Both the position numbers and the translations under genes were made by a program. Below the pieces are notes generated by a model. It ran no database searches, was not told the origin of the DNA, and was given only the letters and a program-made list of their open reading frames with translations. DNA of 60,123 bases, the filler included. It is 4 parts of 4 records of this genome, joined end to end, with 100 filler letters (N's around TTAATTAATTAA, not from the genome) between each part and the next. Parts side by side here need not be neighbours in the genome. Positions count along the whole stretch, not along the records: positions 1 to 12,934 come from DRR723986_9317; positions 13,035 to 24,798 come from DRR723986_9319; positions 24,899 to 54,283 come from DRR723986_9326; 1 more part is not named here. One strand, 5' to 3'. Numbering within the stretch: position 1 is the stretch's first letter; every line of letters starts with the position of its first letter. Shown one piece after another: positions 1 to 60,123 of this stretch.

Positions 1-33
1 AGCCTGATGTCATCAGCAGGCGCTGCAATCTGC
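1..33 (+). repeat. Copy A (5'-truncated by contig start) of dispersed structured repeat
   Basis: 1-30 is the exact reverse complement of 12905-12934; 18-33 (AGGCGCTGCAATCTGC) is identical to the reverse complement of 48633-48648. Confidence 0.85.
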
Positions 34-176
34 AAAATGTTAAGTCGCTCTGCATTGTGAAAAGTGCAAAAAACCGCAGATGGAAAATTGGCCCGCGAGT
101 TAGTTGCTTATGAGAGTGGATATCGATAACTTGTAAATCTGATGTGATTTTTCTCATTGTTTAATATTGAACTATT

Positions 177-578
177 ATGCCGAATATTACTCTGGCCCAA
201 GCCCAAAAGGCGATCGAAAAAGCCCAGGAAAAAGCTGTAGAAACCAAAACGAAAATGAATATTGCAGTCGTAGACGCAGGTGCAAACCTCCTTGCTTTTG
301 TACGTATGGACGGTGCCTGGCTTGGTTCGCTGGATATCTCAATCAAAAAGGCTAAAACTGCACGTTATTTTGATATGCCGACAGGTGCGATTGGTGGACT
401 TTCGCAGCCGGGTGGCGCGCTCTATAATATTGAGCACTCAAATGGCGGACTCATTACGTTTCCGGGTGGATTGCCAATTAAGAACGCCGCTGGTGCCGTG
501 ATCGGTGCAATTGGTGTCTCCGGTGATTCCGTTGAGAATGATCATATCGTTGCAGAAGCCGGAATGCAAGCTATCTAA
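177..578 (+). CDS. GlcG/HbpS family heme-binding protein
   Basis: 133 aa; [41 protein letters not shown] motifs typical of the family. Confidence 0.9.
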
Positions 579-606
579 TTTCAGCTGCCTCCTACAAAAA
601 TTACTT

Positions 607-640
607 TCGCCTGTTTTTCACATTTGTGAAAGGCGGGCGA
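607..640. terminator. Hairpin between convergent genes, probable intrinsic terminator
   Basis: TCGCCTG-TTT-TTCACA-TT-TGTGAA-AGG-CGGGCGA imperfect inverted repeat between the stops of 177..578 (+) and 692..1594 (-). Confidence 0.5.
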
Positions 641-691
641 TTCTGTTTTAAACAAATTGTTGTCACAATTTGCGTGTAGTAAAATTTAACA

Positions 692-1594
692 TCAGCTTTT
701 TGAGTAGACAAATTTGCGCTGCGCAATATTATCCGTGATGCCGGCCAGCAAAAAGTCTGTAAAACGCTCTGCGTAAATGTTGTTTGTGTTGGAGTTAACA
801 AAACTCATGACCGAAGTATTCGGCAGCGGCGGCAGATCAGTTTGCAGCAGCGCCATGTCATCGCGTATAGCTGAAAGCGGCAGCACACTGGCACCGAGCC
901 CCGCGCGAATTGCCGACTGAATCGCCTGAATGGAATTGGCGTCAATGCTGACTTTCCACGAGATATCTGCATCTGTTAAAGCGTCAAAGGCGATTTGGCG
1001 GTAGCTACAGGGCGGATGCAGCAGCACCAGTTCGATTGGATCAGAACTGTTAAGTGCATTGGCATTTGTCCCACTCCAAACGAGCGGTTCCTCCCACAGC
1101 AGGCGACCATTTTCGGCGTCGGGGCCTGCAAAGATCAGGTCGAGTTCACCGCGCTGCATGGCTTCGAACATAAATGGTCCGGTTCCGAGCACCAGGCTCA
1201 GGTCACAGTTGGGATGTGCGCGCCGGAAACGCGCCAGCAAATGATGCAAATGTTGCGGCGCAAGATATTCGGCAAATCCTACGCGCAGGAGCGTCGATTC
1301 GTCGGGCGAAGTCACGGCCAGCAGCGCCTCGTCACCCAATTCAACAATGCGGCGTGCATAACTGACGAATATCTCACCCGCCGCCGTAAGTGCTACAGAA
1401 CGACTTGTGCGATTGAGCAGGCGCGTATGTAAGCGTTCCTCCAGCCGCGCAATTTGCAGGCTGATGGCCGACTGTGAGCGGTTGAGGCGCTTGGCAGCCG
1501 CCGAAAATCCACCGAGTTCAACAACTACGAGCAGCGCGCGCAGGCTCAGCAGGTCGGTGTCAAGTTTGTAGTTTGATCTATTCGATTTGCTCAT
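692..1594 (-). CDS. LysR family transcriptional regulator
   Basis: N-terminal HTH (GFSAAAKRLNRSQSAISLQIARLEERL...RTSRSVALTAAG) plus substrate-binding domain; divergent from 1752..2831. Confidence 0.95.
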   Translation of the reverse strand: MSKSNRSNYKLDTDLLSLRALLVVVELGGFSAAAKRLNRSQSAISLQIARLEERLHTRLLNRTSRSVALTAAGEIFVSYARRIVELGDEALLAVTSPDESTLLRVGFAEYLAPQHLHHLLARFRRAHPNCDLSLVLGTGPFMFEAMQRGELDLIFAGPDAENGRLLWEEPLVWSGTNANALNSSDPIELVLLHPPCSYRQIAFDALTDADISWKVSIDANSIQAIQSAIRAGLGASVLPLSAIRDDMALLQTDLPPLPNTSVMSFVNSNTNNIYAERFTDFLLAGITDNIAQRKFVYSKS

Positions 1595-1751
1595 AGATGC
1601 TATTGATATTTGCGTTGATGCTCATTGATCGTGAATCACTATATTGCAAAGAACACATGAGAAATCCATGAATATTCTTTTGTGTGCACCCGTTTAGCCA
1701 GTCAAATGGCCGGGATTGGATTGCATCTAACCAGGCAAAGGAAATTGAGTA

Positions 1752-2831
1752 ATGCGCAGCACAAATCACCTGAAAATGTTAACATGCCTGGCGGCTGTTT
1801 TTATGCCGCTCCTGGGCTTAAATGCAGTTAACACAATGGCACTGGAGACAGCACTCCTTTGTGAACTCGATCAGCGTCCAGGCAATCCGGCAGTCGGGCC
1901 GGACGGCACCGTCTACTTCAGCATGCATCCCTTTGACAGCCCTGAGTTTAAGATTATGCGCCTGGAAGGCAATATGGCCAAACCCTATCCCAATCCCGAA
2001 ATCTCGCGCAGTTATACGGCAGTCATTGGCATCCAGGCCACGGCCGACGGCACGCTGTGGTGGCTCGATATGGGCAGTCCCGCAGTTTCGCCCAAGCTGG
2101 TCGGCTGGGACACAAAAGCCAACAAGCTTCGCAGTGTGCATGTGATTCCACGCGAAGTCTGCGTCGCCAATTCTTTCCACCAGGACTTTGCGATTGACGA
2201 GCGCCGTAACATGGCCTATATCGCCGATATGTCACGCGGCGGCATGATTGACGCAAGCGAACCTGCGATTGTAGTTATTGACTTAAACACTGGTGATTCG
2301 CGGCGCGTTTTGTCGGGCAACAAAGTTTTCCAGCCGGCAGACACGCCAATTGTTGCCGAGGGCAAAGGCATGCAGTTGCAGGACGAGAATGGCACGATGC
2401 ACGATATTAAACTAGGGCTGAATCCGATCGCAATTGATCCGCAATTTGAATGGGTTTATTTCTCAACGATGACGGCCGGTAAACTCATGCGCGTGTCAAC
2501 TGCGGTGCTGGGTGACTTTGACAAAAGTGACGCACAGATCGAAGACGCAATCGAAGTCTATGCCGACAAACCATCCAGCGACGGCATTGCGGCAGGCAAG
2601 GGCGGGCGTGTTTACATCACGAATGTTGATAAAAGCGCGATCAGCCTGGCCGACGCCAAGGGGACGCGTATCTGGATTCAGGACGCGCGTTTTGTGTGGC
2701 CCGACGGACTGTACGTAGCACCGGACGGCAGCGTGGTAGTGACGATTAATCAGTTAAACCGCGCCGCGCCGTTTAATGGCGGCAAACCCGGAGCTGAGAA
2801 GCCGTTTACAATCTTCAGGATTTCCGAGTAG
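1752..2831 (+). CDS. Major royal jelly / L-dopachrome tautomerase-related (SMP-30-like) beta-propeller protein, exported
   Basis: Signal-peptide-like N-terminus; PGNPAV, LWWLDMG, SFHQDFAIDE..AYIAD, SDGIA, FVWPDG motifs. Confidence 0.85.
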   Translation: MRSTNHLKMLTCLAAVFMPLLGLNAVNTMALETALLCELDQRPGNPAVGPDGTVYFSMHPFDSPEFKIMRLEGNMAKPYPNPEISRSYTAVIGIQATADGTLWWLDMGSPAVSPKLVGWDTKANKLRSVHVIPREVCVANSFHQDFAIDERRNMAYIADMSRGGMIDASEPAIVVIDLNTGDSRRVLSGNKVFQPADTPIVAEGKGMQLQDENGTMHDIKLGLNPIAIDPQFEWVYFSTMTAGKLMRVSTAVLGDFDKSDAQIEDAIEVYADKPSSDGIAAGKGGRVYITNVDKSAISLADAKGTRIWIQDARFVWPDGLYVAPDGSVVVTINQLNRAAPFNGGKPGAEKPFTIFRISE

Positions 2832-2876
2832 AATTATTTCCTTGCGAATCACCAAACATACACACACATAACAGGA

Positions 2877-3890
2877 GTGCCGAATATGAGAGCAATTGGA
2901 TACAAAATCGCCGGGCCAATTGGCGCGCAGGACGCCTTGATCGAAGTCGAACTTGCAACTCCACAACTGGGTGCGCATGACTTACTGGTTGAAGTTCGCG
3001 GGATTTCGGTAAATCCCGCCGATGTTAAAATTCGAGCAATGATGTCCCCGGAAACCGGCGTAAAAGTCATTGGTTATGATGCCGCCGGAGTTGTTAAACA
3101 AATCGGCAGCGCCGTCAGCCGCTATGCGCCTGGAGATGAAGTGTTCTACGCAGGTGATGTGACGCGGCCAGGCACAAATGCGCAGCTGCATGCAGTTGAC
3201 GAGCGCCTTGTCGGACGCAAGCCGGCCTCGCTGGATTTTGCGACGGCGGCGGGCATGCCGCTGACGTCGATTACCGCCTGGGAGCTTCTGTTTGAGTCAC
3301 TGCGTGTGCCCGAGGGCGGCGGCAGTGGCGCGACTTTGCTGATAATTGGTGCGGCCGGCGGTGTTGGTTCGATCATGATCCAGCTGGCAAAAAAGCTAAC
3401 GGGATTAACAGTTGTGGCGACGGCCTCGCGGCCGGAGACGGTGGACTGGGTTAAACAGATGGGCGCAGATCACGTGATTAATCATCGCGAGTCGCTGCCG
3501 GAGCAACTCCAGACTCTTGGTCTTAAACCTGCCTACGTCGCTTCACTGACGGCGACGGCGCAGCATTTTCCAGCGATAGTTGAATTAATCAAACCGCGCG
3601 GTCACATCGCAATAATTGACGACCCGGAGACGCTGGACATCGCAGCCTTAAAGATGAAAGCGCTGACTTTCAGCTGGGAATTTATGTTTACACGTTCGAT
3701 GTTTAAGACTGATGACATGGCGTATCAGGCTGAGTTGTTGAACCGCGTTTCTGCCATGCTTGACGCTGGGGACCTGGTTTCGACTGTACGGCGCAACATG
3801 GGCAGGCTGAGTGTCTCGACACTCACAGAGGCGCATATGTTTCAGGAGAGTGGCCGTGCGATTGGCAAGAATGTGCTTGAGGGGATGTGA
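2877..3890 (+). CDS. Zinc-binding alcohol dehydrogenase family (MDR, quinone oxidoreductase-like) protein
   Basis: [37 protein letters not shown] nucleotide-binding motif, WEFMFTRS; start may be the ATG at 2886. Confidence 0.9.
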
Positions 3891-4012
3891 GGGTAGAGAG
3901 ATAGCTGCTTAACACGATTTGCACTGAACATTCTGACAGAATATTCTGTTGAAGTATTCACAAATTTTAGACTGGTGGCGGTCTGAATGACTTAAGTCTT
4001 GTGGCCCAGTGG

Positions 4013-4066
4013 CAAACAAAAAGCTCAAAAAGCAAGCCTGCTTTGTCAAAACAGGCGCTGCAATCT
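4013..4066 (+). repeat. Copy B of dispersed structured repeat
   Basis: CAAACAAAAAGCTCAAAAAGCAAGCC-tgctttgtcaaaac-AGGCGCTGCAATCT; 5' block 23/26 and 3' block 14/14 identical to copy E. Confidence 0.8.
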
Positions 4067-4188
4067 TCGCGGGCCATCTTCTCACCACCAATTTTGTCAA
4101 CTAACAGCTTCTGCGTAATTTCTGGGACTACTATTTTTTACCGACGTGTGCCGGACGTCCGTACTCTACAATCTAGCTGAGGTCGGTC

Positions 4189-5412
4189 ATGCGAATTCTT
4201 ACCTGTTTAACTGCTCTCTGTCTTGTGTGCAGCCTGTCTGCCTGTGATGATGATACTGCTGCTGATGATTCGCAGAGGCAGTTCAAAATCGGCGCAATGA
4301 TGGCGCTGTCCGGCTCCCTGTCTGATCTGGGCCTGAGTGGCAAGGCGGCGGTTGAGATGGCCCACGATGATATTCTTGCGCGCACGGACCTCGGTATCGT
4401 GATTGCACCCCTGACTATCGAAGATTCACAAACTGATGCTGCCGAGGCCCTGACGTTGATTCAACAAATGCATGCCGATGACATTAATATTGTGATTGGT
4501 CCGCAAAGTAGCTCCGAAGTTGCGGCGGTTAGGGAGTTCGCTGATGCAAATGACATGCTGGTTATCAGTCCTTCGAGTGTGGCGCGCAGTTTAAGTATTG
4601 AAGGTGATAACATCTATCGTTTAGCGCCGGACGACAGCTATCAGGCGGAAGCCATGACCGCCATGATTGTGGAAGACAATCTCGACGCATTAGTCATTCT
4701 TGCACGTGACGACGTCTGGGGTAATGACCTGGCGGGTTTGGTTAACAGCGACTATCTGGCTGCCGGTGGTTTTGTGGCGGCAGAAATTGACTACGATCCA
4801 GCAACGACTGATTTCACAGCACTCATCAGTGAACTGTCTACAGATGTCAGTGATGCGATTGAAAGTTTTGGCGCCGACAAAGTTGGGGTGTATTTGCTGT
4901 CCTTCAGTGAAGGTGAGACAATTTTGACTGAGGCCGCCAAGTCCGAAGTCCTCGGATCTGTTAAGTGGTACGGCTCTTCGGCAGTTGCCCAGAGTTTTAG
5001 TTTGATCAGCAACACAGCCGCCGCTGAATTCGCTCAGAAAACCGGCTATCCCTGTCCGGTTTTTGGTCTTGATGAAGATGCACGTGAGCGCTGGGAAGCA
5101 CTCAGAACACGACTAAAGGCAGAAATTAATCGCGATCCCGATATTTACGCATTGTTAGCTTACGACGCACTGCAAGTGATTGCCGCAACATTTAACGCCA
5201 CGGGCAATCAAAACTTTGCGGATTTTAAGGCTGCATTTGCCGGCACGGCGGCAGCTTATAATGGTGTGACTGGAAATGTTGAGTTAAATGCAGCGGGGGA
5301 CCGTGAGCCCGGCAGTCTGGATTTCTGGTCGATCAGAACGGTCGATGGTGAATCCAGCTGGGTGCGTTCTGCCGTGTATGACACCGAGACTAAAGTCTTA
5401 ACACGACAGTAA
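4189..5412 (+). CDS. Lipoprotein, branched-chain amino acid-type (Peripla_BP_6/LivJ-like) solute-binding protein
   Basis: Lipobox LSAC; KIGAMMALSG, VIGPQSS, ISPSS, IYRLAPDD, YDA, GVTGNVELNAAGDR motifs; no permease or ATPase adjacent. Confidence 0.85.
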   Translation: MRILTCLTALCLVCSLSACDDDTAADDSQRQFKIGAMMALSGSLSDLGLSGKAAVEMAHDDILARTDLGIVIAPLTIEDSQTDAAEALTLIQQMHADDINIVIGPQSSSEVAAVREFADANDMLVISPSSVARSLSIEGDNIYRLAPDDSYQAEAMTAMIVEDNLDALVILARDDVWGNDLAGLVNSDYLAAGGFVAAEIDYDPATTDFTALISELSTDVSDAIESFGADKVGVYLLSFSEGETILTEAAKSEVLGSVKWYGSSAVAQSFSLISNTAAAEFAQKTGYPCPVFGLDEDARERWEALRTRLKAEINRDPDIYALLAYDALQVIAATFNATGNQNFADFKAAFAGTAAAYNGVTGNVELNAAGDREPGSLDFWSIRTVDGESSWVRSAVYDTETKVLTRQ

Positions 5413-5425
5413 AAATCAAAACAGC

Positions 5426-5474
5426 GGCCGCCGTCCTGCTGAATGTCACTAAACATTCAACAGTTGCGGCGGCC
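5426..5474. terminator. Long imperfect hairpin between convergent genes
   Basis: GGCCGCCG..CTG.TGAATGT / ACATTCA.CAG...CGGCGGCC; a second hairpin (CAACAGC/GCTGTTG) follows. Confidence 0.45.
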
Positions 5475-5587
5475 ACTTGCTCGTTTGGGGGCCAACAGCC
5501 GGCAGTCGCTGTTGTAACGAGTTGTAGCTGCATGATGGACTGATTTGTTTGATTTTTTGCAGCTGGGGCAGTAATGTTAAACGCCCA

Positions 5588-8500
5588 TTATTTGTGAATC
5601 ACGAGTGGAAAAACACCCAGTGAGTTGCCCTGGTTGTTAACCTGCACCAGGTATGTGCCGCTTTGCAACTGCTCCTGTTGGACGTTGATATGCGCTGTGC
5701 CGCTTCCAAATGATTGAGTCAAATGTAACAACTCACGCCCCAGGAGATCAGTGATGTGAACATCCAGTGTCGCGGGCTGGGCAAGTTCACATTCAATGTT
5801 AAACACACCTGAATTTGGATTGGGGTAAATCCAGACACTACCTTGGCCTGACGTACGCACATTGGCGTCTGCGTCGGAACTACCGAAGTCATTAGCCAGG
5901 CCCGGTTTAAGGTACGAATCGGCCTGGCAGCTATAGATGCTGGTGCTAAGCTGACTGCCGTCACCAATTTGTCCCCAGGTATTGAAGCCAACGCCGCAAA
6001 CAGTACCTCCGGCCTTGTATACAAGTGAATGATGCCATGTTTCGGCTAGCTTGGTGACTCCGGAAAGTGTGCCAACCTGAATGGGAATAGTCCGCAACAT
6101 CAGCGTGCCGTCGCCCAACTGCCCGTATAGATTGTTGCCAAAGGCGAATACATTGCCGTCCACGTCCAGTGCGTAGCTGTGGCTCGAGCCGCCTGCAATA
6201 CCGACAATGTCTGTTAAGCCTTGTGCCGTGACAGGAATTGTGCTGGCCAGCTGTGTTCCGTTGCCCAGCTGGCCAAAGCTGTTAAGTCCCCAGGTGCGCA
6301 CCGTGCCGTCTGCCAGGAGTGCCATGCTGTGGTTTGCGCCGGCCGCAATTGCTATGGCGTTGTTAATGCCCAATACGGTGACAGGAGCGTTCCTTTGCTG
6401 TACCGAACCATCGCCCAGCTGTCCGTTGTTGTTGCGTCCCCAGGCCTGAATGGTCCCATCACTGCGCAGCGCCAGCGTGTGATACTGACCGGCAGCAACG
6501 GCAACCACATCGCTGATCGTAACGTTAACCGGTGTGTATTGAGTGGCCGTCCCCCCGTTTCCGAGGTTGCCAAACCCTCCATAACCCCAGGTGCGTACGT
6601 TGCCATCTTCCAGCACTGCCGCACAGTGATACATTCCAGCTGCAATGCCAATCGCATTCGAGATTCCTGCAACCGGAAATGGTGTATTTAGATGCACGGT
6701 GGCACCATTGCCGTGTTGACCAAAAACACCATTGCCCCAGGAGAATATTGTTCCATCGCTGCGCAGTGCCAGGCTGTTGAATGCGCCGGTAGCCACCGAG
6801 GTGATATCGACAAGACCGTTGGTCTGTACTGGTGTGACTGAGTTTGCCCAACTGCCGTTTCCAAGTTGACCGCTACTATTGTGGCCCCAGGCCCAGACCG
6901 TGCCGTCATCGACTTTAAGTGCCAGGCTGTGATTGACGCCACCCGAAATTGGTCGTTCACTGCTTGCGATTGCCAGAGCCATACCGCAGGTGAATGTTGA
7001 TTTATCCGCGAGCGTGCCGTCGCCAAGTTGACCATTGGTATTGCGACCCACAAAACAAATTCCGCCGTCCGCATTTACAAGGAGAGTATGGTCAGCACTT
7101 ACGCAGATATCGCGGGCTTGTGGTACGGCTACAAACTGTGGAGTTGAGAAAACTCCGGTCGTAACTCCATTGCCCAGGCGTCCATTGGCGGCGCTGCCCC
7201 AGCTAAGTACGCTGCCGTCAAGGAGTATGGCGTGACTGTGGGAGCGCCCGGCCGCAACCTTGCGTGCGTTGTTGATTCCAGTGGCAAATACAGGAACATT
7301 GCTGTTGCCTTGACCGCCATTTCCCAGCTGGCCACTGCCGTTGCTGCCCCAACTTATGACGCGCCCATCATCAAGAATCGCCAGCGCGTGCATGGCCCCG
7401 GCATCTATAGCGTCTGCCGTAAATCCGCCGGAAACGATCACAGGTGAAGTGCTCATAGCAAAAGTCCCGTTGCCCAGTTCGCCGCTATTATTGCGGCCCC
7501 AGGTGTAGATTATTCCATCCTCGTTCAAAGCCATGCTAAAGAATTCACCGGCGGCAATCGCAACAATGTTTTGCAGGCCGGGAACTGGGAAGGGAATTGC
7601 GCGATGTGTTTGTGAGCCGTCACCCAGTTCGCCGAAGGTGTTGCGCCCCCAGGCCAGGACGGTGCCATTGTTAAGTAGCGCCAGGCTGTGTTCACGCCCG
7701 CAGGCGATAGCATTGACGTTAACAAGGCCGTTTACAGGCTGTGGTGGATAAATATTGCCAAACAATCCAATTCCCAGCTGGCCAAATGGATTCGAGCCCC
7801 AGGATATTACGGTGCCGTTTTCCAGCAGAGCCAGATTGTGCCAATAGCCGGCGGCAACGCTTGCGACGTCGTTAAGCCCCAGGACTCTCCGAGGGAGAGC
7901 TTCATCTACGCCAGATCCGTCGCCCAGCTGCCCCTGGAAGTTATCACCCCAGGCCCATACCGTGCCATTGTTCGTCTGCAGCGCCAGGCTGTGATCCATT
8001 CCCGTAGCGATGACATTATTGAGCTGGGAGAAGTCAAAACTGCGGAATAGCAGGTTGTTGCCGGGCCTGTCGTCGCCAGGATTTATCACTTCCAGGAAAA
8101 CATTGTGATTGGCCTTGCGAAACGCAATCGCCTCTGCAAACCCGAGACGAAAAGTCTCGCCGGCTGCGATATAGGCAATCGTACGTGTTTCGTTATAGAC
8201 CTCAACCTCACGCACACGGTCAACAATACGCAGGTTAACATCTACATTATTTTGCTGCATTGTTCCATTATTGCGAATCAATGCCAATGGCGCGATTGGC
8301 GAGCCGATTTGACTTCCAGGTTCAGGCAGTAGAATCTCATAGGCTTCCAGTTCATTGCCGAAACCCACGTGGAAGACACTGCTGCTCTCATCGAATGTCG
8401 AAGAATTCGTGAAGTCGCTGATGCGCACGCGCCCATGTGTGGCCCGGATCGCCGGAATCGTCCAGGTAAAAGTGCCTGACGCCGCTGGAGTTCGACTAAT

Positions 8501-10546
8501 GATGTCATACCACGAGAGTCCGTCGTCAGGCGTCCATTCAATGCGCACATCTGCAATGCCGGTCGCGTTCCAGGTGATGTTAAGCAAATTACCGGCGGAG
8601 TAGGAGTTAAATACCGTGGGAGCCGTCAGTGTGACGGAGCCGGACACGGCGGGAACAACCTCAAACGTGCGTGAGACTGTATTGTTGATCGGATCCTGAT
8701 CGCCTGCCAAAACAATCCAGGATTTTGCCTGGTATGTACCCGGCGTTGCCAGTGAGACACTGTTAAACACCTTGCGTTCGACATCGTCTGGGTTTAGTGG
8801 TCCTACCGACTCGGTCAGAGAGTGCTGGAGAATGTTGTTCGCGTCATGGATTTCAAAGTGGACAGACATGATTGTTTGTGTATTCGTACCAATATTCTCG
8901 AACAAACTTTCCGGTGAAAAGGCTGCCGATGCTGCGATTTCGCCACCATTGCTCGGCAGAATGATCTGAGTTGTTTTAACATCATCGGCCAGCTCGCCGC
9001 GAAGCTCATAAAGGCATGTGGCACTTTCGATGCGCTCACGCATCAGAGTCAGCACATTGGGGTGGAACCTCAACTCCTTACTGCCACCTGGTGCTTGAGT
9101 ACAGTAACTCATGATAGTACCGACCTGAGGTATAATCGGACCAGAGAAGCAAGCGCCCGAAGCCTGGGAGCATCTGTCGATTTCAGGGTTCCAGGAGCAA
9201 TCGTGCGTGTGTGGCGTACCAATTACGTGCCCGGTTTCATGTGCCACATTATTAATATCCCAGGTGTAGGTGCCGCTGAACGGAAAGACAGTGTTGTTGT
9301 TGGACCCGGTCACACCGTAACTGCGATTATTGTCACAGAGCGCATCCAAAAAGGCCACACCGCCAATTCCCTGTAAAGTAGGTGTGCGCTTTCCTGAAAG
9401 GAGATATGCCATGGAGCGCTCAACGCCCGTCATGTTGTTTCTCCAGTGATTGGCGAAATTGTTGCGAATGATTAGGGCGTCCGTACCTGGGTAGGGATCC
9501 GTTGCCGTCCAGACTCGTAGAAACGGCAGTTCAATTCGGCAATGTAGCTCGCGCTCGTAAATATCCGAAACGGCTGCAAAGAGAGAAATTGCGTATTGAG
9601 CCGCCCGCGTCAAATCACTGCCGTGCCTCGTGTAGTATTCAAAGTCACAGTCCACGGCAATTTTGAGGAGCAGCATGCGTGAGTTCTGCAACTCGTCGGG
9701 ACTGGATTTGTGTTGTTTAACCGTTTTGGCCATGAGTTCTGCCACACGTGCCTGATAATCCTCGACTTGATCGGTTTTGCAAAAATGTTCGGCACTGATA
9801 TACTCAAGGTCTTCTGGATCATGTTTTAACATCCGCATCTGTGTCGTGACATTTTTACGGATGGCAAGCGGTGTAATGTCATATCGCTCTGTCGATCGTT
9901 TGTCTTTGGATTGCATGTTAATGTGTCCAACTGCAAAATCACGGAAAACCGAGACAAACACGCTTGATTCACTTTGCCCTTTGACATGGCCCCGAAAGTG
10001 AAGACCCGGGTCGATCGAGACTTCCTCGTCGCCATCAGGTTTTCCAGCGAGAAACCGAAAATCCTCTCCCAGTATCGAGATCGGAGTGAGAACCAGGTCA
10101 ACCTCCTGGTCGCCCGGCAGCGTAAGTCCCTGAGCTACAATGTTTTGCGATGTTCTGGCCGCCGAGTTGCCGCCCATCAGTAATTTGTCATAGGTTTCGG
10201 GATTGATGCTGAAAAGTGAACTTTTGGCGGACAGGGTGTTGCCGGTCGAAAAGAATTGATCTGAGATATTAAACAAACTGTTGATGCTTGTTTCTGTCTG
10301 GTCAGGTGCCGTCTCCTGGTCTACCTGCTGCACGTCCTTGGATGCAGTCTTGTCCATCACAGCTAAATCAGAATGCTGCAGACTGTTAAGTCTTGTGCCA
10401 TGTGCATGTTCCTCAGCATGCTCACAATGTGCATGCCCATGATGGTTGCAGTGTGCATGTGAACCGGACCAAAGAAGTTGTGTCGAATGATAAAAGACTA
10501 TTACCAAAACCAGACAAAAGTACTTGATGTTTCTGGGCCGTTGCAT
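5588..10546 (-). CDS. T9SS-secreted M12B/reprolysin-like zinc metalloprotease with Ig-like domains and two RCC1 (BLIP-II-like) propellers
   Basis: HETGHVIGTPH zinc motif and GTIMSYC Met-turn; ~14 RCC1 repeats (HSLAL..GTVWAWG.N..GQLG.G); C-terminal IYPNP...ITDLLGR...LQSGTYLVQV T9SS CTD; start moved from 10678 to ATG 10546 (GGAGGT RBS, signal peptide follows). Confidence 0.9.
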   Translation of the reverse strand: MQRPRNIKYFCLVLVIVFYHSTQLLWSGSHAHCNHHGHAHCEHAEEHAHGTRLNSLQHSDLAVMDKTASKDVQQVDQETAPDQTETSINSLFNISDQFFSTGNTLSAKSSLFSINPETYDKLLMGGNSAARTSQNIVAQGLTLPGDQEVDLVLTPISILGEDFRFLAGKPDGDEEVSIDPGLHFRGHVKGQSESSVFVSVFRDFAVGHINMQSKDKRSTERYDITPLAIRKNVTTQMRMLKHDPEDLEYISAEHFCKTDQVEDYQARVAELMAKTVKQHKSSPDELQNSRMLLLKIAVDCDFEYYTRHGSDLTRAAQYAISLFAAVSDIYERELHCRIELPFLRVWTATDPYPGTDALIIRNNFANHWRNNMTGVERSMAYLLSGKRTPTLQGIGGVAFLDALCDNNRSYGVTGSNNNTVFPFSGTYTWDINNVAHETGHVIGTPHTHDCSWNPEIDRCSQASGACFSGPIIPQVGTIMSYCTQAPGGSKELRFHPNVLTLMRERIESATCLYELRGELADDVKTTQIILPSNGGEIAASAAFSPESLFENIGTNTQTIMSVHFEIHDANNILQHSLTESVGPLNPDDVERKVFNSVSLATPGTYQAKSWIVLAGDQDPINNTVSRTFEVVPAVSGSVTLTAPTVFNSYSAGNLLNITWNATGIADVRIEWTPDDGLSWYDIISRTPAASGTFTWTIPAIRATHGRVRISDFTNSSTFDESSSVFHVGFGNELEAYEILLPEPGSQIGSPIAPLALIRNNGTMQQNNVDVNLRIVDRVREVEVYNETRTIAYIAAGETFRLGFAEAIAFRKANHNVFLEVINPGDDRPGNNLLFRSFDFSQLNNVIATGMDHSLALQTNNGTVWAWGDNFQGQLGDGSGVDEALPRRVLGLNDVASVAAGYWHNLALLENGTVISWGSNPFGQLGIGLFGNIYPPQPVNGLVNVNAIACGREHSLALLNNGTVLAWGRNTFGELGDGSQTHRAIPFPVPGLQNIVAIAAGEFFSMALNEDGIIYTWGRNNSGELGNGTFAMSTSPVIVSGGFTADAIDAGAMHALAILDDGRVISWGSNGSGQLGNGGQGNSNVPVFATGINNARKVAAGRSHSHAILLDGSVLSWGSAANGRLGNGVTTGVFSTPQFVAVPQARDICVSADHTLLVNADGGICFVGRNTNGQLGDGTLADKSTFTCGMALAIASSERPISGGVNHSLALKVDDGTVWAWGHNSSGQLGNGSWANSVTPVQTNGLVDITSVATGAFNSLALRSDGTIFSWGNGVFGQHGNGATVHLNTPFPVAGISNAIGIAAGMYHCAAVLEDGNVRTWGYGGFGNLGNGGTATQYTPVNVTISDVVAVAAGQYHTLALRSDGTIQAWGRNNNGQLGDGSVQQRNAPVTVLGINNAIAIAAGANHSMALLADGTVRTWGLNSFGQLGNGTQLASTIPVTAQGLTDIVGIAGGSSHSYALDVDGNVFAFGNNLYGQLGDGTLMLRTIPIQVGTLSGVTKLAETWHHSLVYKAGGTVCGVGFNTWGQIGDGSQLSTSIYSCQADSYLKPGLANDFGSSDADANVRTSGQGSVWIYPNPNSGVFNIECELAQPATLDVHITDLLGRELLHLTQSFGSGTAHINVQQEQLQSGTYLVQVNNQGNSLGVFPLVIHK

Positions 10547-10762
10547 ACGGACCTCCCAATAATGATGTTTGGTACTGAAGCGCATAGCCAAATCGTAGGG
10601 GCTCAAATCTGAATTCGGCATCTGCTTTGTGTGTGTCGTTTTCGGTCGGTGCAGAATAGTGTGGCAGGCTTGCGCCAAAATGGTTCCGATCGAATCAACT
10701 ACGCCGAAAACATAACATTAAACCAGGTGTAAAGCAGCACTTCACAAATACTACAGGAGCTC

Positions 10763-10790
10763 CTAAGTAATTGAAAATTATGGGTTTATG
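10763..10790 (-). promoter_or_regulatory. 28-bp motif shared with 27562-27589 (IHF-consensus-like core)
   Basis: Minus strand CATAAACCCATAATTTTCAATTACTTAG, 20/28 identical to 27562-27589, same orientation between regulator and T9SS cargo. Confidence 0.45.
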
Positions 10791-10995
10791 TGTATGCGTT
10801 TTCGTGGTGCGCTATCGTGGGAATGTCAGGCAATCGGGCATGGCATTTGTTCATCCACTCTTGCGACGTCAATCAGAGTTTAGTCCCTTGCATACAAGTG
10901 TCTGCCCAAAATATTCCAGGTAATATGATGTTGGAGTGTGTGGAAAGCAGCGGAATGAAACTATAGGACCTGTTCTAACCCAGATACTGCAGAAG

Positions 10996-12732
10996 CTAAG
11001 CTTGGCCGACTGAGAGCGTACCCATCAAATGTTCATTCAAACTAATGTTGCGTGGGGCATCTATTTTTTTGCGTAGGCGGTAGCGTGCAGTTTCCACCGT
11101 TCGGGCAGAAACGCTCAACAGCTGTGCCATTTCTTTGGTGCTCATGTTTAATTTTAACATGGCACAGAGTTTAAGCTCCTTGGGTGTTAACTGCGGGTAG
11201 CGTTTTTGGATGGATTCGAGGAATCCGGGATACAATCGTGCAAAATATTGATCTGAGTCCGACCATTCATTGTCTGACTGCTGTGCGTCACTAATCTGAA
11301 TTAACAATGAACGCAAGAGGGCACCATACTTTTTGTTCGAAGCCTGCAGACCGCGCCGGATGCGCCGTTCGATGTCGTCCAGTATTTGATTGCGATGTGC
11401 AATGCGCATTTCACCAGTGACTACTTCGCGTGTTTTTTTTGCCAAGTTAAATTGTAGGTTTGAGTTTTCTGTACGCAATGAGTTAATGATCGTTAAAAGT
11501 CTGGAAGTCAGTGCATCGGATTCAAAGGTTTTGTGTGTTCGCTGCAACTCCAGCTGACGTTGTTTAAAGCCGTTCAATACCACGTCCATCTTGCGCGCGT
11601 TCTGCAGGTCATTACAACTCTGGTAGGCTTCACGCAGCCTATACGCTACCATTAACACCGCCGCGTCACCGGCCTTAGGTTGTAGAATGCCGAGGGCGCG
11701 TTCAAGGTAATCTACTGCTTTTGAATAGCGCTGCAGGCGCAAGTACGCTACGCCCATTTCGCGCATCAGCATGCCATTCACAATGTCCCACATGTCTCCA
11801 GACTTGCTGTGTTTAAGGCTCTCCTGCAGCTGTGCAATTGCGTCTTCGTAACGCTGATAACGAAAGTACAGTCGGCTTTTGTACATGTGGATATAGGTGC
11901 GGAACTCAGGCCGTTTAATCGCATCAGCAATACTTAAACAAGTCTCAGTTTCCGCCAAGAGGTTTTCAAGCTGGTAGATGTGTCCTTTCTGTGAAACAAC
12001 TAATCCTTTGAGGCCGGCCGTACTGAGTATCGAGAAAAATGTGTCGTGCAGGCATCCCACGGCGCGGTTTAAATCCAGCGCCTTTTGATGATATGCCACC
12101 GCATTTGTAATGTCTTGAACCGTACCATGCACCTTGGCAAGTTGATAATATACTCTTCGTAAAATTTCCGGATCTTCGCAGTCTGCAAGCAGCGTGATTG
12201 CTTTGTTGGCGTACTCAAGGTCAATCATGGTCTGTGTTGCGTCGGCGTAAACCGCAGCCAGCAGGCCGAAACATTCACCCAGGCGGTGCATATCTCCCAG
12301 GCGAGTGTAAATTACAATGCTGTTGTTAATACAGCTAAACGTCTCGTCGTGGTTCTTGCCATAGAGGCTTACTTCAGCCAGCAATAGGTTAAGTGCGGCT
12401 TCATTGGCGGCGTCGCCTGCTTCTTGACACAATTGAATGCCGTCTTTATATTCGCTGATGGCATCTTCGCGTTCGTATAAACACTCCAGGCAGTGGCCGC
12501 GAATACGTGTCAGTTCAATTGCTGCATCGCTGTGTAGTTTATCTCCCTGCGCCCGTTTAAACTGTGCCGTAATCTCAAGAATTTCGCTCGAATTATCGGA
12601 TGTGTGCCGCCGCAGGGTAGCCCGCAGAATCTGCATCTGCTTGGCATGGTCGGCAGTTTTTAACAATCGACCAATTTGAGTTCGCGCCGCATTTAATCTG
12701 TGAACATTATCAAATGTGTTGTTTGTTTGCAT
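10996..12732 (-). CDS. Soluble TPR-repeat protein with C-terminal LuxR/GerE HTH (transcriptional regulator)
   Basis: Helical TPR-like repeats; C-terminal YPQLTPKELKLCAMLKLNMSTKEMAQLLSVSARTVETARYRLRKK; no TM segment; start at ATG 12732 or upstream alternative 12762. Confidence 0.88.
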   Translation of the reverse strand: MQTNNTFDNVHRLNAARTQIGRLLKTADHAKQMQILRATLRRHTSDNSSEILEITAQFKRAQGDKLHSDAAIELTRIRGHCLECLYEREDAISEYKDGIQLCQEAGDAANEAALNLLLAEVSLYGKNHDETFSCINNSIVIYTRLGDMHRLGECFGLLAAVYADATQTMIDLEYANKAITLLADCEDPEILRRVYYQLAKVHGTVQDITNAVAYHQKALDLNRAVGCLHDTFFSILSTAGLKGLVVSQKGHIYQLENLLAETETCLSIADAIKRPEFRTYIHMYKSRLYFRYQRYEDAIAQLQESLKHSKSGDMWDIVNGMLMREMGVAYLRLQRYSKAVDYLERALGILQPKAGDAAVLMVAYRLREAYQSCNDLQNARKMDVVLNGFKQRQLELQRTHKTFESDALTSRLLTIINSLRTENSNLQFNLAKKTREVVTGEMRIAHRNQILDDIERRIRRGLQASNKKYGALLRSLLIQISDAQQSDNEWSDSDQYFARLYPGFLESIQKRYPQLTPKELKLCAMLKLNMSTKEMAQLLSVSARTVETARYRLRKKIDAPRNISLNEHLMGTLSVGQA

Positions 12733-12904
12733 GGCCTGCCACTTTAAAATGTTTAACACCAAGTTCGGGCAAAACTTGTGCTGTTGAGTGCATTCTAGCG
12801 ACCCATTAATTTGTGGATCGTCTCAGTTTGAGTCAATAATCTACATTCCTGGTGGCTGGAAGTTCGTATAAAAAACAAGGTGTCAATAGGTTAGGGAAGT
12901 CCAG

Positions 12905-12934
12905 GATTGCAGCGCCTGCTGATGACATCAGGCT
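12905..12934 (-). repeat. Copy C (truncated by contig end) of dispersed structured repeat
   Basis: Exact 30-nt inverted copy of 1-30. Confidence 0.85.
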
Positions 12935-13034
12935 NNNNNNNNNNNNNNNNNNNNNNNNNNNNNNNNNNNNNNNNNNNNTTAATTAATTAANNNNNNNNNN
13001 NNNNNNNNNNNNNNNNNNNNNNNNNNNNNNNNNN
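12935..13034. other. Artificial contig spacer
   Basis: 44 N + TTAATTAATTAA (stops in all frames) + 44 N. Confidence 0.99.
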
Positions 13035-13035
13035 G

Positions 13036-13185
13036 CTGGAAGAGATCAACGAAGAGATCAAGGAAAGCTTTGAAGAGGCGGGCGGCGAACACTTCACCTA
13101 TATTCCCTGTCTCAATGATGATGACGCGCATATCGACGCGCTGACCAACACCATTGCAGATAACCTGCGCGGTTGGCTGGACTGA
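13036..13185 (+). CDS. hemH: Ferrochelatase, C-terminal end (5'-truncated)
   Basis: Own translation: LEEINEEIKESFEEAGGEHFTYIPCLNDDDAHIDAL...RGWLD*, the HemH C-terminal signature. Confidence 0.88.
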   Translation: MEEINEEIKESFEEAGGEHFTYIPCLNDDDAHIDALTNTIADNLRGWLD

Positions 13186-13220
13186 GCGTTTTCGCGGGCA
13201 GAAATCTACCCTTCAAACAC

Positions 13221-13251
13221 AAAAAAGGCGGTACCGAGGTACCGCCTTTTT
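13221..13251. terminator. Bidirectional intrinsic terminator
   Basis: AAAAAAGGCGGTACC-GA-GGTACCGCCTTTTT between convergent genes. Confidence 0.85.
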
Positions 13252-13272
13252 CGTTTTGGTAGTCGATACCGA

Positions 13273-13455
13273 TTAGTCGGCAGCAACAGCCGCAGCAACG
13301 ATTGCCAGCAGGATCAGCGGCAGCAGGATGCCGGAAGAAGAGCCAGCGGCTTCTTCAACAACAACAGGTGCTTCGATGACCGGGTCTGCAAGCGAACCAG
13401 CGTATGCGGTCGATGCGGCAGCTGTCAGTGCAGCGGCGAGAACGAGTTTTTTCAT
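13273..13455 (-). CDS. Small exported/membrane hypothetical protein (Roseobacter-type)
   Basis: MKKLVLAAALTAAASTAYAG signal peptide, hydrophobic C-terminus, GGAGG RBS before ATG 13455. Confidence 0.8.
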   Translation of the reverse strand: MKKLVLAAALTAAASTAYAGSLADPVIEAPVVVEEAAGSSSGILLPLILLAIVAAAVAAD

Positions 13456-13596
13456 AACATAACCTCCAGAAAAGGCGTGCCACATCAATGTGCGGACACG
13501 CACCCAAGACTTACCTCGTAGTTCTGTCTAAACAGCATATACAGCGGATTGCAAACCCGGATTCCATTCAGACAACCTACAATCACCCGAATGTCG

Positions 13597-14208
13597 TCAA
13601 ATTAGCAACACTTGAGTGCCCACTTTGGCCATCCCGAACAGCTCCGCAATATGCTCGTTGTACAGACCGATACATCCGTTGGAGGATTTGCGGCCAATCT
13701 TGCGGGTGTCGTGGGTGCCGTGGATCCGGTAATAGGTCCAGCTGAGGTAGAGCGCATGGGTTCCCAGAGGGTTATCCGGGCCGGGGCCAATGAATGGCGG
13801 CCATTCGGGATTGCGCTTGAGCATGGACGGCGTTGGACGCCAGCTTGGCCCATCAACCTTTTGCACAACCTTGGTCCGGCCACGGCGGGTTAGATCCTCG
13901 GTCAGAGGCACGCTGGACGGATACAATTTGTAAATGCTCTGATCCTCGGACCAGTAGTGCACCGCGCGGCTGTCGATATCGACCAGAATCGCGCCATTTT
14001 TTGTGTTGTCGAAATAAGGCTGCCAATCCAGCGTCCGAAAGCTGGAGATGTTCCGGCGCACCGTCTCTGTCAGATCGCGTTCATTTTCAGTGGTCGCCGA
14101 AGAATTGACGGCGCTGGTATCCTGCGCCAACGCAGGGGTGGCCAGCATTGCGGCGCTTCCGGCCAGAAACGCACGGCGGCCACCGTTGGAAAATTGACTG
14201 TCAGACAT
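13597..14208 (-). CDS. L,D-transpeptidase (YkuD/ErfK family), Tat-exported
   Basis: GRRAFL twin-arginine signal; PDNPLG, IHGT...SSNGCIGL catalytic motif. Confidence 0.92.
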   Translation of the reverse strand: MSDSQFSNGGRRAFLAGSAAMLATPALAQDTSAVNSSATTENERDLTETVRRNISSFRTLDWQPYFDNTKNGAILVDIDSRAVHYWSEDQSIYKLYPSSVPLTEDLTRRGRTKVVQKVDGPSWRPTPSMLKRNPEWPPFIGPGPDNPLGTHALYLSWTYYRIHGTHDTRKIGRKSSNGCIGLYNEHIAELFGMAKVGTQVLLI

Positions 14209-14378
14209 GATATGTCCCCCTCATGGGCAATTTCACTATTTTACAGACATATATGGCGCGAAAGACGCAGTATCAAATCAAACCACCGTTAACTGGCAGA
14301 CTCACGCTGATGTGCGTTTGAACTGCAACGCAACCCAATGTAGGAGAGGCAGAACACCGTTTTTGCTGGAGCAAAGCT

Positions 14379-14888
14379 ATGATCCGTATCCTGTCTGCCT
14401 TGATGGCTATTGCCTTGGCTGCCGCTGCCTGTGCGCCGGTTGAACCCGGCATTGGAACAGACGGCAAACCCCTGCCAAAGGTCTATCGGATCAGCCGCGG
14501 CGATGCGGGAAAGATCCCGTTCCGCATGGTGGACAGCGTCAATGCGCTGCGCGGTGCCGCGGGGCGTGCACCTGTTGCCTTGGATTCAAAATTGAACGCG
14601 GCGGCGGCAACCCATTCCAAGGATATGGCGCGCCAGAACCGCCCATGGCACTTCGGTTCTGATGGCTCTTCCCCGATCGACCGGATCAGCCGCGTTGGCT
14701 ATGCTGGGCGTCTTGTGGGCGAAACCATCTCCGAAACCTACGAATCCGAGCTTGAGACTCTCGCCGCATGGATGGACCAACCAGACACGCGCCGCGTGAT
14801 CATGTCACCCGATGCGCGCAACATGGGTTTTGCATGGCATCAGGAATCGGGCGGGAAAATCTGGTGGACTCTGGTGATGGGCAACTGA
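14379..14888 (+). CDS. CAP (SCP) domain lipoprotein
   Basis: Lipobox AAAC; VNALR, HSKDMA, HFGSDGS, GETI, WMD. Confidence 0.88.
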   Translation: MIRILSALMAIALAAAACAPVEPGIGTDGKPLPKVYRISRGDAGKIPFRMVDSVNALRGAAGRAPVALDSKLNAAAATHSKDMARQNRPWHFGSDGSSPIDRISRVGYAGRLVGETISETYESELETLAAWMDQPDTRRVIMSPDARNMGFAWHQESGGKIWWTLVMGN

Positions 14889-14903
14889 CCCAACACCCTA
14901 TGC

Positions 14904-15401
14904 CTAAGGGTTGATCTGGATCGGCGTTCCGTTCCCGACCATCGCATAGATGTCTTCCATCTGCTTGTTCGTCACTGAAATACAGCCCCAGGTCCAATCG
15001 CCCTTGTCCTTTTTCAACGGGTTCTTTTGCCCGTGAATAAAGATATCGCCGCCCGGCGTTTTGCCGATGGACTTGGCATAGGCGCGATCTGCGTTGTTGG
15101 GGTATGAAATACCCAAAGACAGATGGAACTGGCTGTTCGGATTGCGCCGGTCGATCAGATAAATCCCCTCAGGCGTGCGCCCGTCCCCTTCGATCTGTTT
15201 GTGACCAATAGGGGCAAAGCCCAGCTTGATGTCATAATCCTCAAGCACCTTGTCATGATGCAACAGATACATGCGCCGCGCCTCTTTGTTCACCACCACA
15301 TAGGTGACTTCAGGGCCGTTGTAGCGTTTGAATTTGCTGCTGCTGCAGGCGCCCAGCGCCACAAGCGCGGTGCCGCCAAGAATGACTGTTCTGCGGTTCA
15401 T
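14904..15401 (-). CDS. L,D-transpeptidase family lipoprotein (YafK/DpaA-like)
   Basis: EGDGRTPEG, SLGISYPN, GGDIFIHG, WTWGCISV. Confidence 0.9.
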   Translation of the reverse strand: MNRRTVILGGTALVALGACSSSKFKRYNGPEVTYVVVNKEARRMYLLHHDKVLEDYDIKLGFAPIGHKQIEGDGRTPEGIYLIDRRNPNSQFHLSLGISYPNNADRAYAKSIGKTPGGDIFIHGQKNPLKKDKGDWTWGCISVTNKQMEDIYAMVGNGTPIQINP

Positions 15402-15535
15402 CTGTACTGCCTAATTTGCCGGGCGATTTTTGCCCTTTGTTATCGCGCTAGCATATAGCCCAATTGCCCGCAGTCAAAAAGCCGTGATTGCAGCGGTTTT
15501 GAAACATCCGCGTAAACCGGCAAATCACTGCCAGA

Positions 15536-16756
15536 TCAGGCAGGTGCGGTCAGGCTTGCCGCCAGTTCAACATGGGACGACCAACGGAACTGGTCGACAA
15601 CCTGCACCCAATTCAACGTGTAGCCAGCGTTGACCATCGTCAGCGCATCGCGGGCAAAGGTCACAGGATTGCACGACACATAGGCCACCTGCGGCACGCG
15701 CGCGGTCACAATTTCGGCCACTTGCCGTTCGGCACCTGCGCGGGGTGGGTCCAAAACAACCGCATCCAGCTTGCGCATCTCGTCGGGCAACAATGGCCGG
15801 CGAAACAGATCCCGTGTTTCAGTCGTCACGGGCTTGAGACCCTCGGCCATCCGCCACCCATGATCCAGCGCCGTCATCATTTCCGCAACGCTTTCAACCG
15901 CATGCACACGCGCGGTTTCTGCAAGGGGCAGCGCAAACGTGCCACAACCGGCAAACAGATCGGCCAATGCATCTGCGCCCGCGACAGCCTCTTTGACGAC
16001 CGCCAACAAAGCTGCCTCGCCATCTTGCGTGGCTTGCAAAAACGCGCCCGGCGGCGGGGTCACAGCGGCACGGCCAAAGGTCTGCACCGGTGCATGGCGC
16101 ATCGCAATCACCTCATCGTCCCAGCTGAGCCGCGCCAAACCGCGCCGCTCGCAGAGACTGGCCAATTCTTGCCGCAGCGGCCCATCAAGCGGTTTGCCAT
16201 GCGCCACCGCCACATCCAGCCCATTGGCCGATGCCGTGACTGTGACCGCCAGCGCCGCCTTGCGGCTGGTCCCCAGCAGCGCCAGATCTTCGGCCACCAC
16301 GCGACCCTCCAAAACCTCGGGCGCCAGAAGCTTACAATCCGGGATTTCAATCAGAACGTCCGAACTGCGGCCATAAAACCCTGCCATCGCGCCCTTTTTC
16401 GTACGCCGTGCCGCAAAAGTGGCCCGCCGCCGCGATTGTGCGGGCGAGGTATGAAGTGGCTTAAAAACAGTCTCTAAACCATGCGCATCCAGTGCATGTT
16501 TCACCACGTCTTGTTTCCACGTCGCAACCAGATCGTCCGATGCATGTTGCAGCTGGCATCCACCACAGGATTTGAAATGCCGGCATGGCGGCGCAACCCG
16601 ATCATCAGATGGCGTCAGGATACGCACGTCTGACAAGGTGCTGCCGTCAACTGTACCGGATACCACCTCGCCCGGAAGGGTCAGCGGCGCAAATATCGGA
16701 CCATCGGCAATGCCATCGCCATGATGGCCCAATCGAAGAATGTGATGTTCTGTCAT
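15536..16756 (-). CDS. RlmD/TrmA-type class I SAM-dependent RNA (uracil-5)-methyltransferase
   Basis: CRHFKSCGGCQLQH Fe-S motif, FLQAT, DLFAGCGTF, LDPPRAG, YVSCNP, HVE; start set to ATG 16756. Confidence 0.92.
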   Translation of the reverse strand: MTEHHILRLGHHGDGIADGPIFAPLTLPGEVVSGTVDGSTLSDVRILTPSDDRVAPPCRHFKSCGGCQLQHASDDLVATWKQDVVKHALDAHGLETVFKPLHTSPAQSRRRATFAARRTKKGAMAGFYGRSSDVLIEIPDCKLLAPEVLEGRVVAEDLALLGTSRKAALAVTVTASANGLDVAVAHGKPLDGPLRQELASLCERRGLARLSWDDEVIAMRHAPVQTFGRAAVTPPPGAFLQATQDGEAALLAVVKEAVAGADALADLFAGCGTFALPLAETARVHAVESVAEMMTALDHGWRMAEGLKPVTTETRDLFRRPLLPDEMRKLDAVVLDPPRAGAERQVAEIVTARVPQVAYVSCNPVTFARDALTMVNAGYTLNWVQVVDQFRWSSHVELAASLTAPA

Positions 16757-16793
16757 GCCCCGCCTTACCCCGCCGCTGCCTTGCACAAAACCC

Positions 16794-18626
16794 CTATTCA
16801 GCCGCCTTCACATTCAGGAACCCGCCCGACTGCCGCTGCCAATAACGGGCGTAAAGACCATTTTGTGCCAAAAGCGCTTCGTGATTGCCGGTTTCGACAA
16901 TCCTCCCTTGATCCATAACGATAATGCGATCCATCTCCGTCAGCGTGGACAGCCGGTGTGCAATCGCCAGAACGGTTTTGCCCTCCATCACACGGGTCAG
17001 CGCGGTTTGAATGGCCGCCTCGACCTCGCTATCGAGGGCAGAGGTCGCCTCATCCAGCACCAGAATGGGCGCATCTTTGAGAATAGCCCGCGCCAGTGCA
17101 ATCCTCTGGCGTTGCCCACCTGACAGTTTCACACCCCGCTCTCCCAAATGCGCCTCATAGCCGCGACGCCCACGGTGGTCTTCAAGCTCCTGAATAAATC
17201 CATGCGCTTCGGCCCGTTCGGCCGCGGCGATAACCTCTGCTTCGGTCGCGTCTGGCCGGCCATACAGGATGTTGTCACGCGCAGACCGATTGAACATCGC
17301 GGTTTCCTGCGTAACCATCCCAATGTTGCGCCGAAGGCTTTCTTGAGTGGCCTGACGCACATCAAGATCATCGATCAATATTTGACCCTGTTCTGCGTCA
17401 TAGAGCCTAAGCAATAGCGAAACGAGCGTTGATTTACCGGCGCCGGAAGCACCAACAATGCCCAGTTTTTCACCCGGTTCGATCGTCAGGTCAATCCGTT
17501 CAACACCGCCCGCCTCACGGCCATAGGCAAACCCCAGATCCCGCATTTCAATGCGCCCTTGAACCATATCTAATGGTTTGGCATCCGGCCCGTCCTCCAA
17601 CCTCACGCGGGGCGTCAGGGTCTTCATGCCGTCTTCAACTTCACCAACGTTGGAATAGATCGCCATCAAGGTGAAACTGACCCAACCGGTCATCTGCGCG
17701 ATACGGATCGCCACGGCCCCTGCCGCAACAATATCGCCCTCACTTGCCATACCGCGCTGCCAAAGCAAGATCGTACCGCCCAGCAAGATCACCGGCAAAA
17801 GCCCCGCCAATGTCATCAAGGTCAGCCGGAAACCGGCGGCGAGATAACCAAACTCCAACGCACGTTCCCGAAAGGTCTGCATGGCGCCCAAAGCGGCGCG
17901 ATCTTCGTGATCAGCATGGGCAAACAGTTTCACTGTCTTAATGTTGGTAATGGTGTCCACGACTTGACCGGACACCATCGCACGTGCACCTGCACGGCCC
18001 GCGGACCGCTTGCGCACACGCGGCAAAAACCAGTTGATCACTGCAAAATACAGAACCAGCCAGACCAGAAACCCGACCGCCACCCGCCAATCAATCGCCA
18101 CCAGCAGCGCAAGCGAGCCAAGGAGCGACGCCAGCGCAAACGCCACCACATTGATCAGCTCTGATGCGATATCGGTGACCGCACGCGCCGCCTGCATCTG
18201 TTTTTGCGCAATCCGCCCTGCAAAATCATCGTCAAAAAAGCCAACATTCTGACCAAGCGTCCAACGATGCAAACGCGACAGAACCAATGGATTCACATTC
18301 GGCTGTACCATGATCGCATTCGAAGCAGAGCTCAGAGCAAACAGGATTGGCCTCAGGATCAGAAAAAACCCAACAGCCCCAAGGATCAGCGCCAGATTTC
18401 GCCCGTCAAAGAATGCCTCGGGCCCTGCGCTGACCGTGGCATCGATGACCCGGCCAAGGATCAGCGCCGTGCCAGCCTCCATCACTCCGGCAGCGGCAGA
18501 AAGCAACGCGGCAAGCCAAAGCACTGGCCAGGCGCCGGACAAGCACCACCGCAAAAACGCCCCTAATGTTTGGGGCGGCGGCCCTTCGGCGGCGCGAAAC
18601 GGGTTGATCCAATTGCCAATGTTCAT
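16794..18626 (-). CDS. ABC exporter, fused permease/ATPase
   Basis: TM domain; GASGAGKS Walker A, LSGGQRQR signature, LDEATSALD. Confidence 0.95.
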   Translation of the reverse strand: MNIGNWINPFRAAEGPPPQTLGAFLRWCLSGAWPVLWLAALLSAAAGVMEAGTALILGRVIDATVSAGPEAFFDGRNLALILGAVGFFLILRPILFALSSASNAIMVQPNVNPLVLSRLHRWTLGQNVGFFDDDFAGRIAQKQMQAARAVTDIASELINVVAFALASLLGSLALLVAIDWRVAVGFLVWLVLYFAVINWFLPRVRKRSAGRAGARAMVSGQVVDTITNIKTVKLFAHADHEDRAALGAMQTFRERALEFGYLAAGFRLTLMTLAGLLPVILLGGTILLWQRGMASEGDIVAAGAVAIRIAQMTGWVSFTLMAIYSNVGEVEDGMKTLTPRVRLEDGPDAKPLDMVQGRIEMRDLGFAYGREAGGVERIDLTIEPGEKLGIVGASGAGKSTLVSLLLRLYDAEQGQILIDDLDVRQATQESLRRNIGMVTQETAMFNRSARDNILYGRPDATEAEVIAAAERAEAHGFIQELEDHRGRRGYEAHLGERGVKLSGGQRQRIALARAILKDAPILVLDEATSALDSEVEAAIQTALTRVMEGKTVLAIAHRLSTLTEMDRIIVMDQGRIVETGNHEALLAQNGLYARYWQRQSGGFLNVKAAE

Positions 18627-20461
18627 GCGTCGTCATCCAATTTGAGGAACCCACCCGATTGGCGAGACCAGAAATCTGCATATAGCCCGCCCCGCGCCAA
18701 AAGCGCGTCATGCGATCCCTCTTCGACAATGCGCCCTTCATCCAGAACCAAAATGCGGTCCATCTCTGCGATGGTGGACAAACGGTGCGCAATGGCGATC
18801 ACCGATTTGCCGGCCATCATTCCATAAAGGGTTTCCTGAATTGCCGCCTCCACCTCGCTATCAAGGGCGGAGGTCGCCTCATCCAAAAGCAGGATCGGCG
18901 CATCCTTCAAAATGACCCGTGCCAGCGTGATCCGTTGGCGTTGGCCGCCCGACAGTTTGACACCGCGCTCCCCAACCCGTGCATCATACCCGTGACGCCC
19001 TTCGGGATCGGATAGATCCTGAATAAATTCATGAGCTTGCGCTTGCTTGGCGGCCGCGATCATCTCTTCTTCGCTGGCGTCTGGACGGCCGTACAGAATA
19101 TTTTCACGAACCGAACGGTGCAACAAAGAGCTGTCTTGCTGGACCATGCCGATATGCCGGCGCAGGCTGTCTTGGGTCACATCACTGATGTCCTGACCGT
19201 CGATCAGAATGCGCCCGCCTTCGGCCTCATAGAACCGCAAAAGCAGTTTGACCAAGGTGGATTTGCCTGCGCCGGATCGGCCAACCAGGCCAATCCGCTC
19301 TCCCGGTGCGATCTCAAGATCAACGCCCTGCAATCCGCCCGATGTGCGCCCGTAGTGATGGGTCAAACCCTGCATCTCGATCCGCCCGGCGGACAATTCC
19401 AACGGCTTTGCATCCGGCGCATCCACCAAGGTGATCGGCTGGGCAATGGTTTCCATCCCTTCGGCCACAACGCCAAGCTGACGAAAGAACGAGGAAAGCG
19501 CCCACATGATCCATCCGGTCATCGCATTCAGCCGCAGTGTCAGCGCCGCCGCCGCCGCGACAACACCCACGCTGGCCTCCCCTATTGTCCAAAGCCAAAG
19601 CGCCCAACCAACGATGCCGACAATCAACAGCCCATTCAACGCCACCAGAAAGACATCCATGATGGTAAAAATCCGCATCTCGATCTGGAAAGTGCGCCGC
19701 GCCTCTTCGATAGCGTCCTTGGCAAAACCAAGCTCCAGATCATGATGGGCAAACATCTTGACCGAGTGGATATTTGTATAGGCGTCAACAACCCGCCCCG
19801 TTACAGCAGACCGCGCATCAGAGGCGTCCTTGGCTGCGGGACCAACCCGCGCCAATGTCCAGCGCACCAGAAATCCATAAAGAACAAACCAACCCAAGAG
19901 CGGAACCAGCAATCGCCAATCCGAAAACGTGAGCAGGATCGCCGCGCCGATCAGATAGGCCAGCGAATAGGAAATCGCGTCAAAGACCTGAAACACCACC
20001 TCGCCCGCAGCGGGCGGCGTTTGCATGATCCGGTTGGCGATCCGCCCGGCAAAGTCATTCTCGAACCAGCCCACCGACTGCCGCAAAACTTGTTTGTGCG
20101 CTCTCCAGCGGATCAAAGTGCCGAAATTCGGCATAATCGCGTTGTTCAGAAGCAGCACATCAAGCCCCTGAAGCGCAGGACGGATCAACAGCACAAAGAG
20201 CGCGACAAGAATGAGCTCAGTGCCGTAAGTCTGCCAAAGCAGTGCCGGATCACTGCCCAGTAGGTCCACCAGACGCCCCATGTAATAGATCAACCAGATC
20301 TCAATCGCCGCAACGACAATCGACATGAAGGCAGTCAGGGCAAACACCTTTTTGAACGGCTGGGAATAGTCCCACAAAAACGGCCATAGCTTTTGCGGCG
20401 GTTTATCGTGTTCGGTGTAGGGAACGTAGGGGTTGATGAGGTTTTCAAAGAAACGGAACAT
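18623..20461 (-). CDS. ABC exporter, fused permease/ATPase (paralog, probable heterodimer partner)
   Basis: GRSGAGKS, LSGGQRQR, LDEATSALD; ATGA overlap with downstream paralog; start set to ATG 20461. Confidence 0.95.
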   Translation of the reverse strand: MFRFFENLINPYVPYTEHDKPPQKLWPFLWDYSQPFKKVFALTAFMSIVVAAIEIWLIYYMGRLVDLLGSDPALLWQTYGTELILVALFVLLIRPALQGLDVLLLNNAIMPNFGTLIRWRAHKQVLRQSVGWFENDFAGRIANRIMQTPPAAGEVVFQVFDAISYSLAYLIGAAILLTFSDWRLLVPLLGWFVLYGFLVRWTLARVGPAAKDASDARSAVTGRVVDAYTNIHSVKMFAHHDLELGFAKDAIEEARRTFQIEMRIFTIMDVFLVALNGLLIVGIVGWALWLWTIGEASVGVVAAAAALTLRLNAMTGWIMWALSSFFRQLGVVAEGMETIAQPITLVDAPDAKPLELSAGRIEMQGLTHHYGRTSGGLQGVDLEIAPGERIGLVGRSGAGKSTLVKLLLRFYEAEGGRILIDGQDISDVTQDSLRRHIGMVQQDSSLLHRSVRENILYGRPDASEEEMIAAAKQAQAHEFIQDLSDPEGRHGYDARVGERGVKLSGGQRQRITLARVILKDAPILLLDEATSALDSEVEAAIQETLYGMMAGKSVIAIAHRLSTIAEMDRILVLDEGRIVEEGSHDALLARGGLYADFWSRQSGGFLKLDDDA

Positions 20462-20632
20462 GGCAAATGGCCTTGGAATAGGAATTGGCAAAATGATCAG
20501 GACACGCAAATGCGCCCCGATAGGAATACGCGCTTAGGGGAGCGTTAGCTCAACCAGATCCCGCGATACATTTTGCAATCCTCCGTGTTCATATGCATTT
20601 GCATAGAGAATTCTCACGGGGCTGTCGACCCT

Positions 20633-21811
20633 TCAGGGCAATTTCAACAGATCTTCCCGTGAAAGTTCAAAGCCGGAGCCAATCCAGACCTGTTCCAGAT
20701 GCTTCAACCGCTGTCCCAGCGCAGGCCCGGTAAAGGTTGGCATCAGGTCCGCAGCTTTCAGTGGAAAAATCTTGGTAGTTGCCTCTACAATCGTCTCTAA
20801 CATTGAGGAGTTCGGCATATTTTCCGCAAGAGCGGACCGGAGCAATAGCGCCTGCTGTGCCACCTTTGCGCCGTGCCGATAGGCCAGTTCCGGCAGTGGC
20901 GGCCCGGAAAATCCGACCTCTCGTAACAAGGCAAGCTGTTTGTTGTCTGCCTTGCTCAGCCGCAAACGAACCGCCGGATCTTCACCGCCGAGCACTGCCA
21001 GACGGGTCAGCCAACTGGGGTCTAAGCCCAACACGCCCTCCATATGGATCAGAACAACCAACCATCGGTCATCACTGCCGGGCAAGAGCGCATGCAGCAC
21101 GCCAGTTTGGCGCATCGCTGCGACCGCGGGCGCAGGGTCCGGCGCGGCCAGAAGTTTGGTCATTTCCTGACCCACACGTTCTGCTGAAAGTGTCTCTAAT
21201 CCGTGGGTATTTGATGAAATGGCGGCCAGTGCATCTACGTCAAAGCCTTCTTGTTGATCCCCAAACCAAGCCGAAAACCGAAAGAACCGCAGAATGCGCA
21301 AATAGTCTTCCTGAATGCGAGCAGCCGGATCTTCGATGAACCTGATCCGCCGCGCCAGAAGATCGGGCAGACCGTTCAAGGGGTCCACAACCCCGCCCAG
21401 CGCATCTGCATAAAGCGCATTCATGGTGAAATCCCGGCGGCGGGCATCATCGGCAATATCATTGGAAAAAGCCACCACCGCACGGCGGCCATCGGTTTCT
21501 ACGTCTCGCCGAAACGTGGTGATTTCAAACGGTTTGCCACCGGCGACAACCGTAACAGTGCCGTGGTCAATGCCGGTCGGGATCGCCTTCATGCCTGCAT
21601 CTCCGGCCAATTGCATGACCTTTTCCGGCAGGGCATCGGTCGACATATCCACATCGCTATCGGCCAACTTCAAGAGTGCATTGCGCACACAGCCGCCGAC
21701 ATAATAAATCTGATACCCGCCTTCTTGGATCACACGGCAAACAGCCTGCGCATCTTTGTCCATCAACCAGCTGGTGCCGGGAGGAATCACAATGTCATTT
21801 GATTTGACCAT
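20633..21811 (-). CDS. cca: CCA tRNA nucleotidyltransferase
   Basis: VGGCVRNALL..DVD, EITTFR, DARRRDFTMNAL, EDYLRILRFFRF. Confidence 0.9.
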   Translation of the reverse strand: MVKSNDIVIPPGTSWLMDKDAQAVCRVIQEGGYQIYYVGGCVRNALLKLADSDVDMSTDALPEKVMQLAGDAGMKAIPTGIDHGTVTVVAGGKPFEITTFRRDVETDGRRAVVAFSNDIADDARRRDFTMNALYADALGGVVDPLNGLPDLLARRIRFIEDPAARIQEDYLRILRFFRFSAWFGDQQEGFDVDALAAISSNTHGLETLSAERVGQEMTKLLAAPDPAPAVAAMRQTGVLHALLPGSDDRWLVVLIHMEGVLGLDPSWLTRLAVLGGEDPAVRLRLSKADNKQLALLREVGFSGPPLPELAYRHGAKVAQQALLLRSALAENMPNSSMLETIVEATTKIFPLKAADLMPTFTGPALGQRLKHLEQVWIGSGFELSREDLLKLP

Positions 21812-22401
21812 GCCCGCAACATACGCGCGGTTGCGCCCCAGATGTAATAGGGTCCGTAAGGCACGACGAAATAATGCCGCCTTGTGCCCCGCCAGCGCCG
21901 GGATTGCACAAGATAATTGCCCGGATCAAGCAGATGATCCAGCGGCACAGAAAACACCTCTTCGACCTCACCGGGCTCTGGTTTGATCTCGAATGTGTCT
22001 CTAACAAAGGCAATGACAGGCGTCACATCAAAGCTGGTGACGGTTTCATGCGTGGGCAAAACGCCCAGAACATCGACTATATCGCGCGGCAGGCCGATCT
22101 CTTCTTCTGCCTCGCGCAGTGCAGCGGCAATAACATCTGCGTCGCCTTCGTCCTGCTTGCCACCCGGAAAGGCAATTTGCCCCGGATGGTGTTTGAGCGC
22201 GGACGACCGTTTGGTCAGCAACAACTCCAGCCGGCCATCAACCTGATGAATCGGTGCCAGCACCCCGGCAGGACGCAATTTGCGCCCCGCAGGTAAAACC
22301 ACATCAGGGTTCAGATCGAAGTCAGAGGAGGACGATCCACTGCGCAGCAAGGCCGCGCGAATATCGTCGATCTGCTTATGCACCGTCTGTTTCGGCCTCA
22401 A
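21787..22401 (-). CDS. CoA pyrophosphatase (Nudix, NudL-like)
   Basis: LLTKRS...HPGQIAFPGG, AALREAEEEIG, IWGATA. Confidence 0.92.
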   Translation of the reverse strand: MRPKQTVHKQIDDIRAALLRSGSSSSDFDLNPDVVLPAGRKLRPAGVLAPIHQVDGRLELLLTKRSSALKHHPGQIAFPGGKQDEGDADVIAAALREAEEEIGLPRDIVDVLGVLPTHETVTSFDVTPVIAFVRDTFEIKPEPGEVEEVFSVPLDHLLDPGNYLVQSRRWRGTRRHYFVVPYGPYYIWGATARMLRAWSNQMTL

Positions 22402-23371
22402 ATCCGACGCTGGACGGATCCAGATCGTAATGCGCCCCGCAGAACTGACAATCCGCCGTCACGCGCCCATCATCAGTGGTCATCTTTTCGATGTCCTTGG
22501 CCGAATAGATCGACAGGCTTTGCCGGACGCGATCTTCTGAACAGCTACAGCCAAACCGAACGGCTTGCGCATCAAACACCCGTGGCTGTTCCTCGTGAAA
22601 CAACCGCAGCAACAGATCCGTAGGCGGCACGCTTGGCCCGATCAATTCAAGATCCTCGACCGTGTTGAGCAACATGTTCACCCGGTTCCAGTTTTCTTCT
22701 TCATCACCGTGAACCAGATCGCTTGCACTCAGCACGTCACCGTTGCCTTCACCAGACGCGGCAAAGGGCGATGCTTTGGGCATATGCTGAAGCATGACGC
22801 CCCCGGCCCGCCAATGCTCCGCCTCATTGGGGCCAGAGGATTGGCCAAAGCTCAGCGAGAAGCGCGTCGGCAATTGTTCCGACTGCGCAAAATACGCCTC
22901 CGCGCAGGACGCCAGCGAATCGCCGGTGAGCGGGGTAATGCCCTGATAGGGGGTCATGCCCTCGCCCTGATCGATCATGATTGCAAAGTACCCCTCGCCC
23001 ACCTGATCAATCGGCGCGCCATCGGTCAGGCGGTCCGCGTCATAGCTGGCATAGGCGCGAATGCGCGCTGAACGCCCATCTTCGTCGGGGCCATAGTAAT
23101 CCGTTGCGATCATCCGCACTGGCCCCTTTGACTGCACCTGCAGGGACAGTTTCCAACGCAGCTTCATGGTCTGCCCGATCAATGCGGTCAGCAAGGCCAT
23201 CTCTGCCACCAGCGCTTCGACCTGCGCGGGATAGTCATGTTGTTTGAGAATGCCATCAAGCACACCATCAAGCCGCGCCACACGGCCACGGATATCGGCG
23301 TGATCCAACTGAAACGGCAGAACGCTATCGTCCCATGCGAGCTGTTGAGTGGGCTGGTGAGGAGAGGTCAT
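22376..23371 (-). CDS. hslO: Hsp33 redox-regulated chaperone
   Basis: YQGIT, YFAQSEQLPT, AGGVMLQ, CSC...CQFC zinc motif. Confidence 0.95.
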   Translation of the reverse strand: MTSPHQPTQQLAWDDSVLPFQLDHADIRGRVARLDGVLDGILKQHDYPAQVEALVAEMALLTALIGQTMKLRWKLSLQVQSKGPVRMIATDYYGPDEDGRSARIRAYASYDADRLTDGAPIDQVGEGYFAIMIDQGEGMTPYQGITPLTGDSLASCAEAYFAQSEQLPTRFSLSFGQSSGPNEAEHWRAGGVMLQHMPKASPFAASGEGNGDVLSASDLVHGDEEENWNRVNMLLNTVEDLELIGPSVPPTDLLLRLFHEEQPRVFDAQAVRFGCSCSEDRVRQSLSIYSAKDIEKMTTDDGRVTADCQFCGAHYDLDPSSVGFEAETDGA

Positions 23372-23460
23372 GGGGGTTTCCTTATCGGGGGCCGCTTGGC
23401 ATACCGCGTCTATATAGGGGCGGCAACCCGTGGATAAAGGGGCCGTTTCAACAGGAGGCG

Positions 23461-23907
23461 ATGATGATCAGACGGATTGGGGAAACACCCCGCTGGAACA
23501 AGCGTTATCGCATCAGACCGGGGGCTTATGCGATTTTGCCGCTGAAGGGCCGGTTTCTGATGACCGCGCAGATGGAGCCGCAGGTCGATGTTCAACTGCC
23601 CGGCGGCGGCATTGATCCCGGCGAATCGCCCTTGCAGGCCCTGCATCGCGAGGTTCTGGAAGAGATCGGTTGGCGCATCGCCGATCCCCGCCGCCTAGGT
23701 GCGTTCCGGCGATTTGTGTTCATGCCTGAATATGATCTCTGGGCCGAAAAGATATGCCATGTTTATGTCGCCCATCCCGTTCGCCGGATCACAGATCCGA
23801 TCGAGCCGGACCATGCGACGCTGGTTTTGTCCGGCACTGACGCGGTAAGTGCATTGGGCAATGACGGGGACCGGATGTTTTTGTCACGCTACCTGCATCA
23901 GCGCTGA
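23461..23907 (+). CDS. NUDIX hydrolase
   Basis: LPGGGIDPGESPLQALHREVLEEIG Nudix box; AGGAGG RBS before ATG 23461. Confidence 0.9.
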   Translation: MMIRRIGETPRWNKRYRIRPGAYAILPLKGRFLMTAQMEPQVDVQLPGGGIDPGESPLQALHREVLEEIGWRIADPRRLGAFRRFVFMPEYDLWAEKICHVYVAHPVRRITDPIEPDHATLVLSGTDAVSALGNDGDRMFLSRYLHQR

Positions 23908-24797
23908 TCGGGCCCGGAAAACTCGAACAAAATCCCCGAGATGTCATCGGGAAACTCACTTGTGCCTGAAAAACAGGACAACTCCCAAACCAATCCCTCA
24001 AACAGCGCTTGGCCAGTGACCCCCTGTAACGCATCAAGGATCGTCGCCAGCCCGCATTCATCCAGCAGCTGATCATTGGTGTCGGGGCATTCTGTCACCC
24101 CATCAGACAAGATCAGCAAACGATCACCGGACCGCAGAGAAATTTCAAACTGATCAAAGGGGATCCCCGGCAACAGGCCCACAGGAAAACCGCCCGTGCC
24201 GGATTGATCAATCGTGCCGTCAGCGCGTTGCACCACCGGATGCGGATGCCCCGCCTGGGCGATCTGCACGGCACCGGTGTTCAGATCTATATTGGCAAGC
24301 ATCAGCGTAAAATAATGCTCTGTTTCCATCTCGTTCAGCACAAGTTCATTCAATGCAGTGACGACCTCTGCGGGCGGGCGCAGCGTATACTCGCCCGCCT
24401 CTGACCGTTGCAAAGCAATGTTCTGGTCCGGGGCCGTTGCAGACAAATAGCCAGCCAAACGCGCCGTCATCAGCGCCGAACTGATGCCATGACCAGAGAC
24501 ATCAATGGCAAAAAGACCCAAATGATCCGCACCAACCGGATAAAACCCGACCAGATCCCCCCCGACGTGGCCACTGGGCCGCAACAAAAGTGACAATTGC
24601 CCCCGATCAAAGGTGGCGCTGCGCTGCCGCAACAAGGATTGTTGCAGCTTTTTCGCCTCAAGAAGATCCGAATCGAGGGAATCGTAGACACGCTGTAGCT
24701 CATCGAGCGTATCGGTGATCATACGGTTGGTCTGCGAAAGCTCTCGCTGCATGTCGATGATCCGCTCACCCGCCGTAATTCGCGCACGGAGTTCATT
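23898..24797 (-). CDS. PP2C/SpoIIE-type phosphatase, probably response-regulator fusion (5'-truncated)
   Basis: VGGD, IDVSGHG, AGHP, SDGVTE, DDIS motifs; frame stays open to contig edge with ELRARITAGER (end of a receiver domain). Confidence 0.9.
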   Translation of the reverse strand, partial: NELRARITAGERIIDMQRELSQTNRMITDTLDELQRVYDSLDSDLLEAKKLQQSLLRQRSATFDRGQLSLLLRPSGHVGGDLVGFYPVGADHLGLFAIDVSGHGISSALMTARLAGYLSATAPDQNIALQRSEAGEYTLRPPAEVVTALNELVLNEMETEHYFTLMLANIDLNTGAVQIAQAGHPHPVVQRADGTIDQSGTGGFPVGLLPGIPFDQFEISLRSGDRLLILSDGVTECPDTNDQLLDECGLATILDALQGVTGQALFEGLVWELSCFSGTSEFPDDISGILFEFSGPDQR

Positions 24798-24798
24798 T

Positions 24799-24898
24799 NN
24801 NNNNNNNNNNNNNNNNNNNNNNNNNNNNNNNNNNNNNNNNNNTTAATTAATTAANNNNNNNNNNNNNNNNNNNNNNNNNNNNNNNNNNNNNNNNNNNN
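24799..24898. other. Artificial contig spacer
   Basis: 44 N + TTAATTAATTAA + 44 N. Confidence 0.99.
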
Positions 24899-24919
24899 TT
24901 CAATCTTCCGATCCAAAAA

Positions 24920-25032
24920 CTAACAAAAAGAAAAAGCCAGCCATTGAGCCGACCGTCAGGTGAGAGGCGAAAAGGGCGCAGCGACGCAGGAAAAAGCCAG
25001 CCGGGAGACCTGGGCGAGAGGCGCAGCGATCT
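24920..25032 (+). repeat. Copy D (tandemly duplicated, diverged) of dispersed structured repeat
   Basis: GAAAAAGCCAGCC at 24930 and 24990; ends AGGCGCAGCGATCT (12/14 identical to AGGCGCTGCAATCT); GGCGCAGCGA at 24975 and 25020. Confidence 0.6.
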
Positions 25033-25194
25033 GGAATCGAACAGGTGGCCATACTCTCCAGACCATCCCCTGATTCAACAACAATCGCGCCTGCATGGAG
25101 CATTCGTGCCCAGCGTTGTATATTGCCGATTCTTAGTGGAATAGCCCGCGGGACCTGGGGCGTATTTTTAGATGTTTTGGCCTGGTAATGTGAC

Positions 25195-27480
25195 ATGGAT
25201 GATGATTTTGAAGCGCTGGACGCAAATCTGCAAACCATTCAGTCGATCTTGAATGAACAGCCATTGCTGGCACTGGAACGCGTCCAGAAGTTGCTTGCAG
25301 ACGAGCCAATAATTAGCATTGACGAGGAAAAAGCGGACGAGCGACTCCTGCGATATCGCTATGAACTGACGTGGCTTGCCACTGAGGCGGCAATCTGTAC
25401 AGGTAATGATGCCCTTGCCGAACAACTTGGACGTGCGGCGCTGCTGGATGCAAGGATGATTGGTGACAAACATCGGATTATTCTTGCATCACTACACCTG
25501 TGTTACGTGGGATCGTGGGTCGAGTTTGCCGCAAGACGCAATCAGCTGCTGGATGAAGTTTCGCAGCTACTGACGGAACTGGACGAAGTCCCACAAGAAC
25601 TTCTACTTGAAGTTGCGCTTGCGCGGACGCAGGTGGCCATGCAATTGGAGGATCTTGAACGGCTGGAGCGCGAATTGCCCGTACTGGAAAAACGGATACA
25701 AGCGCAGGATTCCGGCCTGCAGCGCAATGACAAAGCCAGGTACCAGCTGGCACTTATGCATTTTTTCCGGTCCTTCAAATATCGCATGCAAGGCAAGCTT
25801 GAAATTGCATTACAGAATTGCAGGGACGCACTAAACATATTCCAGGAGATTAATCACGCTACCGGGCAAAGCCGCTGCCATTTGTTTATCTCGATACTCC
25901 TGCTGATGCTGGGTAAAACTACTGAATCAGATGCAATGGTGCATGCAGGTCTCAAAGTCAACAAATTGGTCGGAAATCCAAACTATCAGGGCAGCCTCTT
26001 AATGCTGTTGGCCATTGCTGCGCGGCGCAATGGTAAACTGCATGACGCTATGCGCTATCTGGAACGCTGCGTTGAGATATTCGAGGACAATGAAGACACA
26101 CTCAACCTGGTTAACTGCCTGAACAATATCGCCGATGTTTGTAATGCGCGCGGCGAATATGGTAGTGCGCTGAAGTCGGGTTTTAAGGCTCTCGACCTGA
26201 TAACAACGCTGGGAAGCGGCGCACTGCGCGCTGAAGTTACACTCCATCACATCGGTCTGGCATACATGCAGTTGGGCGACTATGAACAGTCGCTAAAGTA
26301 CTACCTGGAGTCGATAGAAGTCTTGCACACGCTGAATCACCCTGAACTAAAGATTCAGTCTCTGGGCGTTGTTGGTCGGCTCTACCAACGCATGCAAGAT
26401 TTTGATCGTGCCGAAGAGTACTTTCGGCAGGGACTGCAAGAGAGCCAGACATTCGACAATCCGCGCCTCAAACGCGAGATGCGACTTAACATGGCGAATC
26501 TGTTAACTGAGCGCGGAGATGACGGTGCTGCGCGCGGCTACTACGATGAGGCATTGCAGGTTGCAGGGCAAGGATTTGAGCCGATGCAAACGGCCGAGAT
26601 TTTACGCGGCCTGGGCCAGATTCAGCAAAGAGACGGCAACACTGCCGAGGCTCTTTCACTGTTTGAACGCGCACTGCAGACGCAGGAAAGTGCCGGTGCA
26701 ACCGAAGAATCGGTAGAGACGCGCCGGTTAATGGGCCTGGCACTGCTGAAGGAAGATGCGACAAGCGCACTTGAACAGTTAAACAAAACGCTGCAGGTAG
26801 CGCAGGACAACAACCTAAAGAACAAGCTGCCGGAAATATTTGAAGCACTGGCACAGCTCCACGAATCACAAAAGGCGCCACATCGAGCGCTTACCTATTA
26901 CCGCCGCTATCTAAACGGCATGCGCCAACGTTTTGACGAACGCAATGCGCAGCGTTTAACAAATCTCAGGGCTTTGCATGAAGTTGATGAGGCACGCCGT
27001 GAGGCCGAAGTCCTGCAACTCAAAAATGAACACCTGCGTAGCGATATCGCGACAAAAGAACAAGAGTTAACAAGCAAAGCATTGTTTGTGTCAAACAAAA
27101 ACGACCTTCTGAAGAAGCTGCGCCACAAACTAGTCCAGGCCCAGCACGGTCCATCCAACGTTCTCAGCCGGAGCGTCGCTGAAGTGTTACGCACGATTGA
27201 TGATTCAATCAACGACAAGGGTGACTGGCTGCAACTGGATGAACGCCTCAACAGCACGCATCGCGATTTCCTGCAGAAAGTCTCGCAATTGTATCCGCGC
27301 ATGTCCCCTACTGAACTGCGCGTCTGCTCGCTGATCCGCCTGAACTGCGCTACCAAGGACATTGCACAGATAATGAACGTCTCGACGCGTAGCGCTGAAA
27401 TGTACCGTTATCGAATTCGGCAGAAGATGGCGCTAACGCCAAATGAGAATCTGCATGCCACGCTTTTGTCGATAAACTAG
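25195..27480 (+). CDS. Soluble TPR-repeat protein with C-terminal LuxR/GerE HTH (transcriptional regulator)
   Basis: Many TPRs (e.g. LHHIGLAYMQLGDYEQSLKYYLESIE); C-terminal YPRMSPTELRVCSLIRLNCATKDIAQIMNVSTRSAEMYRYRIRQK; no TM segment. Confidence 0.9.
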   Translation: MDDDFEALDANLQTIQSILNEQPLLALERVQKLLADEPIISIDEEKADERLLRYRYELTWLATEAAICTGNDALAEQLGRAALLDARMIGDKHRIILASLHLCYVGSWVEFAARRNQLLDEVSQLLTELDEVPQELLLEVALARTQVAMQLEDLERLERELPVLEKRIQAQDSGLQRNDKARYQLALMHFFRSFKYRMQGKLEIALQNCRDALNIFQEINHATGQSRCHLFISILLLMLGKTTESDAMVHAGLKVNKLVGNPNYQGSLLMLLAIAARRNGKLHDAMRYLERCVEIFEDNEDTLNLVNCLNNIADVCNARGEYGSALKSGFKALDLITTLGSGALRAEVTLHHIGLAYMQLGDYEQSLKYYLESIEVLHTLNHPELKIQSLGVVGRLYQRMQDFDRAEEYFRQGLQESQTFDNPRLKREMRLNMANLLTERGDDGAARGYYDEALQVAGQGFEPMQTAEILRGLGQIQQRDGNTAEALSLFERALQTQESAGATEESVETRRLMGLALLKEDATSALEQLNKTLQVAQDNNLKNKLPEIFEALAQLHESQKAPHRALTYYRRYLNGMRQRFDERNAQRLTNLRALHEVDEARREAEVLQLKNEHLRSDIATKEQELTSKALFVSNKNDLLKKLRHKLVQAQHGPSNVLSRSVAEVLRTIDDSINDKGDWLQLDERLNSTHRDFLQKVSQLYPRMSPTELRVCSLIRLNCATKDIAQIMNVSTRSAEMYRYRIRQKMALTPNENLHATLLSIN

Positions 27481-27561
27481 CCGGAAGTCGCCGAGTTTTG
27501 CAGCTCACTCACCATCTGTGAGTTTTTGTAGGGGTGCCGTTACCAAAACCTCACATTCAGC

Positions 27562-27589
27562 CGTAAACCCACTTCTATCAACAACTTAG
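27562..27589 (+). promoter_or_regulatory. 28-bp motif shared with 10763-10790; contains perfect IHF consensus WATCAANNNNTTR
   Basis: CGTAAACCCACTTCTATCAACAACTTAG; TATCAACAACTTA fits the IHF consensus. Confidence 0.45.
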
Positions 27590-27980
27590 ACACCACACCA
27601 GCCAATCAATTCACCTATTTGAGTCTGTGGAATGCGTGCCAACACCAATAGAGCGATCATTTGTTCGGCACATTCTGCCCCAGGAACGTAAATTGCGAAC
27701 AAGAGTCGTACAAGCCTTATGAGAGAGTCCTGGCAGACATCGCATTGCGGAATCGAAGAAGCCGGGGATCCAGACAACATGAAAAGCAGCAATTAAAATC
27801 GATTGTGCCGCGGCGTGGGAGTCGCGCACCAACAATTATGTCAATCGTTTAAGATGATTCCCTTGTCGTATTCGGGAACATCGTTATTGGAGCGTTAGTA
27901 CGGTTCATCATCTCAGTTCAGTTTTGGTCTTGCCGGCAAGCCAGGGCAAGGTTATCAGTAGCTATAGGGAAGTCTTAACA

Positions 27981-30900
27981 ATGCAACGTTTGCGCACACA
28001 TTCGATACCAGCAGCTCTCAAGCGATTCAGGAAAGACGCACGCCGCCTGCGGCGGCTACAGAATAGAGGCGACGGCACAGCTGCAACGCGCCAGAAAGTG
28101 AGCTTTCTGAGCAAACGTCTGGAACAGCTGCGCCGCATAATCAATCCGCTGGCCAATGCCAGAACGGCAGCTATGCTGACGGCAATAATGAGCGCAGCAA
28201 CGGCGACGGCACTCGCGCAACCCAAAGTCACAGCGCTCTCTCCCGCTACCAACGCCTCGCAGGTGTTGCGCAGCGCAAATGTTAACATCACCTTTAGCGA
28301 AGCGATGAATGCCGCATCAATTGATGCGGACAACATTCTGATATTTGGTTCTCAATCCGGTTACCGTAGTACTCGAGCCAGCTTCAGCGGCAATCCGGCA
28401 CTGGCCATCGATCCCGACGACAGCTTCTTTCCAAATGAACTGATTAGTGTGACCGTGACCAACGCGCAATCTGCCGGTCTGATACAAATTGACCGCGCGC
28501 TCGTATACGAGTTCAGAGCGCGATCGCAAGGGGGAACCGGAACCTTCTCTGAACAAAGTATCAGCGGCAGCGGCAGTGGGGTGGGTGTCGGAGATTTTAA
28601 TTCTGACGGACACCTCGATCTGTTTATGGGTCAAGGAACTTCTGGTGGAAGTAGAATTCACCTCAACAATGGTGATGCTACATTTCAAGTGAGTACGTTT
28701 GGCAGCGGATATGTCAAATTCTCAGCATGTGGAGATATTGACGCGGATGGTGATCTCGATGTAATCACCGCAACCAACAACGGCTATCCAAACGAGATTT
28801 GGTTGAACAATGGTGATGGTACTTTCACGATATCGACACACGGAAGCGGAGGAGAGTCGAATGGTGTCGATTTAGGTGATCTTGACGGCGATGGTGATCT
28901 TGACGCTATTTTTGCTAATTACGGTACACTATCAGATGTATGGTTAAACAACGGTGATGGTACATTCAATACCGCGAATCTGGGCGTTGTCAGAGATTTT
29001 AGAGCTGTGACCTTTGGTGACATTGATCAGGATGGCGATCTCGACGCTTTTGTTGTAAGCAGGAATAGTAGTGAAAGTGAAGTCTGGCTCAACAATGGTG
29101 ATGCCACTTTTGCTCGCAATACAATTGCAATCAACGCTCATGCTGCTTTAGCTTATGACATTGACGAAGATGGCAACCTGGATATCATAACAGGCAACCT
29201 GTTTGATGACGGCAGCATTCTGCTGGGCAATGGAGATGGCACATTTCAGGCACCATCTGTTTTCTATACTGATGGAATCTATAACCTCGATGTCGGTGAC
29301 CTGGATGGTGATGGTGATCTGGACATTGTGGCAGCAAGCAATTCTGAGAACCTACGATTCTTTAACAATGGGGACGAGACATTTACATCAGCATCTGAGA
29401 CAACTTCCAATCACAGAAGGATCTTACTCGGTGACGTAGATGGAGATGCGGATCTGGATATAATAGCAGGAACCGCCAATTCGACGAGTCGTGTGTACTT
29501 CAACAATGATGCTCCCACAGCATTTCCCCAGACACCCGACTTTAATGCTGAAAATGTTAATCTGGACGCCAATATCCAGATAGGCTTCAATCAGGCAATG
29601 GACACAGGTACTTTAACTGTCAGTCCATTTCCAACGGCCAGCATTCGCGTGTTTGCCTCCGAGCGTGGACAAATCAGTACAAATGCGGGAATCAGTTTCA
29701 GCAACGGAAATCAGCGTGCGACGCTCAATCCACTTAACAATTTCCGCGCAGGTGAATTGATCAGCGTCAGCGTAACGAGTGCAATCACGGATGCCAACGG
29801 AATCCAGGCAACGTCTGGCACAGTCTATCAATTCCGCGCCACCAGTGCGATTGCAGCAGCTACATTTAACTCGCTAAATACCATTTCCGGCTCGACATTT
29901 GGCGTCAGCCTTGGTGACCTAAACAATGATGGCCATCTGGACGCTTTGTTATCCTTTTTTAGCGCTTCACCTGCAATTCTGCTCGGCAATGGAGACGGAA
30001 CGTTCAGTAATTCAACATTTGGTCCGAGTTTACAAACTGACGGTAATGCGCTCGGTGACCTGGATGGTGACGGCGATTTGGATGCGGTGATCGGCCGCGT
30101 TGCTGCAGCTCGTGACATCTGGTTAAACAACGGCGACGGAACTTTTACAAGCTCGGCCTTTGACAGCGGCAACAATGTCAGCAAAGTCGCAATTGGTGAC
30201 ATGGATGGTGATGGCGATCTGGATGTCGTTTTTGCAGGTTCCGGCAGCTCTCGCGAGCGCCTCTGGTTAAACAATGGTGATGCAACGTTTGCCAGCTCAA
30301 CATTTGGCGACGCACAGAATTCGCAGGACTTATTTATCGGTGATGTTGACAACGACGGCGACTTGGACGTAATCGTTGGCAATTATGGTACGGAAAGCAT
30401 TAACTTAAACAATGGTGATGCAACATTTGTACGGACGAGTTTTGGCAGCGGCAACACGCTTGGTATGGATGGCGGTGATTTTAATGCGGACGGCAACCTT
30501 GACGTCGTTTTTGCGCGCAATGGCTCTTCCTCATACATCTGGCTCGGCAATGGCGACGGAACCTTTGCAAGCAGCACGCTCGGCCCTTCGGGTTCACGCG
30601 ATGCCGTGGTTGGGGATCTTGATGGTGATGGCGACGAAGATATCGTCATGTTCCGCAATGGAGCCGAGGAAGTCTGGCTCAATGACGGCAATGCAAATTT
30701 CGTAAGTAGTAGTTTTGGCGGTGGTGGTAGCATTGCCGGTGCAATCGGTGATATTGACGGCGACGGTGATCTTGATGTCTACGCGGGCAACTTTCTGAAC
30801 GAAGTCGACAATGTCTGGCTGAATCTTCCGATCGCACCCACGATCACGAACCTAAACCCAAATACGACGTCGGCAACACTCGCGCCGCTGGCTGTAACAG

Positions 30901-33900
30901 TAACTGGAACATCCTTTGAAGCAACCTCTGCCAGCTTAACATATCTCAGCGCTACGGGGGCAACGTTGGGAAGCAGCAACATCCCTTTGTTTGTCTCGTC
31001 GGCCACGTCTTTTGTGGCCAACCTTCCAGGCGGAGCACTCGCAACCGCCGGGACTTTAACCCTAAGTGTTAATACGGCGGGCGGATCAACTTCGGCCGCC
31101 TTCACAGTCACAAACGATCAGCCGTCGATTGCAGCCGTAGATCCTACAGCGACATTCCCCGAAGACGGTTCAACAACGATTAGTTTGACAATCGGTGATG
31201 TCTGGCCGGGACTTACCGGCCTCGCGATTATTCCACCCAATGTGGCAGGAAGTTCAATTGCGAGTATTACACAGCTCGGCGCGACCATGGCCACGACGCA
31301 GTTCCAAATTGTTGGCGCTACCAATGCCAATGGTCTTGTGCCATTAACATTTACCGTCGATGATGGGTCCCTGCAATCAACCACGACCATTAATGTTAAC
31401 ATCACCTCCATTCCCGACTCCCCTACACTTGCGCCACTTGCAAAAATAACGCTGTGGCAAAATGGTGTCAGCGGCGCTAATTTACTCATCGGCGATGTTG
31501 ACACGCCGCTTTTCGCTGTGACAGTCACGGCAACCTCGGCCAACCAGGCCCTGATACGTGACGGAAATATTGTGCTGGGCATAACCGGTGCAACTACCTC
31601 GCTGAATTTTGAATCTGAGTGTGACGTTGCCGGCGACACACAGATTTTTGTGACAGTCTCCGATGGCCTGGGTGCGACCAGCCAAACAATAGACGTGTGC
31701 ATCAATCCGAGCAGTGAAGCGCCGATCAACGGCTCAACGACTGCCTGCACAGGCAGCCTGAGCGACTACAATGCCCTGCCCGCAACGACGGGTGCCACAC
31801 TGCAATGGACTGCTGAGGGCGGTACAATTGTCAGCGGACAGAACAGCAGCCAAGTAGAAATCCTGTGGCAAAACAGCAGTTCACAGAGCCTGACTCTTCT
31901 GCGTAGTTATCCCAATGGCTGCACGAGCAGCAGCATCTTAAACCTGACGCTTTCCGTAGTGCAGGCGCAAAGCGACTTTGCGGCCATGATGCAGGCGAGC
32001 AGCGTTACCCTGGCAGTTCTGAATAACGATCAGGGTACTGGCCTCTCCCTTAGCGCTCTCAGCAATCCTGACAATGGTTCTGCCAGCTTTAGCGGCGGAA
32101 TTGTGACGTACACTCCCGACACGGGCTTTGCGGGACTCGAAACATTCGAATACACAGTTGAAAATATTAACGGTTGCTCGGCGACCGGTGCAATTCTGGT
32201 TGCAGTACCCGAAGCCGCCGCACGTGTTAACCTGGAACTCGTGGACCAATATGTTAATCGCAGCGGCGCGATTCGCGGGCTCAACGGTGCCAATGCTGCG
32301 GCTACCAGCCCCGACGGCAAACACGTCTACATCGCAGGATACGCTGATCATTCAATCGCCGTCTTTGAGCGCGACAGCGCCGACGGCAGCCTGACCTACC
32401 AGTCGCGGGTGCGCAATCGTGCCGGTGGTGTTACCGGACTTAAATACGTGCATGACGTCAAACTCAGTCCCGACGGACGCTGGCTCTTTGCTGTCGGCTA
32501 TGGCGACAATGCGCTCGTGGTATTTGCGCGCAACGCAAGCACCGGAGCGCTGACCTTCCTGGACAAACGCAGACATGGACAAACCGACGCCGGTGGAACA
32601 ATTTCAGGACTTAAACGCCCACGTGCTTTGGCGATCAGTCCCGATGCCTCCAGCATCTATGTAGCGGCGGACGCAATTAACGCACTCGGTGTTTTTTCGT
32701 TTAACAATCTCACCGGACAGCTGCAGTGGGTTGAACGCCAGAGAGATGGCGCTGCCGGAGTCGACGGGCTGCGCCGCGCGCTCGACGTCACCGTCAGCCC
32801 CGACGGCAAACACGTGTACGCAGCAGGTTATGGTGAACACGAAGTTTCAATGTTCAGTCGAGATGTTAGCACCGGAGAGTTAAGTTATCTGGGCGTCATG
32901 CGTGACGGCTTCAACGGTGTTGACGGCCTGCGAGGAGTGGCTGCACTCTCGCTCAGCCCTGCAGGCGATAACTTGTATGCCGCCGGCCTCATCGATGACG
33001 CCGTGGCTGTCTTTTATCGCGACCAGACATCCGGCCTCCTGACTTTTGTAGAACGGTTTAAAGATGGCCAAAACGGCGTGGACGGGTTAAATGGTGCGCG
33101 CGACGTGGCGGTTGCAGGCGGCGCACGCCAGGTATGGGCCGTTGGAGCCGTTGACAAAGCCGCCGTGCTGTTCACACGTGCAGACGACGGAACATTAACA
33201 TTTGCGGACAAACTAAGCACACAGGTTGGAGATGCGCGCGGCCTGGGTCTCAGTGCCGACAGCAAATACGGCTACAGCGCCGCCAATGGCGCGGATGCAG
33301 CCACGGCCATCTTCCGCAACCGTCAACCGGAAGCCGCTGATGATAGCGGACTGAACGTTGTTAAGAACTCCACGCTCGTCATTAACGTGCTCGACAATGA
33401 CAGCGATGCAGATAATCACGTCCTGACTGTCAGCAGTAAAACCAATGGTGCTCTTGGCACAGTAGGCATTACGGGCGGCGGAACAACCGTAACCTACAAT
33501 GCCGGAGCTGCGCCGGGTGCTGACCAGTTCAGCTACACGATTGAGGACGGGCACGGCGGTAGTTCTACGGCAACGGTTAACATAACAGTCAACAACGCCA
33601 AGTCTTCGATCGCACCAGGCGCACAAGCGCAAAACGCGCAGACCAATGCCTTTGATGTCAAAGTCAGCCCCAATCCACTGCGCGATCGGATGACGATTGA
33701 GTGTCAATTAGATCAGGCTGCGAGTCTTGAGATTGTCTTAATCGACATGCGCGGCGCGGAAATCGCGGCACTTTCTGCCGGTGACTTCGCTGTCGGAAGA
33801 CATTCCATTGACTGGAATTTGGCTGATCGTGGACTGGCTGCCGGAGCATATACGCTGTTGCTGCGCGCATCGACTGGAGACTCAGCGGTTCAAGCGCTCG

Positions 33901-33932
33901 AAGCTTCGATTGCTGTGCGGATTGTCGATTAA
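27981..33932 (+). CDS. Giant T9SS-secreted adhesin-like protein: (Ig-like + FG-GAP propeller) x2, IPT/cadherin-like/Ig domains, lactonase-type propeller, T9SS CTD
   Basis: ~14 GDxDGDGDLD FG-GAP/VCBS repeats in two blocks, each preceded by an SbsA/Big_5-like domain; SPDGKHVY propeller repeats; Big_9-like VLxND domains; VSPNP...LIDMRG...LAAGAY CTD; start set to ATG 27981. Confidence 0.9.
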   Translation: MQRLRTHSIPAALKRFRKDARRLRRLQNRGDGTAATRQKVSFLSKRLEQLRRIINPLANARTAAMLTAIMSAATATALAQPKVTALSPATNASQVLRSANVNITFSEAMNAASIDADNILIFGSQSGYRSTRASFSGNPALAIDPDDSFFPNELISVTVTNAQSAGLIQIDRALVYEFRARSQGGTGTFSEQSISGSGSGVGVGDFNSDGHLDLFMGQGTSGGSRIHLNNGDATFQVSTFGSGYVKFSACGDIDADGDLDVITATNNGYPNEIWLNNGDGTFTISTHGSGGESNGVDLGDLDGDGDLDAIFANYGTLSDVWLNNGDGTFNTANLGVVRDFRAVTFGDIDQDGDLDAFVVSRNSSESEVWLNNGDATFARNTIAINAHAALAYDIDEDGNLDIITGNLFDDGSILLGNGDGTFQAPSVFYTDGIYNLDVGDLDGDGDLDIVAASNSENLRFFNNGDETFTSASETTSNHRRILLGDVDGDADLDIIAGTANSTSRVYFNNDAPTAFPQTPDFNAENVNLDANIQIGFNQAMDTGTLTVSPFPTASIRVFASERGQISTNAGISFSNGNQRATLNPLNNFRAGELISVSVTSAITDANGIQATSGTVYQFRATSAIAAATFNSLNTISGSTFGVSLGDLNNDGHLDALLSFFSASPAILLGNGDGTFSNSTFGPSLQTDGNALGDLDGDGDLDAVIGRVAAARDIWLNNGDGTFTSSAFDSGNNVSKVAIGDMDGDGDLDVVFAGSGSSRERLWLNNGDATFASSTFGDAQNSQDLFIGDVDNDGDLDVIVGNYGTESINLNNGDATFVRTSFGSGNTLGMDGGDFNADGNLDVVFARNGSSSYIWLGNGDGTFASSTLGPSGSRDAVVGDLDGDGDEDIVMFRNGAEEVWLNDGNANFVSSSFGGGGSIAGAIGDIDGDGDLDVYAGNFLNEVDNVWLNLPIAPTITNLNPNTTSATLAPLAVTVTGTSFEATSASLTYLSATGATLGSSNIPLFVSSATSFVANLPGGALATAGTLTLSVNTAGGSTSAAFTVTNDQPSIAAVDPTATFPEDGSTTISLTIGDVWPGLTGLAIIPPNVAGSSIASITQLGATMATTQFQIVGATNANGLVPLTFTVDDGSLQSTTTINVNITSIPDSPTLAPLAKITLWQNGVSGANLLIGDVDTPLFAVTVTATSANQALIRDGNIVLGITGATTSLNFESECDVAGDTQIFVTVSDGLGATSQTIDVCINPSSEAPINGSTTACTGSLSDYNALPATTGATLQWTAEGGTIVSGQNSSQVEILWQNSSSQSLTLLRSYPNGCTSSSILNLTLSVVQAQSDFAAMMQASSVTLAVLNNDQGTGLSLSALSNPDNGSASFSGGIVTYTPDTGFAGLETFEYTVENINGCSATGAILVAVPEAAARVNLELVDQYVNRSGAIRGLNGANAAATSPDGKHVYIAGYADHSIAVFERDSADGSLTYQSRVRNRAGGVTGLKYVHDVKLSPDGRWLFAVGYGDNALVVFARNASTGALTFLDKRRHGQTDAGGTISGLKRPRALAISPDASSIYVAADAINALGVFSFNNLTGQLQWVERQRDGAAGVDGLRRALDVTVSPDGKHVYAAGYGEHEVSMFSRDVSTGELSYLGVMRDGFNGVDGLRGVAALSLSPAGDNLYAAGLIDDAVAVFYRDQTSGLLTFVERFKDGQNGVDGLNGARDVAVAGGARQVWAVGAVDKAAVLFTRADDGTLTFADKLSTQVGDARGLGLSADSKYGYSAANGADAATAIFRNRQPEAADDSGLNVVKNSTLVINVLDNDSDADNHVLTVSSKTNGALGTVGITGGGTTVTYNAGAAPGADQFSYTIEDGHGGSSTATVNITVNNAKSSIAPGAQAQNAQTNAFDVKVSPNPLRDRMTIECQLDQAASLEIVLIDMRGAEIAALSAGDFAVGRHSIDWNLADRGLAAGAYTLLLRASTGDSAVQALEASIAVRIVD

Positions 33933-33974
33933 TGTGAGTTGATCTGACTCAATCAACTCAGCAGATAATTTGAT

Positions 33975-34021
33975 AACGCCGTAGAGACGAGGCCTTCCTC
34001 GTCTCTACGGCGTTTCTTTTT
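33975..34021 (+). terminator. Perfect 18-bp stem with T-tail; GTAGAGACG-type REP-like palindrome
   Basis: AACGCCGTAGAGACGAGG-CCTT-CCTCGTCTCTACGGCGTT followed by TCTTTTT. Confidence 0.85.
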
Positions 34022-34033
34022 GCACAAAGTTTA

Positions 34034-34081
34034 TTTGTAACTGATTGGCTACGCATCTATATTTGTAACCATTCAGTTACA
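34034..34081 (+). promoter_or_regulatory. Bacteroidota-type sigmaA promoter overlapped by two palindromic operators (probable ArsR-family sites)
   Basis: TTTG (34034) - 20 nt - TATATTTG (34058); TGTAACTGATTGGCTACG (34036-34053) and TGTAACCATTCAGTTACA (34064-34081), 15/18 identical as an inverted pair. Confidence 0.7.
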
Positions 34082-34153
34082 CTTTAAACTGCTGAGCTTT
34101 TACCAGGGTGACTGGAATCACAATTCTGACAACGGCATTCGAGGAGCAGAATC

Positions 34154-34363
34154 ATGGGCCTTTCCCCTGACGAGATGCAATCTGCGATTGTTAAAAATCT
34201 CAAATCAAAGACCGGCAAATCTCTGGAAGAATGGCTGGAAGTTTTGCGCCTGCAACAGCTTAAAGACAAAAAAAGTATGATGCACTACCTCAAAGAGCAG
34301 CAGCAGGTCGGCCACTTTCAGGCGCAAACGATAATTAAACACTTCCAGGCCTCAAACACCTGA
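34154..34363 (+). CDS. DUF4287-like small protein
   Basis: NLKSKTGKSLEEW...LKEQQQVGHFQAQTI pattern; GAGGAG RBS. Confidence 0.75.
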   Translation: MGLSPDEMQSAIVKNLKSKTGKSLEEWLEVLRLQQLKDKKSMMHYLKEQQQVGHFQAQTIIKHFQASNT

Positions 34364-34388
34364 CCGTTTAACAATCAGCAAACGTGAT

Positions 34389-34868
34389 ATGAAAACAGCA
34401 CCCAAGCGCGAGATTATACTCAGCAAGTATTACGACTTCCCCATCGATGCTGTATGGGAATCCTTAACGAACAAAAACGAACTCTCCAGCTGGTTAATGC
34501 CAACGGATGACTTTGAGGCAGAAGTCGGGCATGAGTTCCACTTCCGTAGCAAAGCGCGCCCCGGCTTTGATGGAATTGTTCAATGTGTGGTGCTGGATAT
34601 TGCCCCACCCCATAAGCTTGTTTACAGCTGGCAGGGTGGCCCAATGAAAAAGCCCACAACCGTTGTCTGGACCTTAATGCAGGAAGGCACCGGAACAATG
34701 TTAAGTCTGGAGCATTTTGGCTTTCACGGCATCGGTGGTGCATTTGTAAAATTGATGCTCAAAAGCGGCTGGAAAACTCTGCTGAAGACTCAACTCAAGC
34801 AACATTTGGAGCAACCCAGGGAGCAACCCAGAGAGCAGCCCAGGGAGCAGCCCAGGGAGCAGCAATGA
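34389..34868 (+). CDS. SRPBCC/AHSA1-like domain protein
   Basis: PIDAVWESLT...LSSWLMPTDDFEAEVGHEFHF, PPHKLVYSW, GTMLSLEH.GF, GW. Confidence 0.88.
   Translation: MKTAPKREIILSKYYDFPIDAVWESLTNKNELSSWLMPTDDFEAEVGHEFHFRSKARPGFDGIVQCVVLDIAPPHKLVYSWQGGPMKKPTTVVWTLMQEGTGTMLSLEHFGFHGIGGAFVKLMLKSGWKTLLKTQLKQHLEQPREQPREQPREQPREQQ
34809..34862 (+). repeat. 12-bp in-frame tandem repeat (4.5 units, EQPR)
   Basis: GAGCA(A/G)CCCAG(G/A) x4 + GAGCAG at the 3' end of the SRPBCC gene. Confidence 0.9.
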
Positions 34869-35179
34869 GACGCGATCCATTCCAGGCCATAGCCGATCCC
34901 ACCAGACGAGAAATCATTGACATTCTGGTTGAGAAGCCGCTTACACTCAACACGATCGCGCAACAATTCAGTATCAGCCGACCGGCAATCTCAAAACATG
35001 TTAAAATACTTGAGGAATCCGGTGTTGTCAGCATTCGCAAGGCTGGGCGCGAGCGATTTTGTCACGTCGAATTTGAGGTGTTAAAAGAAGTTGCTGACTG
35101 GATCAATACGTATGAGCAGTTCTGGATCGGAAAAATGGATGATCTGGAAACACATCTTAAGAATCGGCAAAAAACCTAA
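34865..35179 (+). CDS. ArsR/SmtB family transcriptional regulator
   Basis: FQAIADPTRREII, ISRPAISKHVKILEESGVV, GRER; ATGA overlap with the SRPBCC gene. Confidence 0.93.
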   Translation: MRRDPFQAIADPTRREIIDILVEKPLTLNTIAQQFSISRPAISKHVKILEESGVVSIRKAGRERFCHVEFEVLKEVADWINTYEQFWIGKMDDLETHLKNRQKT

Positions 35180-35227
35180 AAAGTCAAAGTGCAGCACCCT
35201 GCCAGATTTCCACCCATTTTCAGTGGC

Positions 35228-35259
35228 TTTGGCCAATTTTGATGCGAGCCTTATATTTG
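35228..35259 (+). promoter_or_regulatory. Bacteroidota-type sigmaA promoter
   Basis: TTTG (35228) - 20 nt - TATATTTG (35252), 55 nt before ATG 35314. Confidence 0.6.
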
Positions 35260-35313
35260 CGTCAAATAGAGCGTGCACGCCGATTCCCCCACAAAAGAGA
35301 CACCCGAATTACT

Positions 35314-35853
35314 ATGCCAAAACTCGTGTATTACGTCGCCACTTCACTCGATGGATATATTGCCGGGAACAACGAAGACATCAGCAACTTCATCTTTGAG
35401 GGCGCCGGAGTTCAAAAGTATCAGGCCGATTTGCAAAACTTCAGCACCGTGATCATGGGCCGCAAAACCTATGAATTTGGCTACAGATTTGGGCTGCAGC
35501 CCGGTCAGCCTGCATATCCGCACATGCAGCATCATATCTTTTCGAACTCAATGCAGCTAGATAATCTGGCTGAGAATGTCCACATAGAACAACGCTCTCT
35601 TGAGCGCATTCGCGAAATCGCCGCACAGTCAGCGACGGATGTGTACGTTTGCGGCGGCGGTGAATTTGCTGGTTGGCTGCTCGATAATGGATTGATTGAC
35701 CGGCTCGTTCTCAAACTCAACCCTGTTGTATTAGGCGATGGGACGCCACTGTTTGGCGCCTCTGATGCTGTTGTAAAGTGGAAACTTATTGGAAATGAAG
35801 TATTTGACGACGGCATGCAGATTCTTACATACGATCGTCTCATGTCGGCCTAG
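35314..35853 (+). CDS. Dihydrofolate reductase / RibD C-terminal family protein
   Basis: YVATSLDGYIA, MGRKTYE, VCGGG, LIDRL..KLNPVVLGDGTPLF; start set to ATG 35314. Confidence 0.9.
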   Translation: MPKLVYYVATSLDGYIAGNNEDISNFIFEGAGVQKYQADLQNFSTVIMGRKTYEFGYRFGLQPGQPAYPHMQHHIFSNSMQLDNLAENVHIEQRSLERIREIAAQSATDVYVCGGGEFAGWLLDNGLIDRLVLKLNPVVLGDGTPLFGASDAVVKWKLIGNEVFDDGMQILTYDRLMSA

Positions 35854-36127
35854 CGACCTGCGCAACTTAACATTCTGAATCCAAGGGCCGGCTATTGGCC
35901 TTAACAAAACGACACTCAATCTCTAATGGTTCTGAACTCAGACCATCCCTGCATCGAAAGCTACCAGCCACCGATTAATATAGGCCAATAGAACAGTGGC
36001 GATTTCAAGCTGACCTGCGATTTATGTATTTTGCAGGCAATCAAGAGTGCCAGAAAATCCAGCATTACAGCCAATAATGCAATCAAGTCTGTTTGAGGTC
36101 AGATTTAACTTATTGAGAACTTCTCAT

Positions 36128-38878
36128 ATGCGCTTAAATATTGCCGTATTCCTTGCATGTGCACTTATATGTACACTTGTATCTACACATACGTCCAACT
36201 CCCAAGACGCCGATTCACAGTCCATGCTCCCCTACCAGGCCAACGGGAAGTGGGGCTTTCAAAACTCTGTCGGCACGATCCTTGTCCAGGCACGCTATGA
36301 CACTGTATTTGCCGGCCGCAATGGAATTGCAGGTGTTGCAAACTTCACAGACTCCTGTGCCCATTCATCATATAGCAAGCGTCCATGTTTACTGTATGGC
36401 CTGGTTGACATCTCTGACCGCGAAATCTTTCCACCAATATCAGATAGTCGTATCAGGTTTGACGGTCAATACGCGTTCGTACAGACCGGTTCAGGTTTTG
36501 GACTGATTGACAGGAACGGCGAGTTACTTATTGATACCGCTTACAACGTAATCAAACCAATGGCACTGCCGGGAATCTTTGAAATTCAAGGCGCTCGCAG
36601 TAGAATCGGTTGTTATAATGTTAAGGCCAGAAAAGTTATTGTCCCTGTCAATTACTCCGAAGTCCGACCGCTTGGAACGGGCTTGGTGTTAACGACACAG
36701 TCGCTCGGAAAAAATGTAAAGAATTACAATCTATACAAACTTGATGGTCAGTTGCTCAATGAACGGCCACAACATTCAATTGACTCACTGGGCTTTGATC
36801 GATTTGTTACGACGCGCTGGGGCGACTGGGTCAGCGTCGACTTGCAGGGTAATACTTATGCGCTTTCACGATGGGACGATCCTGACTGGATCAGCTTTGG
36901 TGACGTACACTATCCGCAGAAACCAAAGTTTAAAAATGGATTTGCACCGTTCCGCAGTAAAAGCGGCAACGGATTCATGAACGTCAAAGGACAGGTAGTT
37001 CAGGAACCGGAAAAGCCGGAATCACTTGGTGAAGTCATTTTTAACGAAATGTTTCCCGATCAGGAGTATATCACCTGGCCGGATGCACAAACTGAGGCAC
37101 GCCTGGCTGAAAAGGTGGATGAAATCGACGGTTTCAGTGAAGGCTGGTCCGGCTTTTGGCGTGATGACAAATATGGCCTGATCAACCTGGACGGCAAGGA
37201 ACTGTTTTTTGGAAAATTTGATGACTTCACGCCGGTTAGTGACGGCTGCGCAATTGCAACAACCATTCAAAGTCACGACCGCGGGTACAAACAATGGACG
37301 CCTGGATATACACATTTTGTGCACCAATATGTCGACACCAATGGGCGCGTCCTGACAGATGCTGACTACGACAATTGTGAGCAGTTTAACAATGGGCGCG
37401 CACTCGTTCGCAAGGATACAAAATACGGTTATATCGATCGGAATGGCAAAGAAGTCATCCCCCGTACATACAGTGAAGCAAAGAGTTTCCGCAACGGTAG
37501 GGCTCGTGTTTACAACAAAAAGTGGGGTGTGATAGACACTAGTGGCAAACAAGTTGTGCCATTTAAGTACACGTTTATCGGTGAGTTCCAGTCGGGTTAT
37601 GCGCCGGCAATGGAAGACAGACTTTGGACATATATTAACTATGAGGGTGAGCGGCTGTTACAGACGCAGTTTAGAGAAGCCAATGCGTTTAAGTATGGCC
37701 TGGGAGTCGTTCGTTTTGTTGCGGATAGCGTTGGATGCATTGACACTCTGGGCAACATCCTGTTCAGTGAAGCCGGCAGTAGTCTCAAAGTTCTGCATCA
37801 CAATCTGTTGGAACTGCAGGGACGCCACTTTGTTCGCAAAGATGGCACGCGCCTTTTTCCGGATCACAGCGGTAACATAAAATGGTTGTTCGATGATTAC
37901 TTTGCAATTGAAACGGCATCGGAAAAGTGGAACATCGTTAACAGCGCGGGTGAGACACAGAGCCCGATGCAATACGAGGCAATTGGGACGCACGCAAACA
38001 ACCTGACAAGTGTTAAACGCACCCGGTGGACCGTTCTGGATAGTAATTTTGATGAGATTAACCCCGCACGCTTCGAGCGCGTCACTATACTTGGCAAGGG
38101 GTTCATGGCGGGACAACTTCCCCCGGAGCGTTCTTTAATCAGCGCTGATGGCCGCAAAATTGTCAATACCAGCGACTATGCTCTGGAGACTTACAAAATT
38201 CGACGACCGCTGATCCAGGTGACAAAAGGTTCCAAACTAGGATTCATGGATACCGCAGGTCATTTTACTATTCCAATTGAATACCAAACAAAGAATCTGC
38301 AACACCACAATCCTGGCGGTCTTAGGCCAAACGGCTTCACATCAAAAGGTTTTGGGTATTTCGTCAAGGATGATATCGGACATATCATCGACACCAACGG
38401 TAAACTTATTCTCTCGGAAAATTTAAGCTATTCTGTTTGTTTAAGCACTGTTGGCGATATTTCAGTACGCTACAAAGATGCGCCACCAGATAAAGCGGGA
38501 TTCCACATTTATAACCCACTCACTCAAACGATTGGCTCTGCGCGACTGAACTACATGAGTTCATACAGCGAAGGTTTGGCTGCAGCCAAATCGGCAGACA
38601 ACGGTTTGACGGGTTTTGTTAACGCTGACGGAGACTTCAAGATCGAGCCGCAGTTTAACAAAGCGAACCGATTTGCGCAGGGGCATGCCGCCGTACTGAT
38701 GGGCAAAAAGTGGGGATTTATCGACAGCAGTGGAACGGTGGTTGTACCTGCAATGTACGATAGAGTGGTTCCTCCCAGCAGAAGCGCAGGTTCAAAATAC
38801 CGCCGTGTAGTCTACAAAGGCAAAGGTGTAGAATGTAATTTCAAGGGCGAAATCCAGCCAGATGAGAAGCGTGATTAA
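36128..38878 (+). CDS. Exported WG-repeat (KWG-like) protein
   Basis: Signal peptide; repeated F..G.A.V....KWG/YG.ID..G...IP..Y units; start set to ATG 36128. Confidence 0.88.
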   Translation: MRLNIAVFLACALICTLVSTHTSNSQDADSQSMLPYQANGKWGFQNSVGTILVQARYDTVFAGRNGIAGVANFTDSCAHSSYSKRPCLLYGLVDISDREIFPPISDSRIRFDGQYAFVQTGSGFGLIDRNGELLIDTAYNVIKPMALPGIFEIQGARSRIGCYNVKARKVIVPVNYSEVRPLGTGLVLTTQSLGKNVKNYNLYKLDGQLLNERPQHSIDSLGFDRFVTTRWGDWVSVDLQGNTYALSRWDDPDWISFGDVHYPQKPKFKNGFAPFRSKSGNGFMNVKGQVVQEPEKPESLGEVIFNEMFPDQEYITWPDAQTEARLAEKVDEIDGFSEGWSGFWRDDKYGLINLDGKELFFGKFDDFTPVSDGCAIATTIQSHDRGYKQWTPGYTHFVHQYVDTNGRVLTDADYDNCEQFNNGRALVRKDTKYGYIDRNGKEVIPRTYSEAKSFRNGRARVYNKKWGVIDTSGKQVVPFKYTFIGEFQSGYAPAMEDRLWTYINYEGERLLQTQFREANAFKYGLGVVRFVADSVGCIDTLGNILFSEAGSSLKVLHHNLLELQGRHFVRKDGTRLFPDHSGNIKWLFDDYFAIETASEKWNIVNSAGETQSPMQYEAIGTHANNLTSVKRTRWTVLDSNFDEINPARFERVTILGKGFMAGQLPPERSLISADGRKIVNTSDYALETYKIRRPLIQVTKGSKLGFMDTAGHFTIPIEYQTKNLQHHNPGGLRPNGFTSKGFGYFVKDDIGHIIDTNGKLILSENLSYSVCLSTVGDISVRYKDAPPDKAGFHIYNPLTQTIGSARLNYMSSYSEGLAAAKSADNGLTGFVNADGDFKIEPQFNKANRFAQGHAAVLMGKKWGFIDSSGTVVVPAMYDRVVPPSRSAGSKYRRVVYKGKGVECNFKGEIQPDEKRD

Positions 38879-39159
38879 CTGCAACACAGCTTTTAAGAAT
38901 GAGAAAAGCAGGCGAATGTCCGCTAATGATTCAGTTGTTTAATTTGCTTACTCCCGCTCGCAAAAGCATTTTTCTTGAGCTTCTTGTTAGTCAATTAACT
39001 TGAAGTCACGAGGCTCGGTGATGGGCGGGAGCCCAGGTAGTGTTGTTTAATGTTCGAGACTTACATAAATGTGACCTGCAGTTTCAAACCTCTAATTCCG
39101 CAGAGATTGGCGAATCAGTTTAGCATACCAGTTTAGCAAATCAAGGTTCCGTTCAGACT

Positions 39160-40008
39160 CTATCGGTCTACCTCACAATCAACATAGTTACTATCGCGTG
39201 ACTCAGATACCATTACCCCTGCCTGGTAGCGGTTATGCGTACGTATGTACAAACAACGCGGTTCGGAATACTCGCCCGAATCTGCGTCTGCAAGATTTGA
39301 ATCTACTAGCTCAATCAATTCGGCTTGCATCTGGTAACTCAATTGCCGGCGCCCATCGGCTACTTCAAATTTTCTGTGAATGACAACGTGCCCATAGTCG
39401 TTCGTTTCTTGTGTAAATAGTAATTGTGCTTCTCCATCTCTGAATTGATAAGTCGTCTGCCTGCCGGAGCCGTAAAATCCGTTCGTATAGAATGTCAGCA
39501 ACTGTGCAGCTGAATCGATTCGTGGCGGATTGGAATTATAACTCAATTCCAGCGAATAGTTATATACGTCGTGCTCTGGTTCATAGAGCCAGATATGCGC
39601 CGCGGCATTATCGAGAGATCCCCAGCCATCTGCCATCCAGAGCAAATCATCATATCCATCAAAATTAAGGTCATACACCTCCAGGCAGCCGAGTAAGTTT
39701 TGCTCTTCCAGCTCAACTTCAGAATCAAGTGAGGCCTGATAAACCCAGGGTAAACCATCACCCGTGACTGTAATGTTTATGAAGGAATAGTCTGAGAGCT
39801 GGGTCGAATCGACCTGGCAAACCTGTCCCGTCGTGACTGAATTGCCCGCCTGCATGGGATTGCGGTCCACTGCAAGTCTATATTCATACAGACTTTCCAC
39901 CTCCAGCTCAGCACTTTTCAGAGCGGGACGGGACGGCAGTGCGCACAGCCCAAAGACTGAGAAACTCAAGACAACAAAGACTATCATTCGACTCTGCGAG
40001 TTAAACAT
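39160..40008 (-). CDS. Exported XAC2610-like protein
   Basis: Signal peptide; YDLNFDGYDDL Ca-binding-like loop followed by IWLYEP...YNYSLELS and IDSAAQLLT. Confidence 0.6.
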   Translation of the reverse strand: MFNSQSRMIVFVVLSFSVFGLCALPSRPALKSAELEVESLYEYRLAVDRNPMQAGNSVTTGQVCQVDSTQLSDYSFINITVTGDGLPWVYQASLDSEVELEEQNLLGCLEVYDLNFDGYDDLLWMADGWGSLDNAAAHIWLYEPEHDVYNYSLELSYNSNPPRIDSAAQLLTFYTNGFYGSGRQTTYQFRDGEAQLLFTQETNDYGHVVIHRKFEVADGRRQLSYQMQAELIELVDSNLADADSGEYSEPRCLYIRTHNRYQAGVMVSESRDSNYVDCEVDR

Positions 40009-40076
40009 GTTGCTGGGTCTCCGATGCTGCGGTTATACTTATGAATTCACGTCTTCAGCGCGTAAAATGTTGACAT

Positions 40077-41003
40077 TCACCAGCTGTCCGTTACCAAGGT
40101 CGTGTCGTCTTGTACAAGTGTTAACACAGAGTCGATTCGTTTAAAAACCCGGTGGATATGCAGGCAGCTGTCGGGGTTATCAGAATTGTCTCCCGGCATA
40201 TTTTCGTACAGCTTTAGTTCGCGATGCACGAGAATATCTTTTGTGCCTGCAGGCGCAAAACGTTCATACTCCGAACTGCGGTCATAATCGGAACTCGCCG
40301 AGTACGATACCTGCCTAAAGCGATGCATTTCCGCTGACCATTCATAACTTGTACTTGATGAGGCCGCACCGCGCGGATGCCACCAATTAAACACCACGAC
40401 ATCTTCCTGTAGCGGTAGTTGTAAATGGTTAAAATTGCGCTCGCCTGCGAACTGCGGAATGTATTGATACGAATTTGATCCGCGCCGGTACATCCAGGCC
40501 GACGCAAAGGTGCAGCTGTACTTGTCGCGGCAGTTTTCCTCAAAGATCAGGTCTTTGTAACCGTCGCCATTAAGATCGCTAATGTGCAGGCGCCAATCCT
40601 GCGTAAAATCGACGTACATAAACTGCCCTGCGACGGACGTATCGAGCACTAGATTGGTTTCGTCGCTTATCAATTCAAAGCCGGCATTATTGTGTATTGC
40701 CAGGCACCAGCCATATTCCTCTGAATTCTTAGCGCCTTTTGCCTGCGGGTCGTACAAGATTTCAAGAATGCAAGCTGTTATCTCCTCGTCATTAACTCCT
40801 TCGTAGCGCGATTTTAGATCGAAGGTATCCCGGAAAACAACAATCACTGAGTCGATGGCGGAATCGACGGACAGATCGATTCCGGAATGAAGCGGTGGGT
40901 ACTCATCGGCCTGCGCAGACGACGCAGAGTACAGCGAAGCAGCAATTAGAGACACAACAACGAGAGCCGCGCATGTAGCAACATAAACCTTGTACCAGAT
41001 CAT
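40077..41003 (-). CDS. Exported XAC2610-like protein (paralog)
   Basis: Signal peptide; ISDLNGDGYKDL...AWMYRRGSNSYQYIPQF; C-terminal CLHI matches CLYI of the neighbour. Confidence 0.55.
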   Translation of the reverse strand: MIWYKVYVATCAALVVVSLIAASLYSASSAQADEYPPLHSGIDLSVDSAIDSVIVVFRDTFDLKSRYEGVNDEEITACILEILYDPQAKGAKNSEEYGWCLAIHNNAGFELISDETNLVLDTSVAGQFMYVDFTQDWRLHISDLNGDGYKDLIFEENCRDKYSCTFASAWMYRRGSNSYQYIPQFAGERNFNHLQLPLQEDVVVFNWWHPRGAASSSTSYEWSAEMHRFRQVSYSASSDYDRSSEYERFAPAGTKDILVHRELKLYENMPGDNSDNPDSCLHIHRVFKRIDSVLTLVQDDTTLVTDSW

Positions 41004-41375
41004 CGCCCAACCTTTTGTTGATCAACAGCAAAATACTCGAGGTCCCGCAGTCTGGCAGCTACAGACACGGAGACAAACAAGATACTCAAGAAAAAAACTA
41101 TTGCGAGCGGGAGTGAGCAGATTCGCGTAGTTGTGATTTTCGACGCAGTAACTGGCATGCGGCCAATAATCTGTGAGTGTGCACAACAATGCATAGAATT
41201 AAACAGACTTATTTTGTAACGCGGGTATGGAATGAAGTGTTTTTTGCATGCTCGAAAGCGGAATTGCAATTTTCCCGTGCAACTCATCCAAATGAATTTG
41301 TTATCGGTGCCCAACTCTCCCTATTTTACCGGTACAAATTGCTCTCCACAAATATGTAATTTCTGGAAAACGATC

Positions 41376-43901
41376 ATGAAGTCCAGCTATAAATACACCT
41401 TGTTAGTTTACGGCCTGTCAACTATTGGCATTTTGTGGGCAAGTAATTTGACCTTTGCACAGGACTGGTACACTCCGGTTCAAATGCAAGCAGGCCGCTC
41501 GGCACATAGCTCCGTCCTCATGAATGACGGAAGGGTTTTGATTACTGGTGGCGGACCGGATCGCGAAACCGGACTGGCATTGGCCGAAGTTTTCGACTTT
41601 AGATACAATACGATAGAACAAGTCGCCGACATGCATGAACGGCGCATATTACACTCGTCGGTGGTTCTGGATGACGGTCGTGTGCTGGTAGCTGGGGGAA
41701 CACCTGCGGTAGGCAGTTCACTAAACAGCTGTGAAATTTTTGATCCCGCAACGGACACGTGGCACTTAACCGGTGACATGAATTTTGGGCGGAATGGTTT
41801 TGCGATGGTGAAACTTAAGGATGGGCGTGTAATGGCACTTGGCGGCATTGGGCATGCAAGTCCGCAAGAAGAATACAGCACCACGGAGCGCTGTGAAATT
41901 TTCGACCCTGTGACGGAAACGTGGACTGAAACCGCGCCGATGCCGAATGACCGCAATGGGCTTGCGGCTATGGTGTTGGATGACGGCAGAGTTTATGCTA
42001 CGAGTGGTTACGCTTCACGTGGACCTACCCGCCCAGACTGCCAGATCTATAACCCGGCAAGCGATAGCTGGGATGCGGTGAAGTGGTTCCCCGATAGCGG
42101 AACCGGAGACCACAAGATGACGAAGCTGCCCAACGGCGAACTGCTGCGCACGGGCGGTTGGCCGGGGCCACAGACTTACAGTCACCTGTATAATCCACAA
42201 AACGATTCCTGGCGGCAGGCGAGTGTACTTAATACATCACGGCACTCACATGTGCAACTTACGATGCCGGATGGCCGCACCTATGTTCTTGGTGGAATGA
42301 CCAGCGAAAGACGTGGCCCGCAGGAACCGACTGATGACGTTGAATTTTTTGATATGGAATGGGTTACCTGGCATTCAGTTGAGCCCCTGCCCGAAAAGGT
42401 GGCCAATCTAACGGGTCACATTCTGCCGAACGGACAACTGATAATTATTGGCGGCGCAGTCTCATTCACGGCAGCCAGCCGCAATATTCACGTTTCAAAT
42501 TTTGATGATGTTTCGAGTGCAAGGCGCGTGAGCGGAACGGTCTGGTATGACATTGACGGCAACGGCATTTTAGACGATCAGGACCGCCCAGCCGAAAAGG
42601 TGAAACTGGAAGGCCTCAAGGGATCATTTGCGAGTCCCTTCACGCACTTCAGTGATGTCAATGGAGACTATGAACTTATTCTCCCACTCGGGAAACATCA
42701 GATCTGTGTCGCTGATCAGCTCCATTGGGAAGTAGTCGCACTGGATAATAACGCGCAGTGTTATACGGAAGACATCCAGGATGTGGGCCTTGAATTAAGC
42801 GATCGGAATTTTGTCTTAACTCCGCGGCATGCTATCCAGGATTTGGACATGAGCATTGTCAGCAGCCAGCCACGTCCGGGTTTTGCCTTACACTACTACA
42901 TAAACATTCGCAATACCGGGACGCTGCCGTTTAGCGGTCAAATCTTGTTTGAAGCCGATCCAATTCTGAAATTTGTTAGCAGCAGCTGGCCTGGAGATAT
43001 GATGCAAGGTTCGCTGCTGGCCTGGAATGCAGACGATCTTCCGGTTGGAGCTGAACATCGCATTGTGCTAGAGTATAGCGTTCCAGCCGACGTTGGGTTA
43101 CTGGGTTATGAATTGTGCGCCGCAATCCGAACGGACAAGGACAATCGCGACGAACTCCTGCGTGAAGGCCATGACATCTTCTGCAGTGAAATTCGCGGCG
43201 CTTACGACCCCAATGAGATAGTTGTCTCACCACGCGGAATTGGAGATAAGGGCGCGGTGAACTATGACGACACATTCCTCTCTTATACTATTTACTTCCA
43301 GAACCTGGGGACTGGAACTGCGTTTAACGTGAGAATCCTCAACCAGCTTGACAGGTACCTGGAAAGCGGCAGTTTCCAGCTGGGGAATTCGAGCCACCCG
43401 GTAGATGTTGCGATCGATTCTGAGGGGCTGGTGAAATTTACATTTGACGATATCAGGCTGCCGCACAAGGCAGTCAATGAGCCAGGCAGCCAGGGTTTTG
43501 TACGTTATTATGTCAAAGCCAAAAAACCGCTTGGCAAAGAAAACCTGGTGCACAATCTTGCAGATATCTATTTTGACTTTAACCCTCCAATTCGCACAAA
43601 CACGGCCCGCACAACAGTTGTTAACTTAACAACTTCGGTAGACTCCAAACAGCCACCGGCAGCAGACGTACGCTTGTTTCCCAATCCAGCCGGTGAGCAC
43701 GTCACTCTTAAAATTAGCATGGGTGAATTCGAGCACATCTCGCTGGTTGATGTTCTGGGGCAGGAACAGACTCCAAACCTTGAGTTTAGCGGGCAGGAAA
43801 TCTCTCTCGACGTCTCAGCGCTGCAGCAAGGCGTGTATTGGCTGACGGTAGTTGACAAGGCCGGCATGCGGCATACGCAAACCTTAACGATTCGCCGCTG
43901 A
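41376..43901 (+). CDS. T9SS-secreted Kelch-repeat protein with SdrD-B-like and DUF11/DUF7619-like domains
   Basis: Kelch repeats (R..HS...L.DGRVL..GG...E.FDP.T.TW); VSGTVWYDIDGNG; GAYDPN, YTIYFQNLGT, ADIYFDFNPPIRTN; LFPNP...VDVLG...LQQGVY CTD; start set to ATG 41376. Confidence 0.9.
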   Translation: MKSSYKYTLLVYGLSTIGILWASNLTFAQDWYTPVQMQAGRSAHSSVLMNDGRVLITGGGPDRETGLALAEVFDFRYNTIEQVADMHERRILHSSVVLDDGRVLVAGGTPAVGSSLNSCEIFDPATDTWHLTGDMNFGRNGFAMVKLKDGRVMALGGIGHASPQEEYSTTERCEIFDPVTETWTETAPMPNDRNGLAAMVLDDGRVYATSGYASRGPTRPDCQIYNPASDSWDAVKWFPDSGTGDHKMTKLPNGELLRTGGWPGPQTYSHLYNPQNDSWRQASVLNTSRHSHVQLTMPDGRTYVLGGMTSERRGPQEPTDDVEFFDMEWVTWHSVEPLPEKVANLTGHILPNGQLIIIGGAVSFTAASRNIHVSNFDDVSSARRVSGTVWYDIDGNGILDDQDRPAEKVKLEGLKGSFASPFTHFSDVNGDYELILPLGKHQICVADQLHWEVVALDNNAQCYTEDIQDVGLELSDRNFVLTPRHAIQDLDMSIVSSQPRPGFALHYYINIRNTGTLPFSGQILFEADPILKFVSSSWPGDMMQGSLLAWNADDLPVGAEHRIVLEYSVPADVGLLGYELCAAIRTDKDNRDELLREGHDIFCSEIRGAYDPNEIVVSPRGIGDKGAVNYDDTFLSYTIYFQNLGTGTAFNVRILNQLDRYLESGSFQLGNSSHPVDVAIDSEGLVKFTFDDIRLPHKAVNEPGSQGFVRYYVKAKKPLGKENLVHNLADIYFDFNPPIRTNTARTTVVNLTTSVDSKQPPAADVRLFPNPAGEHVTLKISMGEFEHISLVDVLGQEQTPNLEFSGQEISLDVSALQQGVYWLTVVDKAGMRHTQTLTIRR

Positions 43902-43912
43902 TGGCCCGGCGC

Positions 43913-44332
43913 TTAACTTTCGTACTTCTGCTTTTGATGTTTAACTGAAGACTCGATCATGTCTTTAAGAACATCACGATCAACGTCGTCGAGCGTCTTA
44001 ACATAGAGGCAGGACTTACCGGTTTTATGTTTACCGAGTTGGGCGAGTTTCTCATCATAGGAATCAAAGCCGTCCATGATGTACATCGTCAGGTTTTGTT
44101 TGCGTGGCGAGAAACCGGTATAGAACCACTCACCTTCGCGTCCGCTGGCGTACTTGTAGTGATACTGACCAAAACCAATCAGTGAGCCGCCCCACATTTT
44201 GGCTTCGGCGCCGGTGATCTCGCGCATGAGGTCCAGTAGTTCGCGGCAGTCGCGTTGTTTACGTTCGTCAGCGACGGATGCGATAAAGTCATCGACGCTG
44301 AGATCGTTTGGGGCGGTTTTGTTGGGGGCCAT
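43913..44332 (-). CDS. DUF1801 (YdhG-like) protein
   Basis: MWGGSLIGFGQYHYKYASGREGEW, GFSPRK, LGKHKTGKSCLY. Confidence 0.9.
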   Translation of the reverse strand: MAPNKTAPNDLSVDDFIASVADERKQRDCRELLDLMREITGAEAKMWGGSLIGFGQYHYKYASGREGEWFYTGFSPRKQNLTMYIMDGFDSYDEKLAQLGKHKTGKSCLYVKTLDDVDRDVLKDMIESSVKHQKQKYES

Positions 44333-44430
44333 GGGCTTAGGTACCTACAATTTGTTTATTCAAGACGTCTGGTCCGGACGTCAATTTACCTAAAAATATT
44401 CGTTCCAGATTAATTTTTGGACCAAAAATC

Positions 44431-45483
44431 TTAGCGGACCGGCTCCCCCACCCCCGCAGCCACCAGCATCGAACATCCTGGATTTGCTGGTACCGCAACA
44501 TGCCGGCTGGGATAAAATTCTACAACTCTGGGTGCATTCACCTCAGCAGCAAACCATAGGCGTGGCTCCTTAAAGTCAACGGCCCCAATACTTAACAACT
44601 TGCCATCTTCATCAATGACTAACTCGCGCGGCACAAAAATATCAAAGCGTAGTTTGGCGCCGGGCAAGGCGCTATAACGCACAAAATAACCACCTGGGTG
44701 GCGCGACCAGCGGCCGTGTGGCACATAACTATGCGGACTGTTGTTTACAATTCCGCCCATCAGAACCGTTGCCGTCTCCACTGCGTCCTGCGCCGTATGA
44801 TATGCAGATTCAATCTGTGAACGCAGCTTCTCTTCTTCCTGCGCAAGCTCATCCAGGCGCTGCGGCAAGTCTCCCAGCAATTTGTTAACATGCCGATTTT
44901 TGGCCAATCCGAATAATCCGCCGTTCATCGCAAATCGATCCATCGAAGACATTAAACGCGAAGCCAGTAATTGCAGCTCTGCCGGAAGATCACTGTAACG
45001 CAGGCCAAGCGCCACACACATAACGAGCGACTGCACTTCTACCTGGCTGATATCGGGGTTAAACACTGCATTGCGCAATATGCTCTCAATCAAGTCGGCG
45101 CGCGGTCCTTGCAGCGGAGCATACAAATAGGCTGCGCCCTCAAGGGCTCCATACTTTTCAGTCTGCAATAAATACACATCTGTTTCCAATCGATAAAATC
45201 CAGGTGTTAACTCAAATCCGGCCTCAGAATTAACATCTGCAATTTCCAGTATTTCAAAGGCACTATCATGTGGTTGCAAAACATCCAGGCAGGCTTCTCC
45301 ATACTCTGCATCGCGCAGGTCGGTCGTAATCGGTGGACCGCTTCTAATGGCATCTGGAAGGCGCGCAGATTCACTGTCGGTCACAATCTCTTTGGCATTT
45401 TGGAACGCTTCCTGCAAAACGGCACAGCCACTTAACATCGTCAGCACTATCACCGCAGTTGAATATCTGTACATCCCGCACAT
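44431..45483 (-). CDS. Hypothetical lipoprotein
   Basis: Lipobox LSGC; GGAGG RBS; 350-aa ORF; no family recognised. Confidence 0.7.
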   Translation of the reverse strand: MCGMYRYSTAVIVLTMLSGCAVLQEAFQNAKEIVTDSESARLPDAIRSGPPITTDLRDAEYGEACLDVLQPHDSAFEILEIADVNSEAGFELTPGFYRLETDVYLLQTEKYGALEGAAYLYAPLQGPRADLIESILRNAVFNPDISQVEVQSLVMCVALGLRYSDLPAELQLLASRLMSSMDRFAMNGGLFGLAKNRHVNKLLGDLPQRLDELAQEEEKLRSQIESAYHTAQDAVETATVLMGGIVNNSPHSYVPHGRWSRHPGGYFVRYSALPGAKLRFDIFVPRELVIDEDGKLLSIGAVDFKEPRLWFAAEVNAPRVVEFYPSRHVAVPANPGCSMLVAAGVGEPVR

Positions 45484-45763
45484 ATTGGACCTCCAGGAAG
45501 CTTGTATTTAACCTCATGTATTGTTTAACGTTTTCCCGGGAACGTCTTATGTAACGATGCCAATCCTGTTATCTTAGTTACAAACTGAATTTGGTATGCA
45601 CTGTAAATTTCTTCTAGTTGAAACACAAAAGTAGCAGACTACTTGCATCAGTTTTACATGGTTCTTCAAGTGCGACTGTCAAGTTTTGTACTCCTGGTCG
45701 GCAAAGAACAATCGGCAATTTTTTGGTTTTCCATAAAGGCCCAGTGAAACTACGGCAGGTTAC

Positions 45764-46858
45764 ATGCGTAGGCGCTGGGTTTCGAGAGGCCGACCCTACC
45801 CTGTTTTTAGCAAACGCGTGTGCGAGCGCTTTTGCACATTTTTGATATTCGGATTCACTATGAGCCCAATTGTTACCGCGGCCTGCCTGCTACACAGTCA
45901 GTTCCGTCTTAAGCGCTGCGCCCCATTACATGTGGCTGGCTTTGTCTTCTTGTTAGTCCTTGCTGCCACAGCCTTTACGGCAGTGATCCCTCAGTCTTGT
46001 CCTGCGCAAGACGCTCAGTCTACATTCAAAATTGACGTAATCGACGATCTGGCCTACTATGCCGGTGACGACGCCGATCCTGATAAGCACAAGCTCGATC
46101 TCTATCTGCCCGCCGGCCTGGAGGACGCTCCCGTCATCCTCTGGATTCATGGTGGCGCATGGGCAACCGGCAGCCGCAAACAGGAGAGCCTGATAGCCAA
46201 ACAGTTCGCCGCACGCGGAATCGCCGTCGCCGTCATGAGTTACAGATTAAGTCCCGGCAACTGGATGAGCCCGGACCTGCCCGAAACAGGTGTAGTCCAT
46301 CCGGCACATATTAACGACGTGGCACGCGCATTTGCATGGCTGCATGCACAGGCCGATGAATATCCCTGGTCAGCGCAAAAACTGTTTGTGAGCGGCTACT
46401 CCGCCGGCGGGCACCTGTCAGCATTGCTCGGATCGGACCCGCAGTACCTGGCAGCCCTTGGATTAACAATTGAAAATATTCGTGGCGCAATCCCAATCGC
46501 TGGAGCCTATGACATTGTTAAGTACTACGAAGCGCTGCTCGAAGCCATGGGCCAGAAAAATACCGAAGCACATATATTTGGAGTCTTTGGCCCCGAAGAG
46601 GGCCTGCCGGCCGCCTCACCAACAAGTTATGTTGCGCAGTCCAACGCCCCCATGCTCGTAATCTCAGAGAAACAAACCTTCAGTTATACAGCTGTCTACG
46701 AAGAACTGGTGATAAACGCAGAGATAGACCACATTCAATTTGTGCACTACATGGACAAGACGCACAAAACCCTCTATGAAAACATGCAGACTGACGACAG
46801 CCGCGCCAATCGACGCATCGTCGAGTTTGTGCAGAGCCGCTGTGCAGACCTGCCCTAA
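45764..46858 (+). CDS. Exported alpha/beta hydrolase (carboxylesterase/BD-FAE-like)
   Basis: KLDLYLP, WIHGGAW oxyanion motif, GYSAGGHL nucleophile elbow; true start probably downstream (e.g. ATG 45860). Confidence 0.85.
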   Translation: MRRRWVSRGRPYPVFSKRVCERFCTFLIFGFTMSPIVTAACLLHSQFRLKRCAPLHVAGFVFLLVLAATAFTAVIPQSCPAQDAQSTFKIDVIDDLAYYAGDDADPDKHKLDLYLPAGLEDAPVILWIHGGAWATGSRKQESLIAKQFAARGIAVAVMSYRLSPGNWMSPDLPETGVVHPAHINDVARAFAWLHAQADEYPWSAQKLFVSGYSAGGHLSALLGSDPQYLAALGLTIENIRGAIPIAGAYDIVKYYEALLEAMGQKNTEAHIFGVFGPEEGLPAASPTSYVAQSNAPMLVISEKQTFSYTAVYEELVINAEIDHIQFVHYMDKTHKTLYENMQTDDSRANRRIVEFVQSRCADLP

Positions 46859-46914
46859 GAACGCGCCGCACCTCCAGGCCCTGAGCATCAATGCCAAAAA
46901 CTCAGCACAAAAAT

Positions 46915-46948
46915 GCCCGTGACTGTAGATTAATCTACGGCCACGGGC
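46915..46948. terminator. Hairpin between convergent genes
   Basis: GCCCGTGACTGTAGA-TTAA-TCTACGGCCACGGGC. Confidence 0.65.
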
Positions 46949-46976
46949 TGTTGGCAGTCTCGCTTGTTTAAGTCAT

Positions 46977-47817
46977 TCAGGGACTGCAGATTTCAGCTAG
47001 CCTGCCAATCGTGTTAAGCCTCAACCGAACCGATGTGTTCTGAAAATTAATGACATCCATCCGCGGCACCACCAAACGCAAAGGCACAGGTGAGATGTCA
47101 ACTGCGTCGGCCACCAAAGCCAGTTCACAACCAGCTCCACCAATGTTGCCGGAATGCCCCAGAGCACTTAACTCAAGCGAATACTGATCACCGGCATCAA
47201 ATAGGTCCGTACGCCCTGCGGCATTGTAGGGCGTCAGCAGACTCTGGGTACATGTCAAAGAGTTAAGACTATTGTGCGCCGCAGCATCACCATAGACATA
47301 ACTAAAGCTGGAAATTGGGCCGCCGCCACCGGCAGGGACTTCCATCCCCCAGCCTATTCCCATTGGAAAACTGCCGGAGTTTGTCTGCCCAACCAGAACC
47401 ATCTCACCATTGGGAGACAAACTGGGCTTTTGAATTACGTCAAAACCCGTATTCCAGGCCTGAGGTGAAGGTCCACCTAAGTCATAACGCGTGGCCCAGG
47501 CCGTGCCAAAGTTTTCATCGAAATTAACCAGTACCACGTCACGTTTAACCGCAGAAAAGCTGTAGCTTTCACCGATAACCGCAACCCGCCGGTTGGCAGT
47601 CCCGCCACCATTGTAGGTATACGTTTGCAAACCAAATGCACGGTCATTCTTGGCTCCACCATAATTACGCGCGCCCAGAATCGTCGGATTATTCGCATCT
47701 GGATCAACCTTGACTATCCACATGTCATAATCCCTGTCGGCCGGTGTCAAGCTGGGAGCACTACTTGTTAACTGTTGATACACCACCACAATGTCATATA
47801 TGCTGAAAACTTTTCAT
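46977..47817 (-). pseudogene. Disrupted beta-propeller surface protein remnant
   Basis: GGAG RBS + ATG at 47817 reads MKSFQHI* and is out of frame with the 270-codon ORF, which carries propeller repeats (DYDMWIVKVD, NYGGAKNDRA, IGESYSF) but no signal peptide or CTD. Confidence 0.55.
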
Positions 47818-47879
47818 GATATATAACTCCGAATCCAGATTATTCTATTTTGTTTAAGTGTTCTGATACAAACCGATTG

Positions 47880-48632
47880 TTAGTCGATAATCAACAGTGA
47901 CTGGCGGTGAAGTGTATCACCATCGCCGATACTCACGCTATATGCACCTGCAGCCAAGTCTTCCGTTGAAATCGAAAGCTCGCTAACATCGCCAAACTCT
48001 GCGCCGGAATAGCTTATAGTTAAGCTTCCGCGCACATCGTGAACATTAATGATCACAGCAGCAGAAAGCGGCCGCTGAAGCATTACTTTAACATCGCTAC
48101 CAGAGCGCACGGGATTTGGCGAAATATACATCATGGCTGACTCAACATTGACAGATGACGAGTTGGGGTCTACCCGGACGTCATCTGCAACATCTGTCGG
48201 AGTCACCATCATCGAAGTATTACCTTCACAGACTCTTTCGATATCTCCATGCGTTTCAATCAGGAAGTCAGGTGCAGGCGCCTGCGCAATCGGAACATTG
48301 TAGGCCACAAAATCACGTGTGACCGCACCGGCTACAGCTGTAGGCGATATGAGTTCAGGGCAAGGCTGATGTATTAAATTGTTAAGTCCGGTCCCCAGCA
48401 TGGAAATTGCGCGCGCCGGCCACTGATCACCACCGCCGGCGCCGGCCGAGATCGTCGTTCCACCAAAGTGCAGGCCCGCCTCGGGAGTATTGGCTTGTGT
48501 AACAGCGATGGCGCGATACGTGTCATAACCCGACCAACCGTGTTAAACACGCCCACTCAACCAGTCCACACGCGCGCACAGTCAGACTTGTAGATCCACT
48601 CGCAAATGGATACATTAACAATCCACCGGTCA
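47880..48632 (-). pseudogene. 5'-truncated T9SS cargo remnant (CTD intact)
   Basis: C-terminal ISPNP...VHDVRG...LAAGAYSV CTD; frame extends upstream of Met 48401 (GYDTYRAIAVTQ...GGDQW) to an in-frame TAA; no signal peptide; abuts repeat copy E. Confidence 0.6.
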
Positions 48633-48693
48633 GCAGATTGCAGCGCCTCCCGCCATTGCATTTGGGTGGCTTGCCTTTTGATATTTTTGTTTG
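48633..48693 (-). repeat. Copy E of dispersed structured repeat
   Basis: Minus strand CAAACAAAAATATCAAAAGGCAAGCC-acccaaatgcaatggcggg-AGGCGCTGCAATCTGC. Confidence 0.8.
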
Positions 48694-49909
48694 TCTTTGC
48701 TGTTGGAGTTTGAATCCAATGAGAGAGTCCAAAGCCTCTTAACTATAAATCTTAGAGCCTGCTGACAATTTGAGCGCTCCAGTGCCGGCAATCTTTGCCA
48801 GGGTTTTCGGGAGGCAAAACACATGCTACTATCAGCTCGTTCATTTATGTAACAGAACAAAAACTAATCGAGCACTTATGTATTACCCTATTGTATTTCT
48901 CATTTCGTGGAGAGTAACAGCCAAATCAATGGATCGCAAGTACGACACTTAACAGACACCACACTCAAGCGGTGAGCTCCCAGCACCAAACATTTCACAT
49001 GTGTTGCAGTTGGGCAAAAAATGCATCTGTGCATATGAGTTCTTCAACTCCAGGCTGTACAATTGACCTGATAATTTGACAGACTAAGACTTTCTGAGAA
49101 AATAGTCCAGGAATTTTTCGCGCGCTTTGCATTGGCCTCACAGCCGGCTTCGTTCGCGCCAGTGCACAGCACCAACACACTTGTCACTAAATCACGCACA
49201 CCTATGCATGTAAGGCTTGGGCAGGTAGATTTGAGCAGGGCTGGCGGCACTTTGCAAACGCCATGCAAATTAACTTTCTGGCTTGACTTTTGATTTTTAA
49301 TACGCTATGTTTACCACCAGAACAAACATGTTGCTGTGACAACGAACATCAACGATCACAAGTTGCCAAGGCGTCTACCAGTAACATAACTGCCCAGTTT
49401 TGTTTGCACCCAAGCTTGTTAGGACCACTGCCTTAGTCCTCTTCAAGCTTGACCAAAATGCCCAGATTTATCGATCGGAAGTTTTGCCCAAACTTCTACC
49501 ATCTGTCCAATACTACCACGTCACCTTTAACTGTGGTAGTATCAACACATTAACGCATAGTCGTACAGAAATAATGAATTACATAAATGCATTTGGCATG
49601 TAAGGTGCCTCAGTGCAAATGCATAAGACATTATACTAAGTCGTTGTAGTTCCTACTAGAACTCACAATCAATTATTCACATATTAACATATTAACATTT
49701 CTTCCATTAATCCCTGCGCGTCGTTTACCCCGGCAGCAGACTGACTCTCTGTGCATTCACAACGCTACGGATTTGTTGATCGCTTGCAACAGACCAGGAT
49801 GCAGTTAACATCTAACCTCAAATTTGAGGTTAATTCTACTCTTACTATCACTTTCGTATTCCAACATACGCGGGTGTTAACCTATCACAATTGAATCTAG
49901 GAGAAAACC

Positions 49910-52900
49910 ATGCTAAAAGCTTGGTCACGGTATTTTATTGCCCTTTGTTTATTAAGTCCCTTCATGTTCGCGGACATGCAGGCTCAACCCTGTATTGGTG
50001 ATATCACTATGATCTCGCCGGTGGAGCAAAGTATTGATGTCTCCCTGCAGCCGACAATTACGATCGAGACAAATATGAATCTTGTACCTGGAGTTCTTCC
50101 GGCAGTATCGCCAGATTGTGGAACCGGCACCGGTACCTGCATAAATTCTGTCATGTTATTGCCGGTATCGGCATACCAATCAGCACTCGAAAGTGACTGG
50201 TACCTATACTCAAAAGAAGTTGACTGTATTGTCACCACAACACGCCAAATTGAGATTTCACTCAAATCTGGTACCTCGCTAAATTACGGCACACAGTACG
50301 CACTGGTATTCCGCGGAATTCAAGTTGAAGACCTCGGTGTTCCCTGCACCGATGCTATCGATCAGGAATTCGCATTCGCTTTTGAAACAATTCACGAACC
50401 ATCAAGCGTCTACGCAACTTCACTTGACAATGGCGCGGGTATCAACTGTTCCGACGACATCGAAGTAGTGTTTCACGGTCTGGTTCAATCTATGTCGACC
50501 GCTCAGGGCGACGTAATTGAAATGCAGCAGTTGATTTCGGCTAACAATCCGACGATCACTCCAATCAGTATTACAACAACTATTGGTGCTGATAACCGCA
50601 CTGTGACAGTTGACCCTGTTAACAACCTGCAAGCTGGTGAGTGGTATGAACTCATCATTAACGCAGACTACCTGACTGGCGATCCGAGCAATCAACTTAC
50701 GATCCCGTTTACTGTGCGTTCAGTCCAGCAAATTACGTATACTATTAACTCACTGGACCCAAATACAACCTTAACACAGGCCGATGTGCCCTTTACGATT
50801 GATACGGACTACGGTGTTCCGATTGGTGAAAGTTTTAAGATGTGGACACCAAGTCAGATTGGCAATCTCTACCTGAAAGAATGGACAAGTAATTCGCCTG
50901 ACTTTGATCTTTCAACTGACAATGCCTTGGTTGTTACGCCGACCTGTGACGATATCATGGACGTTCAGTTAACAGCTAATTATGCCATTCTAATTGAAGA
51001 CACCTACAGAATTGAACAGGTAGCTGACGGAACAGTTCATGTTAATAATAATACCAGCCATGTCGTTGCCGGCTCATTTGACGAATACACTTACCCTATG
51101 GATCCAAGTGGCGATAATCCGGAACTTATTTTGGTAGCTGTACCAAACCCTGGATATGAGTTTGACAAATGGTCTTGTCCTGCCGAACCTGACATCGATG
51201 GGTTCTCAAATCCAAAGATGATCCTGCCTGGTCGCAGCCCCTATTTTCACAGCGCACCTCGTTTCCTTGACATTACTCCGGTCTACAAGAAAAAACCGGC
51301 AGAGTGCCCAAATCAGGTTGTACTGAATGTCTTTGTTTACCGCGATGGATACATTGATCCGCAAGTGCGCCTTGAAGATATCATTAGTATTCCGGAAGTT
51401 CCGGCCTGGACTACAAACGAAGAAAACCTCCTAAGTGGCGATATTGTCGAGCCCAGACCGCCAATTCCGACTTCAATCAGTATTAATGCAACCGTAGATC
51501 CAGCGTACACACAGTGTTATCATATCACAACCTACTTAGTAACTGACGGTATTCAAAAAGGTGGCGTGCAATTCGGTGGCTCTCCCATTGGAAGTCAACT
51601 CGGACTCACGGTTAATTATCCCACGATCAATGATTGTGAGTATGACGTACACATCTATGTACAACAAAAATTATATGATGTACAAGTCTCGTATAAGTTG
51701 GACGACAATACCGGAATTCCATCACAGCAGTACATGCGAATTGATCAAACAGATTATAAAGGATGGGTGGCAGGTGGAATCATTCCATCCTACGGTTCCA
51801 ATGGTGAATGGACGGGTTTGACATATCAGTATCAGTATGCCTGTGGCACCCAAGCTGAGCATACACCAGTCTTAAACAATTCTTCCGGCCAGAACTTGTA
51901 CAATTATGGTAGTTGGAGTTGCGCTAATCCATACCGCTGCACCAACATTGTCAGCAACAATCCAGATGTAATTCAATTTAACGTATTCCAGGATGAAGAA
52001 ATCCTATATGAATTCGGAAGCAATTTCCGAATCACACAAATTGGATATATGCATACTGATGACCCGACGACACGCATCTGGCGCAACCTGAATGGCAATA
52101 TTAATCGCTGGGAAAATTCTGAAAGAGCCATAGTTGCCATGGATCGCCAAATTGGTGGCTTGGCACAATCTAACTTTCCACATAGCGGACCATTCCACAG
52201 AAGTCACCCACGCCTGCATTTCCGTTTCTCCGATATTGTAGATGAGTCAACTCTGGAAAATGGAAACCTTGAGGTTCAAGAGGTTAACAAACGAGGCGGT
52301 GCCGGCATTCGCCCCGATGGTGCAAGTAATCGCATGTACGACTATCGCATCAATGACAATGGCGATATGATTGGTACCGGTGACGAAGTCCTGCTGGACC
52401 TCTATACCTCCGGTGTCTATGCCACACACATGGATGACCTTTCAATTGTCATCACGAGCCAAATCAAGTCACAATCTGGAGAGAACCTGAGCAATCCATT
52501 TCCATACGGCCTGCGTACCAAAACCGAAATGCCTGGATTTCATGCCTGGGTTGATGAGTTTATCATCGGAGACGGCTTGCAGGATGATCACTGCTGGTTA
52601 GGCGGTGAGCCTGATGTTATCGTACTTGGAATAACCGCCAAAGGCGAAGTAAATGGAAATAGCGTGCAAAACCTTACTTTTGGCCCCGACATCCGTGAAC
52701 CCGAAACAGGATGTTTCCAAAGTGTACACATGGGTGAGGCTTTAGGCGAATTACTGTTATTCGTCCCCCAAATGGAAGAAGAATCGCGTGTTGAATATGG
52801 CTGGGTTTTAATCGATAATGGTCCTGGACTTATTCAAAATGAAATCGACGATTGTTTAGCCGACACGAGAACTGAAATCCAAAACCTGGCGGCGATCAGC

Positions 52901-53143
52901 AGCGGTCCCTTCTACATTGGGGACCTCTTGTTGGACAACGTTAAAGCGGAAATCCAAAGCCGCAAACTCCTGTGTGATGATCATGTAATGGATGAAATGA
53001 CGATTGTGCCTATGTCTTCAGATGAATTGTGGGGTGGAACCGACCTGTACGAACTTGATGTGATCGAAAAGTGGAGTGATGGAAATTACTTTGGTGAAAC
53101 GTTCAAAATCAAATATCGCCAGGCAACTGGTGACGTAGATTAA
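49910..53143 (+). CDS. Large exported Cys-rich protein with SbsA/Big_5-like Ig domains and InlB-B-repeat-like segment; no T9SS CTD
   Basis: AGGAG RBS; signal peptide ending AQP; ISP.....V...PTITI, TVTVDP..NL..G..Y, AVPNPGYEFDKW, FRFSDIVDESTL motifs; acidic C-terminus. Confidence 0.75.
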   Translation: MLKAWSRYFIALCLLSPFMFADMQAQPCIGDITMISPVEQSIDVSLQPTITIETNMNLVPGVLPAVSPDCGTGTGTCINSVMLLPVSAYQSALESDWYLYSKEVDCIVTTTRQIEISLKSGTSLNYGTQYALVFRGIQVEDLGVPCTDAIDQEFAFAFETIHEPSSVYATSLDNGAGINCSDDIEVVFHGLVQSMSTAQGDVIEMQQLISANNPTITPISITTTIGADNRTVTVDPVNNLQAGEWYELIINADYLTGDPSNQLTIPFTVRSVQQITYTINSLDPNTTLTQADVPFTIDTDYGVPIGESFKMWTPSQIGNLYLKEWTSNSPDFDLSTDNALVVTPTCDDIMDVQLTANYAILIEDTYRIEQVADGTVHVNNNTSHVVAGSFDEYTYPMDPSGDNPELILVAVPNPGYEFDKWSCPAEPDIDGFSNPKMILPGRSPYFHSAPRFLDITPVYKKKPAECPNQVVLNVFVYRDGYIDPQVRLEDIISIPEVPAWTTNEENLLSGDIVEPRPPIPTSISINATVDPAYTQCYHITTYLVTDGIQKGGVQFGGSPIGSQLGLTVNYPTINDCEYDVHIYVQQKLYDVQVSYKLDDNTGIPSQQYMRIDQTDYKGWVAGGIIPSYGSNGEWTGLTYQYQYACGTQAEHTPVLNNSSGQNLYNYGSWSCANPYRCTNIVSNNPDVIQFNVFQDEEILYEFGSNFRITQIGYMHTDDPTTRIWRNLNGNINRWENSERAIVAMDRQIGGLAQSNFPHSGPFHRSHPRLHFRFSDIVDESTLENGNLEVQEVNKRGGAGIRPDGASNRMYDYRINDNGDMIGTGDEVLLDLYTSGVYATHMDDLSIVITSQIKSQSGENLSNPFPYGLRTKTEMPGFHAWVDEFIIGDGLQDDHCWLGGEPDVIVLGITAKGEVNGNSVQNLTFGPDIREPETGCFQSVHMGEALGELLLFVPQMEEESRVEYGWVLIDNGPGLIQNEIDDCLADTRTEIQNLAAISSGPFYIGDLLLDNVKAEIQSRKLLCDDHVMDEMTIVPMSSDELWGGTDLYELDVIEKWSDGNYFGETFKIKYRQATGDVD

Positions 53144-53158
53144 GAAACGTTAATAACT

Positions 53159-53200
53159 GTGGTGGCGGGTGTTTTTGCGCCCGTCACTACTTTGTTATTT
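53159..53200 (+). terminator. Hairpin with T-rich tail between 49910..53143 and 53244..53903
   Basis: GTGGTGGCGGGTGT-TTTT-GCGCCCGTCACTAC then TTTGTTATTT. Confidence 0.6.
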
Positions 53201-53243
53201 GTAGCCACATTTCACTCATTACTTCAATTAAGGAGAAATTGAC

Positions 53244-53903
53244 ATGCGAACATCAAACAAGAAAAACTTCCATTTGTACACAGGTTTGTTAACACTATTG
53301 GTTTTTGGATTCATTTCTCAGGCACAAGCCTCGCCTTCATTGTACGTGCGTGCCCCTATATCCGGTGAGCGTGTTTCGCAGGGCGAAATCATAAAAGTTC
53401 AGTGGTTTCAAAATGAAGTCGCAGGCGCCGTGAACATTCAGGTCTGGCAGGCAAACCACGGCAAATGGTACGAACTTGCATCCGGCGTTGACGCCCGCCT
53501 TGGAGAAGTCAATTGGCAGGTACCTCGCACAATATCAGGCAAATGCCGCATTAAAATCGTCAGCGCACACGATGAAACGGTCGAAGCCTTCGGCGGATCC
53601 TTTTTCTTTATTGAAGAAGCAGACTCAGGTGGCGGTACTCCGGCACCTCAGGTAAACAATGAAATTATACAGATCGCACCCAATCCAGCAGAAACCAGCG
53701 TTGATATTACCTGGCCCGTCGATGTTAAGGCCTTCTCTATCTCAGTCGTTGACTTACTAGGAAATGAAATGTACCGTCAAAAGCTGGCTGGGCAGCATAG
53801 CATCGTTGTTAACACCGCGGATTGGGCAACCGGCGCTTACCGCGTGCAGTTACATGGCGCGGCCGAATTGACCTGGCACTCGACACTTGTGGTACAGCGT
53901 TAA
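53244..53903 (+). CDS. Small T9SS-secreted protein: single Kre9/Ser-Thr-rich-GPI-like Ig domain + T9SS CTD
   Basis: AAGGAG RBS; signal peptide; P..GE....G....V.W...V.I.......W...G...W.VP......CRIKI; IAPNP...VDLLG...WATGAY CTD. Confidence 0.85.
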   Translation: MRTSNKKNFHLYTGLLTLLVFGFISQAQASPSLYVRAPISGERVSQGEIIKVQWFQNEVAGAVNIQVWQANHGKWYELASGVDARLGEVNWQVPRTISGKCRIKIVSAHDETVEAFGGSFFFIEEADSGGGTPAPQVNNEIIQIAPNPAETSVDITWPVDVKAFSISVVDLLGNEMYRQKLAGQHSIVVNTADWATGAYRVQLHGAAELTWHSTLVVQR

Positions 53904-54095
53904 ACAAAATAATCAGGCTGCCAAAGGGTAATATCGCTAACAAGGACAAACCCGGCAGCCTTACTTTAACTAAGAATTGGACTATTAGTCACGAGTTCAT
54001 GCGCTGTATGCTTTTAATCAGACGCGCGGTTCCCCCAGCGGCTCAAGAATATAATACTTGAGCCGCTGCCGTTTAATTAAACATAACAACGCCAA

Positions 54096-54281
54096 TCACT
54101 CAACCACAAAACTTCCAGTTCTTCCCACCTGCACTCCTCCAATTCTGCAGCAATACACTCCCGCGGATCAGCCACTAAGGTCAAACTGGACTTCTGCACC
54201 AATTACTTCCAGCTCAAGGAAATCAGCCCGGATGAGGATCCGCTGACTCTTGATTAAAAGAAGTTCCCTGTAATTGCAAGC
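54096..54281 (-). pseudogene. T9SS CTD remnant with in-frame TGA (5'-truncated by contig end)
   Basis: Own translation: ...LELEVIGAEVQFDLSG*SAGVYCCRIGGVQVGRTGSFVVE*; stop at 54170-54168 where the CTD motif D.S.L..G.Y has Leu. Confidence 0.5.
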
Positions 54282-54283
54282 AC

Positions 54284-54383
54284 NNNNNNNNNNNNNNNNN
54301 NNNNNNNNNNNNNNNNNNNNNNNNNNNTTAATTAATTAANNNNNNNNNNNNNNNNNNNNNNNNNNNNNNNNNNNNNNNNNNNN
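54284..54383. other. Artificial contig spacer
   Basis: 44 N + TTAATTAATTAA + 44 N. Confidence 0.99.
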
Positions 54384-56504
54384 CTGACCGGTCAGGTTTT
54401 TCAGCTTGTTTGCCGACACGTGCGTCATCTCAGAACTTGCGGTCAACCCCGCGATCACCGCCGTCATGAAACCTACGCTGTCAGCAACGCCACTGGTCTG
54501 GGCACTCTGGACCGCGTTGGTTTCAGCAATGCCCGAGATCGCCCGGAAGAGCTTGTCGACCATGTGATGCAGTTCGGCATTGTCATCCGACGCCGCCCGG
54601 GCCTGAGCCAGACGGGTCTCCATTTCTGCCATGCCGTCTTCCATCGTGGTTACGGCGCGCTGAGTTTCTTCCCGCACCCGATACAGACGCTCATCAATTT
54701 CCGTCGTGGCCTGGGCTGTCCGACTGGCCAGTTGCCGTACCTCATCGGCGACGACTGCAAATCCCCGCCCTGCCTCACCGGCCCGAGCCGCTTCTATGGC
54801 CGCATTGAGCGCGAGCAGATTGGTCTGGGCAGCAATGTCGTTGATCATTTCAGCCGCCTTGCCGATCTCATCCGTGCGTTCACTCGCGGCGCGGATACCC
54901 TCGGCCGAACGCACGATAACGTCGCGAATGCTCTCGGTTTCACGGCTGACACGGGCAAACTGATCTTTGGCGCGAGCCACCACATCTTCCATACTTACTC
55001 GCATTTCCTGCGCTGTGGTCGAGGCATTTTCGATTTCGTTCTGCTGCAGATCAGCGCCCTTCAGCATCTGCTCTATGTCATGTACCACCTGCTGAATTTT
55101 TTCATCCGCCTGGCGGTTCTGACCCACAAGGTGTTCACTGGCGGAGCGGGATTCACCCGCAAGACTGATGACCTGCCCCACCATGCCGTCGAGGGTATCC
55201 AGAAAGCTGTTCATCCAGCGCGCGAGATCCCCGCTCTCATCCCGCTTGGTCTTGCCAACATCGAGACGCTGGCGCAGATTCCCGCCTCCTTCGGCAATGT
55301 TTCGTATGACATCCGCGAGTGATGACAGGCTATCTGCCAATGGCTTAGAGGAACTTGCCCGGAAGATGACAAGACCCAGGAGCGCAACCATCGCGTTCAC
55401 GGAGGCTTCCAGCCACAGGGGAGCACCGCTTGCCGAAACCGCTACGTTGGCTGCCCAGATAAGCGCCATAAGGACCCCGAGCCGCGCTGTCAGTCGATAG
55501 CTGACCGAACGTTTCCGATACACCTCCTCCAGGTCGCCTTCACACATCATGCCCCAACGATCAGGAGACCCGGGTAACTGGAAGGTCACGCCTTTGCCAA
55601 TCACCGGTATGTGGCGATAGTCGGAATAGCCGGGGTACTTAACGTAGAGGTTTTCACCGCGGGCCATGGTTTCGCGTACCCCCGGGTGCAACTGCCCCGT
55701 AGCCGGGTCGGTAAAACGTATTTCGAATTCGGTGTGTTCCCAAATCCGTACTGTACCGAAGCCCGTACGGATTCCGTCTTTGAGGTTGTCACCGTGACTG
55801 AAGGTGGCGTCTTCAAACCGCGAGCGCGACAAGGCAACTCCCGGTCTGATCGACGGATCAAACTGGCTGTCGATCATGAAAATGTAGTTGTCGCCGGACT
55901 CTTCAAAAATGTGCCCGGCTTCGCGCTGAATCAGGTCACTCATGACATCGTTCGGAACCCGGGCACAGACTACCGCTGCCTGATTGCCAGCGAGAGCGAC
56001 CGGCTGGTAGAACATCAGCGTGACATCGTCATGAAACCTGGAGGTTGTGGCACCAAGCTGCAAGGTGACCGGATCACTGTAGGGCCCGTGGAGAAACCGC
56101 TCTCTCACCCCTCGTTGCACGGCCGCGGGCATGAGGCCTGCGGCTCCGGTTCTGCCGGTCACCGTCGAGGCGACAACAGAGCCATCTTCTCTCACAACGA
56201 AAAGCTCGGAGATTTCCCGGAGGCGCGTAACGGCCGAATCCAGCACCTCTGAAATGCTATCCTGTTCGCTACCCTCAAGCCGTGCCGCAAGCCCCTCAAG
56301 GAAGGCCCACTTGCCATTTGCCCAGTTAATCAGCGCTTCGCGACGGGTTTTCGCGATGCTCTCGAATATCTCTTCATTCGTTGCATATTGCTGGCGGTTC
56401 AAAAAACAGGACCATCCCATCCGCAACTTACCTGTGGCCCCAAACCAGGGCAACCAGCCCCGCTCATCGGATGAAAGGTTCATGGAATCACTGCGTAAAG
56501 TCAT
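54384..56504 (-). CDS. Methyl-accepting chemotaxis protein (3'-truncated)
   Basis: [37 protein letters not shown] signalling hairpin; HAMP domain; two adjacent TM helices after a large N-terminal domain. Confidence 0.95.
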
Positions 56505-56584
56505 AGCGCGCCTTCCTCAATCAGTACTGCATGCCTGCACTACAACGATGTGGTGCAAACATACCTGCTTTCAGAAGGAAGCTA

Positions 56585-56601
56585 AGCAAAGAGCGGGCCT
56601 G
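56585..56601 (-). promoter_or_regulatory. Sigma54 (-24/-12) promoter of the MCP gene
   Basis: Minus strand CAGGCCCGCTCTTTGCT: GG-N10-GC with TTGC. Confidence 0.6.
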
Positions 56602-56665
56602 AACCGGCGGACTGGTCAAAACCTGAAGGGAGGTAGCAACTGCCGGATTCAAATGATGAGAGAGG

Positions 56666-56711
56666 CGCACCATCGGGGTGCGCCATAAAAACTATGCACC
56701 ATGGAAGGGCA
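56666..56711. promoter_or_regulatory. Tandem NtrC-type enhancer sites
   Basis: CGCACCATCGGGGTGCG (56666-56682) and TGCACCATGGAAGGGCA (56695-56711) vs consensus TGCACC-N5-GGTGCA. Confidence 0.6.
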
Positions 56712-56725
56712 GGGAGCCCCTGAGC

Positions 56726-57580
56726 TCAGCGGGTCTTCAGATTCTCCAGAAACTCAGCCGTTTCTGCTTGCATGTCGACAACACGTTGCCGCCATTCCGC
56801 CTTGTAGGCCGCAAACTCCTCGCTCAATTCGCTCAATTGCAGCTGGGCTTCGGCGGCGGTCGAGGTGCTATCCGCAAGCGTTTTCAAGTTGGCTTCAGAC
56901 AACTGCGCCCGCTGGTCTTCAAGCCTGATTACCGTTTCGTTCAAGGTACGTCTGTCCTGCGGCGTTGCTGATGGCGTAGATTCAAGAGCTTCCCGCAGGG
57001 ATTCAGACAGCTCTTCCAGATGTTGGCTCAGCTGATCACCGTACTCTTCAGCCAACGCCGACAAATCTTCATTCATACTCTGGGCCTGTTGCTGCAACTC
57101 CCGCCCCAGCCTCTCAAGCTCTACCGCCATCTCATCAGATTGATTTGCCCATCGACTCTTGAGATCTTCACCCAGTTTTTCCAGCTGCCCAACAAGACTT
57201 CCCCAAACCGGGCCCTGTTTCAGGGCATCACCGGTGCGATAATAATCCACCAGCCAGTCGTCACCTTTACGTACCAGATAGGTTAAGGACTCCGTGGCTT
57301 CGTTCTGGCCCTCCAGACCACTCAGGGTGGTGGTTACCCGAGCCAGATTGTCATCAATGACCACACGCCCCCACTCAATGCTCACGTTCTGCCATTGCTG
57401 TTCAAAACCATCGAACGCCGCTTCATCGACCAGGGTTGAATAATCTGCGGCCGCTTCAGCATCCTCTTCAAGTACAGCTTGCCAAAATGCTTCGGATACT
57501 TCCTGGGGCGATTCCGGGCGACTGCAACCTGTCGCCATGAGTACGGAAAACACCAGAAAAGGAAAAAGTACATATTTCAT
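56726..57580 (-). CDS. Hypothetical lipoprotein with coiled-coil C-terminal half
   Basis: Lipobox ATGC; SPQEVSEAFW...WLVDY N-terminal domain; GAGG RBS. Confidence 0.8.
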   Translation of the reverse strand: MKYVLFPFLVFSVLMATGCSRPESPQEVSEAFWQAVLEEDAEAAADYSTLVDEAAFDGFEQQWQNVSIEWGRVVIDDNLARVTTTLSGLEGQNEATESLTYLVRKGDDWLVDYYRTGDALKQGPVWGSLVGQLEKLGEDLKSRWANQSDEMAVELERLGRELQQQAQSMNEDLSALAEEYGDQLSQHLEELSESLREALESTPSATPQDRRTLNETVIRLEDQRAQLSEANLKTLADSTSTAAEAQLQLSELSEEFAAYKAEWRQRVVDMQAETAEFLENLKTR

Positions 57581-57643
57581 TAATCAACCTCATCGATCGC
57601 CCGGGAACAGTGACCCGGATTTTACATCAGGTGAAGGACCGCA

Positions 57644-58321
57644 TTAGCGACGATTGCCCATCGTTAAGATATCGTCGTACTCCCACACTCTCACCACTGC
57701 ACCGCCCGAAGTGATTCCGCTAATGGTCTCAAGCTCGTTGACCATGGCCGACGCTACGGCTTCCGCGTCAATCGCCCGATATTTTCTCAGTGGCCCGATC
57801 AACGCCCGATTCGCAACCGGCATGACGGCCACACCAAGAGCCTCGGCCGTTCGAGCCTCCTTGCGCTGCCCCAGCAACAGGCTCGGGTGGTAGATCGCAA
57901 GATAAGGAAATTTCAGCGCCCGGACATTGTCCTCAAGCTCTCCTTTGACTCGATTGTAGAAAACCGGGGATTGCGAAGATGCTCCGATGGCCGACATCAG
58001 AATCAATGCCCGTGCACCGGCGTTACGGGCCATCTGAGCTGCCTTCAATGCATAGTCATGATCGACCTTGCGAAAGGCTTCTCTGGAGCCTGCCTTTTTC
58101 AGGGTTGTTCCAAGACAACAGATCAGGACATCCACCTGGAAAGCGTCAGGCTGAGCCTCCATCGCATCAAAATCCATGAAGCGCTGCTCCAGTTTCGAAT
58201 TTTCCACGACCATCGGCCGGCGAACCGGAGCGATCACAGTCGATATCTCCGGCTGCTCGAGGAGCTTCTCCACCACCATGTCTCCGGTCAGGCCGGTAGC
58301 GCCTAAAACCATCACCTTCAT
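57644..58321 (-). CDS. NAD(P)-binding oxidoreductase (YraR/TIP30-like atypical SDR)
   Basis: VLGATGLTG, CCLGTTLKKAGS, FYNRVKGE, PSLLLG; start set to ATG 58321. Confidence 0.9.
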   Translation of the reverse strand: MKVMVLGATGLTGDMVVEKLLEQPEISTVIAPVRRPMVVENSKLEQRFMDFDAMEAQPDAFQVDVLICCLGTTLKKAGSREAFRKVDHDYALKAAQMARNAGARALILMSAIGASSQSPVFYNRVKGELEDNVRALKFPYLAIYHPSLLLGQRKEARTAEALGVAVMPVANRALIGPLRKYRAIDAEAVASAMVNELETISGITSGGAVVRVWEYDDILTMGNRR

Positions 58322-58418
58322 TCGGTGTCTCCCTGTGTTCATCGCTTCTGATTGGTTGCCGGATTGCGTAGGATGATACTCGTAAACACCCGAATCCGAG
58401 CTCTCAACACGTGCCACT

Positions 58419-58832
58419 ATGCTGAAATTATCCAATGCCGTCGAACTGGCAGACTGGGAAATCCAGATTACGCAGATACGATCCCAGGGGGCCGGCGGTC
58501 AGAATGTGAATAAGGTTGCCTCTGCCGTACACCTACGATTCGACATCCTGCATTCCACCCTGCCGCCGTTTTACAAAGAGCGTTTGATGGCATTGTCCGA
58601 CCAGCGCATCAGTAAAGACGGCGTGATTGTGATCAAGGGGCAGTCTTTCCGCACGTTTGAGCAGAACAAAGAGGACGCACTGAACCGACTCAAGACTCTC
58701 ATTCAGGAGGCGGTAAAGCCGCAAAAAGCCCGCCGGCCAACACGGCCGACGAAATCCTCCCAACGGCGGCGTGTGGATAACAAAACCCGCCGTGGAGAGA
58801 TCAAATCCCTGAGGGGAAAAGTAAAACCCTAA
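58419..58832 (+). CDS. arfB: Alternative ribosome rescue peptidyl-tRNA hydrolase ArfB
   Basis: GAGGQNVNKV GGQ motif and basic C-terminal tail RRPTRPTKSS...RG. Confidence 0.95.
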   Translation: MLKLSNAVELADWEIQITQIRSQGAGGQNVNKVASAVHLRFDILHSTLPPFYKERLMALSDQRISKDGVIVIKGQSFRTFEQNKEDALNRLKTLIQEAVKPQKARRPTRPTKSSQRRRVDNKTRRGEIKSLRGKVKP

Positions 58833-60122
58833 GTCAGCCCCTGCTCTTTCGCCAGGGCGGCTGCGGCCCGGGGACCGGTCCACAGCGAAGGGAGAATAAT
58901 CAACGACACCGGAATGGCTGTGATCACAATGAACTGTTGCAACACCCCAATCTGACCGGCCCCCATATAGAGAAGAATCGCGGCCATCAGTGCCATGGCG
59001 CCACCCCAGAAAACGCGAATCCAGGGTTGCGGCTCGTCATGGCCGGCCCCCACCATCGCAATGGAGTAGCTCATCGAATCTCCGGTTGTCGCCACAAAGA
59101 TAGTGGTCAACAACAGGATGGCAGCCGCCATCCAGGTGCCCCCCGGCAGTGCCTGAGCAACCGTCAGTGTGGCGACATCAAACTGAAAGCTGTTCAGGGC
59201 GTCGGTCAAATCAAACGTGCCAGACAGCTGATGATAGATGCCGGAGCCACCCAGTAACGTGAACCAGATGGTCGTAGCGATGGGTGCCAGTATGGCGACC
59301 GCCATGATGGTTTCACGGACTGTTCTACCCCGCGAGATTCTCGATACAAACACTGCCATCAAGGGGGTGTAACCAATAAACCAGGCGAAGAAAAACACCG
59401 TCCACCACTTCATCCACCAATCGGGCGCCGTCTGTGCTGTCATCGTGGCCATGGAGAAAAATGAACCCAGATACTCCCCCATGGATTGCACGTAGACATC
59501 CGTAAGGAATAGCGTTGGGCCAAACACAAAAATAACACCGGCGATGACCAGCGCCAGGATGACGTTGAAACGACTGAGCAGCTGGATACCCCGATGCAGC
59601 CCGGTCATTGCAGATGTCATGTATACCCCCGCCAGCACGGTCAGAACCATGAGCTGGGTGCCATAATCATCGGAGACACCAAAAAGCTCATGCAATCCAA
59701 AGCTCATCTGTGTCGCCAGAAAGCCGATCGGGCCCACGGTGCCGGCAACCACGGCGATCACGCAGGCAGCATCCACAACTCCGCCCAAGCGCCCACGAAC
59801 GACGCGCTCACCTAAAACGGGATAAAGCAGCGTCCGTGGCTGCAGCGGCTGCCCTTGTGAGTAGTGCGCGCGCGAGAGCACGATGGCCGTTAATGAACCA
59901 AGCACAGCCCAGGCTAGAAACCCCCAGTGCATAAATGACTGGGCTAGCGCAGGTGCAACGGCGGCAGGGGACGAGGCCTCGGTGTCGAACGCCGGCGGGG
60001 TGACCACAAAATGATAGACCGGCTCACCTGCTGCGAAGAAGACTCCGCCACCGGCCAGCAACGTACACATGATCATCGATAGCCAGCGGAACCGGCCAAT
60101 CTCCGGCTCATCCAGCCCTCCA
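58829..60122 (-). CDS. BCCT family (betaine/choline/carnitine) transporter (5'-truncated)
   Basis: WLSMIMCTLLAGGGVFF, FMHWG, WTVFFFAWFIG, ISRGRTVRE, FVATTGDS; frame open to window end. Confidence 0.93.
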   Translation of the reverse strand, partial: GGLDEPEIGRFRWLSMIMCTLLAGGGVFFAAGEPVYHFVVTPPAFDTEASSPAAVAPALAQSFMHWGFLAWAVLGSLTAIVLSRAHYSQGQPLQPRTLLYPVLGERVVRGRLGGVVDAACVIAVVAGTVGPIGFLATQMSFGLHELFGVSDDYGTQLMVLTVLAGVYMTSAMTGLHRGIQLLSRFNVILALVIAGVIFVFGPTLFLTDVYVQSMGEYLGSFFSMATMTAQTAPDWWMKWWTVFFFAWFIGYTPLMAVFVSRISRGRTVRETIMAVAILAPIATTIWFTLLGGSGIYHQLSGTFDLTDALNSFQFDVATLTVAQALPGGTWMAAAILLLTTIFVATTGDSMSYSIAMVGAGHDEPQPWIRVFWGGAMALMAAILLYMGAGQIGVLQQFIVITAIPVSLIILPSLWTGPRAAAALAKEQGLT

Positions 60123-60123
60123 A

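Follow-up and report, generated by a model that had tools for sequence, protein, structure and literature searches.

The window, that is, the whole stretch of 60,123 nt analysed here, comprises four contigs joined by N/TTAATTAATTAA spacers and holds at least eight copies of a short dispersed repeat. A preliminary description had listed five loci sharing a motif with fixed flanks and a swappable centre. All five are present where it placed them, while three relatives (F, G and H) had been missed. The 13-mer AGGCGCWGCRATC matches the window five times with one mismatch allowed, against a shuffle mean of 0.53, and none of 100 shuffles reached five matches. A covariance model built from the copies recovers B, E, D2 and F in the window, and G and H weakly. 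In order of position, the copies are:

1..33, plus strand: copy A, subtype 1, the 3' two-thirds of the element (AGCC, centre CTGATGTCATCAG, AGGCGCTGCAATC); the 5' arm is missing, truncated by the contig start
4004..4068, plus strand: copy B, complete, subtype 1 (cmsearch 60.7 bits, E 4e-12)
12902..12934, minus strand: copy C, the 30-mer of A inverted, truncated by the end of contig 1
24919..24985, plus strand: copy D1, subtype-2-like, at the start of contig 3 (ACTAACAAAAAGAAAAAGCCAGCC, a 32-nt centre, GGGCGCAGCGAC)
24976..25034, plus strand: copy D2, second unit of the doublet (cmsearch 45 bits, E 1.4e-8)
38941..38992, minus strand: copy G, a divergent relative (cmsearch 9.7 bits, E 1.4) carrying the arm GACTAACAAGAAGCTCAAGAAAAA, also found as a pattern match
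41065..41123, plus strand: copy H, a divergent relative (cmsearch 15.3 bits, E 0.077; pattern match)
45908..45968, minus strand: copy F, subtype-2-like (cmsearch 31.1 bits, E 2e-5)
48633..48702, minus strand: copy E, complete, subtype 1 (cmsearch 56.8 bits)

Both complete copies, B and E, carry the 5' module reported earlier, CAAACAAAAA..TCAAAA.GCAAGCC. D is indeed a tandem doublet, although its second unit, D2, has no distal A-rich arm, and D and F form a second subtype; in cmsearch the 5' arm of D1 alone scores (24911-24948, 7.8 bits, E 3.9), the rest having been read directly. The location of A, C and D at contig ends is likewise borne out. The idea that each locus has its own centre holds only in part, since A (1-30) is the reverse complement of C (12905-12934), 30 nt identical, at the two ends of contig 1. 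They are two copies sharing one centre, and the contig breaks there look like k-mer assembly breaks.

Copies A to D lie upstream of a start codon on the same strand, as had been noted, at distances of 147 (A), 124 (B), 143 (C) and 164 nt (D); gene 41232-43901 begins 109 nt downstream of H, and for A-E, F and H together the distance is 109-420 nt. Copy E does not adjoin a truncated gene, as had been thought; the gene that it precedes by 235 nt is a complete ORF of 173 aa (47880-48401, with a weak Por_Secre_tail match). The reverse complement of copy F falls inside the N-terminal, signal-peptide-like part of ORF 45764-46858, a BD-FAE esterase according to Pfam. Copy G is an exception to the claim that the element always points into the next gene: it lies 63 nt past the stop codon of the plus-strand gene 36047-38878, in terminator orientation for that gene. 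In a repeat search, G and H were found as inverted partners with 85% complementarity.

The element is a family of non-coding dispersed repeats of about 65 nt (~60-75 nt) that form intergenic hairpins in one uncultured bacterial lineage. An A-rich arm with the consensus (ACCCGCC)GACAAACAAAA..TCA.AAAGCRAGCC is followed by a hairpin and then by a 3' tail with the consensus GGCGCTGCAATCAGG. The hairpin has a conserved base (GCR.GCC / GGC..UGC), but its top differs between loci both in sequence and in length, with centres of 5 to 28 nt. The stem base holds an asymmetric internal loop, A opposite GC, and about 45 nt of flank sequence is conserved across copies. There is no reading frame or ORF conserved across the copies.

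The structured, covarying hairpin proposed in the preliminary description is upheld. In the base stem both sides change in three of six pairs. This amounts to 15 cells where shuffles give 0.9, none of 500 reaching 15, in an alignment, A3, that was fitted to the structure of the model, and 98.4% of cells are paired, against 16-78% when the partner is slid. The real centre folds better than its shuffled versions in 89% of 115 copies (mean z -1.19; -11.4 versus -9.2 kcal/mol), while the whole core folds barely better than dinucleotide shuffles, with a median z of -0.5 to -0.7. Within the window, the claimed pairing of the centres holds for B (z -1.86), is modest in E (z -1.30) and is not seen in D2 (z -0.14) or F (z about 0).

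Read on the opposite strand, the element consists of CCUGAUUGCAGCGCC, the hairpin, and then GGCUCGCUUU.UGA..UUUUGUUUGUC, that is, a GC-rich hairpin followed by a U-rich tail with 4.3-4.6 T in the first 8 nt past the stem and about 60% T overall. The arm-first strand has no U-rich tract, the tail there being AATCAGG. The terminator-like scan flagged the minus strand of copy B, where 4056-4036 and the tail form a hairpin then TTGCTTTTTG, and the plus strand of copy E, where 48652-48670 and the tail form a hairpin then TTGCCTTTTG; overall, the sites that it reported were no more frequent than in shuffles.

Two related genomes (MAGs), G001 and G002, which were reached via a public MAG, contain at least 148 and at least 146 matches, respectively, at E<=0.1 among 150 scored candidates per genome, which supports, for relatives, the expectation of many more copies genome-wide. 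In 400 kb of arbitrarily chosen G001 DNA there are 17 matches, about one per 24 kb, and each of the two genomes holds roughly 150-250 copies. Among the 61 relatives searched, two had a match. The family divides into subtypes, and contigs break at its copies. The organism of the window shares 54% protein identity with G001/G002 for the one ortholog compared, yet its copy B scores 60.7 bits against the model. No match at the gathering score was found in the window for any Rfam family, and a scan of 11 loci at E<=1 gave nothing but one chance miRNA match, in agreement with the earlier impression that no known family is involved.

The placement of the copies was examined using heuristic gene calls (longest ORF and a GC3 filter). 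In a sample of 112 copies, which is skewed to top scores and includes about 35 orthologous pairs, so that the counts are not independent, 84 have clean intergenic neighbours; 29 of these lie in convergent, 7 in divergent and 48 in tandem gaps, compared with 42, 45 and 171 of the baseline gaps. Copies are enriched between convergent genes and under-represented in the promoter-bearing gaps between divergent genes. Of the 17 copies from the unselected 400 kb, 8 occupy convergent gaps, and the 3' side has an opposite-strand gene end in 11, at a distance of up to 220 nt in 10 of those. The tally of orientation relative to neighbouring genes, which the preliminary description had suggested as a check, goes against its rule that the element always points into the next gene: of 105 copies from the relatives, 38 have a gene start ahead of their 3' side and another 38 an opposite-strand gene end (<=150 nt), neither being assigned in 29. 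On the opposite strand about half of the copies lie 5-100 nt past a stop codon, and real genes, those for a T9SS cargo protein, a dioxygenase and a YcaO protein, end 8-208 nt from the element. One copy is located within a nuo operon, ahead of the chain-6 gene. Most copies are solitary, and among the pairs nine are head-to-head inverted, one is tail-to-tail and one is direct; the spacers of the head-to-head pairs measure 100-549 nt and are mutually unrelated. Hairpins of copies past a gene end are somewhat more stable than the others (-11.2 versus -9.3 kcal/mol, p 0.05), their T-tails being no better.

For about 35 of 48 copies in G001, the orthologous place in G002 also holds a copy. Four 'missing' partners were sought; three (L213, L238 and L245) were found in place, and the fourth, L178, falls at G002 contig ends. 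No empty site was found in this comparison. In 28 orthologous pairs the element is 90% identical, versus 69% and 66% for the 50 nt on either side (Wilcoxon p about 1e-8), and the centres show 91% identity among orthologs versus 46% among paralogs. In three orthologous comparisons (L128/L149, L123/L157 and L245/G001:C64) the genomes differ on the 5' side, and homology between them sets in again at the element or some 30 nt ahead of it. The one indel examined, of 4.9 kb and comprising two genes, lies beside a copy but carries no second copy at its other junction; this indel is more simply explained if the element belongs with the gene preceding it.

The observation underlying the preliminary description is real and in part confirmed, and its interpretation is partly supported. 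The family, undescribed so far, has more in common with REP elements and terminators than with a switch for the next gene. Our leading account, which we hold to be about evenly balanced between right and wrong, is that of a lineage-restricted REP/BIME-like repeat that largely acts as a terminator or 3'-end hairpin and is not aimed at the downstream gene. The working strand is most likely the one opposite to the arm-first strand. Copies behind a stop codon would act there as an intrinsic terminator or a protective 3'-end hairpin, and a head-to-head pair between convergent genes would close off both of them. The remaining copies, in co-directional gaps, inside operons or ahead of genes, may serve as a hairpin or insulator against antisense or read-in transcription, or may have no effect.

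The known roles of REP and BIME elements include mRNA stabilisation, termination and the binding of gyrase or IHF, and such mixed placement is a pattern known for these elements. Like them, the family consists of short extragenic hairpin repeats in hundreds of copies and either orientation, mostly behind genes or between genes of an operon, and short imperfect palindromes in high copy outside genes are what defines a REP. Inverted pairs are common, and the family is lineage-specific and vertically inherited, as are REPINs, which are described as two inverted REPs with a spacer and as persisting vertically over long periods (PMC3337134, PMC3116915, bioRxiv 10.1101/2022.05.22.493013). The family differs from them in several respects. 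It is asymmetric, with an A-rich arm of 25-30 nt; its hairpin top varies by copy, whereas REP copies are near-identical; and its consensus is common to organisms with 54% protein identity for one ortholog. The pair spacers of 100-549 nt are unrelated and do not have the form of a short spacer closing one long hairpin. REP elements carry a 5' tetranucleotide of the GTAG type, which is not visible in the alignment of the element, and no Y1/RAYT gene, the cognate single-copy transposase by which the REP elements of proteobacteria are mobilised, was found in G001 or G002.

Intrinsic terminators derived from repeats are known from Neisseria, where inverted pairs of DNA-uptake sequences and Correia elements act in this way. 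The opposite strand of the element shares with intrinsic terminators a GC-rich hairpin directly followed by UUU.U and a long U-rich tail, as well as the location behind stop codons and between convergent genes, where pairs could serve both genes. However, ordinary terminators have a shape in common and not a sequence, whereas the element keeps about 45 nt of flank; its hairpin has an internal loop and a moderate stability of about -11 kcal/mol. The orientation does not fit a pure terminator: in tandem gaps only 18 of 48 copies point the right way to end transcription of the upstream gene, and 30 are reversed. Also at odds with a pure terminator are the copy inside a nuo operon and the window itself, where for seven of eight copies the strand in question carries no gene that could be terminated. 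Moreover, termination alone leaves the conservation across deep divergence unexplained, because a generic terminator needs no conserved flank sequence.

A sequence-specific partner may keep the flanks constant. It is conceivable, although we consider it rather unlikely, that a lineage-specific protein docks onto the flanks and the asymmetric internal loop, binding the hairpin in the form of RNA or single-stranded DNA. If so, about 200 sites per genome would amount to a dedicated punctuation of transcription units, by factor-assisted termination, insulation or 3'-end protection, and the locus-specific stem tops would be under selection, tuning each site. Such docking would explain both the near-constant 65-nt sequence despite the 54% identity of the one compared protein, and the 91% conservation of the private centres versus 66-69% for DNA 50 nt away.

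The strongest of the other explanations, unlikely but carrying some weight, is a purely selfish mobile element that is non-autonomous, as REPINs and MITEs are, and has no host function; the head-to-head pairs would be the transposing unit, and copies would be tolerated mainly behind genes, where insertion harms least. The high copy number, the restriction to one lineage, the subtypes, the breaking of contigs at copies and the depletion in divergent, promoter-bearing gaps all agree with it, as do the dominance of inverted pairs (nine head-to-head versus one direct) and the few copies inside N-terminal coding regions (F, L215, L242 and L244). REPINs likewise consist of two inverted REPs and persist vertically for long (PMC3337134, bioRxiv 10.1101/2022.05.22.493013). 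A search for the Y1/RAYT transposase (Pfam PF01797) gave no match in either of the two genomes, which, being MAGs, may lack it through incompleteness; a control run on 14 known genomes detected the transposase in 6. On inspection, no direct repeat that could be a target-site duplication appears in the outer flanks of the nine head-to-head pairs, whose spacers are unrelated, and the single unit has no terminal inverted repeats in the 112-row alignment; these results together speak against the MITE or IS end that had been suggested. The occupation of orthologous places by about 35 of 48 copies, the recovery of three of four sought partners and the lack of an empty site in the G001/G002 comparison also oppose mobility. 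Finally, the copies and their private centres are better conserved than their flanks, which neutral DNA would not be, barring gene conversion or biased sampling.

Alternatively, the element could be a DNA site, double-stranded or a folded single strand, for a dedicated protein, for example for attC-like recombination, for nucleoid or gyrase binding of the BIME type, or as another punctuation mark. On this view the protein would recognise the conserved flanks together with the asymmetric internal loop of the stem base, and the variable top would be irrelevant. We regard this as decidedly unlikely. The nearly invariant flanks beside a top that is free across copies, the consensus held in organisms with 54% protein identity for one ortholog, and the three orthologous comparisons in which homology resumes near the element are consistent with it, but the centres are conserved between orthologs, so that the top is not free at a given locus. 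Integron attC sites, too, are imperfect hairpins; they share the conserved stem base with an unpaired spacer close to it, and a centre that varies but stays paired. However, the attC boxes RYYYAAC (5') and GTTRRRY (3') were not seen by eye in the 112-row alignment, in which the element ends in GACAAAC...AAAGCRAGCC and GGCGCTGCAATCAGG, and the earlier attC-like suggestion is not borne out. Unlike the cassettes of a one-directional array, the copies point either way and are spread across many contigs, and the 4.9-kb indel has no second site at its other junction.

The role first proposed, a cis-regulatory RNA transcribed arm-first in the 5' leader of the downstream gene and having a variable pairing centre, is very improbable. 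In its favour are the same-strand start codons 109-420 nt downstream of A-E, F and H, the covarying hairpin, and the conservation in some relatives of the element and its 3' flank with the downstream gene, as in L128/L149 and in the L180/L181/L212 paralogs. Orientation and gene content largely refute it: copies face a gene start and an opposite-strand gene end equally often (38 each of 105), with gene ends prevailing (11 of 17) in the unselected sample. The downstream genes are functionally unrelated (HbpS-like, solute-binding protein, TPR-LuxR, ECF sigma, RHS, TetR, nuoJ, peptidase M3 and T9SS cargo), the distance from the element to the start codon ranges from 12 to >900 nt, and there is no Rfam match.

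Scarcely credible is a coding remnant or module, the reverse strand of which would encode a signal-peptide-like N-terminus (K/R-rich, then F/L/V-rich) with non-coding copies as decayed gene starts: the reverse complement of F does read ...RLKRCAPLHVAGFVFLLVLAATAFTAV... before the BD-FAE esterase domain, long reverse-strand ORFs cross the element near the N-terminus in L215, L242 and L244, and lengths modulo 3 are uneven (55, 28, 28), but plausible genes hold about 4-6 of 129 copies, many copies begin 5-60 nt past the stop of another gene with an in-frame stop codon present, centres of 5-28 nt shift the frame between the conserved flanks, the modulo-3 skew tracks subfamily size, and the T-rich tail gives F/L/V in two of three frames whatever its origin. 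Rickettsia palindromic elements (RPE) are repeats that also occur in frame inside genes. The family described here differs from them in being mostly intergenic and has no sequence similarity to RPEs; it resembles them in that a minority of its copies (F, L215, L242 and L244) lie in the N-terminal coding part of apparent genes, where they are predicted to be translated.

The element, about 65 nt long and composed of an A-rich arm, a hairpin with a variable centre and a tail, looks like a REP/BIME-like dispersed hairpin repeat that is terminator-like on the strand opposite to the one on which it was initially read, and it is not a leader of the next gene. The 5' and 3' sides refer throughout to the initial orientation, A-rich arm first. 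The family is real and apparently undescribed: nothing in the window reached the Rfam gathering score, a search of 11 related loci at E<=1 returned one chance miRNA match and nothing else, and the 11-12-nt core motifs were absent from the literature searched save for unrelated primer matches.

Direct reading of the sequence confirms that five loci (A to E, D being a doublet of D1 and D2) carry the motif as originally stated. With one mismatch permitted, AGGCGCWGCRATC has five matches in the window against 0.53 expected, a number reached in 0 of 100 shuffles, and a 26-nt 5' module is common to B and E (88%). Copy E had been thought to abut a truncated gene; the ORF downstream of it, 235 nt away, is in fact complete and 173 aa long. 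A pattern/repeat search added three copies.

Additional copies of the element in the window.
45908-45968, minus strand, copy F, same subtype as D
38941-38992, minus strand, copy G, divergent, inverted partner of H
41065-41123, plus strand, copy H, divergent, inverted partner of G

G and H are complementary at 85% over 52 nt and flank about 2 kb containing two minus-strand ORFs, 39160-40008 and 40077-41003, neither of which belongs to a Pfam family. A covariance model built from 25 copies scored B at 60.7 bits, E at 56.8, D2 at 45, F at 31.1, H at 15.3 and G at 9.7.

Composition of the window.
1-12934, contig 1, GC 0.51
13035-24798, contig 2, GC 0.57
24899-54283, contig 3, GC 0.49
54384-60123, contig 4, GC 0.57
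12935-13034, 24799-24898 and 54284-54383, artificial spacers, N runs around TTAATTAATTAA

Element copies are confined to contigs 1 and 3. Contigs 2 and 4, with 57% GC versus 49-51% and zero copies, may therefore derive from another region of the genome or from another organism in the bin. A (1-30) and C (12905-12934) had been counted as separate copies; they are two, but they share a single centre, being the same 30-mer, inverted, at opposite ends of contig 1. These ends look like assembly breaks at repeated k-mers. A k=31 graph assembly yields such ends if the 12.9-kb segment sits between two inverted copies, and this segment may be invertible. Many large secreted proteins encoded in the window (5588-10678, 27924-33932, 41232-43901, 53244-53903 and 47880-48401) carry a T9SS C-terminal sorting domain, the T9SS-sorted proteins also bearing RCC1 plus reprolysin, FG-GAP, Kelch or DUF7619 domains, and this abundance of T9SS cargo points to a source among T9SS-bearing (FCB-like) bacteria. 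Taxonomy from a protein atlas was uninformative, Bacteroidota and Pseudomonadota appearing side by side.

Two subtypes of the element were distinguished. Subtype 1 consists of (ACCCGCC)GACAAACAAAA..(G)TCA.AAAGC(G/A)AGCC, a centre of 5-28 nt and then GGCGCTGCAATCAGG, while in subtype 2, which D and F in the window resemble, the centre is preceded by ...GAAAAAGCAAGCC and followed by GGCGAAGCGCTCAGG. Distant variants such as G and H retain chiefly the arm GAC(A/T)AACAA(A/G)A, and the A in AGGCGC of the motif first described is not conserved across copies. In the RNAalifold structure the base stem is made of GC(R) paired to UGC and of GCC paired to GGC, around an internal loop with A opposite GC. 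In an alignment of 112 copies, 98.4% of cells are paired, three of six pairs show changes in both partners (G-C to A-U; C-G to U-A or G-C), covarying cells number 15 versus 0.9 in shuffles (0 of 500 reach 15) and sliding the partner leaves 16-78% paired, figures to be read in the light of an alignment fitted to the same structure and of copies that are mutually related. Because the centres are not alignable, each copy was folded singly, with its own centre compared with 200 shuffled centres. The real centres were more stable in 89% of 115 copies (90 distinct centres; mean z -1.19; -11.4 versus -9.2 kcal/mol for shuffled), and the whole core gained little over dinucleotide shuffles (median z -0.5 to -0.7). 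The 'swappable base-pairing centre' of the preliminary description holds as a family-wide tendency, clear in B and modest in E, but is absent from D2 and F.

Genome-wide statements rest on two related metagenome-assembled genomes, G001 and G002. The expectation of many further copies was borne out in these relatives of the window's organism, where the covariance model, scoring 150 candidates in each genome, gave at least 148 matches in G001 and at least 146 in G002 at E<=0.1. A 400-kb sample of G001, chosen regardless of hits, contained 17 matches, about one per 24 kb. Among 61 genomes searched, matches were found in G001 and G002, and the remaining 59 gave no covariance-model match. An exact 13-mer recovers just 6-11 or so copies per genome (6 clear copies among 11 matches in G001, 11 of 11 in G002) since the family does not conserve the A in front of GGCGC; six exact matches in a further genome, G004, are not copies. 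A pattern scan taking one genome per species returned 120 loci, nearly all of them chance matches in GC-rich genomes; two, L006 and L010, both from G001, were judged to be true, full elements. The single match in a scan of metagenome contigs, a GC-rich stretch without the A-rich arm, was likewise attributed to chance. One window protein reaches 54% identity with the G001 and G002 proteins that match it best, so the window's organism is a fairly distant relative, and despite this figure for the one compared protein the window copies conform to the same consensus.

The main argument of the preliminary description for a leader RNA was that the element always points into the next gene. Among 105 copies, 38 point toward a gene start, 38 toward a nearby gene end and 29 are unclear, and the genes pointed into are functionally unrelated (HbpS-like, solute-binding protein, TPR-LuxR regulators, ECF sigma, PQQ/BamB-like, RHS, TetR, NADH dehydrogenase chain 6, peptidase M3 and T9SS cargo). 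This mixed orientation and the unrelated downstream genes remove the principal argument for a leader, and within the window itself G, located 63 nt past the stop codon of a plus-strand gene, is directed at a gene end.

Neighbouring genes were called by an in-house heuristic that combines longest ORFs with a GC3 filter, which makes the neighbour counts approximate, and the 112-copy sample is biased to high scores and includes about 35 orthologous pairs. The 84 copies with clean neighbours comprise 48 tandem, 29 convergent and 7 divergent cases, the tandem ones being divided into 30 between genes running in the element's direction and 18 between genes running the opposite way. Compared with baseline gaps in 400 kb (171 tandem, 42 convergent, 45 divergent), convergent gaps are about twofold over-represented and divergent ones about 2.6-fold under-represented (gaps of at least 60 nt). 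Of the 17 copies in the unselected sample, 8 occupy convergent gaps and 11 have the end of an opposite-strand gene on the 3' side. Where a gene end is present, its distance from the element is short, commonly 5-100 nt, and several genes ending at copies are confirmed by Pfam (T9SS cargo, a dioxygenase and a YcaO protein).

In reverse complement the element reads CCTGATTGCAGCGCC, the hairpin and GGCTCGCTTT.TGA..TTTTGTTTGTC, a GC-rich hairpin followed by a T-rich tail (4.3-4.6 T in the first 8 nt; about 60% T across the tail). We give roughly even odds to a main role as terminator, 3'-end hairpin or insulator. A simple terminator scan flags B on the minus strand and E on the plus strand; overall it found no more sites than in shuffles. 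Nearby copies are nearly always inverted (nine pairs head-to-head, one tail-to-tail and one direct, some being mutual orthologs), and in pairs between convergent genes either member is oriented to end its own gene. Against a pure terminator stand 30 of the 48 tandem-gap copies, which lie in the wrong direction, and one copy within a nuo operon. Also against it, copies behind genes are only slightly more stable (p 0.05), with a T-tail that is no better.

About 35 of 48 G001 copies have a G002 partner at the orthologous place. Four seemingly missing partners were sought in the other genome; those of L213, L238 and L245 are present and that of L178 falls at G002 contig ends, so that no empty site was seen among these four. 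Element identity is 90% across 28 orthologous pairs, versus 69% for the 50 nt upstream and 66% downstream (p about 1e-8); for the copy-specific centre it is 91% between orthologs (385/421 positions) versus 46% between paralogs, values possibly inflated by high-score selection or by gene conversion between copies. The feature that resists explanation, and from which the family draws its interest, is that the flanks and the private centre of each copy are both conserved. In three comparisons, homology between the genomes restarts at the element or about 30 nt before it. In the case examined, two extra genes (4.9 kb) are present in G001 on the 5' side and the other junction is without a second copy. 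Most simply, the element goes together with the gene behind whose end it lies.

REP-like repeats are usually young, near-identical and RAYT-linked, and whether REP elements are retained for a host function is a long-argued point. A search whose control was positive in 6 of 14 known genomes detected no Y1/RAYT transposase in G001 or G002; no target-site duplication was seen around pairs, and the pair spacers are mutually unrelated. The lack of a visible RAYT, the orthologous stability, the conservation above that of the surroundings and the deep sharing together make this a candidate host-kept functional repeat family. REPINs are two inverted REPs plus a spacer, replicated by RAYT and vertically inherited over long periods (PMC3337134; bioRxiv 10.1101/2022.05.22.493013); the element has this habit in common with them, but is without their enzyme and short spacer. 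That the family is purely selfish DNA seems rather unlikely; if it is merely selfish or structural DNA, the finding is an ordinary one.

Recognition of the element as a DNA site by a protein is improbable. A binding factor, if one exists, would add a new player to the control of transcript ends. Sigma-54, IHF, boxA/nut and the Bacteroidetes -33/-7 promoter, compared by eye with consensus sequences, misfit in spacing or letters. A coding origin can be set aside, as the finding's strand has no consistent ORF and no conserved frame among copies, the centre lengths throwing the conserved flanks out of mutual frame. On the reverse strand an ORF of at least 80 aa past the tail occurs in 37 of 129 copies; most of these are arginine-rich junk and about 4-6 look real. 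The T-rich tail translates as F/L/V, and the reverse complement of F supplies the N-terminus of the BD-FAE esterase ORF at 45764-46858 (plus strand; true start codon uncertain) with a stretch predicted to be signal-peptide-like (RLKRCAPLHVAGFVFLLVLAATAFTAV). Three loci in the relatives (L215, L242 and L244) have the same in-gene pattern, and such copies are read as occasional capture of the tail, not as the family's origin.

The element marks gene ends and breaks short-read assemblies in an uncultured lineage rich in T9SS cargo genes, where a covariance model would better transcription-unit prediction and account for contig breaks.

In G001 and G002, two families of 150-300-nt repeats adjoin copies or lie within head-to-head pairs, between the two members.

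Repeat blocks adjoining copies of the element in the relatives.
60-400 nt on the copies' 5' side, block 1 repeats, at L153, L154, L155, L156 and L123
60-400 nt on the copies' 5' side, block 2 repeats, at L122, L140, L145 and L149

Their common parts are ..TTGATCA..GGGGCCC.., a C-rich run and ..AAAAAACTGAACG with repeated TGAACG, and read on the reverse strand they give a short peptide rich in Gly, GGGG.G..GP(L/I)D. As they are absent from the window, the blocks are no part of the element. A second, unrelated short repeat at positions 1920-1970 of L178 has at least 8 matches across G002 contigs, which terminate beside it as well as beside the element. In the window, a 12-nt tandem repeat resembling GGAGCAACCCAG, in five overlapping copies (34796-34870), occupies the 3' end of ORF 34389-34868, and the 1.2-kb AT-rich stretch at 48700-49900, between copy E and a 1077-aa gene at 49910, has no convincing ORF and is unusually long for gene-dense contig 3.
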